Positions 1-64,000 of a stretch of 64,000 nt of DNA are shown here, one piece after another. The stretch is from assembly GCF_004010195.1 (NCBI RefSeq), contig NC_057751.1, forward strand, positions 13,404,711 through 13,468,710, in the 5' to 3' direction. The notes beneath the pieces were generated by a model, which did no database searches, had not been told where the DNA came from, and saw nothing but the letters and a program-made list of their open reading frames with translations. The number at the start of each line of letters is the position of its first letter. Position 1 is the first letter of the stretch. Source of the DNA: Chiloscyllium plagiosum (lineage: Eukaryota). The translations under genes and the position numbers were made by a program.

Positions 1-172
1 TCCAGAGAGAGAGCCAGAGAGAGAGCCAGAGAGAGAGCCAGAGAGAGAGAGAGAGAGGGGGCGAGAGAGAGAGAGAGGGGGCGAGAGAGAGAGAGAGGGG
101 GCGAGAGAGAAGAGAGGTAGAGAGAAAAGAGGTAGAGAGAAGAGAGAAAGAAAGAGAAAGAGAGAGCAAGAC
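1..172. repeat. GA-rich microsatellite / low-complexity purine tract
   Basis: (GA)n runs with CCAGAGAGAGAG and GGGGGCGAGAGA sub-repeats. Confidence 0.95.
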
Positions 173-1294
173 CGAGTGTGACACTTCTGCATGGTACTGT
201 GGCTTGAATCTCCTGGGTGGGTTGATTTGAGGTTCAAGTCCTCCGCACCATGCTGAGCTTCAAGCTTTCTCTGTGTAATTGGGATTCCGGCTGTCTGTGT
301 TTAAGTAAGCTTTGAGCCTTCTGTGTTTAAATGGGATTCGAGGTCTCTGTGTTTCAGTCGGTTCATGCCCCCATGAGGACTAAAGGGAGAAAGGGGTTAA
401 AGACCCCTCATGGTGAAATTTGAGGCTCTGCGAGTCTTTGTTCTGGGGAAGAGAGTGGCTTGGATTGTGGTGCCATGTGGTCAGTCTAACTTCAGTGAAA
501 GGATGCAAAAAAAAACAAGAAACGCTGAAATTAAGGTTGTACTCGTACTTAGGTTGAAGGAGGGAAGTTTCAATGTAAATTGCGCCATGCTGAGTGTTTG
601 ATGTTTAAATGTTTTGGTTTGTTAAAATACTGGTTCAGAAAATCCCTTTAAGTAACTGTTTTGCCTTGTTTCAATCAGGATTGTAATTCAGTGTGTTTTG
701 TGGGCTGTGTAATGGGGCAGATATTGTTTTTACACTTAAAAAAGGACATAATATTGTACAATTTCAAAAAAAATTATCAAATTTATACCTTTAAACAAAT
801 TGTTTGAGTGCCTTGAGCCCTCGATGTGTTTGAAATTCTACAATGCCTGTTTAGAAAGAAACAGTTGGTCAGTGGTCATGCTTTAACCAGATAAGAGTAT
901 TGTATTAAAATATCTTTGCTGCTGTGTTTTTAATGCAGAGAATTCACAAAAAGAGTGCATTTTTAGTTTGATGTTTTGCTAAGATTGGAGAGAATATTAG
1001 AGCTTGAGGCTGAGCTGTTTCAGTTCTGTTAGTTATTGTTAAGACTCCACTGGCCCCTTCATATTGCAAGTTCAAAGAATGTCAAAATAGGCAGAAACAA
1101 TTTAGTGTAGTTAAATGTGTGACTGTCTTCATACTGATAACCACTTTGGCAAGGAAGGTACGAGAGGAAATGCAAACATACTTTCAGCAGCCAACATTGT
1201 CTCGGGAGATTCTCCATTCACAGGTAAAGCACACCTTCGAACCACCACCCACCCTCCACAACCTGACCCAACAGATTCAATTAGGTCCTCAGGC

Positions 1295-1606
1295 ATGAGT
1301 ATGTAAAGTGAAGAAATTAACAACAGTGAAAAGGAGCTCTATACACTTTTTGTCAGTGGCCTTCCTACGGACATTGAACCATATAAACTTTTACCTTGTC
1401 TTTTGATCATTTAAGGGTTCACTGATGGTTCACTGATCAAGCTAACGTCACAACAGCCAGTTGGCTTTGTTACATTTAACAACATGGTGGGAGCAGAAAC
1501 AGCAAAGAATGCTGCATTCACCTCGCCTGCTGCACTGCACACTCAGACGCACTGGTATCCTCCGTCTGAAGCATCTCTGCAAGGATGGAAGTCTCGTCAG
1601 TTTTGT
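1295..1606 (+). pseudogene. RBPMS2: Processed pseudogene (retrocopy) of RBPMS2/Hermes RRM RNA-binding protein, with stops, frameshifts and a large internal deletion
   Basis: Translates MSM*SEEINNSEKELYTLFVSGLPTDIEP..FKG..GSLIKLTSQQPVGFVTFNNMVGAETAKNA|AFTSPAALHTQTHWYPPSEASLQGWKSRQFC. This matches the RBPMS-family RRM start (TLFVSGLP, GSLIKLT, QPVGFV) and C-terminus (WYPPSEA..GWKSRQFC). There are no introns. GFVTF and WYP favour RBPMS2 over RBPMS. Confidence 0.88.
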
Positions 1607-1919
1607 GGACCATTTAACTGCCCTTATCAAAGAAATCAGATTTTTCAGAGGAGTGATGCAAGAACAGACTAAATTATTTTTTTTAAGGTTTGACTTTACT
1701 GAAGGAGATCTTGGAGAACTGGCTCATTTCTACTGGACTTGGAGGGGATAGAGTGGTCACTAAGGGCTGTGGACTTAAGAACTTTACTGGTGAATTTTTT
1801 TTCTACATGGTAGGATTCTTCAAATTCTAATTACTTTAACAGACTAGTAAATTTTGTTGTTATAATCATTGTATACTGTGTGTCAATAACTTGCTTAAAT
1901 ACTGGCAGCCAGAGTCTTA

Positions 1920-2455
1920 TGAAAGCTGGTAGTGCCATCTCTGTGGTTACCATGAAACAATAAAAGGAAGGAATGGGAATGTGTGTAGGGTAATAAGCAG
2001 GCAGGGAAAGAGTTAAGTTCTGAGTTTTGTGAAACAAGGGGTTTAGCTGAGCATGACTCAGATCAGACAAGAACTTACAGGTAACAAAGGTGCTGGAGGC
2101 AAGGGTAATGGGTTAACAAGGTGGAAAACCAGTCATCATGTACAGCCATTTAACAATATTGGAAGCATTCAATATTCAAGGTTAGCTAACAAGAGGAAAA
2201 GTATCCAGTCAACAAGGTTAAGAACATTCATTGTATAACAGAAAAATGCTTAGTCTCTGCGATTGATACATATTAATTGGGTGACCATTACAATCAATGA
2301 GTATGTTGCCTTATCTGGATGCTCCTTCCTGTGAAATGACTATATAGTTAATTGAGAAACTGTTGTTCCAGAGAAGACTCCTGTCCCTGTGCACACAGGC
2401 GATGGTTCTCTCTCCCTCCTAGGCCCGGAAGAAAGATGAAGGAGGTAAAACTACA
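1920..2455 (+). mobile_element. Possible solo LTR
   Basis: TG...CA-bounded ~535 bp block with TATA-like TATATA and internal short repeats; TTATG occurs at 1917-1921 and 2456-2460; boundaries ambiguous. Confidence 0.35.
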
Positions 2456-3004
2456 TTATGTCTCTGAGCGTTTTGCTTCGACTGAGGTGGTGGTGGTGGT
2501 GGTGTGGGGAGGGTTTCAGATAGGTTAAGTTATTCTGTATTTTGTTCTCTTTTGTTTGGGTTGAATTCGGTAATCTTGAAAATAAATTGTTTGGTTTAAC
2601 ACGAGGTGGTTTGACCAGCAGCATCGTTCCTTGAATACCCACCTTATACCTGCTTAAACTAAACTAGTGAAGTTAGGATCTGAGCCACTTTCTTGGAATG
2701 CCTGTTCCATAACATGCCTCTCTACTCAGTGTTGAAAAATTTATTTACATGACTTTGTCATAATGCAATGATTAGGTCAGAATATGTTCAGTGACCTTGT
2801 GACCCCAGCTCAATTAACAAGAGTTTGAACTAGAGATATTAAAATGCAGCCTTCAACAAGCATATTTAAAAGGAGCTTTCTGATGGCAGCAGACCATTGT
2901 TGCATTTATGTTGACCATCTGTGTTCTTTTGAGAACTATTCCAAAATTGTTTGAGCAGCTATTCTAGTTAATCAATTTTCATTTGGGAATTGTAATTTAG
3001 ATGA

Positions 3005-3323
3005 GATTATTAGATTACCTACAGCATGGAAACAGGCCCTTTGAGCCCAACAAGTCCACATCGACCCTCCGAAGAGTAACGCACCCAGTCTCATTTACCT
3101 CTGACTAATACACCAAACACTATGGGTAATTTAACATGGCCAATTCACCTCACCTGCACATCTTTGGACTGTGGGAGGAAACCGGAGCATCCAGAGGAAA
3201 CCCACAGAGACACAGGGAGAATGTCTGTGTGGAGTTTGCACACAGTCACCCAAGGCTGGAATTGAATCTGGGACCAGAGAACTGTGAAGCAGCAGTGCTA
3301 ACCACCGAGCCACCGTGCCGCCC
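3005..3323 (-). mobile_element. HE1-like tRNA-derived V-SINE
   Basis: Reverse complement GGGCGGCACGGTGGCTCGGTGGTTAGCACTGCTG (A box), central GTGGGTTTCCTC..GATGCTCCGGTTTCCTCCCACAGTCCAAAGATGTGCAGG domain, CR1-like tail. Confidence 0.9.
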
Positions 3324-4679
3324 CGAAAAATCTGAAGATTTTTAAACACTATTGCAATCTTCTCAGCTTTCTCAAATAAAAGTGACTGCAGGTGTCTAGT
3401 TATGTGAAGAAAATAAAGTTCCAATCTCACCAGACCATCCTCCCCCAATAAAGATATTTTGACTGTTTTCATATTACAAGACATGACATTAACTGACAAA
3501 GACCACATTTTTTCAGCACAGGCACTCATTCCACAAGTCTAAACAAAATGTTTTTAACAATGATGTGCGTGTGTGTTGGGTTTTGCACAACCTGCCCTTT
3601 TCTCCGTTCTTTGTCAATGTGCCAGGAATCCAATTTTTTTTTTAAACTTATACAGAACTTTGCATGGAGTACCTTTTTTGCCCCAAAATTCAAGAAATGA
3701 AGAATAAAGGTTATTTGGGAAGTTTACCACAAATAGTAATGTTTAACATAGTGTTCTACCGGAAATCAGTACAGGAATTAATATGGGAAATGGAAAAACA
3801 TAATTAAGGTCAAAAAGAAATAGCAGTTGCACATCTTGCCAAATATGCTGAAAGAATGAAGTTCTTTGTTTGGGTTAAAAAAATTCTTAGTTTATGGTTG
3901 TATACAAATACCTGGAAACCAAAGTGCAATCATATAATGTCACTGGCTGACAGTTTAATTTGTTACTAGAAATGGACAACTGATGAATATGGTTTATTAA
4001 TTGTTCGTGTGAATCATTGAAGTCTGTTCGGAGTTCAAGACAGGAAATGTTACTATCCAAAAAGGTACATATATACCTAAGATAACACAAATAACCTTTC
4101 TGAAACATACAATTCCGTTGTATAATTAATAACAAGTATTAACAGTAACGATAAGATTGCATCGAAATTTCTGAAACATTTGGTGGAACATAAACTCCCA
4201 CAAAGAGGCACATTTTCAATGCTGTCTTACAAAAGGGATTCTTAAGACTCGTTTATTGAAAGCAGTCAATTTATCACTTAAACATTGGAGAAATTCATAA
4301 AGATGCTTTGGAGACCCATATCTTAAGAGGTGAATTCAAATCCATGCAAAGCTGGTTAAGTCATTAGACCTTCTTAAAAATCACTGTGCGATGCCAGACG
4401 AGGGATGTGAACAGATTTGTCGTACTTTTCCTCCCAGCACGATCAAAAAGTTGGGCATGAATAATTTTTGGAACAAAACTTTGAAGTCAAAGTTGTGATT
4501 GGAGATATGTAAAATTAAATTTTCTCTTCTGCGTATCCTTCATATGCAAGAAATATAAAAGAAAATCTATTACATTAAGTCCTTCAGGAATTATGCCTTT
4601 GAAATTATTGCAGTTCACCTTCCCCCTCCCCCCATTTGCATTAGTTCCATTGATATGAGAAACCTAACAATGGACATAA

Positions 4680-5020
4680 TGAGGAACTGCTATAGACTGT
4701 CATCTTATACAACAACACCCACAGTGCTGTTAGAAAGTGAGTTCCACAATTTTGATCAGCAACAGTAAAGCAACAGTGATCTAGTTCCAAGACAGGATGG
4801 TGTGTGGCTGCAATAGGAACACGATAGGTAAGTCTGCTGCTATTACCAAATTCAAGTAGGAAAGATACAGTTATGGAAGCTGTTCTTGAATGAGCCTTAG
4901 TAGTTGTTGCAGGATATCTTGCAGATGGTATATACTCCTGCCACTCAGCATTGGTCATGGAGTGAATGAATATTTAAGATGTCGAATGGGGTTCCGATCA
5001 AGCATGCTGCCTTGTCTGCA
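4680..5020 (-). mobile_element. Old CR1/L2-type LINE 3' fragment
   Basis: Homologous to 63490-64000 (GCAACAGTAAAGCAACAGTGATCTAGTTCCAAGACAGGATGG motif). Confidence 0.55.
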
Positions 5021-5937
5021 CAAGTGTTAAAATTGGGATATCTGGTCAGCACGGACGGGTTGGACCAAAGGGTCTGTTTCCATGCTGCACATCTCTATGA
5101 CAAGCAGGAGGCTGGAAGAACACAGTAAACCGGGCCGCATCAGATGGAGAAGTCAACGTTTCCAGTTTAACCCTCTCTCTAACTTAATTTGGAAGATTTG
5201 CTCTCGACTCTGACTCTCCAGCATGTGCAGTCCTCACTTTCACCTATAGGTACTAGGTAGTTGACCTTCTCGTTCCTTGGGTCCCAAAAGCTACAGAGTT
5301 GAATGGGTCAGCAAGGAAAGTTGAATCTGACTACATTGTTGAAAGTTAAAAAGAAATTGAATATTCAATTTGTAATTGGTTTAACAAATGTTGCAAAATG
5401 AGGGGAAAAAAAGTGAATTTCAGAAATGTGGCTTAGATTAGTTTAAAGATTGTGGCTGATCCCATTGGGCAAATCTGTTCTAATTATTCAAAGTTCATGT
5501 GTAGAGAAACAATGATGTCCAGGTGCTACAATTCACAGGAGCATAATAAAACCAAATATAACACCAAGGCACAGAAGGAGTTCAGGTGAAATGACCAACA
5601 GTTTGGTGAAACAGGTTGGTTTTAAGCAATGATGAGAAAGACATAAGAAAGTAGAGAGATGTAAGGGAAAGCACACAACCTTGGTCACTGAAAACACAGC
5701 CAGCAGGCCGGAGGCAATCAATATCAAAGCTGCTCAAGAGGCTGGAACTTAAGGTCAGGGATCGTGCAGTGTAGGGCAGCTGGTGAAGATTGTACAAATA
5801 GAGTGGGCCAAGGTGTGGAAGGGCTTGAATAAATAGAAGTTGACTTTTCCTGATGTCAAGTACTTCCCAATCAAAATCAGATGTACTGAAATTCAAAACA
5901 AAAATCATGACCGTTTAGGGTACAAGCAATCATTTAA

Positions 5938-6537
5938 TGTTATGGACCAGGACAGCCCCTCAAAACATTTCAAAAAGGAAGCCCAGATCCTAATTTGGCT
6001 GTTATTTTTAAGCAGTGAATATTCCAGGAGAAATGCCACTGGTCAAACCATTTAAACAAAACCAAAAAAAAAACTTACAACATTATTGAATGAAACACAA
6101 ACCACACAAAACAGAATACCTTAACCTATCTGAAAACCCAACAGATGTCAACTTAATGATGCTGTTCCAAATACTTGCTACAATCCCCATAAACAGCCCT
6201 TGGCACAAAATGTAAAATCAAACACAAGTTCTTACAGGAGAGGAGAGAAGTCAGAGAGAATGTATCACCCTGGATCGGTTTTTTTGGTCCAGCAGCTTCC
6301 CCCTCTGCCCTCCCCCCCGCAAAAAAAAACAAACCAGACAAAAGCTGAGCTGGGAGAATTGTACAAGGTTTTTTTTAAACTTTGAAGCCTTCTGCCCGAG
6401 GCAGTATCTGTTAGCTATTATCAAATTATTCCTAAAAAGCAACACCCCGGACTTTTCGGAGTCTGTGTCATTTACGACCTCTCAAAAATAAAACCCCAAG
6501 GACTGCATAACCTTGTGAAAGGAGCAGCTTTGTCACA
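5938..6537 (-). mobile_element. Solo LTR (600 bp) with TTAA target-site duplication
   Basis: TGTTATGG...TGTCACA termini; TTAA at 5934-5937 and 6538-6541; homologous to 41918-42541 and 47666-49974. Confidence 0.85.
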
Positions 6538-7460
6538 TTAAGCCAATTATATTTTGCTTGAATTATGGAAATTTAAGTTTCAATTCTTTGAACTATAATG
6601 AACAGATAGAAAATCAATCATTATTCTGGTCTAACTATTGACAGCATCCTGCATTGTGTCCCCTAACACATTACACATTAAATAGCTGAAGGACTGAGAT
6701 AACACTTATGAATTCAAACAAATGTACTGGCTCACAATCGTAACCATGATGGAAGATATAAAATTTTCCATTTGTTTATGTTTGCTGGTACAGACTTGGG
6801 CCTCTTCTGCAGTGTATAATTCTACGATCAACATTTTAAGTTTAATAATTGCACCCATTTGAAGTAAACTGGAAACATTTACATTTGACATGCATCATTA
6901 AGTTGCTATGATTACATGACTCCTTGTCACAAAGTACTTGCAGGCTTGGACTTAAATCAGCCCATGTTGGGACTTGTTCTTGTTGCCAAAGTACATGCAA
7001 TTCGGTTTCAGGTCAACGGTATCTCTCCAGCTAATTGACTGTGGGAGATCCAGTGATGGCAATGCCACTCAATGTCATGGGGAGATGATTAGATTCTCCG
7101 GTTGGTGATGTCATTGCCTTGTATTTGTAGGGCACAGATGTTTGTTCCCACTCATCAGCTGAAGCCTGAAGATTGTCTCAGTCTTGCTGTAAATTACTTC
7201 TGTGCATGAAGAGTTGCCATAGTTCTCAATGTTGTCCAACTGTCAATAAACATCCCAATTTTGACATTAATGAAGAAAGGAAAGTCATTGCTCGAACATC
7301 TAAAGGTGGTGCACCTCAGATACTGTGCTGAGAAAACAGGGATTCTTTTGATGCAGTGGTAATGTCCTTACCTCTAAACAGGTTCAAGTCCAAAGTGGTC
7401 TGGAGGGGTGTCACAGCATCTCTATGGAAGCTGATTATGAATAACCTCTTGACCAGGAGG

Positions 7461-7812
7461 ATCATAGAATCCCTAGTGTGGAAACAGGCCAATTGGCCCA
7501 ATAAGTTCACACCGACCATCCAAAGAGTAATCCACCCAGACCGATTTCCCTACCCTGTTACTCTACATTAACTCCTGACTAATGCACCTAACCTACACAC
7601 TTCTGAACACTCTGGGCAATTTAGCATGGCTAATTCACCTAACCTGCATATCTTTGGACTATGGGAGGAAACCAGAGCACCCAGAGGAAACCTACACAAA
7701 CATGAGGAGAATGTGCAAACTCCACACAGACAGTCACCCGAGGCTGGAATCAAACTCTGGTCCCTAGCACGGTGGAGGCAGCTGTGCTAACTACTAAGCC
7801 ACTATGCCATCT
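7461..7812 (-). mobile_element. HE1-like SINE
   Basis: Same V-domain and tail as 3005-3323. Confidence 0.85.
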
Positions 7813-7877
7813 AAAATGTTCCAGTGTAATTAAAAGATGTGAATTGCCGTACTTTTAGGAACTCCTGCAGTATTGCC

Positions 7878-8082
7878 TGTGTTGCTGGAAAAGCACAGCT
7901 GGTCAGGCAGCATCCAAGGAGAATCGATGTTTTGAGCATAAGCTCTTCGTCAGGAATGCCTTAAAGAGATTATACTCAAAACGTCAGCTCTCCTGCTGCA
8001 CGGATGCTGCCTGACCGGCTGTGCATTTCCAGCACTACACTTTTTGACTGATCTACAACAGCTGCAGTCCTCACTTTCTCCT
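7878..8082. mobile_element. Old fold-back Penelope terminal-repeat insertion (family A)
   Basis: TGTTGCTGGAAAAGCACAGC..GGCAGCATCC left arm and its reverse complement right arm, ending CTGCAGTCCTCACTTTCTCC. Confidence 0.75.
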
Positions 8083-11000
8083 ATTAAGACTACCTGGCCT
8101 CCAAAACAAATTATATGTGCTGTGCATTCTTCTCATAGCAGCATTTGACCAAATGTGGATAATGTCAAAGACTATCACCCTCCTTTCATTGAGTTCAGCT
8201 CTTTGTCTATGATTATGCCCATGTTGTACTACTGTCTGAGTCAATTGGCCCAAGTGAAACTTCAACCTGCTCTTTGCTCCATTTTCTCTGTGCAAGTGTT
8301 ACTTGATAACATTGTCAATGACATCTTCCACCACTTTGCTCATAATAGAGAGTTGGCTTAAGGGACAGCAATTGGGTGGACAGGAATTGGGTGGACAGGA
8401 CAGATTTAGGGCTCTGTGCTGCAATGGTAGTGTCCCCATCTCTGGACAAGGATACGCAGATTCAGGCTCCATTTACTTCAGAGGTGTGGAATAATACCTC
8501 CGAACAGGTTGATTAGAAGATATCTCAGAACAAATTTAAGTAACTTCCCTAACATCAGGTTGATACCAGCATCATAGCTGTTCTGCAATGGATTGGCCAG
8601 CGACAAAGCTAATTCTGCAAAACAAATCTTTACTATTTGCCCAACAAATTTATGGACTTTGCAGGATCCAGTGCCTTCAGCTGTTTCATAATATCACACC
8701 AAGTGAATCAAATTGGCTGAAGATCGGCATCCGAGATCGCACCACAATGTCAAATGGATTAACCTATTCAGTCCTTCCGACTGATGACCGTTCCAAATGC
8801 TTCAATGCACCGGTCTCCTCGGAGGATAGAAATAATTAGAGTATTCTCCTGTTAGTTTTTTTAACACTTGTACACCACGATTCATGCCACTGTAAAGCTT
8901 CAATCAGATCTATTTGTTGTGAGATAGCTTAGATTTGTCAGTCACATTCCGTTTCCACTGTTTGGCATGTCAATATTGTGGAGCTTCATAAGGTTGACAT
9001 GGGGCTGTTCCTGACATGCCTTCTGGCAATCTTCATTGAAGAACAATTGTTCCCTTGACTTGATGATAAATAGAGTGGAGAAAATGCCAGGCCATGGGAG
9101 GACAGTTGAATGCAACTCTACTGATGATGGTCAACATCATTTCATGTATGCCCAGTTTTGACCAGCTGTACTGGTTCTCAATCTACATTATTTAGCATAG
9201 TCGTGGCACAACGCAACATGCTGGAACTTAAGTTTAGGGTATCCCCAGTTCAGCAAGGCAAAACAGTATGAACATAACACAATCAACAGGCCATGGCCTT
9301 CTCTCATAGTTTCGCACATCAGACTGTCGATCAACAGCAGCATGAAGAAACAAGTTAACGGTCCAAAATAAAAGGGGTGGAAGTTCTCTCTCAATTTTGT
9401 TGGATATTTTTAGACATTTCTAGCCCAATATTAGGTTGCTGTCTTTCTTACCTCAAGGTTGCTACACCTCATGTTGACTGAACACAAAGTATCCTGATGG
9501 GTTTCTGAAATTGATATTAGGCCCCTTAAGTTAGTAAGGGCTGAAAGCCAATTTTAGGCCTCTTCCAAGAAGGTGGTTCATGCAAAGTATACTAGGTATC
9601 AAGACTGCAGTGAAAATTAAAAATCCTTTACATTTTTTTTTAAAAACAGGAGTATAACCCCTCTACCCCACCTCTACACAGTGCCATCTGTTCACAACTT
9701 ATTTTTGTTTACATGTTTCTTTCATTTTAACGACTAACTGGCATTAACTATGTTATTCCACTTGTCTTTTAAAAAAAAAGAAATGCTGAAGTCTATCTCA
9801 ATTGAAAAAGAAATCCAAAACTTCAAGCACTGACTAATATGACCAATAGCAGGGAATTGTGACTTAAATCTGTCATGAATTTCCATTTCCACCTTCCCAC
9901 CCCCCCCAAATCCCATCATTTTTGAATGGATTTCTCTCATAAAAAAAGCATCAGTGGTGGCATTCTCCAACCTGATCTCCATATTGTGTCACTGTCAACA
10001 GCCCTGGGAACAGATGAATGACCCTGCTGCTACTTCCCAGACAAAGGATTCATTGCGGCTGGTGCTGCGGACACAGCAGAGGTCCCTGATGGCCTGTCCC
10101 ATTTTTGCCTGCACCGCCACTTCTTTTTCCGTCTGACTAAGCAGAAGCCTAGGTAGATTCTCACTGTCTTCCGCGGCATTGAACGATTAGCAGACACAGA
10201 AAGCCACTCCTGTGCCTTTGACAATGGAAACAGGTCAGATTTCTGATTGCATTTACAGCAGCTTCATGCAGGAGTATCTCATGAAAACGTCAATATACTT
10301 GGACATAAACAATTATTGTTCAGCTGTATCCCAGACTAATCAGGGTAAGATTCTTAGTTCATGAATGTGTTTGACAGATGACCATCTCTTACTCCAGCTC
10401 CTTTGTTTCATCAAATGGCTAATGAAAACATTGCATAAGCATTTGACTCTCCTCTTCGTTTAACACTTAGTTTATTAACAAAGGAGCAAAACACCTTGGT
10501 AGCTATTACTACACAACAATAAATTAGATCTCAATTAAAACTCCCCTTATTTCAATAGTATGGAAAGTTCATAATACCCTTACATCCTTCTAACAAACCA
10601 GCTTTGCTATGATTAACAACCTCATAATAATCTGAATTAAATATGGTTAATAGCTGTCACATTTCAGTAAAACATATAAAATTGTTTGTATGTTGGATAA
10701 AGAATTAATATTTCACATGTTCTGACACAGTTTAGGAGTTTAAGGACACCAACGATACCCAGTAGGGTGCAGTCAACAAAACGAGCAGATATTTTTAAAA
10801 CAACCTTGCTGAGATAACACAACCAAATAGATTGGGGAAAAGTTCAACATTCCAAAGATATTTATTTGTAAAGCCTCTCTAATAATATATTACTGCAACA
10901 TGTTAAACAAATTAAGGCAACACTCTCAAAACTTGAAACAATATTAAATCGTTTAAGTGAATTTCAAGCGATCTGCTGAAATATTAAAGTACTGCTTATA

Positions 11001-11499
11001 ATGATTCCCAGTAAATTCAAGACATGACAGGCAGAAAAAATACAGCTTTCAACATAGCAAGCATTTAAATCTTGTGGTTTCAGTGAAAGTACCAGGAAAA
11101 CAGGTTTTAGGGCTTATTTTCTATTTCCGACATCGAAAAACCAAAACAAACATACCACCGGAATAAAAAGGCAAGCAAAACGTACTTACATCTTACAAGT
11201 CCAAAAAAAAAATTACAAAATGAAGGACTTAAAGGAAGCTGAACCATGTAGAGTCCTGTGTAAATGTGATACCACAACTGAGAGCAGAAAGCAGGAAGCA
11301 GTGATATGGTTAGTTATTCAGCCTACATACACCTCCCCCACCCCCATCCTAACAGCTGTAGGGGCCATTATCCCTATCACACAGCGCACGTACATAGTCC
11401 AAACAAAAAGTGCTTCTCAGTACGATTAGGTCTGCCTGTGAAACAAATAAAAAAAGGAGTAAAAACAAAACCTATTCTATTAAATCCTTGTCGTGCTTA

Positions 11500-11900
11500 A
11501 CCAGTACTACGTGGTCTTATGATCTGAGGAAGCGCCAGTATTATTTTTTCCTTCAGTCTGCAGTTCACATCCTGAGTATTCATGTTTGATTAGATTGTAA
11601 ATCTTTAAAAGCCTCAGCAAAGAAGGCGTGTTTAAAGGGACTGTGAATGCGAAATAGAGGCTCTGCCCTTTTGAAAAAAATAGCTGGTTCCTCCCTGTGG
11701 GAACTCCAGTAGGAGCGTTGCTATGAGCGCTGCGCTTAACTGATATTGTGCCGTAGCCACTGACGTGAGGAGCTGAACGACAATCCCTTTTTTTAAAAAA
11801 AGCTTCTCAGTGGTCTCTCTGATGTAATCTCAGAATGCCGAACAGCTGATACCAAAGGAATCCACCCAACATACCTCACACATCCAGTCTTGCTGCCAAT
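11500..11900. promoter_or_regulatory. CpG-retaining unique region, possible promoter or enhancer
   Basis: Cluster of CpGs in otherwise CpG-depleted DNA; TGACGTGA (CRE/ATF-like) at 11761-11768; CCAAT at 11896-11900; no repeat similarity seen. Confidence 0.35.
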
Positions 11901-12253
11901 CACATGCCTTGGCATGCTTTAACGCCACAATTTTTGTCCGTTTCTCACTTCAAGGGTTTCTACATAATATGACAAAAATGTTGACTGTCATAATGAGGTT
12001 CCATCTATTTTATGATGTTCACTTAGTGCGAGTTTTTCATTTGACTGACAATTGACATTTGACTGCGTTAACTTCAAGAACACATCTGCCAAATTCGCAC
12101 TTTTCAGTGCATTTTTTTTTGCCAGTGAATACTCGCCATCCAACCCATCTCTGGTACATTCTGATCATTGGTGTTCAGTGATACAGGCATTGTTTTAATA
12201 CCTCCATCACAACATTGTTTACACGTGAGTTTGTTCAAAATGTCAACTTTTTC

Positions 12254-12480
12254 ACACAGACCTGGTGCAAATGTGGAATGAGCTGCCAGAGGAAGAGGTG
12301 GAGGCGAGTACAAATGCAACATTTAAAAGGCATCTGAATGGCTATATGAATAGGAAGGATTTGAAGGGATATGGGCTGGATGCTGGTAGGTGGGACTACA
12401 TTGGGTTGGGATATCTGGTCAGCATGGATAAGTTGAACTGAAGGGTCTGTTTCCGTGCTGTACATCTCTATGACTCTGTC
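12254..12480 (+). mobile_element. CR1 LINE 3' end
   Basis: TTTTCACACAGA..GTGGAATGAGCTGCCAGAGGAAG..ATTTAAAAGGCATCTG and 3' tail TCTATGACTCT. Confidence 0.9.
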
Positions 12481-13671
12481 TTAATTTGCTATGATTGTTT
12501 CTAACACAAAATTCATTGTAGAAGATGAAGATTAATTGGTTCGGGGAACAGACAGGCATTTCTGTGCCCATAGCTCTGACTCCAGGATGGTCTGCTGCCT
12601 TCCTGATGTGGGTCAAGAGAGGAAGGAATGTTTGCAGAATATTTTTCTGGGTGAGCCTGAACAGCCAGAGATCATGGTTCACGTAGACAATAACTTGTGC
12701 AAGAAACAAAGGGCCTGTTTCCACACTGTCAGGATTCTATGAAAAAAAAGCAGGAGATTGAAAAGTAAAATCTCAAAAGCAGTAGTTTCAGAATTACTTC
12801 CAGTCCCACATTCTTATGAAATAACAGAATTGAACATGGGGCTGGACGTGCTACGGAAGAGAGCATCAGATTTCTGACCAATTGGACCTGCCTCTGTTCA
12901 GGTGGGAACTGTTTATTAGTAGGCCAAGGGCTAACATGTTTGCAGTGAGGTTTAAACTAGCTCAAAATGGCATTGGGAACTTGAGTGGGAGCTCAGATTG
13001 AGATAAGAAAAACTAGTAAAAGGAATTAGAAAAGTAGGAAGCAAAAACAGAAGACAGATTAAACACAGGCAAGCATCAAATAGGATTCCATTTCAGAATG
13101 TTAAAAAAAGCAGAGTTAAAGGCACCCAATCCGAATGTATGTAACATTCACAAAAAGCTTGATGATTTGACTGCACAATTTCAGGTTAATCAGTATGATT
13201 TTATTGCTGTTGTGGAGGTGTGATTGCAGGGTGACCGAGATTGGGAACCAATTATCCAAGAATGTCTGGCATTTAGAACAGACAGGAAGAAAGGAAAATG
13301 GTGAGGGTAGCATTCTTAATTCAGAACAAAATCACTTCATACATAAAAGAAATTTTTAGATTGAAGGATCTTAATGTACAATTTGTTTGGCAGAACTAAG
13401 AAACAGCAAAAGACCACAAACATTGGGAGTGTTTGTAACCATCATTGTAATGTCCATCATAATTTAGATAAGGAAACCCGAGATCCAAATAACCTGAGTA
13501 ACAATGGAAAAGTTCAATTTACATGTAAACAGCAAATCAGCATTAATGCTGTGGAGGATGATTTCCTGGAGCATGTAAAGATGGGTTGCTTTGAGCTGTA
13601 TGTTGAGGAGGCATCAAGAGATTAAGTTATTTTGGATTTCATGTTGTGTAATAGGTAAGACATAATTAACA

Positions 13672-13808
13672 TAATGAGCCCTCCTGAAGAAGGGCTCATG
13701 CCCGAAACGTCGATTTTCCTGCTCCTTGGATGCTGTCTGACCTGCTGCGCTTTTCCAGCAACACATTTTCAGCTCTGATCTCCAGCATCTGCAGTCCTCA
13801 CTTTCTCC
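13672..13808 (+). mobile_element. Penelope terminal-repeat insertion (family A) with hammerhead motif and 16-bp TSD
   Basis: TSD TAAGA(C/A)ATAATTAACA at 13656-13671 and 13809-13824; CTGAAGA-A-GGGC-TCAT-GCCC-GAAA-CG-TC at 13684-13711. Confidence 0.85.
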
Positions 13809-13945
13809 TAAGAAATAATTAACAACCTTGCTGGAAAGGAACTTTTGAGAAATACTGAGCAGAATGTGATAGAATTGTGCAGTAAGCTGAAATGTGATGT
13901 GGTTCATTCTGAAAATGCTGACCATGTGGGAGGCACAGTGGCAGT

Positions 13946-14256
13946 GGGCGGCACGGTGGCGCAGTGGTTAGCACTGTTGCCTCACAGCGCCAGGGACCCG
14001 GGTTCAATTCCCGCCTCAGGCGACTGACTGCGTGGAGTTTGCACATTCTCCCCGTGTCTGCGTGGGTTTCCTCCAGGTGCTCCGGTTTCCTCCCACAATC
14101 CAAAAATGCGCAGGTTAGGTGAGTTGGCCATGCTAAATTGCCCGTAGTGTTAGGTGAAGGGGTAAATGTAGGGGAATAGGTCTGGATGGGTTGCGCTTCG
14201 GCGGGTCGGTGTGGGCCGAAGGGCCTGTTTCCACACTGTAAGTAATCTAATCCTAA
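13946..14256 (+). mobile_element. Young HE1-like V-SINE
   Basis: A box TGGCGCAGTGG (13957-13967), B box GGTTCAATTCC (14001-14011), V domain, AATCT tail. Confidence 0.92.
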
Positions 14257-14279
14257 GAAAGGAAATTATGAAGGTCAGA

Positions 14280-14631
14280 GGGTGGCCCGGTGGCCTAGTA
14301 GTTAGCACTACTGCCTCATGGTGCAATGGATCAGGTTCAATGCAACCGTTGGGCAACTGACTATGTGGGGGGTTGTGCATTCCCTCCATGTTTGCATGGG
14401 TTTCTTCCAGGTTATCTGGTTTCCTCCCAGAGTCCAAAGATGTGCAAGTTAGTTAGATTAGTTATGCTAAATTTCCAATAGTGTCCAGGCTTATGCAGAT
14501 GAGGTGGATTAGTCATGAGAATGCAATCTTATAAGGATAAGATGGGAGGTGGGTCTGGAGGCGATGCTCCTCAGAGTGTCAGTGTGGACTTGATGGCCCG
14601 AATGGCCTGATTCCACACTGTAGGGATTCTA
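14280..14631 (+). mobile_element. Older HE1-like SINE
   Basis: Degenerate A/B boxes and V domain. Confidence 0.8.
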
Positions 14632-15379
14632 AATTGACTCTGGTGGATGAGAAAAATAGGTAAAGAAATTTGACAGTGGACAGGCAATGGCCAGTATTTA
14701 AAGAAATGCGACACAGCCCACAACAGATATACACAGCTCGAAAACACACAAGGCAAGAAAAGTCAACATTGGTAATGCAGGAGGTTCAAGATTGCATTAG
14801 ATCTGAAGAACAAAAACAGAAATTGCTGAAAAAGCTCAACAGGTCTGGCAGCATCTATGGAGAGAAATGAGAATTACATTTTAGGTCGAGTGACCCTTCC
14901 TCAGAAGAGCATCCACCGTTCTTTTGGTTCTTATTTAGATCTGAGGATGTAGTTTATAAGGATGCTAGAAAAAGTTGTAAACCTAAGGATTGGGGGCAAC
15001 TTAAAGATCAGGAAAGGAAGACTAAGGAACTAATTAATAAAGTGAAAAGAGAATATGAATACAAACTAATGAGGAACATAAAGGCAGACTGCAAGAGCTC
15101 CTTTAGGTATGTGAAAAGGAAAAGATTAGCTAAGACAAATATGGGCCCAGTACAGTATGGGCAGGAGAATTCATAGTGGAGGACAGGGAAATGATGGAGA
15201 AACTAAACAGTTACATTGTTTCTGCCTTCATAGAATAAGTTAAAGAAAATTTAACAGAAATCTCAGTGAACAAGGAACTTGTGAAACTGAGGAACTAAAA
15301 TAAATGAATATGAGTAAAGAGGTAGTTCTAGAAAAGTTAGCTAGTTTGAAGGTTGATACATCCCCTAGACTAGAAATAA

Positions 15380-16150
15380 ATGGTGAACACTGGATTCTGA
15401 AATGGTGTTGGAATTGGTATTCCCTTGCTTTTGTAGTTAAAATGTAGAAGCCTTCCAACTCAGTGAAAATTTGGCTCCAATTGTAGGTTAATTTTAATAC
15501 ATCGAGCCACAAAGCAGATCCATTCCAATTCAAGGACCTGGTCTATAAAATCAAAAAATGGTCAGACCTCATTGCTGACTATATAAACTACGTAAATTTT
15601 GATGGTTCTGGCAAATCTGATGTCAAACTGAGACTCTATGTCCAGTATCCTTTCCCAGTGGTGGTATTCTTGCAAACAAACTTTAGACTTCTGACAATGC
15701 TTACTCCAATTTCACGGTGTGCAGCTTGTTTGTTACATTGCACAGTACCTTTAAGATTCCCGTCTGGTCAAATATGCTTTTTTCTGTGCTCAACTGTTCA
15801 GCTGCAGATGCAGACAGCTGAGAGGAATGCAGTTTTCCAGTACTCCTATTTCACACTTCTAAAAGTGTGACCTCCAGCAATAAGAAACCTGCTGCCATAG
15901 AAGAAAATTCTGTTGAATTTACAGCAGATTCGCCATGACGGCACATGAAAAGATCTGAATAATGTCAATGGACAAAAACATTCTGAAGACTGGAAGAAAT
16001 GCCAAATCAAAAGCCTTGCTTCGCACCAAAGCGGAAAAGCTGGAGGGTAGCATAAGACAGTGTTGGTGTGAGTTCCCTGTCTGAAATCGCAACCTCTTCA
16101 GCAACAACTCCATCAATGTTTGGGTGTGATCAGAAAGAAGAATCCAGTCC
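15380..16150 (-). mobile_element. Very decayed Penelope-like GIY-YIG remnant
   Basis: Minus-strand CATATTTGACCAGACGGGA resembles YIGQTG; a later DTGH motif follows. Confidence 0.35.
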
Positions 16151-16339
16151 AATCTGTTTCATTTTGCATTTCATAATAAGTACTCTTGGCTAGTTTCCCA
16201 TATTATGTCCCCTGTACTCTTGAGGACATTCAAAATATTGTTTCTGGTATCTTAATTTTTGACAAATCTCAATCTCCTTTTGTAGCTATGCTCAATGGCC
16301 TACAGGGACTCCCATTCAAAACTGAGGTTGCTCCCCCAC

Positions 16340-16960
16340 CCCCAAACCATCCAAGGTATCAAGATGTGAACAGAAGGGAGGAACTTGAAGTAATCACCAA
16401 GTGAAAAAGTAATGGGAAACCTATTAGATTTAAAGGCTGAGAAGTCCTGTGGGCCAAACGGTCTGCATATCATGTCTTTTAAGAGAAGTAGCAGTTTGGA
16501 TCATGAATATATTGGTCTTAATCTTCAAAACATTTGTAATTTCTGGAATGGTCCCAGTGGATTGGAAAATAACACATGCAACACCTTCATTCAAGGAAAG
16601 GGGGAGACAGAAAGCAGGAAACAATAGGCTAATTAACTTAACAGATATCATAGGAAATTGCTGGAATCCATTATTAAGGAGGTTATAGCACGATACTTAG
16701 AAAATCATAACATAGGTAGAGTCAACATGACCTTTTTGAAAGGGAAGTCATATTTAACTCAGTTATTAGAATTTAGAGATGAATAAAATGTGGCACAGAT
16801 GTAGACCTGTAGATGTTGTGTGCTTTGATTTTGAAAGGCATTTGATAAGGTTTCACATCAGAGGTAGAAAACAAAGATGGTTGGCTAAAAAGGAGCACAG
16901 AACAGGGATAAATGGATTTTCTCAAGTTGACAAACTCTAATCAGTGGAGTGCCACTTCTT
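16340..16960 (+). mobile_element. CR1 LINE RT fragment
   Basis: LKAEKSCGPNGLH; SGMVPVDWKITHATPSFKERGRQKAGNNRLINLTDIIG. Confidence 0.85.
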
Positions 16961-17670
16961 CCTTATTAACACTATTAAAACTTTATAACCCCTCAGATCA
17001 ATTTCTGTAACAGTAATCTGATCTCTGCCAAAGTTCTAACAAATCTGCTCTGTACCTTTTCACTGTTTGTCATTCTTCAAAAAGTATTCCCATTGTAATT
17101 AACTGAAAACTTTTGTATGGCTATATAGCACAGTGACTGAGCATAATGTTTTTGAAGAACAAACGTGATTAAATTTAGACTTACTGAACTACACTCATAA
17201 ATCTTAAAAATGTAACAACGAGAATCCAAAAAGAATTCTTTTTCAGTGAGCATATTTGCTTGGAACAATATTTCATTACAGCCTTGAAATCATTGATAGT
17301 AACTGTTGATACACTGCTTCCACAGGTTGATAGGAAGTCTTAGTATTCTGCAAGATCCTGAGTCTCATTTAAAAAGGTACTTATTTAGGAATTTAGACAG
17401 TTCCAAGATATAATGGATGTTTTCAGGATATTAAAGAGAACACATAGAGGAATGGAGTGAAGCAATTTTAACTTTTTGTGAAGGGACATAGTTCAAAATT
17501 AGAACCAGGTCTTTGACGAGTGAAATTAGGAAGTGCACCCACACACAAAATGGTGGTAGAAATTTGGAGTATACTTTTGCAAATTGCAATTAATGCTGGC
17601 AAGCACCGAGAAAAATGAAAACAGCAGCTGAATGGGAACACCACAATCTGCAAATTCCTTGCGAAGTTAT

Positions 17671-18742
17671 TGTTATGAAGATATGAGTGTACTGTACCTT
17701 TAAGAAAGTTAAAAGATAGTATAACTACCTGACAGTACCAAGTATTCTCAACAAGATACAATGTAGCATGTCGCCCAGCAGTTAGGGTAGCTGGTTGCCC
17801 GGAGACATTAACAGATTCGAATTAGGCGAATCAGTTTAAATAATACCCCCCACAAAAAAAAACCCAATCCAGTTTGAATTTAGTATATTGACAATCTTAA
17901 AAGCCAATGACACAATCGAATGCTTTGGGGGTATAAGACCCGGGAAAATTGAACAGTTGGGAGGAGAACCGCCAATGCACCAACATGTGAAGACTACCCG
18001 AAAAATAGCTCTCTTAAAGGTACCTTTATCGATCAGTAAACTGTGAAGCAGAATTCCCAAGAAGAAAAGAAGACTGGAATACAGAGAAGAACCGAAAGCT
18101 GCCTGGTTTTGAGGTAAGAAGTTTTGTTTTGTAAATCTTAATCAGGAACACAATAGAAAGACAGAAGGATAGAAAGAAATGAGAGAGAGTTAAACAGTTA
18201 TGACATGGGGTAAACCCTCCTGCTTAATTCAAACCAGCAACACAGAAAAGATTTATCTTGTGCAGTAATCTATGAAAAAGCAAGAGGCCAAGAACTATTT
18301 AGAGTAAAAATTAACAACTTTATTTCTGAAAGTCTAACAGAGAATAATTAACTCACAACTATTTACAACTCCTTCCTCTAACCTATCTTTTACTTTCCCT
18401 TCTATAATACTGCTCCGATAAAAATCCCGATTAAGATTTACAAAACAAAACTCATCTCAAAACTAGGCAGCTTTCGGTTCTTCTTTGTATTCCTGTCTTC
18501 CTTTTCTTCTTGGGGATTCTGCTTCAATATACTAAATTCAAATTGGATTGGAGTTTGGTATTTTTGGGCTATAATTTAAACTGATTCGCCTAATTCAAAT
18601 CTGTTTGTGTCCAGGCAACCAGCTACACTAACCGCTGAGCCACGTGCTACATTGTATTGTGTTGAGAACATTTGGTGCTGTCAGGTAGTTCTACTAGCTT
18701 TTAACTTTCTTAAAGGTACAGTACACCCACATCCTCATAACT
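17671..18742. mobile_element. Two related LTR-like copies in inverted orientation
   Basis: 17671-17891 is the reverse complement of 18524-18742, and 18044-18145 of 18425-18525; TTAT flanks both outer ends. Confidence 0.75.
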
Positions 18743-18747
18743 TTATA

Positions 18748-18970
18748 TAGAGTCAGAGAGATGTACAGCACAGAAACAGACCCTTTAGTCCAACTCGTCC
18801 ATGCCGTCCAGATATCCCAATCCAGTCTAGTCCCATCTGCCAGCACCTGGCTCATATCCCTCCAAATCCTTCCTATTTAGATACCCATCCAGATGCCTTT
18901 TAAATGTTGCAATTATACTAGCCTTCACCACTTCCTCTGGCAGCTCAGTCCATACACGTACCACCCTCTG
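18748..18970 (-). mobile_element. CR1 LINE 3' end
   Basis: QRVVRVWTELPEEVVKA..TFKRHLDGYLNRK plus 3' UTR. Confidence 0.9.
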
Positions 18971-19574
18971 ATTTGCCCTTCTTTCACCGCCTCTGGACAA
19001 ATCATCTGGAATTCGATCTCTTAAAACACTGTAACTGTAACTACATCTCTCAGATTGTAGTGGTCCAAGATAGTTGCTACTCAACACTTTCTCAGGCAAT
19101 TAAGGATGGGCAATAAGTAAGCAGCACCCACATCCATGAAGAAGTGGATAAAAAATTAAAATCTGACATTGGAAATACCTTTGGATAACAAAAATCTTGA
19201 CATCTATGAGACAAAGTAGATTTAGATAAATTATCAACACAATCTTTGAAAGTCGGAGTAGAGTCAAGGAGCTAAATAGCCTACTCCACTTCCTATCTTT
19301 CTCTCCACTTAGGAAATTTCAAAGTGGTTTTACCTCTGTAGCCTCCTTCAGCAGTGCTTCGCAATATCCTGAACTCTATGGACTGAATTTTCCCATGTTT
19401 TTGATTGTGTCATTTATGTGGACAATAGCAACTTTTCTCTTACAATCTTCACTACCCATCTAATTATTTATACATTTGGGCTCTTGAGACATCCTTCTTC
19501 AATTGAGCAGTCACAGATGCAAACATACCTGCTGTAGTAGGGACCTTCTGGCATTCACATTATTACTAAATACA

Positions 19575-19765
19575 TGGCTGAAAAAGGGAAGCTTGGCATC
19601 CCCATTTGCCAACAGAGATCTGGAAATCCTGGTTGACAGGATGTTGGAGGGAAGGGCCATCCTCTTCCTTCTGAACTGTCAAAGGCAGGTGTGGTTGGCA
19701 GACACTGCCAGCCTGCACAATGCTGTTTCCAGGATGAAAAGAAATGTTTATCAATGCTGAAACCA
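19575..19765 (+). mobile_element. Remnant of Harbinger-type Myb/SANT-like (NAIF1-like) DNA-binding ORF
   Basis: PFANRDLEILVDRMLEGRAILF...WLADTASLHNAVSRMKRNVYQC resembles F..RE(L/V)EI.V.....R..L...W......NAV....R...QC. Confidence 0.55.
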
Positions 19766-21120
19766 AACTATTTACATACTGTTCAAATTTAAGGGTTTTG
19801 AAGCATAATAAAAATATAATTCCATAACTCCCAAAAACACTATTTTACAGATCGCAAAACACTCCTTTACAGTCATCACATGAGAGAGAATATCCTTTTC
19901 AATCACCTCTGCAGGCTTACTTTAACTGTGGTTTCAACTCCCATTGTGGAGAATCTGATAGCTTCTTCCTGGAACCTTAATATGATTGAGCATACATTTT
20001 CTCAGAGTTAAGTGATCCTTTTAGGGTTTAATCCAAATATTTCTGGTCTAGAACTATTACTAAACTCATTCCTCCAAGATAATCTGTTTTTTTAACAAAT
20101 CAAAACTATCATACCTTCTCAGGAACAACTGTTTTAAAAACCCATCATTTGCTAAGAACAGTCCTCAACTCGTACTAAATCTGAAAAGTTTTTCTCCCAT
20201 AAACGTATAAAACACAAGTCCAGACTTCTCCATCAAAAAGTCAAATATGCTAGACTGGATACTTTGTTCATGGTTTAAAATAAATCACCATGGCGACAGA
20301 TATAGCTAGTAATTAATCATTAAACCCCTTCAGTTTAAAATTCAAAATTTCAAACCTAAAAATAAATTATCTTAAAATAAACATAAATCTCATGCCCTAC
20401 ATCACACGTCATTTTCTCTCTTCTACCTCACAATCACTCTCCCTTCACCATTGCACAAATTTCCCAACAAAACTCATGATTTACTAGTCTCACTATCGCA
20501 TGCAGCACCTCCACTCAAGACTGTCAGCTACTTCATCTTTTCAAAATTCTGACCATCCTCTTCCCCCCAATTCTTTCTACTTCCTACTCATTCAGTTGGG
20601 ATACCTCACCATCTTTCCTGCTCCAGCATCACTAATAGTTCTTTCAGCCTCTTTCATTTCACTCATTACACCCTTTTGTCACATTGCAGGAGAAAATGTC
20701 AAACAACAGTGTGGAAAGGACAAAGACAGCAAGTAGGGTGTTGACATTTGTGTTCTCACTCCCTTTGGGAGAAGATCCTCGAAATGGCAGAAGAGGTCAT
20801 GACCATTCATGTGGGGATAGAGAAAGTCAGGAGAAAGTGATTCCTGATGAAACATCGATTCTCCTGCTCCTCGGATGCTGTCTGACCTGCTGTGCTTTTC
20901 AGCACCACATCCTTGACCCCCCATTCATGTGGGGATGCCAAGGTTTCCACTGTCAAGGCAACCAGGTAAACCTCATTGTGCTCTATTATGCTGCCCTCCC
21001 ATTATCATCACTGTGAATGTATTCTTAACATGCAGTAACTTCTATCACTATTGCACAACTAATAACCTCTCTCTTCTTATGCAGTCACTGAAGGCACCCA
21101 CAAGGCCTCAATCACAAAGA

Positions 21121-21258
21121 TTCTGGATTAGTGGTGCTGGAAGAGCACAGCAGTTCAGGCAGCATCAGAGGAGCAGTAAATTCCTGCGTGAACTGCTGTG
21201 CTCTTCCAGCACCACTAATTCAGAATCTGGTTTCCAGCATCTGCAGTCATTGTTTTTA
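21121..21258. mobile_element. Fold-back Penelope terminal-repeat insertion with centre deleted, 14-bp TSD
   Basis: TSD CTCAATCACAAAGA at 21107-21120 and 21259-21272; inverted arms TTAGTGGTGCTGGAAGAGCACAGCAGTTCA / TGAACTGCTGTGCTCTTCCAGCACCACTAA. Confidence 0.88.
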
Positions 21259-23849
21259 CTCAATCACAAAGAGACCAGTTCTTCTTCAACCTCTGACGCA
21301 GAAACCAGTGATCCCTAAGGTAGTGTAACAGCAAGATTTTCTCCTGCACTCTCCACCAACTCAGAGACTTTCAACTCATAGGTTCACTTCCTGGATTAAA
21401 TGGAAGAGCACATTCCAGTGTATGTATGATTGACATATCTCCACAGCTGCTTCGAAGACGAAATGTTCTGGGTCACTGGCACACAAAGAACTGCCAGAGC
21501 CTGGGCATCTACTCATTCCCAGGCAGAAGATGACCCAACGGTGTCAGCCATTAATGACTTTGTTCGAATCCACAGTTGGTCCCAGGAGTAGCAAGTAGGC
21601 TTGTCAGAGACACTAGGCAGACTGGAATGAAGATTGGAGGCATCCACTAACTTTATCAGTATTGTGCTGGTTATGGCGTGTGTCTGTCTGTCTCCATATG
21701 ATCATCGAGATCCAGGTCCAGCTAAATGCTCAGGGGCTGTTGAAAATGCACGCAGACCTGCATACCATTATTCTAGCCATCAGTGCTCAGCAAGGCAAGT
21801 TTGGGATGAAGGACCTTGCCCTCACTCTAGGTTTCCCTTTCTGTCAAACAGATATAGTGGTGCTAACAGGCACCCAGAGCATGAATCGCACAAACATACA
21901 GAGGCCCCCTCAGAAGGTCTCCTCCCAAGGTCACCCAGGGGTGCCTGACCCGTCCACCTCCACCCTGCCTATGACCCCAAATCTGTGGAAGTTGCAACCA
22001 AGAAGGGTGAGCCTACATGTGAGCAGAACACTGTTAGTATGTTTGGACCTCCAACCACATACGGCCCAAATCTTCTGGCCAACAGACTTCAGCACAGAGC
22101 ATGCTCATTCGACCACATGTGCAGACACTGAAATCGAGACAAAGTGTGACAGCATGAAAATAAGACACTCTGAAGGTGACACTTCATTGTAAGTACAGTC
22201 AAACATCTTGAAATACAGCTGTTCTTCAAATAATTACATATCTAATCTACTAATTTAAATATCGGAATGGGTTAACATGTCAGAGTTAAGCAGCCTCTTC
22301 ATAAATCCCAAGATGAATAGAAGTTATAGCACAACACTGCTCAACTTTGTCAATTACTTTGGATGGCAACAGATTTCAGACATCCTTCAAACGTTACGTT
22401 CATGAGTGCAACCAAGACGCAGCATTTTAGTGAGGAGATCGCGGAGACCAATATTAATGTGAAAACCCTGACACAGGTCTTTGCCTCCACTCATATGTTC
22501 CACATGATCATATTCATGAATGCACACTTCTCTGGGGGCCAGAAATTCATTCCATCTACACGTCTTACAAAGGAGCAGGTAGTCTTTTAAGGCTATGTGA
22601 TAGCCAATTAACATCCGAAAGGTTCCTTTGTGTTTAGTCACTGTGAAGAACCTTACTTACCTTAAGTGGCAATGACTTACAAGAGACTCACACTACACTT
22701 CATGCACAATTTGTTATCAGACACATAAGAGATGGTCCAGCATCTTTAAAATCAAAGCAGATAATTAAATATTGAAGCTTGTAAATAAAATGAATAGTTT
22801 GATTTAAATTGGAATAAAATAATTAATGATGATTCATATTGATTATGTATTCAACAATTAAACACAATTTCAATATATAACCTGTGACTTATTATGGATA
22901 CAACCTGTTAAACAAAATAGGATAGTTTTGTTACAAAGCATATGAATTTACCATTATATCTTCGATCTGCAGAGTGGTACATGCTGCTATTTTTGATAAT
23001 TCACTGGAAGAATGCTTCTGTTATCAAATTCACTCAACACAAAAAGGAAGACTTGTATTAAGTAATAGTTATTGTTTCAAATACCCACAGATACAGAATG
23101 TCAAGACTTGCAACGTAACTTCACTATTACATTAAGCTATTATATTTTCTGTTGCAAGATTTTTTGCAATGATAGAGAAATCCAATCTCCAACTGACGTA
23201 GCAGGAGAATATAATTTTAAAGTATCCACTAATGTTAACACTTTATAATGTTTCTTGAACTAAGCATTACATTAATTTATCTTGTGACTGTAAGAGTTGT
23301 TTTCATCTCATGCTGCAGCCTATTTTTAAAATAAATTACAACTATGCCGATGTTCTTCTCTTTTGTGCACCGTACTCCTTCCATCATCAAATATTTTCAG
23401 TCAGGTTCAGAAACCCTAACTGATACAAATCACCAATTTATAATAAAAGTATCCAAACATGGCACAACAGCAATGGACATTGGAAATTTTGTTTCTCTAA
23501 TTCATGGCATGCAAAATTCCTGGACACCAATTAAATTAATCAAATGAACCATCCTGCTGCTGTTGCTATGATTCATGGGAAAAAAGCCACTGGCAGAAAA
23601 TTGTCTGATTCTATGGCAAATAATGTCATTCCATTTCGTGGCTGGAGTGAAATGGGAGTACAATATTTGAGGGTAGAGGTAAACTTGTGAAGGACCGCTG
23701 AAGCAGCAGCTATCACCAGATGTTTGTGCAAAGATGTTGTGTTTAGTGTGGGCTCTTTGTTGTGTCATCTAACCTCCCAGACGTATTTTATCCTTCTTGA
23801 TTACAAGCAGCAAATCATGTAGTTGGGAAATTTTGCAATACAGCTCCAA

Positions 23850-24480
23850 GTCATCATTATTGTTCATCACTAGTTGTCTCTTGATTCGAGGATGGCATTT
23901 ACTCAGAGTCATGAGTTCCTGCCATGAGTCTTAATGTGATACAACAGGGTGATTCTTACCCACAGATCTTTGGGTAAATGGGGCAGGATCTCCATGGATT
24001 AATGGAATCCAGAGTGCAGAATTTGCTTCCCATCTCCCCTTTTCTGCTGTCATTTTGTTCACTGTTTAGACTCAAAGCATGATTCATTTTGATGGAAACG
24101 TTGACACCATTTGGAATAACTGGTTGCAGGCATCTTCCAATCATCAATGTCTGTGCTGCTGCTTCAAGGAGTGATTCAAGAAATCTCTGAAGTGTTTTCT
24201 TTGTCCTTCCCTGGAAAGGTGGCCGTTTGAGGTTAAAGAAAAATTGGCAGGGAGGTGCTTATCAGCTATCAGGACAGTGTTCAGTCCATCCATGTTGATT
24301 TTGTGGAGGCTTTGTCTGAATGCTGTGGATTTGGCATCAAGAACAACACTATTTGTTCAACATTCTTCTCACTGAATCTGGAGGATGGGCTTGAGGCATG
24401 GCTGATAGAATGTTTGATTCAGGACTGTGGTGATGAAAAATGCTCTCTATATGAAGACTTGTTGATTCCATATGTTGAGT
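23850..24480 (-). mobile_element. RTE-clade LINE 3' remnant
   Basis: Minus strand reads ..EGQRKHFRDFLNHSLK..IDDWKMPA..W, like the RTE ORF2 C-terminus (G.QRKR..D.LK..LK..W). Confidence 0.55.
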
Positions 24481-25139
24481 AGCAAATTGCTATTGCAGTT
24501 AGTTTCTGTATCTCACTTGACAAGCTCCTTTACAAAATTTGCTTCAGTATACATTTAGAGTGAGAGGGCTTAACACTGGGTGTGACTTCTATTCAGAATT
24601 TTGAAAATAGAGCTTGTCACAGCAATGTTCTCATTTAAATGCAGTAGATTTGAAAAAGAAAATTAGTGCAAATCCTCGAACAGCTTCCTGCATTGCTGAC
24701 AGGAATCATGGATTGAAAATGTGCTGCACATTCATAATAGAACAATCTTTTTGTCCCAGCTTATAAGAGTAACATTATACATTGGTATTTCTTTTACAAT
24801 TCTCCAAATCAAAATCAAACAAGCTTATTTTCAGTTCAGTCAGCCACAGCCAAGTGAGGAGAAACTCATCCTAGTCAATTTAGTCTGACCCACAATTATT
24901 TTCCAGCAAACAACTTCTTTTAATCTTATGAACGAAGTTTGATTTCTCTGTCTTCAATTTACATGACCAAATTCATCTTTACTTTCCCCTTTGTTGCCTT
25001 GGTTTTCAGAGCCTGATATTCTCCCCATTTGGTTTAAATTATCATGCTGAACCCTGTGCAGCACTTTTTATTTAATGTTGTCTGTTTGATTTTATTGCAC
25101 AACTTCAGAATTTTAGCTTACATCATTCACTGTTTTAGC

Positions 25140-26200
25140 AAGAATCAGTTATAAAAAATATTTAATAGCAGAGTACTTGGAAAAGGGTGACAGGATTAGA
25201 CAGAGACAACATGGATGTATGAAAGAAAAATCATGTTTGACAAATCTATTGGAATTTTTCAAGGACGTAACTGGTTGGGATGATAAGGAGGAATCAGTAA
25301 ATGTGAAAAACCAAAGAACTACAGGCACTGGAAGTCAGAAAGAACTACAGAAAGTGCTGGAAAAACTCAACAGTTCTGTTAGCATCTGTGCAGAGAAAGC
25401 AGAGTTAATGCTTTGGGTCTAGTGACCCTTCTTCAGAACTTCAAAAGAAAGTCATTGGATCAGAAATAATAATTCTGTCGTGTTGCAACCAGTGAATGTA
25501 GTTTGCCTGAAGGCTTTCGATAAGGTCCTGCATGAGAGATGAGGATGTAAAATTAAAATGCATGAGATTGGGGGCTAATGTACTGACAGAGATAGAGAAC
25601 TGATTTGCGCACAGAGAGAAAAAAATTAGTAGGGATGCACTTTCTCCAACTGGCAGACAGTGATGATTGGGGTACTGGAGCATTTAGTGCTGAGATCCCA
25701 GCTGTTCAAAATATATATTAATGATTTAGATGAGAGAACTAAATGTAATGTCGCCAGGTTTACAGATGATGCAAAGCTGGATGGGAGGATGAGATGCTTC
25801 AGGTGAGATTTGGATAAGTTGAGTTTTTTTTAAAGGGACTGGCAAATGCATGGCAGATAAATTATAATGTGATGTTATTCACTTTTGTAGCAAAAGCAGG
25901 AAAGCAGGTTATTATCTGAGTGCCGATTGTTTGGGAAAGGAGAGTCACAAGAAGACTGGTGTCTTTGTACACTCCTCGCTGAAAGTAAGCATGCAGGTGC
26001 AGCAGGCAGTGAAGAAAGCAAATGGCATGTTGGCCTTCATACTGAAAGAATGTTGAGCTGAAGAACAGGGATGTCTTGCTGCTATTTTACAAGTGAGACC
26101 AAATGTAGAGTATTGCATTCAGTTTTAGTCTCCTCATCTTAGGGATGTCCTAGCTATTGGGGGAATGTGACGAAGATTGATAAGTGATTCCCGGGACAGC
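25140..26200 (+). mobile_element. CR1 LINE RT fragment interrupted by a small PLE piece (about 25305-25490)
   Basis: QHGCMKEKSCLTNLLEFF; FTDDAKL motif. Confidence 0.85.
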
Positions 26201-26299
26201 AGGACTGACTTATGAAGAGCCCCTCTTCCAATAGACAATGAGGATTGGTGTGCAGCACCCCATGAAAGTGAAAGCTGTTCCATGGATTTCAAACCTATT

Positions 26300-26835
26300 A
26301 TCCAGTCACAGGAGAGCAACATTTGTCCTGCCACTCCTGTTAATTCCCAGCGCCTCTGTTAATGTTTTGTGACCAAGCAGTCTAGACTGCTGTTGCCAAA
26401 ACCGCGAGGATGCAATTTGTCTTTTAAGTCCAGAGTTACCCGAGGTCATCCTTCAAGACCAACTGTTGTTAGTTGTTTGGTCATACGGAACTTGAGTAGT
26501 ACTGAGAAAGGAAACATTCTCTTGAAGCTTTCTGTCTTGCACTCATCAGGGCAGTTCACAAGAAATACCATTATAAAGGGAACTCATCTTTTTATGTTGC
26601 ACGAGGAGAAAGTGCTGATTGGTTTGCAGTGGAGCCTGACTGACAGAGACTTTGCCATTGAAAATGCATCAGCTAGATGAAGAGTGACAGTTACTACTGC
26701 CAAGAGTTGTTTAAGTTTTAAACTTGGCAGGTTGAATCTGATTGGTCTTGGTACTATCTGAAGAAATGAACCGGAGAATGGCTGCCACCTGTTTTGTGAG
26801 CTACAGTAAGCACAACATGAGTAGATGTTCTTTCT
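26300..26835 (-). mobile_element. Decayed Penelope-like terminal region with hammerhead-like motif
   Basis: Minus-strand CTGATGA-GTGCAAGACA-GAAA-GC-TT at 26525-26549. Confidence 0.45.
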
Positions 26836-27888
26836 GTCTACTGTTATAATTTAAATGGGAAGAGTGTGCCAGTAATAATATCCCACTTTTCTAGGAATCA
26901 TCACTAAAGAATAAATCCCAAGTAGACCACAAGATGGCCAGTTTTCATGACTGACTGCTTTTCAAGATGTAAGCAATTCGTAACAGATTTTATCATGAAC
27001 TGAAAATATTCCTATTATTGTAACATATTTAATTTTAGCAGAGAAAAACAAAGGATTCCTAATCTATAACAGTGTAACTTAAAATATACCATTTAAAACT
27101 AGGTACTTGTCAGTACTAATCTTGACAGCCTTTGGACCATTCATGAGTCTACATTGTACAAAATGAAAAATAATCTTATCAGGGCAGCTAATACCCTGCA
27201 CAATGGCTTTGTTGCACTGTATTTCAGGATCAGCTTGCACAGTTCACAAATTGCTTACAAGGTTGCAATAAGACTAATTTTGCACTACATGACATTGTCA
27301 GAATCCCAGTAAACATATCAATCAGTGAAGGGGAAACAGTAGTAGAGAAATATCTGACCAGTTTCTCAACAAGGACACCCTGGAAAGTGAGGTCATTTAC
27401 TGCTCCATCTCAAGAGTGAATGTGAATGCAGAATGGAGCCCAGTAACATGTGTAAAGAAACAGTTGCATGTCACCATAGATAACAAATCTATCATCTGCA
27501 CATTGCAAACATGAAAAGACAGAGGAGAGTCTCGAAATGCATAAAGGCGAATAAATCCCTGGAACCAGGTCAGGTAAACCTAAGAACTTTGTGAGAAGCT
27601 AGGGTAGTGATTTCTGGGTCCCTTGCTAAGATATTTGTAGCACCGAAAACCATGGCTGAGGCGCCAGAAGACTGGAGGTTGGCAAATGTGATGTCATTAC
27701 TTCAGAAAGGCTGTAAGGAAATGCCAGGGAACTATAAACCGGTAAGCCTGACATCAGTAGTAGGCAAGTTGTTGGAGGGGATTCTGAGGGACAGGATTTA
27801 CATGTATTAGGAAAGGCAGTGACTGATTAGGGATAGTCCACATGGCTTTGTGCGTGGGCAATCAGTAGCTTGATTGAGTTTTATAAAG

Positions 27889-28109
27889 CTGGAAATGTGT
27901 TGCTGGAAAAGCGCAGCAGGTCAGGCAGCATCCAGGGAACAGGAGAATCGACGTTTCGGGCATAAGCCCTTCTTCAGGATTCCTGAAGAAGGGCTTATGC
28001 CCGAAACGTCGATTCTCCTGTTCCCTGGATGCTGCCTGACCTGCTGCGCTTTTCCAGCAACACATTTCCAGCTCTGATCTCCAGCATCTGCAGACCTCAC
28101 TTTCTCCCC
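27889..28109. mobile_element. Perfect fold-back Penelope terminal-repeat insertion (family A), 14-bp TSD, hammerhead motif on both strands
   Basis: 93-bp perfect inverted arms 27887-27979 and 27981-28073; TSD TGAGTTTTATAAAG at 27875-27888 and 28110-28123. Confidence 0.93.
27978..28015 (+). ncRNA. Minimal type I hammerhead ribozyme motif (family A)
   Basis: GATTC-CTGAAGA-A-GGGC/TTAT/GCCC-GAAA-CG-TC-GATTC; mirror copy on the minus strand at 27945-27982. Confidence 0.7.
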
Positions 28110-29289
28110 TGAGTTTTATAAAGAAATGACAAAGGGGATTGATGAAGGCAGAACCGTGGACGCTGTCCATATGGACTTTAGCAAGGCATTGGACAAGGTT
28201 CTGCATGGTAGACCGGTTAACAAGGTAAGATCACATGAAATACTGGGAGAACTAGTGATTTGGATACAAAATTACCTAGAAGGTAGGAGTCAGAGAGTGG
28301 TAATAGAGGGTTGGCTTTTGAACTGGAGGCCGGTGATCAGCGGTGTGCCAAAGGGATGGGTGCTGGGTTCACTGCTTTTTGTCATTTCTAGAAATGATTT
28401 GGATGTGAATATAGGAAGAATAGTTTGTAAATTTGCAGATGATACCAAAATTGGTGGTGCAGTGGACAGCAAAGAAGGTTCCCTCAGAATACAACTGGAC
28501 CTGATCAGTTGGGCCCGTGGGCCGAGGAGTGGCAGATGGAGTTTAATTTAGATAAATGTGAGATGCTGCAATTTGGAAAGGCATATCAGGGCAGGACTTA
28601 GACAATTATTGGAAAAGTCCTGGGGAGAGTTGCCAAACAAAGAGACCTTGGAGTGCAGATAGACAGGGCGCGAAAGAAGACGTTTGGTATGCGACCCTTG
28701 ATTGGTCAGTGCACTGAGTACAGGAGTTGGGAAGTCATGCTGTGGCTGTACAAGTCATTGGTTCGGTCACTTTTTGAATACTGTGTTCAATTCTAGTCTC
28801 CCTGCTATTGTAACGATGTTGTGAAACTTGAAAGGGTTTGGAAAAGCTTTACAAGGATTTTGCCAGGTTTGGAGGGTTTGAGCCATAAGGAAAAGGCCGG
28901 GGCTATTTTCCCTGGAGCGTCAGGGGCTGAGGGGTAACCTCATAAGGGGCATAGATAGAGTGAATAGTCAAGGTCTTTTCCCCAGGGTGGAGAGTCCAAA
29001 ACTAAATGGCATTGGTTAAAGGTGAGAGGGAAAAGATTTAAAAGGGACCTAAGGGGCAACTTTTCACACAGACCGATGGTGCGTATATGGAATGAATGGG
29101 AGAAAGTGGTGGAGGCTGGTCCAATTGCAAAATTTAAAAGGCATCCATATGGGTATATGAATAAGAAAGGTTGAGAGGGATATGGGCCAAATGTTGGCAA
29201 ATATGATTAGATTAACTTAGGATATCTGGTCAGCATGGACGAGTTGGACTGAAGGGTCGTACTGTACATATCTATGACTCTATCTGATG

Positions 29290-30400
29290 TCATTCCATTG
29301 AAGACCCATTTCTCATGGATCACAGCAAAGATGTTTGTGACTGCTGGGCCTTGCAGCAATTCTATTGTAACACCAGCTATTTGGGCATACATGGCATTGC
29401 GAAAAGTGAATGCAGCTGCGTGACCTGGTAAGTTTATAAGTTCAATGAATATTGATTCACATAACATGAGGGGTGTAGGCCACCATGATATCGAGCTGCA
29501 ATTCAGATATCTATAGCTTCCTTGAGTAGTTCACTGGTGAATAGGCTGGCAATGTCAATTTAGCGCAGGGATACTTCATTGTTATCTATGGGAAGGTCCT
29601 TTATGGATTTTGTAAAATGAAGGAATCCTTCACCACGCATGTGGAAAAACCTGCTGAAAACTTCTTTCAGCAATTCACTCAATCACTTGGCTAGCTCCTG
29701 TTGCACAGAACCAATCATAGATAAGATAGGACGTGAAAATACATCATTTTTGTGTACCTTGGAAAGTTCATACACACGCTGAGAGGTGAGGACCAATCCT
29801 ATTGTAGATAAATCAACAGGCTGATTGCCCTTCTCACACGAGAGCAGCAATCATGTCTTAGCTTTTTTTAAGTCAGACTGTCCCATGACAATAAGCAGCA
29901 ATCCAATGGATATGAATGTGGACATGTCATTAAGAATGGTGCACATTTCATTGAGTTCATTACATGAAGGATGACTATTCTTGTCACTTTGTCTTGTTTA
30001 CTGTTATGTACATCCACATTGGCCTTGAGGCCTTTCAACACTGTCAGATATTTGTGTTGCACGCGAAAGTCAGACATGACATTTGAAGTCCTGTAATACT
30101 CCAGTGCAAGATCAATTAGGTCTGCATGCAACAATTCACCTTCGGCGTCACTGGTTTCAGGTGGGGTGACTGGAAATAGAGGACTTCAAACTCAGCTTTT
30201 ACCTCTTCCTGTTTGATGTGAGAAGTCACACCAAAACTGAAAGAAACTCCTTAATTTCTGAGAGTGCATTGTCTGATAGTTTAAACAAAATGTCTCTTTC
30301 TTCAGCAATACTATTTGCTGTGTTCTTCCCAGAAGATCAGCAACGTTCTACTACACATGCTCAGTTACAGGGTTCTCACAGGATAAACAAAGACACATAG
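29290..30400 (-). mobile_element. Penelope-like reverse transcriptase remnant
   Basis: LSDNALS..; LKGLKANVDVHNSKQDKVTRIVIL; DIASLFTS..EAIDI; FTFRNAMYAQIAGVTIELLQGPAVTNIF (PLE RT motifs). Confidence 0.75.
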
Positions 30401-31156
30401 ATGACATGTTCGAAGGGAGTGGATAAGAGTAATCATTCACTGTTGCATGTAACCTGATTTCAAGCCAAATACAGAATATTTATTTTGTGTTGCTTTTCAA
30501 TTTTAAATTGGAGCTAAGCATGTTTTTTTTCTTAAAGCTCCTGCTCCTTTGCTGCTTGTACCTCATGGTGAGGGACTATCCCTCGATCATCTCCAGATTG
30601 TGCTGTAGACGACAAGAACTCTTGAAACCATTTTCGCAAATATATACATGGTTCCTTCAGAATGGTCCAAACAATTGAAACATTGCTTCAGCATATCCCT
30701 GTGTTCAGTTATGTCATATCTCATGTGGCAGCATAGCAGTTTTAATGAACAAGCTATGTATGTATTTGAGAATTGCACAGTAGTTATCAGAAATATTATC
30801 AACAGATAGCCTTTTTCACCCAGAAGCCATACTTCGCCATGGTGACTCCAATGTCGCTGGAACAGTAGACTGGTACAGACTAAAGGGATCATAACAATGC
30901 AGTCCTACTGCAGACCTGTACTCATTCCATCTGTTTCTTTTGGACAAGAGATTTAGATTTAGATTTTTTTGTCATGTGCACGCGAATACAGAAATACAGG
31001 AGTACAGGTGAAAAGTGAACAAAGTTGCCATTTTCCAGCGCCATCTTAGCACACAAAAGACAGGATTAAAAATAAAAGCAGAAATAGAAGAAACAGCCAA
31101 AGTAAACGGAAATGACTAGATCAGGCACCATCTTAGCATACAAAAGATAGGGTTAG

Positions 31157-31595
31157 AACATAAGAATATAAGAACGTGGAGCATGAGAAGGCCATCCGGC
31201 CCATCAAACCTGGTCTGCCACTCAATAAGATCATTGCATGGACTCAGCTCCACTTACCAGCACTCGCACTATATCCCTTACTTCCTTTAATTTTCAAAAA
31301 AAAAATCTGGTTAAGGATAAGATTGTCCACTTAATACAGAGATGACAAAGAATTCTCCCAGTGGATTGTGAATCTGCAGAATTCTAGATCGCAGACAGCT
31401 GACCAGCCTGAGTTGCTATGTATATTCAAGACTGAGACAGACAGATTTTTAATCAGTAAGGGAATCAAGAGCTATGGGGTAAAGGCAGGAGAGTAGATGA
31501 AGGATCATCAGATCAGCCTTGATTTCACTGAATGGCAGAGCAGACTTGATAGGCTGAAAGGTCTACTTCCGCTCCGATGTTATTTGGTCTTATGA
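31157..31595. mobile_element. CR1 3' end fragments in opposite orientations
   Basis: 31157-31290 minus-strand tail; 31340-31595 plus-strand tail. Confidence 0.6.
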
Positions 31596-31806
31596 TAGAC
31601 TTATGGAATTTATTTTCAGCTCACAAGATTTAGAGATTAGTGTGACCCAGAGTGTTGAGTTCCAATATGGTACTGTTGATGTCAATGTTACATTATACAG
31701 ATTTATGTCATGATCCATGTGCTCTACATACTTCTGATGAACTATGTGCACACTACCACCATGAAGAGTATGGCATTTGTTGCAATTCTCCCAAAAATGT
31801 TGACAT

Positions 31807-32718
31807 TGTTATGACATAGGGACAGCAAGCCATACCACATCAGCCTCACTCTCAGTGGATTCACAACATAGTGATCTTAAAACATTCAATGACCCTCAAA
31901 ACTGCTCAATTTTCAAACAATAAGCCTTGGACCCGAGGTTTATAGTTTTGAAAAAATGAACAATTTAACAAACTTAACTTTGGCAGAACACAGATGAAAA
32001 ATAAGGCAATCTAATTAATATCTATAGCCTAAGCCCAATTTTCTTTGAATACTGACCCACAGTCACACACCAACAGTCACAGTTAACAGATAAATTAGAA
32101 AAAATAATTTGATTGGCTAGTTCAATAATCATTTCAGTAAAATCCTTGGACAATGAGCAGTATGACAAGCATATAAGACTGTACCTTGCTTGAATTCCTA
32201 AGAGATGGTCAATGCCAATAGCTACCACAGACCTCCGGAGACCTTTACTTAGGTCTCATACATTGGTGTTTTTTTCTCAGAACTTTCAATGAGTCATTAA
32301 CTGCAAAATAACTAGAGTGCAAAACCAAAAACCAGCCCAGTCCTGCAGCCCCCAAAGCAAAACTGTCTCCTGCCCAAAGCCCAGTCAAAGGCAGCTCACA
32401 CTTTGTATTATTTTTCTCAATATTCTCGATGATTACTGGACAGCACTGGTCCCCCCTTACAGGAACAAATCAACATCCAAGCAGACACCAGTCCCTGACC
32501 AAAACAACACTTTGGTTCCAGTTCATCTGCAGTAATTTTAGGACAGACATTAACCTGCATTATCTTTCCAGGCCAATTCCCAAAACCAAAATTAGCTTTT
32601 TGCTCTCTCTTCTTTTATTTAAAAAAAAGCTATTGTTTGAAGTTTAATTCTAATCTGCAACGCACAGTTCCAAACCAAAAATTAGGGAAATAAAATAAAA
32701 ATAGCAGTGGTCTCAACA
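31807..32718 (-). mobile_element. Possible solo LTR
   Basis: TGTTATGA...CAACA termini like other LTRs here; no clean TSD. Confidence 0.4.
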
Positions 32719-35589
32719 ATGCAGCACTCATTTTTAATGCCAGGCAATTGGTTGCAAATAGTCCTAATTTCTCACTCAATAATCTCCACAGGTCCAGATC
32801 TCACCTCCTTGACCTTCCCAAACTCTTCTGCTCAGCATTTTGCCAATGGAGGGAGTCTCTGATTCAGTTGAAGTGGTGGAAGGTTTTTTGGGAGCATCTC
32901 AATGGAGTGAAAAATGAATTGGCGAAGGTGAAACTGAGGAAGTCACAACTTTGCTTGCAAGTACAGAGAAAACTTTTGTTTCACTTGACCCCAGTGAGCA
33001 AAGGCAGATTTACCATGTCACACATTTTCAGTCTTCAGATTTGAAGTAGGCTAGCAGGAAAACCTCCCGTAATTTGCCTGGTGAGGCCAAATATAAATTG
33101 CAGCAGGGCCTTAATTACATAAGCACTAACTGCCGACTTGGAACCAGGCAGGTCGGGTCAAAACGAAACCCTAACATTGCAGCCAGATGAGAACTCAAGA
33201 GAAGTTTTTGTTCATTTTCAATTTTGGGGAAAGGTAGTTTCAATGCAGCAACTGAAACTGTTAAATTAAAAAAAAACTTTGCATCATTTCAATATTCCAC
33301 AGTATAATATTGGCATGTTTTTTGTGTTCATTTTCTTGTTCAATTGTTTTAACGTTTTAGCTACAGAATGTTGTACTGAGCCATTTTCTGCCTAATTGTA
33401 GCTGCTTCTTAAAAGAGGATGTTCAAGAATGAATGAAAAAATGTACATCAATTAACAAAGTTACAGAAATTTAATATAATAAAATAAATATTTCATTTAA
33501 TGTATTTTCCAGATAACCATAAAAAAAGAGTAGTTTTAATTCAAATTATTTTCAACTAATGTACAATGACTGCCTAAGTCAGACAAATGGAATAAAATTA
33601 TCAACTAGAGGTTGTAATGAAAGTGAGTAATGTTACTGTTCATACATCCTGAAATAAATATTTTTTAATCAGTATTTGTCTTTATTGCTTGTTCAGTGAA
33701 TGACTTTGTAAGAACTTCATTAGAATCTAAATGTGCATACAGGTTGTGAAATATTTATTAAATCAAGGCCATTTTTGAACAGTCGGCAATGTTATAAAGG
33801 TTATTGCACTAAATAATTAATAATTATGAAAATACATTTTGTGATATTATTTCTCAGTATTCAAGATATAGATTGATATTGGAATAATGTTACTGCAAAG
33901 GTGAAAAACTTAAAGCTTAAAGTTACTGACCTCCATTATAAGCATCCTGAGAAAAAAGATAAAATGAAAATTTCACATATTATGGTACTTACCCAGTGAA
34001 ATGAGGCAAAAAGATGAAAAGAATGTTTTGCCTGAAAAGTTCTCAAATACATGAACTTCTCAAAGCAGTAAATCAACAAGAAACTAACTTATATTCATTG
34101 CATTTTGAATAATCCAGTCAATGTTTGTGGAGATCCAGACAGCAATGATGTTTTGAGAGAAATGAATTGGCACCCATAATGACAGTAAACAATTAAAAAT
34201 GAAGTACTGGTGTAGCTATGATGCATAAAGTGCCAGAATGTTTAACTCCTTTATATTTTATCCTGCAGCAAATATGATCTTCCAACAGTGACCTTTGTCA
34301 TTTGTTCCTCTGAAACCTGTTATCACGAGTGTATGAATCACAATTTCAGATTTCTCATTGCTGTTCTTTTTACCGTAATTGTGATGTTCTCCTGGGTATT
34401 AACAGTAAAAATGTTGCCATGTGCTCCGTCGTAAGTTGTGACTCATTTCAAGCGCCCCCGAGCTCATAACACTCAGCAAAATGAAGAGGTGGCCTCTCTT
34501 CCCCTTTAGAGTTCATGATTTCAAACATGTATGCAGGCACAAAATATTATTGAGATTATAATAAGTATTAGAACATGGATTTAACTGAGATTTTATTTAA
34601 AGCTGAATTGTCTTCATTAAGGCCAGCATATTCCTTTCCACAAAGTCATGGATGTCACTGTACACAAAGGGGATTTCCCACCTTAAGGTTGTGCCCAAAT
34701 GCAACGTCTTTACGTAGTCTGCATGCAGTTGTAATCATCACTCACTATCTAATTTGGGTCACTTACTGTTAGCAGTTGAAATGTTCCAAACCTCAACTTG
34801 TGTACAATAATATTTCGTAAAAATTGCATTTTAATGATGCATTGTTCATAGTGTTTTACAAGACAATAAAATTTGGAGCTAAGAGATGTTCTTAACCATG
34901 AGAATAAAGCATGGCACATACTGCTGAACTATATTATTTCCTAAAAGCAAATCTTAGTATTGTTCATGATCTATAAATGAAGGGCATACATAAATGTCAG
35001 TGCATTAATTTTGTGAAACAAAAAGCACTTGCCTGATGATTGCAACTCCAACAACAGTCATGTAGCTCACTGCCATCCAACAGAGTTTAGCTCATTTGAT
35101 TGGCATCACCCATCAGCCACATTAAACATTCACTCCCTTTACAACTCACATTCTAGCAGCAGTGTATGCCATATACAATTTGCAGCGCAGGAACATCTAT
35201 CCTTCTGTTGACAGAATTTCTCAATTGCAAAACCTCTACTGCCCTTTTACTCACGAGAAATCTATTTCTTTGTTAAACATCTTCACTGCCTTAGCCATCA
35301 CAACCTTCTAAAGTAGAGAATTACATTTGTTAAAGCCTCCTGCCTCCAAACAAAAACTCCAGCTCCATGGGACAGCACATTTATGCAGTGATTCAAATAG
35401 ATGACCGACACTAATTTTCAGGCAAAAATGTGAAGACTGAATACATTTATAGTGTATAAAACACTGTCAGCATCCAGAGAACCAGAGTTGAAGGGCAGGA
35501 GGAGTTCACCTCTACAAATATCAGCACCTGCAAATTTCCCTCCATCCTGACTTAGATTTATCATCTCTTCACTTTAGTTGGATCAAAAT

Positions 35590-36545
35590 CTGGATGTGAG
35601 CATAAGAGGAATAGTTAATAAGTTTACAGGTGACACCAAAATTGGAGGTGGAGTGAACAGTGAAGAAGGTTACCTCAGATTACAACAGGATCTTGATCAA
35701 ATGGGCCAATGAGCTGAGGAGTGGCAGATAGAGTTTAATTTAGATAAATGCGAGATGCCGCATTTTGGGAAAGCAAATCTTAGCAGGACTTATACATTTA
35801 ATGGTAAGGTCCTAGGGGGTATTGCTGAAACAAAGGGACCTTGGAGTGCAGGTTTATAGCTCCTTGGAAGTAGAGTTGCAGGCAGATAGGATAGTGAAGA
35901 AGGCGTTTGGTATGCTTTTCTTTATTGGTCAGAGTATTGAGTACAGGAGTTGGGAGGTCATACTGCAGCTGTACAGTGCATTAGTTCGGCCACTTTTGGA
36001 ATATTGCATTCAATTCTGGTCTCCTTCCTATCGGAAGAATATTGTGAAACTTGAAAGGGTTCAGAAAAGATTTACAAAGATGTTGCCAGGGTTGGAGGAT
36101 TTGAGCTATAGGGAAAGGTTGAATAAACTGGGGCTGTTTTCCCTGGAGTGTCAGAGGCTGAGGGGTGACCTTATAAAGGTTTATAAAATCATGGGGGGAA
36201 GGGGGGGGCATAGATAGGATCAATAGACAAAGTCTTTTCCCTGGGGTAGTGGAGTCCAGAATCAGAGGGCATAGGTTTAGAGTGAGAGGGAAAAAATATC
36301 CAAGAGGCAATGTTTTCACACAGAGGGTGGTAAGTGTACGAAATGAGCTGCCAGAGGAAGTGGTGGAATCTGGTACAAATGCAACATTTAAAAGGCATCT
36401 GGATGGGTATATGAATAGGAAGGGTTTGGAGAGATATGGGCCTGGTGCTGGCAAGTGGGACCAGATTAGTTTGGGATATCTGGTCGGCATGGACGGGGTG
36501 GACCAAAGGTTCTGTTTCCATGCTGTACATCTTTATGACTCCATA
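35590..36545 (+). mobile_element. CR1 LINE 3' part
   Basis: RDLGVQV..LYSALVRPLLEYCIQFWSP..LERVQKRFTKMLPGL; FTQRVVSVRNELPEEVV. Confidence 0.93.
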
Positions 36546-37634
36546 AAAGCCTTGAAATCCCTTCCTAATAGCATTGTGGATGTATATACATGATAAGAAA
36601 TGCAGTGATTTAAGAAGGCAGTGGACTGCCATTTTCTCAAGGACACTTAGGAATGGACATCAAATTCTGGCCTTGCTACTAATACATAATCATATGAAAG
36701 ACTTCAACACTTCTCAGCCAATAAAATATATTGATATTGGTGGTTGGAATGGGATGTGTGACTCAAAAGAATTACAATACTTCATCATTTTAGTAGCTTT
36801 AATATTCACAGGACCATTATAAAATGAATTAGGACACGAAGCGACATGAAGAGTTATTGGTCAAAGCAGTAACTTTGAGAAGTTTCCAAAAGGAGAAAAA
36901 ATGTAGAGAGGTGGAGAGATAGAGGAAATGTATTTGGGATCTTAGAACAAGCAGATGTGCTAAGGTAAACCAGTACATAGATTTTATGTATCTATTTTCC
37001 ATCTCCAAAAAAGAAATGTTTCTGATTCAGTAAAACTTAGCTCAGTCAGGAAGGAGAGATTCAGAGAAAGACACAGCCTGAGTGAATATATAGTTTGGGA
37101 AATTTGGAGGCAAATGGGTGCAGGGGGGAAGAGGTGCAGTTCGGTTGTTCTTCTGTTGGCACTGAGATTGTAAGTATTTTTTAACAGGATAAATTGAAGC
37201 CAAATAGAGCCCAGTAAAAAAGAGTGACATGACAGGCAAACCATAAGTTCATTGGTTGGAAATAGCTATTGATTTGACTATATATTTTTGGTTACTTGCA
37301 GATTGAAGAAACCAACGGGGAAATATTTACAGGCTATAAACTAAAAGACTAGTGTGACTTTTTTTAAAAATTGAGTTAAGAACTCATTAATTAAACAGAT
37401 TGGTGGACCAGGCGATGTGTTGTAACTGCATGATGTGGGAACTGCTGGGCCCCATTGTGGTTCATTGTGACCACATTTGTATCAACTGTTGGTTGCTTGA
37501 CGAACTGCAGTTCAGTGTTGATTAACTACCTCAAATCCAATCAGTAGTCTGGGACAGGAGAGCGTGACGACCAGTGAAGCAAGTAAAGGGATATGGGAGG
37601 TAATGCAGAAGGAGTCTCAGCCCATGTGCTTGTC

Positions 37635-38020
37635 ATAGAGTCAGAACACCGCATGTGACCTTTCAGTCCAACTTGTCTGCGCTGACCAGACGTCCCAATC
37701 TGACCTAATCCCATTTGCTAGCATTTGGCCAATTTCCCTGTAAACCCTTCCTTTTCATATATCCATCCAAATGCCTTTTAAAAGTGGTCATTGTACCCAC
37801 TTTCACCACTTCCTCTGGCAGCTCAGTCCATACCTGCACCATTCTTTGCATGAAAAAAATGCCCCTGATGTCCCTTTATAATCTTTCCCCTCTCCCCTTA
37901 AACCTATGCCCTTTAGTTTTGCACTTTCCCCCCTTCTAGGAAACAGACCTTGGCTAGTCATCCTATCCATGCCCCTCATGATTGTATAAGCCTCTATAAG
38001 GTCACCCCTCAGCCTCCAGC
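37635..38020 (-). mobile_element. CR1 LINE 3' end
   Basis: Reverse complement of the CR1 C-terminus and 3' UTR. Confidence 0.85.
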
Positions 38021-38030
38021 AGTATGATGT

Positions 38031-38597
38031 TGTGACTTTATGATGTGTGTTTCATCCTGGTTTCTTTTAGAGACAGATTGAGGCATGAGTGTGACAGTCT
38101 ATGAGAAGGTAACTAACTTGTGGGGCTTTGGGGACTTTTAAAAAAAGTTGTAACAATAGAAGCAGCCTGAGTGGGTGTGGTCAAGCGCTCACAGATCCAG
38201 AATGTTTAGTTAGCTTCCAGCAGTTGCTGTTGGGGTCTTGAAGGAGTGGAAGTTATTCTCCCACTCTTGATTTCAGCAAAAAGCTGGAGGTTCTCTTCCT
38301 AGGCTGCCAGACTGCATGTGAGATAAATCAGTATTCTGAATTTGCCTTTTGCCAAGTGATGTTTATGGTAAGTTACTATGTTGGAACAGTTAATTAGTAA
38401 CAGCTACGAGATGTACTATACTGTTACATTTTCCAATGGAGTTAAGTTATTCCAAGTACTTCTTTCTTTTGGTGTATTTTGACTGTAGTATTTGAATAAA
38501 TTGTGTTTTGCTTCATGTCAAGTAGTTGAACCAACCAAATTGAATCTGGAACACAGCACCTGACATTTACCTTTAAAATAACAGAAGTTATGATCGA
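38031..38597 (+). mobile_element. LTR fragment
   Basis: Starts TGTGAC, has AATAAA at about 38495; 3' part resembles 2530-2714; truncated by CR1. Confidence 0.5.
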
Positions 38598-39550
38598 GAC
38601 TACCTTGATGGTATTAGTAATAACATTAGCAAATTTGCTGATGATACTAAGCTGGGTAGCAGGGTGAAATGTGATGAGGATGTTAGGAGATTACAGGGTG
38701 ACGTGGACAAGTTAGGTGAGTGGTCAGATGCATGGCAGATGCAGCTTAATGTGGATAAATGTATGGTTATCCACTTTGGTGGCAAGAACAGGAAGGCAAA
38801 CTACTACGTAAATGGAATCAATTTCGGTAAAGGGGCAGTAGAGAGAGATCTGGGTGTTCTTGTACACCAGTCGATGAAGGTAAGCATGCAGGCATAGCAG
38901 GTAGTGAAGAAGGCTAATAACATGCTGGCCTTCATAACAAGAGGGATTGTGTACAGAAGCAAAGAGGTTCTTCTGCAGCTGTACAGGGCCCTTGTGAAAC
39001 CACACCTGGAGGACTACGTGCAGTTCTGGTCTCCAAATTTGAGGAAAGACATTCTGGCTATTGAGGGAGTGCAGTGGAGGTTCACGAGGTAAATTCCTGG
39101 AATGGCGGGATTACCTTACATTGAAAGACTGGAGCGTCTGGGCTTGTATACCCTTGAGTTTAGAAGACTGAGAGGGGATATGATTGAGACATATAAGATT
39201 ATTAAAGGATTGGACACTCTGGAGGCAGGAAACATGTTTCCGCTGATGGGTGAGTGCCGAACCAGAGGACACAGACCATTTAGGACAGAGATGAGGAGAA
39301 ACTTCTTCACCCAGAGAGTGGTGGCTGTGTGGAATGCTCTGCCCCAGAGGGCAGTGGAGGCCCAGTCTCTGGATTCAGTAAAGAAAGAATTGGATAGAGC
39401 TCTCAAGGATTGTGGAATCAAGGGTTATGGCGATAAGGCAGGAACAGGATACTGATTAAGGATGATCAGCCATGATCATATTGAATGGTGGTGCAGGCTC
39501 GAAGGGCAGAATGGCCTACTCCTGCACCTATTGTCTATTGTCTACCTTCT
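38598..39550 (+). mobile_element. Young CR1 (HER1-like) LINE 3' part
   Basis: KFADDTKLG; WQMQLNVDKCMVIHFG; LYRALVKPHLE; RRNFFTQRVVAVWNALP; TATTGTC tail. Confidence 0.93.
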
Positions 39551-39574
39551 TAATATATCTTGCGGAACATCTGG

Positions 39575-40745
39575 TCTGTTCCATAACACTGACGCTCCAG
39601 GGAAAAAGGCCTCAGCCTATTCAACCTCGTCCTACAACTCAAACTCTCCAGTGCCAGCGACATTCTTGTAAATCCTTTCTGAACTCTCAAGTTTATCAAT
39701 CTCCAATATTGAAGGGCAACTAGAATGGCATGTGGTATTCTAAAAGTAGCCTCACCAAAGTCCTGTACAGCTGCAACATGACATCCTAATTCCAACGATT
39801 AATGTATTGACCAAAGAAGACAAGCGTGCCAAATGCCTTCTTCACCACCCTGACTCCCTGCAATTCAACTTTCAAGGAACTGTACACCTGAATCTTGAGG
39901 TTTCTTTGTTTGGCAACACTCCCCAGGGTCCTGCCATTAATTGTATAAGTCCCGCCCTGGTTTGCCTCACCAAAATGCAATACCTCTCATTTATCTAAAT
40001 TAAACTCCAACTAGCACTTCTCAGCCGATTGGCCCATCTGAGCAAAGTCCTTTTGTATTCTAAGATAATCTTCTTCACTGTCCACTAAACTACCTAGTTT
40101 GGTGTCATCTGCAAAGTTACTAACCATATCTCTTATATTCACATTCAAAGCATTTATGTAAATGACGAAAAGCAGTGCTCCAGGCACCTATCTTTGTGGC
40201 ATATTTCTGGTCACAGGCTTCCAGTCCAAAAAGCTATCCTCTTTTAACCAAAAAATACAAGCAGAAAACTCATGTCCAGCCTCCCCCTCCCCACTATTGC
40301 AACACCGCCCCTGTCAGACACTCCTAAGTCAAGAACATTATCAGGTACAGAGTAAAGTTCAATCCACTCTTTTAAAGCAACCCCTCTATCACCATCCTCT
40401 GTCTTCTTCCTAAAAGCCAATTTTATGTCCAATTGGCTAGCTCCCCCAGATCCCGTGGGATGTAACCTGCCTAAGTAGTATGCCATGCGGGACCTTGTTG
40501 CATGCTTTGCTGAAGTCCATACTGACAATGTCTACCACTCTGCCTTCATTAATCTTCTTTGTCACCTCTTCAAAAAACTCAATCACATTAGTGAGACATG
40601 ATTTCCTCTGCACAAAGCCATATTGATTGTCCCTCATCAGACCCTGCCTTTCCAAATGCATGTAAATTCAGTACCTCAGAATCCCCTCCAACAACTTACC
40701 CAACACTAATGTAAGGCTTACTGTCTGTAGTTCCCTGGCTTTTCC
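39575..40745 (-). mobile_element. CR1 LINE RT fragment
   Basis: QYGFVQRKSCLTNVIEFFEEVT..DFSKACNKVPH; MHFGEANQG. Confidence 0.9.
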
Positions 40746-41867
40746 TTACAGATTTTCTCATCTTACATCTAACAGGTTTGAGATGTGGACCAATGTGGAA
40801 GAGAGTGAGGTCCGTAGAGAAGATGCAAAAACTGACCATTGCACGTTGGTACGTGTGTGTGTGTGGAATGAACTGCCAAAGTAAATGATGGATGCAGGTA
40901 CAGTTACAATGCTTAAAAGACATTTGGATAAGTACATGAATAGGATAGCTTTGGGCCTTATATGGGCCTAACACAGGCAGGTGGGTCTAGTTTAGTTTGG
41001 GAAAATAGTCGGCATGGACTGTTTGGCCCGACAGGTTTGTTTCCATGCTGGATGACTCAACAACTCTTAATCATTTGGCAAAACAGGGCTACACACACAA
41101 TTCTGAAGGAAATAGTGTTGAACATTGTAGAGGCATTGCTGGTGATTTTTCAGGAGTCTCTGGAATCCATAAGGGTCCCAGAGGACTGAAAAACGACTCA
41201 TATTTAAGAATTGAGAGAGGCAGAAGACAGGAGACTATAGGCCAATAAGGCTGACCTTGGTCATGGGTAAGACTTTCGAGTCCATTATTAAGGATGAGAT
41301 TGTGCAGTATTTGGAAATGCATGCTAACATAGGGCTGAGTCAGCATGACTTTGTCAAGGTGAGGTCATGCCTGATGAATCTGTTAGAATTCTTTGGTAAC
41401 ATAATGAGCTAGTTAGACAAGGAACAGCCCATGGACATGATCCATTTGGATTTCCAGAAGGTCTTTGACAAGGTGATGCACAGGAGGCTGCTAAATTCCA
41501 TAAAAGCCCCTTGATGATAGGTGCAATGTACTGGCATTGATAGAGGGTTGGCTGACTGGCAGAAGAGGTCTTGGTCAGATTGGTAGCCAGTGACGAGTGG
41601 AGTTCCACATGGGTCAGTGTTGGGACCACAACTATTTGCATTATACATAAACGATCTGGATGAAGGAACTGAGGGCATTGTTGATAAATTTGCAGGTGAC
41701 ACAAAGACAGGTGGAGGGATACATGGTGCTGAGGAAGTGGGGAGACTGCAAAAGGACGTGGGCGGGCTAGGACAGTGGGCAAAGAAGTGGCAGATGAAAT
41801 ACAAAGTGGGGACGTGTGAAGTTATGCACTTTCATAGGAAGAATAGATAAGTGGACTATTTTCAAAA

Positions 41868-43301
41868 TGGGTGGCACTGGAAAAGTACAGCAGGTCAGGC
41901 AGCATCCGAGGAGCTGGTGTTATGGACCAGGCCAGACACCCTCAAAACACTTCAAGGAAGTAGACCAGATCCTAACTTTGCTAGTTGTTTTAAGTAGATG
42001 GGAAAGATGCAGCATGTCAAACCACTTAGTTTTAAACAAAACAGAATTTATTTACAAGACTACCGAATGAAACACAAACAAAAGAGAACAGAATGCTGAA
42101 TAACTTAATCTATCTGAAAACCTAACAGATCATCCCAACTTAATGATGCTGTTCCAAATACTTGCAAAAATTCCCATAAACAACCCTTGGCACAAAAGGT
42201 AAAATCAAACACAGGATCATACAGGAGACATATCACAGAGAGAGGAGGATCAGCATTGACCTGTTTCTTTGGGGTCCTGCAGCTTTTACAACTGCTTAAC
42301 TGCTTTCAGTGAATAGCCAGAGTGCCAAAAATCAAATCAAACCAGAGAAAAGCTGAGCTGGAAGAACTGGTGTGTGTTATAAACTTGAAAGCCTTTTTCC
42401 CTGAGGCAGTATCTGTTAGCTACAATCAAATTGGTCCTAAAACCCTTCAACTTAGACTTTTTGGAGTCTGTGTCTTTTACGACCTTTCTGAAAAAAAAAC
42501 CAAGGACAACATACCCTTGTTAAAGGAGCAGCATCATCGCACAGGAGAGTTGATATTTCGGGCATAAACCCTTCATCAGGAATGTGGAGGGGGAAAGAGG
42601 ATTAGAGATAAATAGCGGGTGGAGATGGAGGTGGGGCGGGGGGTAAGGTAGGTGATAAGGTGGATGCAGGTGGTTAGGTCAGTGGGGAGGGTGGAGCGGA
42701 TAGGTGGGAAGGAAGATCAACATGTAGGACAGGTCAACAGGGTGGTGCCGAGTTGGAGGTTGGATCTGGGATGAAGTTGGGGGAGGGAAACTGATGCTGA
42801 TGCCGTGTGTTTGAAGGGTCACAAGGTGGAAGCTGACACGTTGTTCTTCCGGTTGGCGAGTGGATTTGATTTGGTGGTGGAGGCGGCCCAGGACTTGCAT
42901 ATCCTTGGGGGCATTTAAATCGTCGGTCACAGAGCAGTGGGGTTATTTAGTGTGTGTGCATCCCAGAGATGTTCCCTGAAACGCTCTGCGGTTTGGCATC
43001 CTGTCTCCCCGATGTACAGGAGACCACATCGAGAGCAACGGATGCCCTAGGTGAGGTGGGTGGATGTGCAGGACAATCTCTGCCGGATGCGAAAAGATCC
43101 ATTGGGGCCCTGGATGAAGGTGAGGGGGGAGGTGTGGGCAACCTATTTTTACGCAACCTGTGCTGTGTGTGGGGGGGTGGGATGATAGGGGGCCCAAATT
43201 GACAACTATCCTGCTCCTCAGATGCTGCCTGACCTGCTGTGCTTTTCCAGCACCGTCCTTTTTGACTCTGACTCTCCAGAATCTGCAGTCCTCACTTTCT
43301 C
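41868..43301 (-). mobile_element. Penelope-like element (family A): inverted terminal repeat, GIY-YIG 3' region, direct terminal repeat
   Basis: TSD CTATTTTC(A/C)AAA at 41856-41867 and 43302-43313; minus strand encodes C..CGLLYIGETGCQTAERFREHL (GIY-YIG) around 42960-43045. Confidence 0.85.
41918..42541 (-). mobile_element. Solo LTR nested in the PLE
   Basis: Same family as 5938-6537; C(T/A)GG 4-bp TSD at 41914-41917 and 42542-42545. Confidence 0.85.
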
Positions 43302-43711
43302 CTATTTTCCAAACAGGAAAAGGTTTCAGAAATCTGAAGTGCGATGGGACATTGGGAGTGCTAGTTCAGGTTTCTATTAAGGTTAACAATTAGGTACTTT
43401 TAGTAGTTAGGAAGGCAAATGCAATGTTAGCATTCATTTGAAGAGACACAAAATGTAAGAGCAGAAATGTACTGCTGAGGTTGTATAAGGCTCCAGTCAG
43501 ACTGCACTTGGAATATTGTGAGCTATTTCAGGCCCCATATCTAAGGAAGGATGTGCTGGCTTTACAGGGGGGATGGGGGGAGGGGTGGGGAGGCGTCGCC
43601 ATAGGAGGTTCACAAGAATGATGCTGGGGATGAAGGACTTGTCACATGAGAAGCGGTTGAGGACTCTAGGTCCATACTCAATGAGTTTCAAAGGACGAAT
43701 CACCGAATTAT

Positions 43712-44014
43712 AGAACAGAATCCCTTCAGTGAGGAAGCAGGTAATTCAGCTCATCGAGTTCACACTAACGCTCCTAAGAGCATCCCACCCAGACTCAACC
43801 CCTACCCTATCTCTGTATTCCCCCTGGCGAATCCACCTCGCCTGCAAATTATGGGCAATTTAGCATAGTCAAACCACCTAACCTGCACATCTTTGTACTG
43901 TAGGAGGAAGCCACAGCACCTGGAGGAAACCCACACAGGCACAAGGAGACTGAATCGAACCTGGGTCCCTGGCGCTGTGAGGCAGCAGTGCTAACCAGTG
44001 AGCCACTGTGCCGC
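43712..44014 (-). mobile_element. HE1-like SINE nested in CR1
   Basis: GCGGCACAGTGGCTCACTGGTTAGCACTGCTGCCTCACAGCGCCAGGGACCCAGGTTCG on the minus strand. Confidence 0.88.
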
Positions 44015-44349
44015 AATGAGGGGTGATCTGTTTGAAATTTACAGAATAGATGTCTGGATACAGTGGACATGGAGATGTTTCCACTGATAGAAGACACGAG
44101 TACCCAGGTTGCACAGTCTCAGAGTGAAAGGATGACCCTTTAAAATTGAGATGAAAAGGAATTCTTTCAGATAAGTGGTGGTTGATCTTTGGACCTCATT
44201 GCCGCAGAGGGCTGTGGAGGCCCAGTGATTGAGAGCATTTAAGACAAAGTGAGATAAATCCTTGATTGGGAATGGATCAAGGGTTCTAGGGAGAAGGCAG
44301 GAAAATAGGGTTGAGAGACATGTTAGCCATGATCAAAAGGCAGAACAGA

Positions 44350-46410
44350 TACTTCGTTATTTTCTATAACTCCTTCAGAATCTGCAAATTTGTAATCCAT
44401 ACCAAGCATGGCTGAAGAGGTCACCCATTCAGTCTGGTTCCCATTCTGTCAACTTGTTGTTTTTCAATCCTTATCAATAATCTTCCCAGGGTTTCTCTAT
44501 TCTTTAAGCTCCTATCTCTTATGTCTCATGAATTGAGACTGGTTTCCGACAACCTCTTATATTTTAAGGCTAGCCAAATTCTTTGGTGAACTTGGCTTTA
44601 AATAAAGCTTTTCTGCCGAGATGTAATTCAATTCAAATGCTGCAAACAAGTTGAACTAACGATAGCTGCTTCCTGAGCTGAGAGCTGATCATTTCTTTGT
44701 GATGAGACCTTCGGATACTACCAAGAACTAATTGATGTGGAATATATCATACAATTATCTGCAACAAATTCTTAACATGAACAATCCATACAAATGTAGA
44801 AGACAATTCACAATTGGGCTGATCTGCCAACATTTGATGAACCATTCTATTTGTTACTGCATTAATTCCTTATACAACTACTATTGCTAAAAGTTCATAT
44901 TCTTGCACGTACCTCTAAATTAATCATTAACAAATTCTTCACCATGAACTATGAGAAATGCTATCAAACATTTAAACTTGAACCCTGTCCAATGTCCCAT
45001 TACCTTGTCTGCAATTATTTTGTCTCTAGTATGTATTACTATTGACTAACAAAATCCAGCTGCCCAATCTACAAAAAGGAAAAGTGTTTTTTTTCCCTTT
45101 ATCCCAGGTTTTTAAATCCACAACGCACAAAAACAGAAATTGCTGGAAAAACTCAGCAGATCTGGCAGCATCTGTGGAGAGAAAACAGAGTTAACAGATC
45201 TTGTTTTATTTCCTAAAATCCATTGCCACCATCTCATTGAAATCTCTTGCTGAGAACAGACAATGATGGTGGCCTTAATTCCTATAAGTCTGATATTTAT
45301 CATTTATATCTCTTCTATGAGCTTATTGTACGATGCAACTATTATTCCTGCAGGTTAGAGTGGTGCTGGAAAAGCACAGTCGGTCAGGTAGCATCCGAGG
45401 AGCAGGAAAATCGACGTTTCGGGCAAAAGCCCTTCATCAGGACTGAAGCCTGGGAGGCTCCCTGCCTTCAGTCCTGATGAAGGGCTTTTGCCCAAAACAT
45501 TGATTTTCCTGCTCCTCGGATGCTGCCTGACCTGCTGTGCTTTTCCAGCACCACTCTAATCTAGACTCTGATTTCCAGCATCTGCAGTCCTCACTTTTGC
45601 CTCTTATTCCTGCATATTTTATTTTAAAAATTAACTTTCTCGATGATGAGTGGATAAATTGCCGATACAACTTTTATACAATTGACTTTGTCTTCTAAAC
45701 TTTACCCACTGATTCAATAACACCTCTTCAATTCCTTCTTTTGGAGAGGTTATGTTGAATTAAAGGAGTACCATTATGTCTTGATTCACAGTTTCCAAAC
45801 ACAACATCTTTATTGGTTTCCACATCTATTTCATCCATGCTTTCTTCATTTCTGGCTTGCTTAATGCCCAAGTTATTTCAATGGACACTACATTCAGACA
45901 AATAAAATGATTGATTCTGTCTATTTTTTGAGGAACGACTGCTCCTCAAATATTTTTATATGTTATCATCTCCTACTCTGAAACTAATGTAAGTCTCAAA
46001 TTCCTAAAACTTTGTCCCAAACTTTATTTATGAGAGCATGTAGCTGGCATTTTAGCCAGTCTATTCTGCACACTGTGAATGTGCATCCACTGTCTAGTAC
46101 AGCACAATTGAGACTGCTACCAACACATTCAACAATGGGATGAAACTTTTGATCAGTATAACGCCCTCTCTTTGTTCTGTGTATCTTCTTCTTCTAAATT
46201 TTTCATTCCATGTTTAGTTTTGAAAATTCTATTATACCATTTGGGACTGTTCATGGCATAATGGTATTTTGAATCCACCTGAAACATTCATTGATGACAC
46301 TTTGATATTTCTGGGGTTAATTCTTTTGTTGTATGTCCCCAATTCTCTTCACTTCTCAAAGTTATCTAAAGCATTTTTGATCCTCAGTTCTTTTAGCTAT
46401 AGTTCACCTT
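44350..46410 (-). mobile_element. Decayed Ty1/Copia-type polyprotein remnant (gag knuckle, protease, integrase)
   Basis: NCAVLDSGCTFTVCRIDWL (DSG at 46094-46086); LYRQFIHSS; RFNEMVAMDF; FLIVHGEEFVND*FRGTCKNMN; WIVHVKNLL..PHQLVLG; protease directly followed by integrase. Confidence 0.7.
45353..45603. mobile_element. Fold-back Penelope terminal-repeat insertion (family A), 11-bp TSD
   Basis: About 102-bp arms centred on 45457; TSD TTATTCCTGCA at 45342-45352 and 45604-45614; intact hammerhead core on the minus strand at 45413-45440. Confidence 0.9.
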
Positions 46411-46431
46411 TCAGTGTGTGATCAACATATA

Positions 46432-47015
46432 CAGAGGAACCTCAATTATCTGAACAAGATTGGTGGGCAGTATTTCGTTCAGATAATTGACTATTTGATT
46501 AATTACTTCAATGCTTCTCCTCTGGGGCTCGGAGTTTTCTGAAGTTTCCTTTTTCCTCGCTCTGCCTGCCTTGCTCCCTCTCTCTGTCTCAGGATTTATT
46601 TCCGAGCAGACACACACTTGTGTACAAGGGGCCTGCAGCATTGCTGAAGCCTCCCGTGTTCTCCACCCGTGCACTTCCCCACCCGCCCCCATCAGTTCAA
46701 TGGGATTGACACAGCGAGCATTTGTTAACTCCGCTCCTTGTTCAGGAGACTGGGCAGCAGCACACCACACGCGAGACCCCACCCCTGCCTGCCCCCACCT
46801 CCGCCCATTAACCCCGTCCAACCCTGTCCATTCCCACCTCCGCTCCCGGTCCACACCCCAGCCCCCCGCGTCCGACGAGGCTGCCCCACCACCCTCGCGT
46901 GACCCAACCCCCTGTCAGACCCTCACGCCCCCAACTGGGGTAGCTGGACTAGACACAAACAGCAAGACTGCTGCTGCCTTTGCGGGATGAGTCTCAAAAT
47001 AGCGCACACACACTG
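46432..47015 (+). mobile_element. Tigger/pogo-like DNA transposon end with GC-rich interior, one end only
   Basis: TA followed by CAGAGGAACCTCAATTATCTGAAC, with internal inverted GTTCAGATAATTGA; second TIR not found. Confidence 0.55.
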
Positions 47016-48160
47016 AAAGAAAATAGAGTGTACATTAAAATTTCACAATAATTCTAGCCTTTATATCTACACAAGAAAGCAGAAGGTCACCAAGTGACAT
47101 AACTGAAACATTAAGATAAAGTATGCATTGTTTCAACAAAGTTTGCAGATGAACATTAACCAAGCATTGTGTGAAAATGAAAAATGTGGGAGTTCATTGT
47201 GTAAAACAACAGACAGCAGTCTTTGTTTTAAACTATTTTCCAAATACTGGCTAAGTCTAGTTGGAAGTTCTTCAATCTAACATGCCACAATTGCACCAAT
47301 ATTCATATCAATTTCTTCAGCAATTAAAAATAAAGTTAATATAACTCAGCAGAAATAATTGTGCAAGTGTAGAAACTTACATCAGGAATTCCCAATGCAT
47401 GTTATATATAGCAAAATTCTCTCAATCTCGCAGCACATAACATCAATACACATAAACTTAGAGCCAATACAGACAGCTCCATTGGATGTTTTGGATGTTA
47501 TTTAAGCCAGCGTTAGCACTTTAGGAGAAAGTAGGAAGATCCTCAGAAGGAACACGAGTGTAGTACATTTTGAATAGGTATTGTGATGAACATTCATGTT
47601 TCATTATTATTGTTATTATTATGATTTGAAAACTTCAGGTCTGAAGTAGACAGAACCATATATATTGTTATGGGCCAGGCCAGACCCCCTCAAAATATTC
47701 CAAGAAGGTAGCCTAGACCCTACCTTCTTTTTAACTTTAAAAGCAGATATGAAGTGGATATTCCAGGTGTAATGCAGCTGGTCAAACCACTTGACTTTAA
47801 GCAAAAAAGAACTTATTTGAACACCACAGTTGAAACACAAACCAAAAGAAAATGGAATCTAGAACAACAATTCTTGGAAAACTTAACTGACCTGACATAG
47901 CAACTTAACTAAGGAACTGTTTGAATCCCATATCCCATACACACTCTCTTTGGCAAAAAGTAAATTCAAACATAGGTTCTTATAGGGAGGAGAGATTTCA
48001 GAGAGAAAAATCAGAGAAGAATCATCTGTTGAAGCTTGGAGCCTTTCTTTGGTCTGCAGCAGCTTCTCTGCTACAGCTAAACCAGCAGTTTCTCACTGAA
48101 ACCAAACTACAAAAAATCCTGAACTGGGAGAACTGACACTTCCCTGCCATTGTTAAAGTA

Positions 48161-49875
48161 AAACTCACACAACATGTGGTTATAGTCCAACAGGTTTATT
48201 TTGAAAGTACGAGATTTCGAAGCACTCCTTCTTCATCAGGTAGCTAGTGGGGCAGGTTCATAGGACGCAGAATTTATAGTAAAAGATCAGTCTCGTACAA
48301 CTGATGTGATGTATTAAACAAACTTACATACTCTTACACATGATCATACTTGCACACTCATGCGGTCAGTCTCTCATACACGTGCTCTTCTCTCTCACAC
48401 ACACACACATGCTCTCTCCCTCTCTCATAGACACATAGATACTCTCTCTCTCTTCCTCCCCCTCACACACGTGCACACACACACAAATATAAGACTACGA
48501 GGTGAATTTGCATTTGCAGACTTATATTTGCCAGATACATTCTCTTTTGTTCAACATGCACACAATCTGTAGGCAGTCAGTCCATGTGATATGTTTTTAA
48601 ATTCCTACTTTGGAAATAGACAGAACCATATATATTGTTATGGGCCAGGCCAGACCTTAACTATTTTTATTTAGAAGGTAAATGTGAAGTGAATATTCCA
48701 GGTGTGAAGGAGCAACACTTTGAAAGCTTGTACTTTCAAGATAAACCTGCTGGACTATGACCTTGTGTTGTGTGATTTTTACTTTAACAATGGTAGCTAA
48801 TCACACCACTTGGCTTTAAGCAAAACAGGGTTTACTTAAACATTACAGTTGAAATACAGACAGACTGTAACCTTTAATGCATTGTCTGAGCTGAGATGTC
48901 ACCTTTCTTTAAACTGATAAAACTTTAAAAGGTCTCCGGGCTGTGACTTGGAAGAAGTTCTGGGATTTAGGTATTAATCAATCAAAACCTGCATCCCCTT
49001 TCTAAGTGATTAACGATTTAACAGCAATCAAGGTTTGTTCAATACATCACATCAGGACTTATACACTTAATGGTAAGGTCCGAGGAGTGTTGCTGAACAA
49101 AGAGAGCTTGAAGTGCAGGTTCAAAGCTCCTTGAAAGTGGAGTCACAGGTAGATAGGATAGTGAAGAAGGCGTTTGGTATGCTTTCCTTTATTAGTCAGA
49201 ATATTGAGTACAAGAGTTGGAAGGTCATACTGTGGCTGTACAGGACATTGGTTCGGCCACTGTTGGAATATTGCGTGCAATTCTGGTCTTCCTATTGGAA
49301 AGATGTTGTGAAACTTGAAAGGATGCAGAAAAGATTAAAAGGATGTTGCCAGGGTTGGAGGATTTGAGCTACAGGGAGAGGCTGGCAGGCTGGGGCTGTT
49401 TTCCCTGGAACGTCAGAGGCTGAGGGGTGACATTATAGAGGTTTATAAAATTATGAGGGACATGGATAAGGTAAATAGGAAAAGCCTTTTCCCTGGGGCT
49501 GGGGAGTCCAGAGCTAGAGGGCATAGGTTTAGGGTATATGAATAGGCATTTGGATGGGTATATGAATAGGAAGGGTTTGGAGGGATATGGGCCGGGTGCT
49601 GGCAGGTGGGACTAGATTGGGTTGGGATATCTGGTCGGCATGGATGGGGTTGGACAAAAGGGTCTGTTTCCCTGCTGTGCATTTCTATGATCTTTTGAGC
49701 TGTATGACACTCTGATCTTTTACTATACATTTTGTGTCGAATGATCCTGTCCCACTAGTTACCTGATGAAGGAGCAGTGCTCTGAAAGCATGTACTTTCA
49801 AATAAACCTGTTGGACTATAACCTAGTGTTCTGTGATTTTTAACTTTGTCCAGCCCAGTCCAACACCGGCACCTT
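48161..49875. mobile_element. Penelope-like insertion (family B relative) with inverted terminal repeats and nested CR1 and LTR pieces
   Basis: TSD CATTGTTAAAGTA at 48148-48160 and 49876-49888; 48161-48345 is inverted relative to 49700-49845. Confidence 0.8.
49055..49692 (+). mobile_element. CR1 LINE 3' part nested in the PLE
   Basis: LYRTLVRPLLEYCVQFWS; 3' UTR. Confidence 0.9.
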
Positions 49876-50898
49876 CATTGTTAAAGTAGACATTTCAGCA
49901 CCTCTGCCTTCATGACCTCTCTTGAAAAATACCCAAGGACAAAATGACTCTTTTAACATGACAGCATCGTCACAATAGCTTAAGTTTGATTTGTAATTCC
50001 TTATTGTTTATGTTCAGAAGGATGAAAATATAGTTTCATTACATTTTAGATTTTGAGATCCGTGAGAAGCACTGCAGCTTGTTTACATGCATTTGATTGA
50101 CGACTTTTTTAGAAAATCCTTTCGGTGAATAGATTAGTATTTCAGAAAACAAGGGTAGAAGAATTAACAAAATAGGCTATTACATTGCAACAACGTGCCC
50201 TATGATTAAAGGGAGGTAGAGACAGAAACAAGTCTCCTTTCAGTAATAAAGAAAGACCCATCAAGTAGGCTAGTGAGTGGGCAAGTTTCTCTCAGAGAGA
50301 GGAGCAGGTAAGACAGGAAAACCATGTAACAGTGGCAGGGCAGTGTAGCAGTCTCCAACATGATCAGAGCTCAATAAACTGAGACTGCAGTAACCATGGT
50401 GACAACCTCGGATCAGGTTGACATTGTGGCCTCCACTGTTGGTCTTGTCTACTAGGTCTCCACCACACATCCAACTTAACATCCAGGGCAAATGTCAGGA
50501 ATCATGCAGGGCAGCTGAAGACTGATGGAGCTTCTCTGGGCACACAACGGGTACTAAAGTTGGTGCAAAGGCAAGGGATGCTGGTGTGTTCTCAGACATC
50601 GTCTGAGTGGAGGGTTGATCTGGGAACAGCTTATGGTAAGACGAGGCCGGAATCAGATAGAAGGATGCCAAGGGGCAGAGCAAATAGTTAATGAGTCTTT
50701 TGAAAGAAACCACACTGGGCTTCAGGGCAGAATTCTCTCCAAAAAAGCTCAGTGAAACTCAGATATATTTAAAAGAAATATAAGAACGTGCAGTAAGTAT
50801 CAGTACTGTCACCTGTCTATGGGGAATAATTAAGAGGTTCTCTGGACTTTATCAAATCAAAAAGAAATCTGGGCTGACATGACACCAATTTTTAAAGT

Positions 50899-51205
50899 TC
50901 ACTTGAGAATGTAACTTTTAAAAAAGTTCTGGGATTTACATATGAAAGGACTGAAACCAACATGGTCATTCTAAAAGTTGAGAGACTTAACAACAATCCA
51001 GGTCTTTTTCAATGTATAATTTCAGTTACATCACACTGCAAACGTTTGCTATAAATTCTGTGTCTTAGGATCTTATACTCCACAACCACCTGATGAAGGA
51101 GCAGCGCTCCGAAAGCTAGTACTTCCAAATGAACCCATTGGACTATAACCTGGTGTTGTGTGATTTTTAACTTTGTACACCCCATTCCGGCATCTCCAAA
51201 TCGTG
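50899..51205 (+). mobile_element. About 305-bp non-autonomous Penelope-derived element (family B) with hammerhead motif
   Basis: Homologous to 52805-53080, 54476-55040 and 58713-59047; CAC-CTGATGA-A-GGAGC/AGC/GCTCC-GAAA-GC-TA-GT at 51087-51120. Confidence 0.82.
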
Positions 51206-51258
51206 AATTATGTAATACATTCTACAGATACAAGAAAAAATTCAGCAAGTGTGCCTTG

Positions 51259-53190
51259 TGTTATGATCTCAGCTGATGGTACTACTTGGGCAAGTCAGAC
51301 CCCAGAATGAAATATGGCTTTATCAATCATATGTTTAATTCTATTTTGTTTAGAATATTGACATAATGGTTAGTCAATAAAATATATTTCATATGATGTT
51401 GCAGATGTTCTTTAACAAAATATACAAGTTTATTATGCAAAAAAAAATCTAACCAACGTTTATGTATATTGCAGTTGGAAAGATCTTAACATGCCACAAA
51501 GGGATATAGATAGGTTAAGTCAGTGGGCAAAGATAAGTATAATTGTCTACTTTAGCATAAAGAATTAAAAGGAAACATATTATCTAAATAATGAAAGGTT
51601 GCAGAACTATGAGATGCAGAGAGATGTGGGTGTTCTAGTACATGAATCAGAGATAGTTAGGATGCAGGTACAGAAAGTAATAAGAAAGCTAACAAACTTA
51701 TGTTTTATTGCAGGTGGAATGGAATGCGATAGTGAGGAGGTTATGCTGTGGTTACACATGGCATTGGTAAGACCACATCTGGACTACTGTGTACGTTATT
51801 GATCACTGTCCTTACAGTTCAAAGAAGGTTTACTAAACTAATAGATGGAATGAGAAGATTGCCTTATCAAGAAAGTCTGGACAAGCTGGGTCTGTATCTT
51901 CAGAAATTACAAGAGTCAGAGGTGACTTAATTTACATGTAAGATCCTGAGGGGACGTGACCAGGTGGATGTTTCCTCTCATGAGAAAATCTGTAACGGGA
52001 GATCCTAGAATAAAAAATAAGACGTCACACATTTAAGACAGAGATGGCAAAAAAAATTATTTCAGAGGTTTGTTAGTCTTTGGAATTCCCTTCCTCAAAA
52101 GGCAGCGAATACAGAATCTTGAAATATTTTTCAGGCAGAGGGAGACAGATTCTTGATTACCAAGGGAATGTTTTTTAATCGGGGGTCTGCAGGAGTGAAG
52201 AGTTGAGGTTAAAATCGATCTTACTGATTGGCGGAGAAGGCTCAAAAGGTTGAGTGATGAATTCTTGTTCCTTATACATGTGGTCATAAGTCTGTCACAA
52301 TGTTTTACACTGTTTCACAACACTATCCCTTACAGAGACTAGGTCCAGAGAAATTGTATTACTATCTCAACACTTTTAAGTTACTAGTTAACTGACTCCA
52401 TCCAGTTTCCCTTTTGTGAATTGTAAAGACAACTTTGTGATTCCCCCCTCAAGTCTGATGGCATGAACCTTTCACAAGTCTAATCACGTAAACTTTTTCC
52501 AGTTCTTAACAACAAAGCTCTCCTGGCTTGAAATCTTCAAAAACCAGAACAAAATAAAACACTGCTACTGCAGTGATTAGTTTCCTTTGAACTGAAATGC
52601 ACCCTGCTAAGTGAGAAACCAAAACTGGTTTCTGAACTCAACGAACTAAAACTCTGGTATTTTCTGAAGTGAACTGAAAAAACTATTGCCTTAATGTGTT
52701 TACACAGCTTCCCATAAACACAAAGGTAGAAACATCTTATTCTATTAACACTCCAAAGGTTCTCCCAAGGCCTTGACTTTCATCACATGTTTTCCTGAAA
52801 CAATGTTAAAAATCACACAACACCAGGAAAAAAGTCCAACAGGTTTACTTGGAAGCACTAGCTTTCTTAATACTGCTCCTTCATCAGGTGGTTGTGGATT
52901 ATAAGATTGTAAAACACAGAATTTATAGCCAACGTTTTCAGTGTGATGTAACTGAAATTATATTTTGAAAAAGACCTGGATTGTTTGTTAAGTCTTTCAT
53001 CTTTCAGAATGACCATGTTGGTTTCAGTTCTTTCAAATGTAAATTGCAAAACTTTTTTTAAAAAAGTTACATTTTCAAGTTTCCTGGAACAGTTCATTTT
53101 CTGACCTTTTCTTAAAAAGTCTTCACAGCACTAATCATTTCCATTTGCCTAACTTCTTTAAAACAAGACAAATACACACCGTTCATTACA
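51259..53190 (-). mobile_element. Probable solo LTR interrupted by CR1 (about 51485-52290) and a family B PLE
   Basis: TGTTATGA...ATTACA termini; CTTG/CATG flanks. Confidence 0.5.
52803..53080 (-). mobile_element. Family B Penelope-derived element
   Basis: TSD TTTCCTG(A/G)AACA at 52791-52802 and 53080-53091; hammerhead stem II damaged. Confidence 0.8.
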
Positions 53191-54139
53191 CATGTGAAAA
53201 TGTTACTATGATGGGGAGGGCACACAGGAGGAAAGTGTACTTAAGAGTGGTAAAAGAAATCAAGTGAAATAAAAATCAGAGCAATTCAAGGATCAATCAA
53301 AAATTGAAAATTCAAAAGTTGACATTCCAGTAATAATTTTGCCTCATACAGAAGGTGCTTGAAAAGTTAGATTGAATGTTACGCTATCTCCCAGAAAATT
53401 ATCTCACTGACTTTTGAAAGATATTGCAACCCATCATGCCTCACAAACATCATTACCTGGTGCCAATCTGCTATTTCTTCCCCATACCCTTGCAGAAGGT
53501 TTCAATTCCAAATGATCATTCCAATTCCTTCTTGAATGCCTCCATGACATTTCCAACTAAATACACTGAGCAAGGATTATCTGTAAGGTTATTGTAGAGG
53601 CTAAAAGAGTTGAATCTTTATTTATGATATTTGTAACAAGGCTATTTCAAATAGCTGCTATCTAGTGTAAATACAGTTTGTGTGATTTCCTTTTGAGAAA
53701 CAAGCATTGATGGACTTTCCTAGAAGTACACTGAAAGCCTTTTGGGAATGTATTGTGACTGATTACCATGGTAAACATATTGCAAAAAATTAGTGTCATG
53801 GTCTGTAAAGCCAAGTTTCCCTCCTGGGATCTGAATTGTCCAGTAATACCATCAGCTAGGATGATAGCAGTTTGCTCTGTAATAACATTCATTCCAAAAT
53901 GTGATTTACATGTTAACTCATAAATGATTAAGAATGCATGACTGATTAGAACTATGAAGAAATATTCTGATTGTTATCTTGTCACTGTTTTCACTCATTG
54001 ACCATCTGACCTCTTTATTCCTCATTAAGTGGGGTAAATTCAATGCAAATATTCTTGGCTGAGAGCTTTTATAACATATAAATAACAAAAATGAGCATCT
54101 CCTAATAAGTGTTCAGATAATTTTGTAAGTTCAGAAGTC

Positions 54140-54450
54140 GTTGGAGGAGAAGAAGGCAGTTCAGCTATCAAGTCTGCCCTGCCTTTCAATAAGATCATGG
54201 CTGATCTGAACCTCAAACCATTTTCCTGCTCTTTCTCCATAGCACATGATTCCTTTACTGATTAGAAATCTGACTATTTCAAGCGTAAATTTGCTTAACA
54301 GCCCTCCATGAGAAAGAATTTGACAGATTCACTCCCCATGGAGAGAATAAATTCTTCCTCATCCTTGTCTTAAATGTGAGGCCCCTTATTCTGAGATTAT
54401 GTCCTGTGGTCCTAGACTCTCCCACAAGGGAAGAATTATTCCATTTATAA
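54140..54450 (-). mobile_element. CR1 3' end
   Basis: GESRTTGHNLRIRGLTFKTRMRKNLFS. Confidence 0.8.
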
Positions 54451-54475
54451 TTCCAAGTATAACATTTTTCTTTAA

Positions 54476-55040
54476 GATTTGGAAACACCGGTGTTCAACT
54501 GGGGTGTACAAAGTTAAAGATCACACAACACCAGGTTATAGTCCAACAGGTTTATTTGGAAGCACTAGCTTTCGGAGCACTGATCCTTCACCAGGTGGTT
54601 GTGGAGAATAAGATTGTAAGACATAGAATTTATAGCAAAGGTTTACAGTGTGAAGTAACTGAAATTATATATTGAAAAAGACCTGGATTGTTTGTTAAGT
54701 CTCTCATGTTTTAGAATGACTATTTTGGTTTCAGTTCTTTCATATGTAAATTACAAAACTTTTTTTTCACTTGAGAATGTAACTTTTAAAAAAAGTTTTG
54801 TGACTTACATATCAAAGAACTGAAACCAACACTGTCATTCTAAAACATGAGAGACTTCACAAACAATCCAGGTCTTTTTCAATATATAATTTCGGTTACA
54901 TCACACTGTAAACTTTTGCTATAAATTCTGTGTCTTACAATCTTATTCTCCACAACCACCTGATGAAGGAGCAGCGCTCCGAAAGCTCGTGCTTCCAAAT
55001 AAACCTGTTGGACTATAACCTGGTGTTGTGTGACCTTTAA
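54476..55040. mobile_element. Family B fold-back dimer (about 255-bp inverted arms)
   Basis: 54513-54767 is inverted relative to 54788-55040; degenerate TSD ATTT(T/A)TCTT(T/C)AA at 54464-54475 and 55040-55051. Confidence 0.88.
54957..54991 (+). ncRNA. Minimal type I hammerhead ribozyme motif (family B)
   Basis: CAC-CTGATGA-A-GGAGC/AGC/GCTCC-GAAA-GC-TC-GTG; stem I CAC/GTG. Confidence 0.75.
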
Positions 55041-55455
55041 TTTATCTTCAAAATTTGATTGTCTATTTACATTGGAATTACAAATATTTTATAATTTTGA
55101 AATGTTGAAGTTGCATCATATTCATGATTAAATATTAGCATAATCTTTTCTATTCAATTTTCAAATTCACTTGGCAATGATACAAATCATGCTGAAATCT
55201 GTCAACACATCATGGCCTTTCAGGATATCTCACTTCCACAAAAAAAATTTGAGAAACACAATTTTCTTTTCACAAAAAATGTGCCCGCAAATGAAGGATT
55301 CTATGTAGGGGTACAGATCTTCCATTGTACTATGTTCATTACTGACAACTTCAGAATAACCGATTTAATTGTTAACATTAAGTTTCTGTCTGTTTGTTGC
55401 CTAATTAAATTGACTGATAATTATCTAATTGTTTTCAGTCAGTCATATTTTTCAG

Positions 55456-55616
55456 AAGAAGGTGAGGACTGCAGATGCTGGAGATCAGAGCTTAAAAATG
55501 TGTTGCTGGAAATCAAATGTGTTGATTCCTGAAGAAAGGCTTATGCCCGAAACGTTGATTCTCCTGCTCTTTTGATGCTGCCTGACCTGCTGCGCTTTTC
55601 CAGCAACACATTTTTA
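55456..55616. mobile_element. Fold-back family A insertion with one arm partly deleted, 15-bp TSD
   Basis: TSD AGTCATATTT(T/C)TCAG at 55441-55455 and 55617-55631. Confidence 0.85.
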
Positions 55617-55686
55617 AGTCATATTTCTCAGTCAACAAACCTGCCCAAGCAAGACACCATACTGGCTGATACCAACATGTAGTGAT

Positions 55687-56925
55687 TGTAACAAGGTCAG
55701 CCAGGCGGACATCATAGAATAAGAGTTTCCTTATGGTGGCTGTTGGTCTAATCCAAACAGGGAGCCCTGGATATGAGCAAGAGTATCAGAGGTCCTGGTC
55801 ACTCTGAGAGCTGGTTCTGAGGAAGCTGGATCAGTGCTAAGACCTCTCCACATGTAATTAAGGAGTGACTTGGTGCAAGATACTGGCCTTTGTGCAGCTC
55901 ATTCAGTGGCAATGAGAGCAAAGCACACTCTTGAAGAAATTCACTTGTACAGCAGCCTTTGAGTGAGATAAATACTTCTGGCATCATGTCTTTCTCAGGA
56001 AATTTGACTCATTCAATCCTGTTATCGAAGCATGGGTCCAGTATGTGAAAAGGATGCATTATTGTTTTCTGAACAAATGACATTGGGGCAGATGAGAAGG
56101 CATGGGTAATTTTCCTGATAGTTTGTGGACCTGCACAAGCGGGTTTGGAGGATCCTAACTTTCCCTGAAGCACCAGATAAGAAAACCTTGCAAGAGCTGA
56201 TGGATTTAGTTAAGAAGTATTGTGATTCCAAGCCTCCTCTAATTCTGAGACACTATCGTTTTTCATTCGGCAATTCGAGAACCAGGGAAATCGGTATTTG
56301 GATTTTTGATTCAGTTAAGAATACTGCCAGAGGCAAATGGCTCTCGTTTCATCCTTAATGAGATGCTGGGAGACCATTAGATATGTGGGATTAATGATGT
56401 AACCATCCAAAAGTGCCTACCAGTTGAAGTCCAACTGGACTTCAAACAGGTGCTACTACTGGCTTTGTCGTTAGAAAATGCAGCAAGTGGAGCATGTGAG
56501 TTGCAGGGTATTCTGATGGAGAGGACACTCTCCCCAGTCCGACTGAGCCTAAGAAACACCACTTGAGTTCAGGCAATTGCATCGCCTCACTCAGGACATA
56601 TTTTGAACAGAGGAACTCTAGATAAACCCACAGCAAAACCCCAAAATAAAGCCAAGCCTCAGCCAAACGGTTAATTTTTTTTTTCAGGATTTAGGCCGGC
56701 AAGCCATTGTATTTGCTGCCAGCATATAGACTTGAGACAGCTAAAGAGTCCCACTGGATCTAAACTGAGTAAGAGAACTCATAGACCGGTATCCAACAGA
56801 GTGCACATCCTAGAATATCCACCCATACCTGATTTGGAACAGTTAAATTGCTTAGCAACATCCAAATCAGAACCAATCAAAATAAACATCTGGTTAAATG
56901 GTCACCCAATTCCAACAGAAATATC
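55687..56925 (+). mobile_element. Gypsy LTR retrotransposon 5' fragment (LTR, PBS, decayed gag, start of protease)
   Basis: TG..CA LTR at 55687-55905, then GTGGCAATGAG (PBS-like); PDKKTLQELMDLVKKYCDSKPPLILRHYRF; MLGDH*ICGIND..IQK; PIKINIWLNGHP. Confidence 0.78.
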
Positions 56926-56989
56926 AAGAGGGATATGGTGGCACAGTGGTAATGCCCTTGAACCAGTAATCCAGAAGGTCGAGCTAGTA

Positions 56990-57890
56990 TAACAAATACA
57001 AAATTCTGCAGATTCTGGCGACTGAAAATAATAACAGGAAATGTTTGAGAAACTCAGCAGTTCCAGCAGAAGGGCACCATAGTTAAAGGCAAAAGAAAAT
57101 GAGAGTGGCCGTGATGAAAAGATAAACATGAAGACATGTGTTAACAGCAGATGTTGATGGTCGAAGTCAGCTCACTGAAAGAAAACCCATGCAAATGAGA
57201 CACTGGGCAGGTGTTATGGGGTTGCAAAAATGGAAGACAGAGATACTGACCTGAAGTTATTGCACTGAATATTGATTCCTGAAGGCTGTAAACTGCCTGA
57301 ACAAAACATTAGCTGCTCTTTCTCCAGTTTGCACTGGGCTTCACTGGAACACCGCAAAAAGCCGAGGGCAGAAATTTTAGCTTGAGAGCAAGATAGTGAA
57401 TTGAAATAGCAAGTGGTGGCAAGGTCAGAGTCATTCGTTAGGATAGAGTGGGGCTGATCCGCAAAGTAGTCATCCTGTTTGTGTTTGGTTTCACCAAGGA
57501 AGAGGAGGTTGCATTGTGAATGGTGAATACAAGTAGGTAGATTGAAAGAAGGACAAATAGTTTGCTGCTTCACCTGGAAGATTTGTTTGGGGCGATGGTC
57601 TTGAGGAGGCAAGTGATAAGGGGGCAAAGTATTCCACCTTCCATGATTACACAGGAAGATGCCATGAGGGGAGGGTAAGATGCTTATGGTGGCAATATGT
57701 TGCTGGAGGAAACAGAAATGATAAGAAGGCGATTCTTTGAATGCAGCAGCTTGTGGGTGGAAAGTGAGAATGAGAGAATATATGACTTTTTTTTGAGAGT
57801 GAGGACGAGAACAGAAATTCAGAAAATAGGTCAGGAACAACTTAGGGCTTTGTCAACCATAGTGGAGAGTATTATTTGTTGAGGATAACA
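56990..57890 (-). mobile_element. Penelope-like GIY-YIG 3' region and terminal repeat
   Basis: ORF 57214-57840: CIHHSQCNLLFLGETKHKQDDYFADQ..KLEKEQLMFCSGSLQPSGINI. Confidence 0.8.
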
Positions 57891-58712
57891 GGAAGACTAA
57901 CACAACTTCTTTTAAGCTTATTTAAATGCTAATTTTCATCGACAGCATCTCTCTGCGAGGTGTAGCAAAGTTTCTTTATGCTTACTTCCCAAACACGCAT
58001 GAACTATGCCATCACTTCCCTTTGGCGTCCTGCTTCTATTCTCTCACTCATTACAGGTGAAAATATGAGACATGGTAGAAGCACCCATGCACATCAGCGG
58101 AACACAGACAACAAGGGTGGAAAATGTGAGAGAATGGAATTAAGTCCTTACAGGAAGCAAGGTATAAGAAAGTGTTGTCAATGTAACTGTGGATATTAGG
58201 GGATGGAAGTAGAGAAGTCAAGGAAGAGAAGAAAAGATTCAGAGATGGACTAGGTTGATGGTGAGAGAAGGATGGAGTGTGAAAGCAAAAGCCCAAACTA
58301 ATGCTCTGGGAATACAGGTTCAAATCACAACCACCTCCATGGCAAATGAGGGGGTTTAAATTATATTGTTAAAATCCTCCAATTGAAAGTTGGCAAACTA
58401 TAATCGGTTACTACAAAAACCCATTAATGTCCTTTGGGAAGGAAATATGTTATCCTTATCTAATCTGGCCTACAAATGACTTCACACCCACAACAACGTT
58501 GTATTGGATTAGATTAGATTCCCTACAGTATGGAAACAGGCCCTTCAGCTCAACAAGTCGACATCAACCCTCCAAAGAGTAACCACCCAGACCCATTCCC
58601 CTACCCTATATTTACTCCTGACTAATGCAACTAACACTATGGGCAATTTAGCATGGCCAATTCACCTGACCTGCACACCTTTGGATTTCACAATAAGGAT
58701 GACTTTTAAATG

Positions 58713-59047
58713 TTAAAAATCACACAACACCAGGTTATAGTCCAACAGGTTTATTTGGAAGCACTAGCTTTCGGAGCGCTGCTCCTTCATCAGGTGGCTG
58801 TGGAATATAAGATTGTAAAACACAGAATTTATAGCAAAAGTTTACAGTGTAATGTAACTGAAATTATATATTGAAAAAGACCTGGTTGTTTGTTAAGTCT
58901 TTCATCGTAAGAATGACCATGTTGGTTTCAGTTCTTTCATATGTCAATCGCAAAATGCTTTTTTAAAAAGCATTCTTTCAAACATTGACATTCTTTCAAA
59001 AATTTTTAACTTTGTATACCCCAGTCCAACACTGGCATCTCCAAATC
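58713..59047. mobile_element. Family B insertion: long inverted arm plus short direct 3' terminus, 14-bp TSD
   Basis: TSD ATGACTTTTAAATG at 58699-58712 and 59048-59061. Confidence 0.88.
58762..58796 (-). ncRNA. Minimal type I hammerhead ribozyme motif (family B), intact
   Basis: Minus strand CAC-CTGATGA-A-GGAGC/AGC/GCTCC-GAAA-GC-TA-GTG. Confidence 0.78.
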
Positions 59048-59314
59048 ATGACTTTTAAATGCTCTCTGACATGGCTTGCTAAGCCAGGGATGCCAATATA
59101 AAATCAAAGAATACCATAAAAAAAGGGTAGCAATGGTGCAGAACAATGTCTGATGACATTTGGTAACAGCCATTGAAACCCTGCAGGACAAAACTGTCTG
59201 AAATTTTCTTCACCCTTTAATGCATTTTACAAAGAAAATTTAATTGTATGTTTTTGGTGGTGTTGCCTCAAAACAAAATATTTCAAGGTTTGTGTGAAGG
59301 TCGGCTGCCAATTG

Positions 59315-59882
59315 CAATTGTTGTGGGTATGTTTGCCGAGTGGGATTTTGTTTCACAGACATTTCGTACCCTGTCTAGATGACATCCTCAGTGCTGTGCA
59401 GCCCCTGTGAAATTCTGCTGTACTTTGGAATTTATTAGTTCTAAGATGTCCAAGATTCCATGCAGAGACTGCATGAAACACTATGTAGGATAAACAGACA
59501 GACAACTAGCCATCCGCATTCATGAACATCAACTAGTCACTAAACGCCATGTATTTATACACACACAGAGGACAAGGACCATAAATTCGACTGGGCCAAC
59601 ACAACAATATTAGGACACGCCAAATGGAGGACAGCCAGAGAATTCCAAGAAGCTTGGCACGCACCCACTGACTCCATCAATAAACACATTGACCTGGACC
59701 CAATATACCGACCACTGCAACAAACAACTGGAACCAGCAATCAGAAGCAGCTGAAAGAAATCAAATAAATTCCTGACACAATCAGGAGACTCCAGAGCAC
59801 TGAAGATATCACCAAGAAAGGGGACAAACAAAACATCTGCAAACCAAGTTCCCAGCCACACAAACATAACCACAACAACTGC
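59315..59882 (+). mobile_element. Penelope-like element (family C): inverted terminal repeat, GIY-YIG, terminal repeat
   Basis: KIPCRDCMKHYVG*TDRQLAIRIHEHQ; 59318-59400 is inverted relative to 59795-59880; hammerhead-like core on the minus strand at about 59355-59394. Confidence 0.8.
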
Positions 59883-60164
59883 AAAACAAAATACTCTTCA
59901 ACGTCTTTTCATGCATATGAACAAAAAGTTCAGAATACCTATGTGCAATACTGTCAATCATCAATATAGTTCCAAATAGTTATGGGAAGCTCCAGAATCA
60001 AAAGCATGTGCTTGGGAGCCACCTTGACTGAGAATGGAAATTCCAAATAATTAATAGTCTCAAATGTTGATCTTAAATATCTGATATGGAGAAACATAAT
60101 GCAAACAACAAGAATGGAGCTTCTTTTTGCATAGCATGGTGCTCACCTCTTCTACAATGAAGCA

Positions 60165-60445
60165 TTCCTTTATGCGCTTTGTCTTGCCTCCGGATGAAGC
60201 ATTGGAGGCATGGCCTGCTTTCTATTTTAAGTGTTGAGGTTTCCTTGGGTTGGTGATGCTATTTCCTGAAATGACATCACCACAGGAAATTACATTACCA
60301 ACCCAAGGTACCCTAAAAACATAAATAAAAAGCGGGCCATGCCACCAGTGTTTCATCCAGAGGCACACTGAAGATGTTACCTAGTATGGTGATGAAACGT
60401 CTAAAAACGAACCTTCCAGCTCAGCGAACAAACCTACATCCAGAA
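60165..60445. mobile_element. Penelope terminal repeat with hammerhead-like core
   Basis: CTGAAGA-T-GTTACC/TAGTAT/GGTGAT-GAAA-CG-TC at 60368-60401. Confidence 0.6.
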
Positions 60446-60479
60446 ATGACATAATTATAACAGGGTCATTACATAAGTC

Positions 60480-61890
60480 ATGAGCAAATTGGCATAGCAC
60501 AAGTAACATCAAAGAGTTGAATACTTAGCCCAAAGATTAGTGTAGATCATCTAGCTCTGTCTGCAATAGCTTTTAACATTTTTGCGAAGACATATCTTAA
60601 GCCAACTGGCTGTTTTGAACATAACTATCTCTTTGAGTATTGGCATTACTTCCAATCTAATAGGAATCTAGAGAGTTGTGGAAAATTAAAATCAACTATT
60701 GCACTAGCTACTTTTAAGACCCCAGGATGAAGTTCAATAGTACCCAGGCGCATTTTAACCCACAGATCCAACAATTCATTCAGGACTATTTCCATGGTGA
60801 TTGTAATTTTCCTGAGATCCTCACTTGCTTCCATTTCCTGATTTATAGCTGCTTCGAGAACACAACTTGTATCCTCTTTAATGACGACTGATGGAAAATG
60901 TGTTTACAATTCATCTGTGGTCTCTTTAGTTTTCATTGTCAATTTTCCGAAATCACTTGCTTTTGGGCAAATGCTCAATTCATTGATTATTTTCCTTTTG
61001 AAATATTCAGAAAGAGTCCTACTATCTATTTTTATGTTTCTGGTTAGTTTTCTCTCATATTGTATTTTTCCCCTTTTTATTGATATTTTTACCATTCTTT
61101 GTCCAATCTGGTAACATGCCAACTGCCTTTGCTTAATTATATGCAATGTCTTCAAGTTTGATACTACTGTTAAACTTTCCAATTAACTAAAGATAGTAGG
61201 TGCATCTTCGAGAATTTTTCTTATTCTTGGAATGTATTTATTCAGCGTATTCCGAAATATCTCCCTAAATATCTGCTCCTGCATCTTTGTTATCCTATCC
61301 TTTAACCTTGTTTGCCATTTCACTTGAGTTATCTCTGCTTTCATGTGTCGATAACTTCCTTTATCTAAGTTTACAAACGTAGTCTCCCCCAACTCTTTTC
61401 TCTGTCCAATTAAATGTAAAATTCAATTCTCTCATGCTACCTGGGGGTGCTTTCACTGTGAACTCATTAATTAAACCTATCACATTGCACAAATGTGGAT
61501 TGAGTATAACCTGGCTTCTGGTTGGCTCCAAAACACCCTGCTCAAAGAAACAATCCCAAAAACATTTGATGAACGAGGTTACCTTTGCGCATCTGATTGC
61601 CTGCACTTGGATTAAAATGTTTCATGATTATTACCATGCCTTTCTGACAAGCTCCGGTTATTTCTTCTTTTATGCTTCACCCTATCATAGGGTTACTGTT
61701 AAAGGGCCCTGTGTGTTGCTCCCCCAAGTGTCTTTGTGTCTTTATCATTTTTCATTTCTACCCAAACTGTTTCCACATCCTGTTCCCCAAATTTAGTTTA
61801 TTGTGTTTTACTTGTCTGACTGAGCCACCTCCCAATTTTCTCCTACCTTCCTTTTCTTCCTAAATGTTCTATGCCCTTCAATATTCAGAC
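60480..61890 (-). mobile_element. Old CR1 ORF2 fragment (endonuclease and linker)
   Basis: DCFFEQGVLEPTRSQVIL; KIQYERKLTRNIKIDSR; LHPGVLK. Confidence 0.75.
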
Positions 61891-61940
61891 ACCAATCCAT
61901 ATAATTGTACAGTTGCCTGGTAGCAATTCAATTCTAGAAT

Positions 61941-62133
61941 GATAGAATCCCGACAGTGAGGAAAGAAACCATTCGCCCATTGAGATTGCACCAATCCTCT
62001 GAAGAGCTCTGCACCCAGACCCACCCTATCACTATAACCATGCATTTTCCATGCATAACTCACCAAGCCAACACAACCCTGGAAATTATGGGCCACTTAC
62101 TACGGCCAATCCACCTAATCTGCACACCTTTGG
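61941..62133 (-). mobile_element. HE1-like SINE 3' part
   Basis: Tail and V-domain end as in other copies. Confidence 0.7.
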
Positions 62134-63248
62134 TCAGGCTGTTCCTTGACTTGTCTGTGAGACAGTTCTCCCAATTTTGGGCCAAGTCCTATTTGTTAGT
62201 AAGGAGGACATCACAGAGTTGACAGGACTGGGTTTGCCATTGTCATTTCTAGTGCCAAGGTCAATGCCAGGTGGTCTGTCTAGTTTTCTTTTTTTTTTCA
62301 ACTTTGTAGTAGTTTTATACAACTGAACAGCTTGTTAGACCAGTTCAGAAGGCATTTAAGAGGCAACCACATTGCTGAGAGTCTGGAGTCACACAAAGGC
62401 TAGACCACATAAGGATGCAGATTTCCTGCCCCAAAGGATTTTGGTGAACCAGTCAGTTTTTTTTTTATTACTCTAGACAATGGCTTTGTGGTCACCACTT
62501 GTTTAAAATGAAATTATGTTCTACTAGCTGTAGTCTCCAGCTGTCTGGTCTTCTGGACTACTAACACAGTGACATTCTGAGTTCAGTTAAGGTTCCTGTT
62601 TTTGTACGAAGGGTTGAGCTGTTTGAGACTATACTCACTAGAGTGTAGAACAATTAGAAGCAATCTCATCAAAACATGTAAAATTCAGCGAGGCGTTGAC
62701 AGCGTAGATGCTTCCACTCATAGAGGAATCTAAATCTAGGGAACAGTTTTTTTGTCTCAACGGGTCAACTGTCTTTGAAATTCCCCTTACAAGAAGCAGT
62801 GGACATTGGGTGTTTGAGAGATTGGAAGGGTAAAAACAACACACAGTTGTCTGTAAGAACACTTCTGGATATCAGAACTCTAGATATAAAAGACAGATAT
62901 TAACTTCATGGTCTGCATGTTGTCACCAAACAGTAGGACTGTTTAGTACAAAGTCATGACAAATTTTGCCAGCGATTATCTCAGGGACACAAAATAGATG
63001 ATTCCTCCACATCATGAGTTGGTTGATCTCAGTACCCAAATGCAGCTGACTTCAGCACCCAAGGCTAGGAAAATAAGCAGATTGGATTACTCCATAATGA
63101 ACCAGCAGTAAATGGCTGAATGGCCTCCTTGCATGCCATGAATATCCCTGATTCATAACTTCAGCTGCCTGGGCCTGAAGCTCTGAAATTCCCTCTCTGA
63201 TCCTCTCGACCTTATGTCCTTACTCTTTCCCAAACGCTTCTTAAAATC

Positions 63249-63425
63249 TGAAATAACTCCACAGAGGCTGGTATCCCGTCACCAAGTCACCCTTTATTTA
63301 CCTGTGCACAGCTACCCTACCCCAGAGCCAGAGTGAGGAGAATCCCTGAGACTCCTGTTTTATCTATCAGCCAAGACCCCCTTATTGGCACACGTTAACA
63401 ATCCCAATAGGGAACCTCTTTCCAA
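63249..63425 (-). mobile_element. LTR fragment of the same family as 55687-55905
   Basis: CAGAGGCTGGTATCCCGTCACCAAGTCACCCTTTATTTAC is the reverse complement of the 3' part of that LTR. Confidence 0.6.
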
Positions 63426-63489
63426 TCATGACAAAACATATTCCTTCAGCTAAGCTTTTGATCATGTGCCCTCTTTTTCTCTTTCTATT

Positions 63490-64000
63490 CACTCATGGGA
63501 CATAGACATCACTGGCTGACCAGTATTTATTGCCCATCCTTAGCTGCCCTTGAGAAGATTGTGATGAGTTGCTTTCTTGAACTCTGCAGTCCATGTGTGG
63601 AAGGTAGACCCTCAGTGAGGGAATTCCAGGATTTTGATCAAGCGACAGTGAAGGAACAGTTATATGTTTCCAAATCAAGATGGTGAATGGCTTGGAGGAG
63701 AACTTGCAGGGGTGGTGTTCATATGTATATGCTGCCTTTGTCTTTTCAGGTGGAAGTAGTCAGAGGTTTGGAAGGGGCTGTCTTGAGGATATTTGGTGAA
63801 TTTCTGCATTTTGTCAATTGGACACACTGCTGCTACTGAGCTACTTCAGTGGTGAAGGGAATGGATGCTTGTGGGTGTGGTGCCAATCAAGCAGGTTGCT
63901 CTGTCCTGGATGGTGCCGTGTTCCTTGACTGTTACATAGTGCTATATGGTCCAAGCAAATGCGGATTATTCCATCACACCACTGACTTTAGCCTTGGAGA
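63490..64000 (-). mobile_element. Old CR1/L2-type LINE 3' end
   Basis: IWKHITVPSLSLDQNPGIPSL on the minus strand; GATGGGCAATAAAT tail motif also seen at about 19105. Confidence 0.65.

Follow-up and report, generated by a model that had tools for sequence, protein, structure and literature searches.

The loci analysed here are read, with a probability of about 60%, as 5'-truncated insertions of several Penelope-like families, paired head to head within one target-site duplication (TSD) and likely generated through two separate priming events, not through fold-back synthesis. They were studied in a 64-kb stretch of Chiloscyllium plagiosum NC_057751.1, hereafter the window, where 20 loci were looked at (Table 1). 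The evidence includes the two discrete 3' ends found in these units and the unequal content of their arms.

Organization of the inverted units

Anchored two-armed units account for 12 of the 20 loci, which bears out, for the window, the original observation that inverted units recur. Opposed arms are present at all 11 coordinates that it listed, and the common layout, composed of head-to-head Penelope-like 3' ends, holds at ten of them. The exception is 13672, wrongly counted as a member: its inversion spans ~10 bp, copies helix II and lies off the tail boundary. The proposed order of an inverted copy followed by a direct one does not apply to 54476, 55456 and the family C unit, which are flipped with the tail-bearing arm on the left. 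The left end of family C, placed at 59315, is corrected to 59281. Beyond that list the loci comprise 14800 and 20820, both two-armed and TSD-bounded; 60185, an inversion without anchor; four single-arm copies, at 25310, 50900, 52800 and 57000; and two ambiguous loci, 5100 and 45125. The inversion at 60185 has no anchor at the tail boundary because its inverted arm ends before the hammerhead motif.

Table 1. Penelope-like loci of the window (positions within the 64-kb stretch; strand in brackets)
Locus	Feature	Interval	Arms	TSD	Remarks
7878	family A unit, old	7878-8084	tail-less 7878-7959 (-); tail-bearing ~7960-8084 (+)	none found	hammerhead cores degenerate
13672	family A, single tail-bearing arm	13656-13824	tail-bearing 13682-13808 (+)	16 bp, 1 mismatch (13656-13671/13809-13824)	intact minimal hammerhead motif 13684-13711; ~10-bp inversion of helix II precedes the arm
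14800	related-family unit	14797-14947	tail-less ~14810-14906 (-); tail remnant ~14907-14934 (+)	13 bp	tail remnant a weak match (73% over 30 columns)
20820	flipped family A unit	20803-20936	left tail remnant ~14-19 bp (-); tail-less ~20841-20920 (+)	16 bp, exact	helix II deleted in tail-less arm
21121	family A unit	21107-21272	tail-less 21121-~21180 (-); tail-bearing ~21181-21258 (+)	14 bp, exact	without hammerhead core
25310	lone tail-bearing copy of 14800 family	25306-25442	(-)	none convincing	
27889	family A unit, youngest	27875-28123	27889-27977 (-); 27978-28109 (+)	14 bp, exact	arms identical at 89/89 shared bases; intact hammerhead motif in each; host site is the RT of a CR1-type LINE
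41868	family A unit	41856-43313	long tail-less 41868-~43140 (-); short tail-bearing ~43209-43301 (+)	12 bp, 1 mismatch, null 0.002	extends to 43301; tail-less arm split by LTR-like insert 41918-42541, with hammerhead motif 42552-42579 and GIY-YIG fragment 42963-43139; ~65-bp unassigned spacer between arms
45353	family A unit, symmetric	45342-45614	45353-45463 (-); 45465-45603 (+)	11 bp, exact	intact hammerhead motif in left arm only
48161	family B unit	48148-49888	tail-less 48161-48323 (-); tail-bearing from at least ~48870 to 49875 (+)	13 bp, exact	extends to 49875; tail-bearing arm broken by CR1 LINE 49053-49690; local duplication (interior 48613-48861 copies 47643-47842) nests inverted left-junction copy 48705-48796
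50900	family B, lone tail-bearing copy	50895-51203	(+)	none found	intact hammerhead motif
52800	family B, lone tail-less copy	52791-53091	52803-53079 (-)	12 bp, 1 mismatch	
54476	flipped family B unit	54476-55040	tail-bearing 54476-54768 (-); tail-less 54769-55040 (+)	weak: 12 bp, 2 mismatches, null 0.03	533-bp palindrome at 91%
55456	flipped family A unit	55441-55631	tail-bearing 55456-55511 (-); tail-less 55524-55616 (+)	15 bp, 1 mismatch	~12-bp filler between arms repeats arm sequence
58713	family B unit	58699-59061	tail-less 58713-~58975 (-); tail-bearing 59002-59047 (+, 46 bp)	14 bp, exact	intact hammerhead motif in tail-less arm; filler between arms repeats arm sequence
Family C	flipped family C unit	59269-59893	left 59281-~59408 (-); long tail-less ~59452-59881 (+)	12 bp, exact, seen after shifting the left end	outer ~31-38 bp of left arm is the putative tail; tail-less arm encodes Penelope/Poseidon-like GIY-YIG end
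60185	family C relative	60185-60445	palindrome 60185-60365	none found	hammerhead motif 60368-60401

Target-site duplications and single integration

TSDs were scored against a null of 3000 random pairs whose maximum score was 10. Nine of the 11 listed loci (13672, 21121, 27889, 41868, 45353, 48161, 55456, 58713 and family C) have TSDs beyond this null, and for these the claim of enclosing duplications of 11-16 bp stands; the duplication at 54476 is weak and none was found at 7878. In total, TSDs were found around 11 of the 14 inversion-bearing units examined. They are AT-rich (A/T at 117 of 162 TSD bases, against 60% across the window; p=0.0007). Both arms lie within one TSD, with no duplication separating them. 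In addition, an empty site of 27889 carrying a single TSD copy was found in a paralogous CR1 LINE, which together with the enclosing TSDs supports the prediction of one integration per unit.

The same observations oppose the view that the arms are separate insertions, or that a pre-formed palindromic element transposes whole, as does the centre, which differs at every unit in the window. This view has in its favour the pair 5100/5246, whose arms resemble different families and for which no TSD was found, and the occurrence of some junction types in high-depth contigs of public runs, because of which identical centres may recur. We hold it to be highly improbable.

A search for paralogous empty sites of 41868, 14800, 48161 and 5100 gave no spanning match; the host repeat of 48161 aligns ambiguously with two paralogues owing to a gap of 40-70 bases around the site. 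For orthologous sites, contigs of four public runs (two from the best-matching organism and one from each of two relatives) were compared with positions 20500-30000. They broke at repeats and none of those listed bridges 27889. The contig of one relative starts at the right TSD of 27889 with 24 unaligned letters and is 5.7% diverged; it was not counted because unique flanks diverge by ~3% and the contig does not bridge the site. Among 15 of 3402 public-run joints, with sides of 18-35 letters, there are arm-to-arm joins with varied centres and asymmetry both ways; they belong to other copies and give a hint only.

Penelope-like identity and hammerhead motifs

The predicted Penelope-like identity is confirmed for families A and C by GIY-YIG protein matches. 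Fragments of Penelope-type GIY-YIG coding sequence occur in two long arms. Those of family C are 59-76% identical to P0002, a protein with RT and a GIY-YIG-like end (E 2e-38), while the family A fragment is 52% identical to proteins of 816-827 aa with RVT_1 and GIY-YIG domains (E 2e-13). The best full-length homologues of family A feature a cysteine-rich linker as in Neptune/Nematis, unlike Poseidon. A Pfam search of the raw protein fragments alone returned no match. No tblastn match to three query proteins was obtained in family B arms, and this family is putatively assigned to Penelope-like elements on its layout and hammerhead. No element copy within the window reaches the RT, no full-length or partial tandem (pLTR-ORF-pLTR) copy is seen there, and a homolog search with the ORF at 57217-57852 found no homologues among longer proteins.

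Candidate minimal type I hammerheads were sought with a descriptor combining the core, helix II of at least 4 bp, GAAA, paired 15.2-16.2, NUH and helix I of at least 2 bp. Seven full matches were found, while none of 200 first-order Markov simulations gave any, in agreement with the hammerheads proposed originally. An Rfam search of the window returned no hammerhead; its matches were to microRNAs and sub-threshold, 13 of 14 falling on these stumps and all lying far below gathering scores. The proposed hairpins with a ribozyme plus its antisense would be present, loosely, at six of the 11 listed loci, with an intact motif in both arms at only one. Judged by sequence, the shark motifs resemble the minimal hammerheads of metazoan Penelope repeats in the core, the extra base before helix II, the palindromic 15.2-16.2 and the short helix I, with no apparent difference of substance; for the latter, opposite-strand pairs 100-700 bp apart have been described, and single minimal motifs were found to be inactive in vitro (PMC4209133, Cervera and De la Pena 2014). 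Concerning 5' ends, an arm of 21121 appears to stop at the ribozyme cut site and the one starting at 43209 near it; most arms stop upstream of the core.

Two 3' ends and unequal arms

Positions of 3' ends and centres are counted from hammerhead C3. In family A, tail-less arms end at +75 to +89 and tail-bearing arms at +111 to +127. The corresponding values in family B are +78 to +82 and +113/+114, one older arm aligning to +99. The tail-less ends cluster within each family. The tail, found on one arm only, has a length of ~32-45 bp for families A and B and, from the geometry of the unit, probably ~31-38 bp in family C. Both start sites are also used singly: the lone copy at 52800 is tail-less and has its own TSD, and that at 50900 is tail-bearing. 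The statement that the inverted arm stops short of the 3' terminus is thus correct in that one arm ends ~30-45 bp early, though not at 13672. The tail-bearing arm, described as complete, is so at its 3' end only and is often much the shorter one (46 bp versus ~260 bp at 58713).

Six units (41868, 55456, 58713, family C, 14800 and 20820) have a tail-less arm with 70-590 bases that find no counterpart in the tail-bearing arm, and for this reason fold-back off the complete arm, which had been advanced as a dominant outcome, is unsupported as a general route. Fold-back or self-priming implies that one cDNA, or the antisense template put forward in 2013, snaps back and copies itself, unequal arms resulting from later deletion of the centre. 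A copy of the complete arm cannot contain sequence missing from that arm, and a copy of the tail-less arm cannot provide the tail. At 54476 the loop can be read as tail-less arm sequence, and fold-back does not account for the fixed site of the shorter 3' end, also used by the lone copy at 52800. Nevertheless, the one-base axis of the almost perfect centres at 27889 and 45353, the unanchored inversions at 13672 and 60185 and the usual best match between arms of a unit are in line with fold-back, and self-priming is proposed in a 2013 paper (PMC3846280). On balance we regard this route as unlikely.

Seven units are strongly asymmetric: the tail-less arm is longer (at least 70 bases) in six and the tail-bearing arm in one (48161), a 6:1 asymmetry that alone is not significant (p=0.125). 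At 58713 the arms share no more than ~8 bp, and at 55456 ~16 bp. Symmetric units have their centres between -5 and +6 relative to C3 for family A (7878, 27889) and between -170 and -189 for family B. Lone or asymmetric arms end near these positions, at -2 (13672) and -5 (55456) in the former and at -195 (50900), -188 (52800) and about -174 (58713) in the latter.

A hybrid route can be conceived in which two primings occur but a folded-back copy of the tail-less cDNA anneals to the short tail-primed cDNA, so that fold-back would account for the bulk of the second arm where units are symmetric. It agrees with the tail-less arm reaching about 10-20 bases further 5' in 54476, 21121 and 7878, and with arm-to-arm identity being highest inside units. 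However, it is unneeded for strongly asymmetric units, the tail-bearing arm is the longer one at 48161, and symmetric centres are already accounted for by common template ends; this route seems quite unlikely. The arms of one unit are mutual best matches in five of the seven comparable units, a pattern that one template predicts but that fold-back or subsequent conversion would give too. Family B was further tested for shared variants (five arms, 7 informative columns), with no signal separating the readings.

Under the preferred reading of two priming events, a staggered cut of 11-16 bp would yield two 3' ends. One would prime at the outer start site and give the tail-bearing arm, while the other would prime at the inner start site and give the tail-less arm. 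Both cDNAs would grow inward and stop independently or at a common template end, a symmetric palindrome arising when they halt at the same point. Sealing by host end-joining would involve overlaps of 0-2 bp, short fillers or template switches at the joint. The fillers at 55456 and 58713, made of repeated arm sequence, speak for this reading. That the unequal arms are the fossil record of such dual priming, an enzyme dimer starting cDNA at a different start site on each nick of the 11-16-bp cut before joining by the host, is put at even odds. Against dual priming it can be said that the centre of a long palindrome may be lost once it has inserted, and that the inversions at 13672 and 60185 lack a start-site anchor and fit true snap-back better. 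The integration products are likely inert fossils.

Comparison with known systems

In LINE-1 twin priming, two primers from one staggered cut lead to an inversion inside one TSD, the inverted part being upstream sequence with no repeat of the 3' end. The shark units are unlike it, both arms copying the same 3' region. MITEs or fold-back DNA transposons, characterized by fixed termini on both sides, a fixed interior and a short TSD of fixed length, are ruled out by the one-sided tail, the variable centres and the TSDs of 11-16 bp. Non-LTR retrozymes, which are head-to-tail tandem units with a hammerhead in each (preprint 10.64898/2026.07.22.740005), are rejected as well, the present copies being head to head or single.

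The layout has been published before, with its inverted arm, the tail on one side, the TSD around the unit and the hammerhead (Arkhipova 2013, Cervera 2014, Craig 2021). According to studies describing the insertion unit of endonuclease-bearing Penelope-like elements (PMC3846280, Arkhipova, Yushenova, Rodriguez 2013; PMC8557442, Craig et al. 2021; PMC8969392, Goubert et al. 2022), 5'-truncated copies with an adjacent head-to-head inverted copy, likewise 5'-truncated, and a TSD around the whole are typical. The shark units share with those published a 30-40-bp tail on one arm, palindromic junctions, AT-rich targets and local host DNA captured inside. They differ in their TSDs, which at 11-16 bp exceed the 8-10 bp of the rotifer examples, in being mostly stumps without a full ORF and in their high density, 20 loci having been examined in 64 kb. 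Their arm asymmetry argues against the self-priming explanation put forward in 2013 (PMC3846280).

The available text on PAc, the Poseidon of the lizard Anolis carolinensis (PMC11167929, Frangieh et al. 2024), reports that reverse transcription in vitro begins at two internal start sites, which mark the limits of the tail. The PAc enzyme nicks and extends both strands, is a predicted dimer and uses AT-rich targets, hammerhead cleavage not being required. That text contains neither an inverted-unit model nor demonstrated inverted products; the use of one start site per nick is what we infer here. A literature search, with most subscription papers outside its reach, found no publication on dual priming for the inverted unit or on the inverted unit in sharks.

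Significance

The layout itself is no surprise to a specialist, while the arm asymmetry favours two priming events over self-priming. The stumps mimic microRNA hairpins and MITEs and can therefore mislead annotation. Dual priming, if true, would take the place of self-priming as the published account of the inverted unit and would be testable by counting alone in shark genomes, given their very many copies.

Element identity and hammerhead motifs

The window is vertebrate DNA of 40% GC with abundant CR1-type LINEs (RVT_1 match at 28078). The original prediction had assigned its inverted units to Penelope-like elements, correctly so on the evidence of GIY-YIG/RT protein matches and minimal hammerheads. 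The long arm at 41868 (loci are designated by approximate start) matches 548 library proteins. GIY-YIG is found in five of six homologs scanned, with RVT_1 too in four, and two full-length homologs feature a cysteine-rich linker ahead of the nuclease, described as a mark of Neptune and Nematis (Craig 2021, PMC8557442). A family C fragment has three homologs, all labelled bamboo-shark proteins in their source, which makes a shark-like genome likely; the long arm of this family shows a 59-76% match to a 463-aa RT + GIY-YIG-like protein. No coding match was found for family B arms.

A minimal-hammerhead descriptor identified seven motifs in the window versus none in 200 simulations; an Rfam search of the window found no hammerhead. 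In six of the 11 loci originally listed the hammerhead region is covered by both arms, and at 27889 only is the motif intact in both. The RNA of this unit is predicted to fold into a ~90-bp hairpin (-196 kcal/mol) with the ribozyme helices paired away. Judged by eye, two family A arms appear to terminate (at 21167-21180 and ~43201-43209) on the predicted ribozyme cut site or close to it, whereas the ends of most arms lie upstream of the core.

Architecture and target sites

Self-comparison of the window revealed local inverted repeats at 7883, 21118, 27887, 41862/43265, 45352, 48155/49847, 54511 and 60185; the remaining arm pairs were located by family-wise searches followed by locus-by-locus reading. 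The two opposed arms that had been described are present at all 11 listed sites, while the layout said to be common to them holds for ten. In these anchored units both arms are outward-pointing copies of the element 3' region, one of which lacks the last ~30-45 bases (the tail). The exception, 13672, is a single arm with a ~10-bp inversion of helix II in front. Counted from hammerhead C3, the end point of family A arms is +75 to +89 without the tail and +111 to +127 with it; the family B values are +78 to +82 and +113/+114, one older arm being alignable only to +99. Resetting the family C left end to 59281 gives an exact 12-bp TSD, and the resulting geometry points to the short left arm as tail-bearing.

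At nine of the 11 sites the TSD (11-16 bp) scores above a null of 3000 pairs; it is weak by this measure at 54476 and none was found at 7878. Twelve TSDs are 72% A/T versus 60% in the window (p=0.0007). The 27889 unit lies within a CR1. When the unit and one TSD were deleted and the joined flanks aligned to paralogues, they matched the CR1 at 40374-40758 across the junction, where the duplicated sequence is single-copy (75%, 387 columns), in support of a single integration. No paralogue spanning the site was found for four other loci tried, nor a bridging contig for 27889 among the public contigs examined.

Nine loci were added to the 11 listed. The 20 comprise 12 anchored two-armed units, two unanchored, four single and two unclear loci, in a non-exhaustive list built on similarity to the original families, so that 12/20 is not a genome-wide estimate. 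The opposed arms at 5100-5246, for which no TSD was found, may be two insertions or one two-template unit.

Loci and other repeats of the window (signed positions in the last column from hammerhead C3)
Coordinates	Type	Observation
7878	A, anchored	
13672	A, unanchored	
21121	A, anchored	
27889	A, anchored	
41868	A, anchored	tail-less arm reaches about -560 and includes GIY-YIG sequence; tail-bearing from +33
45353	A, anchored	
55456	A, anchored	tail-less to -5; tail-bearing +69
48161	B, anchored	
54476	B, anchored	
58713	B, anchored	tail-less to -174; tail-bearing +73
59281	C, anchored	tail-less to about -350; tail-bearing about -17
14800	added, anchored, TSD	tail remnant ~30 bp
20820	added, anchored, TSD	tail remnant ~15-19 bp
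60185	added, unanchored inversion	
25310	added, single arm	
50900	added, single arm	
52800	added, single arm	
57000	added, single arm	
5100	added, unclear	5100-5246: arms apparently of two different families, directly after CR1 end
45125	added, unclear	
56995-57852 (-)	the 57000 single arm, tail-bearing	212-aa stop-free frame, by eye like family A nuclease end; no homolog among longer proteins searched
26529-26549 (-)	hammerhead-core-like motif	outside families examined
17672-18741	inverted repeat	220 bp (86%) + 105 bp (90%), no hammerhead core; no relation to listed families in searches here
41918-42541	~600-bp LTR-like repeat, TG...CA ends	splits 41868 arm
47664-49974	same repeat	hosts 48161 unit
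5938-6528	same repeat	
2510-2695	same repeat	
38337-38513	same repeat	

Formation of the inverted units

The original prediction attributed the units to fold-back synthesis. Fold-back off the complete arm requires a nested tail-less arm, and nesting fails in six units (41868, family C, 58713, 55456, 14800 and 20820), where the tail-less arm exceeds the tail-bearing one; fold-back off the tail-less arm has no source for the tail. The proposal is thereby weakened. The tail-bearing arm is clearly longer at 48161 only.

Dual priming is probably the better reading (about 0.6). One priming event would occur at each nick, at different start sites, and end-joining would then link the two cDNAs. In family A the symmetric pivots lie immediately 5' of the hammerhead core, and in family B they lie ~170-195 bases 5' of it; lone or asymmetric copies stop at these places too, so that a shared template end explains symmetry. 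The lone tail-less copy at 52800 lies inside its own TSD, which shows that the inner start site primes independently. Short fillers duplicating arm sequence at the 55456 and 58713 junctions are as repair synthesis would predict, and so is a local copy at 48161. The interior of this unit (48613-48861) copies 47643-47842, DNA 0.3-0.5 kb upstream, including 22 bp of flank before the LTR-like repeat, and contains an inverted copy of the left junction and TSD (48705-48796 versus 48144-48235, 83%); it is a multi-step local template switch. Against dual priming, the 6:1 asymmetry gives p=0.125, palindrome centres may be deleted after insertion, and the inversions at 13672 and 60185 fit snap-back; comparison of variants shared by the arms did not discriminate between mechanisms.

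Family B copies at 50895, 53079, 54769 and 58975 all stop ~170-195 bases 5' of the hammerhead, which suggests that the template ends at a fixed place or that a short non-autonomous form exists.

Relation to known elements

An inverted repeat with tail and enclosing TSD was presented as typical structure, with a documented allelic empty site and self-priming proposed (Arkhipova 2013, PMC3846280), and the layout was restated since (Craig 2021; Goubert 2022, PMC8969392). Minimal hammerheads, including opposite-strand pairs, were also described (Cervera 2014, PMC4209133). A retrozyme preprint (10.64898/2026.07.22.740005) deals, in its available part, with tandem units, and the available portions of PMC9977147 and PMC6155905 hold nothing further on inversion. 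Work on a lizard element found the tail bounded by two internal start sites, both strands extended, a dimer predicted and ribozyme cleavage dispensable (Frangieh 2024, PMC11167929). The units of the window are real, their assignment is correct and their kind is already known.

Follow-up and report, generated by a model that had tools for sequence, protein, structure and literature searches.

We propose, with a probability of about 85%, that the repeat family described here carries a minimal type I hammerhead ribozyme in the terminal repeat (pLTR) of a Penelope-like element (PLE), that its copies were dead on arrival with the motif as a passenger, and that cleavage at this locus is unlikely to be significant. 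This family, termed family B, was analysed in a stretch of 64,000 nucleotides of the genome of Chiloscyllium plagiosum (the window), which contains eight copies, all within 48.1-59.1 kb (Table 1). In three of these the motif is intact, presumably because the copies are young (about 4-5% divergence from the majority sequence).

Table 1. Copies, hammerhead motifs, tails and target duplications of family B (window positions)
Feature	Position	Strand	Description
B1	48161-48345	-	older subfamily, stem I UAC/GUA; tail-less inverted partner of B3
B1 motif	48208-48242	-	decayed
B1+B3 target duplication	48148-48160 and 49876-49888		exact, 13 bp
B2	48705-48785	+	short stub starting within the hammerhead core; inside an LTR-like fragment
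B3	48850-49875	+	older subfamily; interrupted by a LINE fragment at about 49053-49690
B3 motif	49760-49794	+	U16.1 to A
B3 tail	about 49845-49875	+
B4	50867-51201	+	5'-truncated PLE end; 5' limit approximate; no target duplication found in flanks
B4 motif	51087-51121	+	stem I of 2 bp, with intact core and stem II; predicted cut between 51118/51119
B4 tail	about 51172-51201	+	6-nt deletion
B5	52803-53079	-	tail-less
B5 motif	52856-52890	-	dead: 3' arm of stem II replaced
B5 target duplication	52791-52802 and 53080-53091		12 bp, 1 mismatch
B6	54476-54765	-	inverted partner of B7; with tail (about 54477-54512)
B6 motif	54563-54597	-	A6 to G plus a stem II mismatch
B7	54766-55039	+	tail-less
B7 motif	54957-54991	+	intact; predicted cut between 54988/54989
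B6+B7 target duplication	54464-54475 and 55040-55051		weak: 12 bp, 2 mismatches
B8	58713-58990	-	tail-less; 5' limit approximate
B8 motif	58762-58796	-	intact; predicted cut between 58765/58764
Inverted stub of the B8 insertion	59002-59047	+	final ~10 nt of the element, then tail
B8+stub target duplication	58699-58712 and 59048-59061		exact, 14 bp

The hammerhead motif

The motif CAC-CUGAUGA-A-GGAGC(AGC)GCUCC-GAAA-GC-UH-GUG was read from the window sequence in B7 (H=C) and B8 (H=A), in agreement with the sequence-only reading as to both sequence and coordinates. The stem I variant that it had placed in B4 (H=A) was likewise found, the 3' strand being GUA. The complete core, CUGANGA ... GAAA ... 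UH together with G10.1-C11.1, was detected in three of the eight copies, and the motif was damaged or cut off in the other five. An extra A between positions 9 and 10.1 was present in all eight copies, the palindromic AGCU of stem III in six, and stem I could be extended by two further pairs past a C-C mismatch.

If the resemblance to a hammerhead were due to chance, the result of the Rfam search proposed earlier would be explained: no hammerhead family was matched at E<=10, either in the whole window or in 151 nt around 54957, and the remaining matches were of hairpins at palindromes to miRNA models, all below the gathering score. The weak covariation within the eight copies would also fit, its score, from sequences that are related, being reached by 22 of 500 shuffles. 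However, a strict minimal-hammerhead descriptor matched seven times in the window (three in family B and four in its sister, family A), whereas 200 dinucleotide shuffles averaged 0.015 matches and gave at most 1; the looser pattern CTGATGA..GAAA matched 12 times, compared with an average of 3.0 and at most 9 over 100 shuffles. In addition, three families in the window keep the same core, G10.1 and palindromic stem III despite differing stem II sequences, and the motif, as had been claimed, is a PLE-type minimal hammerhead of type I that fits the published consensus (PMC4209133). Chance is effectively refuted by these results. One pair of stem I is C-G in four of the eight copies and U-A in two, representing a single subfamily event; this single compensatory change between two subfamilies fits selection in putative active ancestors. 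The family B pattern gave no match in viral and metagenome contigs.

Insertion anatomy and the parent element

The insertion anatomy of family B is the one seen in Penelope-like elements. In all three inverted pairs (B1/B3, B6/B7 and B8/stub), a tail of ~35 nt was detected on exactly one partner, and B6 and B7 together form a 91% palindrome. Target duplications of 12-14 bp were clear in three of the five units with a 5' body, weak in one and absent in one, the chance level being at least 13 shared letters in 3 of 4988 random flank pairs. In other copies, the tail is joined directly to the element end, and one such joint was found in 12, 6 and 4 contigs of three sequencing runs. The run comparison covered four of 24 listed runs, with contig figures from three, and family B was extremely abundant in three organisms; the contig totals of 130119, 94411 and 12680 include a second repeat (58550-58690) and do not represent copy numbers. 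The contigs of run X17 cover the element together with some unique flank; the RNA origin of this run is a guess, so they do not serve as evidence of expression. The run search listed none of RNA with the family, and one raw RNA run gave 0 reads, an outcome with no bearing on expression.

We suggest that the eight copies are dead-on-arrival products of the element's reverse transcriptase-endonuclease. Judging from described units (PMC11167929, PMC3846280), a staggered cut of 12-14 bp would be made at an AT-rich site and reverse transcription would be primed at two places about 35 nt apart. An early stop of reverse transcription would then leave a truncated copy, in many cases joined to a second one in head-to-head orientation, and a tail on one of the two. 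In the active parent, by analogy with published PLEs, the hammerhead probably serves to cut long tandem transcripts slowly, either in dimers formed by way of the AGCU palindrome or helped by the element's protein.

Alternatively, family B could be a retrozyme-like unit of about 270 nt that is not autonomous, is released by its hammerheads and is copied via circular RNA. Such a defined unit would account for the 5' ends located 171-197 nt upstream of the core in four of the five young copies, and animal retrozymes, for which an origin from pLTRs has been proposed, are present in the one chondrichthyan genome sampled. However, B4 and B3 run further upstream along the same sequence, the common end lies at a palindrome of A/T runs, a possible stalling point for reverse transcription, and self-comparison of the window gave no head-to-tail pair of family B, the neighbours being all inverted or dispersed. 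Furthermore, the cut site is spanned by all eight motif-bearing copies and is the start or end of none; judging by its extent, every motif-holding copy was templated by RNA spanning this site. We thus consider a retrozyme-like origin improbable and retain that of truncated PLE products.

No PLE coding remnant linked to family B was found in the window. A Pfam scan detected no GIY-YIG domain in 150 of the 155 frames of at least 48 aa past 43.8 kb, nor in 150 of the 211 frames of at least 62 aa before it; since the same scan also missed the remnant of family A, it is insensitive. On these 300 frames, Pfam gave only reverse transcriptase fragments, at 28.1, 38.6, 40.4 and 41.6 kb, and weak chance matches, and a protein search with an 87-aa frame of family B found nothing. 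Family A is located some 230 nt behind the decayed remnant of a GIY-YIG domain, for which the best match is a shark protein with reverse transcriptase and GIY-YIG matches (P0001; E 2e-14, 67%). This protein carries a Cys-rich linker, as judged by eye, and we tentatively read its motif as Neptune-type, a Zn-finger-like linker between reverse transcriptase and endonuclease being a mark of that clade. Based on the match of family A and this reading of the linker, the parent element of family B probably belongs to the Neptune group.

Decay of the motif and prospects of cleavage

The motif decays as fast as its flanks, and purifying selection is not seen in the copies. In the five young copies, differences from the majority sequence amount to 10 of 175 positions in the motif and 59 of 1086 elsewhere. 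In the three runs, change of the catalytic G12 to A accounted for 19, 18 and 11% of contig depth, loss of C11.1 for 25, 30 and 12%, and loss of a loop CpG for 26, 32 and 14%, these being depth shares and not copy counts. Against a purely passenger status, only 1 of the 55 invariant core positions has changed in the young copies, and in each of the three runs G12 was lost somewhat less than the CpG positions next to it, a possible sign of mild selection. That the host has kept the intact copies to serve as a regulatory ribozyme, for instance within an intron, might be suggested by the presence of three intact motifs within 8 kb, by the clustering of the eight copies in 11 of 64 kb and by the domesticated intronic hammerheads described in amniotes. 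The equal decay of motif and flanks argues against it, however, as does the lack of an identified host exon among the 300 frames scanned, and intact young copies are expected in a family of such abundance. Host retention is therefore very improbable.

The sequence-only reading had further held that transcripts crossing these copies could self-cleave after CUA or CUC when two copies pair. AGCU stem III can indeed form only across two copies, and three copies have kept the core, stem II and AGCU intact. B4 and B7 could pair on a plus-strand transcript, and B8 could in principle cut B6 or B5 on a minus-strand transcript, since the strand to be cut may come from a copy whose own core is dead. PLE hammerheads cleave as dimers according to a passage in a review, and for published minimal hammerheads no activity was reported as monomer and low activity as dimer (PMC4209133). 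In a fold of the 111-nt context, the probability of stem II was about 0.97-0.99 and that of stem I about 0; the latter rose to 0.56-0.82 when the RNA ended right behind the motif, indicating a co-transcriptional window, but was 0.05-0.18 four bases further on. Because folding programs model neither the hammerhead core nor Mg2+, a low probability of stem I does not exclude cleavage.

Against cleavage at a meaningful rate, the AGCU duplex is worth just -2.5 kcal/mol, and in the cofold minimum the stem II arms pair across copies instead. Two antisense copies lie in the 3.9 kb that separate B4 from B7, and pairing with such neighbours would lock the motifs in long duplexes, with predicted energies of -228 and -399 kcal/mol, the latter for the B6/B7 hairpin that covers the B7 motif, and of -272 kcal/mol for B8 with B7. 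Purifying selection is not seen, the motif-bearing copies were all templated by RNA that was whole across the cut site, and eight of nine Xenopus dimer elements tested were without cleavage; in the anole, the PLE hammerhead depended on the PLE protein, and RNA-seq showed no read ends at its cut site. Self-cleavage of transcripts crossing the copies is unsupported, and significant transcript cleavage at this locus appears unlikely.

We also considered whether the hammerhead might be latched off by a helix of ~11 bp, in which the 5' strand of stem I and C3 pair with the last bases before the start of reverse transcription, about 60-70 nt behind C3, and freed by tail pairing or binding of the PLE protein, thereby coupling cleavage to retrotransposition. 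The helix was predicted at a probability of 0.92-0.99 in all four young copies folded, a level reached in 11 of 300 trials when the downstream segment was shuffled. The overall energy was ordinary (99 of 300 shuffles were as low), the older copies B1 and B3 have no such helix in this register, and release left stem I unrestored. A role of the tail as an on-switch for the ribozyme was rejected, given inconsistent folding results: the tail of B3 released the helix (probability 0.00-0.01), but those of B4, B6 and B8 did not. The latch is doubtful on these predictions; if true, it would explain a motif that is conserved yet nearly silent.

Comparison with known elements

The units described for endonuclease-bearing PLEs consist of an inverted 5'-truncated copy, a 30-40-bp tail and a target duplication (Arkhipova et al. 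2013, PMC3846280; Craig et al. 2021, PMC8557442; Frangieh et al. 2024, PMC11167929). Family B shares with them the 5'-truncation, the inverted copy adjoining the 5' end, the tail at one end, the target duplication, the AT-rich site and the palindrome at the 5' end. It differs in the length of the duplications, 12-14 bp compared with 8-10 bp in rotifer PLE examples, and in that none of its copies in the window extends into a coding region that could be identified. Uncut RNA suffices for the transposition of PLEs in vitro, and one whole PLE clade is without hammerheads, both of which bear on what PLE hammerheads do. Given its high abundance, its youth and its two stem I subfamilies, family B would be a convenient test set for selection and protein-assisted cleavage.

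Animal non-LTR retrozymes, dimer-dependent in vertebrates (PMC7229834; bioRxiv 10.64898/2026.07.22.740005), resemble family B in that a short non-coding unit, akin to pLTRs, contains a hammerhead of type I. In contrast to these retrozymes, which form head-to-tail arrays and have a hammerhead in every unit, copies of family B are dispersed or head-to-head and come with tails and target duplications. The (+) hammerhead of the viroid CChMVd contains an extra A10, unpaired between A9 and G10.1 as in family B and tolerated, as stated earlier, with a moderate loss of rate; its activity depends on contacts between loops 1 and 2, whereas none are evident in family B.

The closest likeness is to the minimal hammerheads of metazoan PLEs (Cervera and De la Pena 2014, PMC4209133), whose general features include an extra base at 9/10.1, G10.1-C11.1 and a palindromic 15.2-16.2. 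By our count by eye, the extra base occurs in 54 of the 56 rows of their Fig. S3 (A in 30 of these), and a loopless AGCU in five of the 56. The extra base and the loopless palindrome are therefore the norm in this group and neither is unusual in family B, so that their earlier presentation as notable was overstated. Searches of the literature, repeat databases and supplementary files apart, found no paper on this shark family, and none of the 56 rows is from a cartilaginous fish. With family B, the known PLE minimal hammerheads gain a shark-type family, and the overall picture changes little. Both share the type I form, CUGANGA with one extra base, G10.1-C11.1, a 5-bp stem II, a loopless palindromic stem III, a short stem I, an AT-rich flank with CCAAAUAAA, and mostly solo motifs with opposite-strand pairs 100-700 bp apart, while family B differs in the sequences of stems I and II and in its cut-site base, A or C. 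The nearest row is that of Chrysemys picta bellii, with an extra A, a 5-bp stem II, AGCU and, as in family B, CCAAAUAAA behind the motif.

Hammerhead motifs and the copies that carry them

We re-read the sequence at the three sites where a sequence-only reading had placed minimal hammerheads of the repeat family B, and all three motifs were present exactly as written. A strict descriptor (full core, stem II of at least 4 bp, palindromic stem III, stem I of at least 2 bp) detected seven sites in the window, three in family B with AGCU in stem III and four in the sister family A with ACGU; across 200 dinucleotide shuffles the mean was 0.015 sites, and no shuffle gave more than 1. The Rfam scan suggested in the same reading gave no hammerhead match in the window, probably because the Rfam models are built for a stem III that carries a loop. 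Hammerheads of a further, third type carry an extra U, with a palindrome (60185-60365) ahead of the motif.

Hammerheads and repeat features in the window
Feature	Position	Strand	Remark
Family B motif	54957-54991	+	predicted cut after CUC
Family B motif	58762-58796	-	predicted cut after CUA
Family B motif	51087-51121	+	predicted cut after CUA; 3' strand GUA, 2-bp stem I
Family A insertion	41856-43309		hammerhead 42552-42579 (-)
Family A mini-insertion	7878-8086
Family A mini-insertion	13682-13812
Family A mini-insertion	21118-21258
Family A mini-insertion	27887-28109
Family A mini-insertion	45352-45603
Family A mini-insertion	55451-55616
Third-type hammerhead	59358-59391	-	extra U
Third-type hammerhead	60368-60401	+	extra U
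A/T-run palindrome	50898-50940
A/T-run palindrome	53040-53080
A/T-run palindrome	54750-54800
A/T-run palindrome	58940-59000
LINE-like fragment	28078-29283
LINE-like fragment	35588-36544
LINE-like fragment	38577-41050
LINE-like fragment	49053-49690

Window self-comparison identified eight family B copies (B1-B8), all within 48.1-59.1 kb; thus 11 of the 64 kb hold every copy, and the first 48 kb hold none. Insertion into similar sequence, local hopping or chance may account for this clustering. Five are young, at 4.4-7.4% from their majority sequence. The core and stem II are kept in three of the eight, the other motifs being altered in stems III and II (B1), at U16.1 to A (B3), by loss of the stem II 3' arm (B5) or at A6 to G (B6), while B2 starts inside the core. 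Contig depth on the element, which is not equal to copy number, reached millions in three public runs from three organisms, against 3-16 on unique flank, and family B is therefore very abundant.

Insertion anatomy and coding remnants

The family B copies are insertion units of the Penelope-like element (PLE) type. Behind B8, which is on the minus strand and has no tail, comes an inverted stub that joins the last bases of the element to a tail of about 35 nt; exact 14-bp duplications flank the whole unit. B1 (minus, without tail) and B3 (plus, tailed) form a single 1.7-kb unit with exact 13-bp duplications on both sides, enclosing an LTR-like and a LINE fragment; only 3 of 4988 random flank pairs share at least 13 letters. 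Together, B6 (tailed) and B7 (without tail) are a 91% palindrome whose 12-bp duplication is weak. B5 stands alone between 12-bp duplications that differ by one mismatch, and a search of the flanks of tailed B4 found no target duplication. In other copies on the contigs, the tail runs on directly from the element's end. In published accounts, endonuclease-bearing PLEs are recognised by a 5'-truncated partner in inverted orientation, by a tail of 30-40 bp on one end and by duplication of the target (passages of PMC8557442 and PMC3846280), and in the anole element the tail is described as the stretch separating two reverse-transcription starts (PMC11167929, in part).

The upstream limit of four of the five young copies lies 171-197 nt before the core; family A copies in the window begin just upstream of the hammerhead, whereas family B copies do not. 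In these four young family B copies the limit coincides with an A/T-run palindrome, and the junctions show small inversions or duplications of a local kind. Separately, the start of an LTR-like repeat (47643-47686) recurs 1 kb away inside the B1/B3 insertion (48613-48656; 44 nt, 97.7%), as if adjoining DNA had been copied into it.

Pfam scans of 300 of the window's frames and a protein search with one family B frame found no coding region linked to family B. In the family A insertion at 41856-43309, a decayed GIY-YIG frame (about 43120-42780, minus; YIGET at 43016) precedes the hammerhead by about 230 nt; its Pfam match (E 0.05) does not reach the curated cut-off. The best database match to this frame, at E 2e-14 and 67% identity, is a protein from Chiloscyllium that itself matches RT and GIY-YIG, in both cases short of the curated cut-offs. 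An inverted tailed stub (43195-43306) and a target duplication of 8-12 bp belong to this insertion, and behind its motif an LTR-like repeat (41918-42540) has inserted. Several of the mini-insertions are palindromic and tailed, five of the six have exact 10-14-bp target duplications, and in the one at 27887, a 99.5% palindrome, two intact hammerheads stand back to back. These sequence matches support a shark-type genome and a PLE origin of family A, and because family B shares its insertion anatomy, they also support a PLE origin of family B. The elements are putatively of the Neptune group. Pfam RT matches were found at 28.1, 38.6, 40.4 and 41.6 kb, and the LINE-like fragments are presumably CR1-type.

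Candidate cleavage at the locus

Cleavage by the family B motifs in place is a candidate activity. Three motifs are complete, and three families in the window keep one architecture on different stems. Between subfamilies, one stem I pair has changed in a compensatory way (C-G in 4/8 copies, U-A in 2/8, unpaired in 2/8), although its covariation score was reached by 22 of 500 shuffles and is weak for related sequences. Folding predicted stem I at a probability of 0.56-0.82 for an RNA that stops right after the motif, but at 0.05-0.18 four bases further and about 0 past 68 nt, where the stem I 5' strand would pair with the element's end. The AGCU duplex has a predicted value of -2.5 kcal/mol, and a read-through transcript of either strand contains antisense copies, whose duplexes across the motifs are predicted at -228 to -399 kcal/mol.

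The decay of the motif also speaks against cleavage. In the five young copies it differs at 10/175 positions and the remainder at 59/1086; half of the ten differences form one cluster in B5, and the invariant core differs at 1/55. At the catalytic G12, A makes up 19, 18 and 11% of contig depth in three runs, compared with changes of 25, 30 and 12% at C11.1 and 26, 32 and 14% at a loop CpG. The loss of G12 is CpG decay, with mild protection at most. Moreover, the cut site is spanned by each of the eight copies and is the starting point of none; therefore, the template RNAs were uncut or religated. In published cases, minimal hammerheads showed no monomer and poor dimer cutting (PMC4209133, in part), the anole PLE hammerhead needed protein for cutting, was dispensable for insertion and had no read ending at the cut site (PMC11167929, in part), and one of nine Xenopus dimer elements cleaved (bioRxiv 10.64898/2026.07.22.740005, in part). 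By predicted folding, the family B copies here appear poorly placed to cleave.

In family B, direct observation covers the motif, the copies with their inverted and tailed anatomy, the duplications and the rates of decay. By extension from known PLEs, the element's RT-endonuclease would insert new copies from RNA that is uncut, using two start sites, and the parent element would cleave slowly, as a dimer or with protein assistance. It is rather improbable that a built-in latch, a helix of about 11 bp joining the stem I 5' strand and C3 to the bases before the reverse-transcription start, couples the ribozyme to that start.

Comparison with known minimal hammerheads

According to Cervera and De la Pena (2014, PMC4209133), minimal PLE hammerheads generally have a base between 9 and 10.1, the pair G10.1-C11.1 and a palindrome at 15.2-16.2, and opposite-strand pairs occur 100-700 bp apart. 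Counted by eye in their Fig. S3, the extra base occurs in 54/56 rows (A in 30), an extra A in 10/11 vertebrate rows and loopless AGCU in five rows. The extra core A and palindromic stem III highlighted by the sequence-only reading are both present, but, being general and frequent in these rows, they are the family norm and not distinctive. The statement in that reading that a viroid hammerhead tolerates the extra A agrees with published passages on CChMVd, in which the rate falls moderately.

The third type resembles the anole Poseidon element, as described in part, in reading AUG at A9-U-G10.1, and the Poseidon frame starts at stem II. The Fig. S3 turtle row is like family B in its extra A, 5-bp stem II, AGCU and CCAAAUAAA behind the motif; cartilaginous fish are absent from all rows of that figure. 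The motif is real and was rightly recognised, as a PLE minimal hammerhead of a known class in truncated copies, and family B is an addition to that class.
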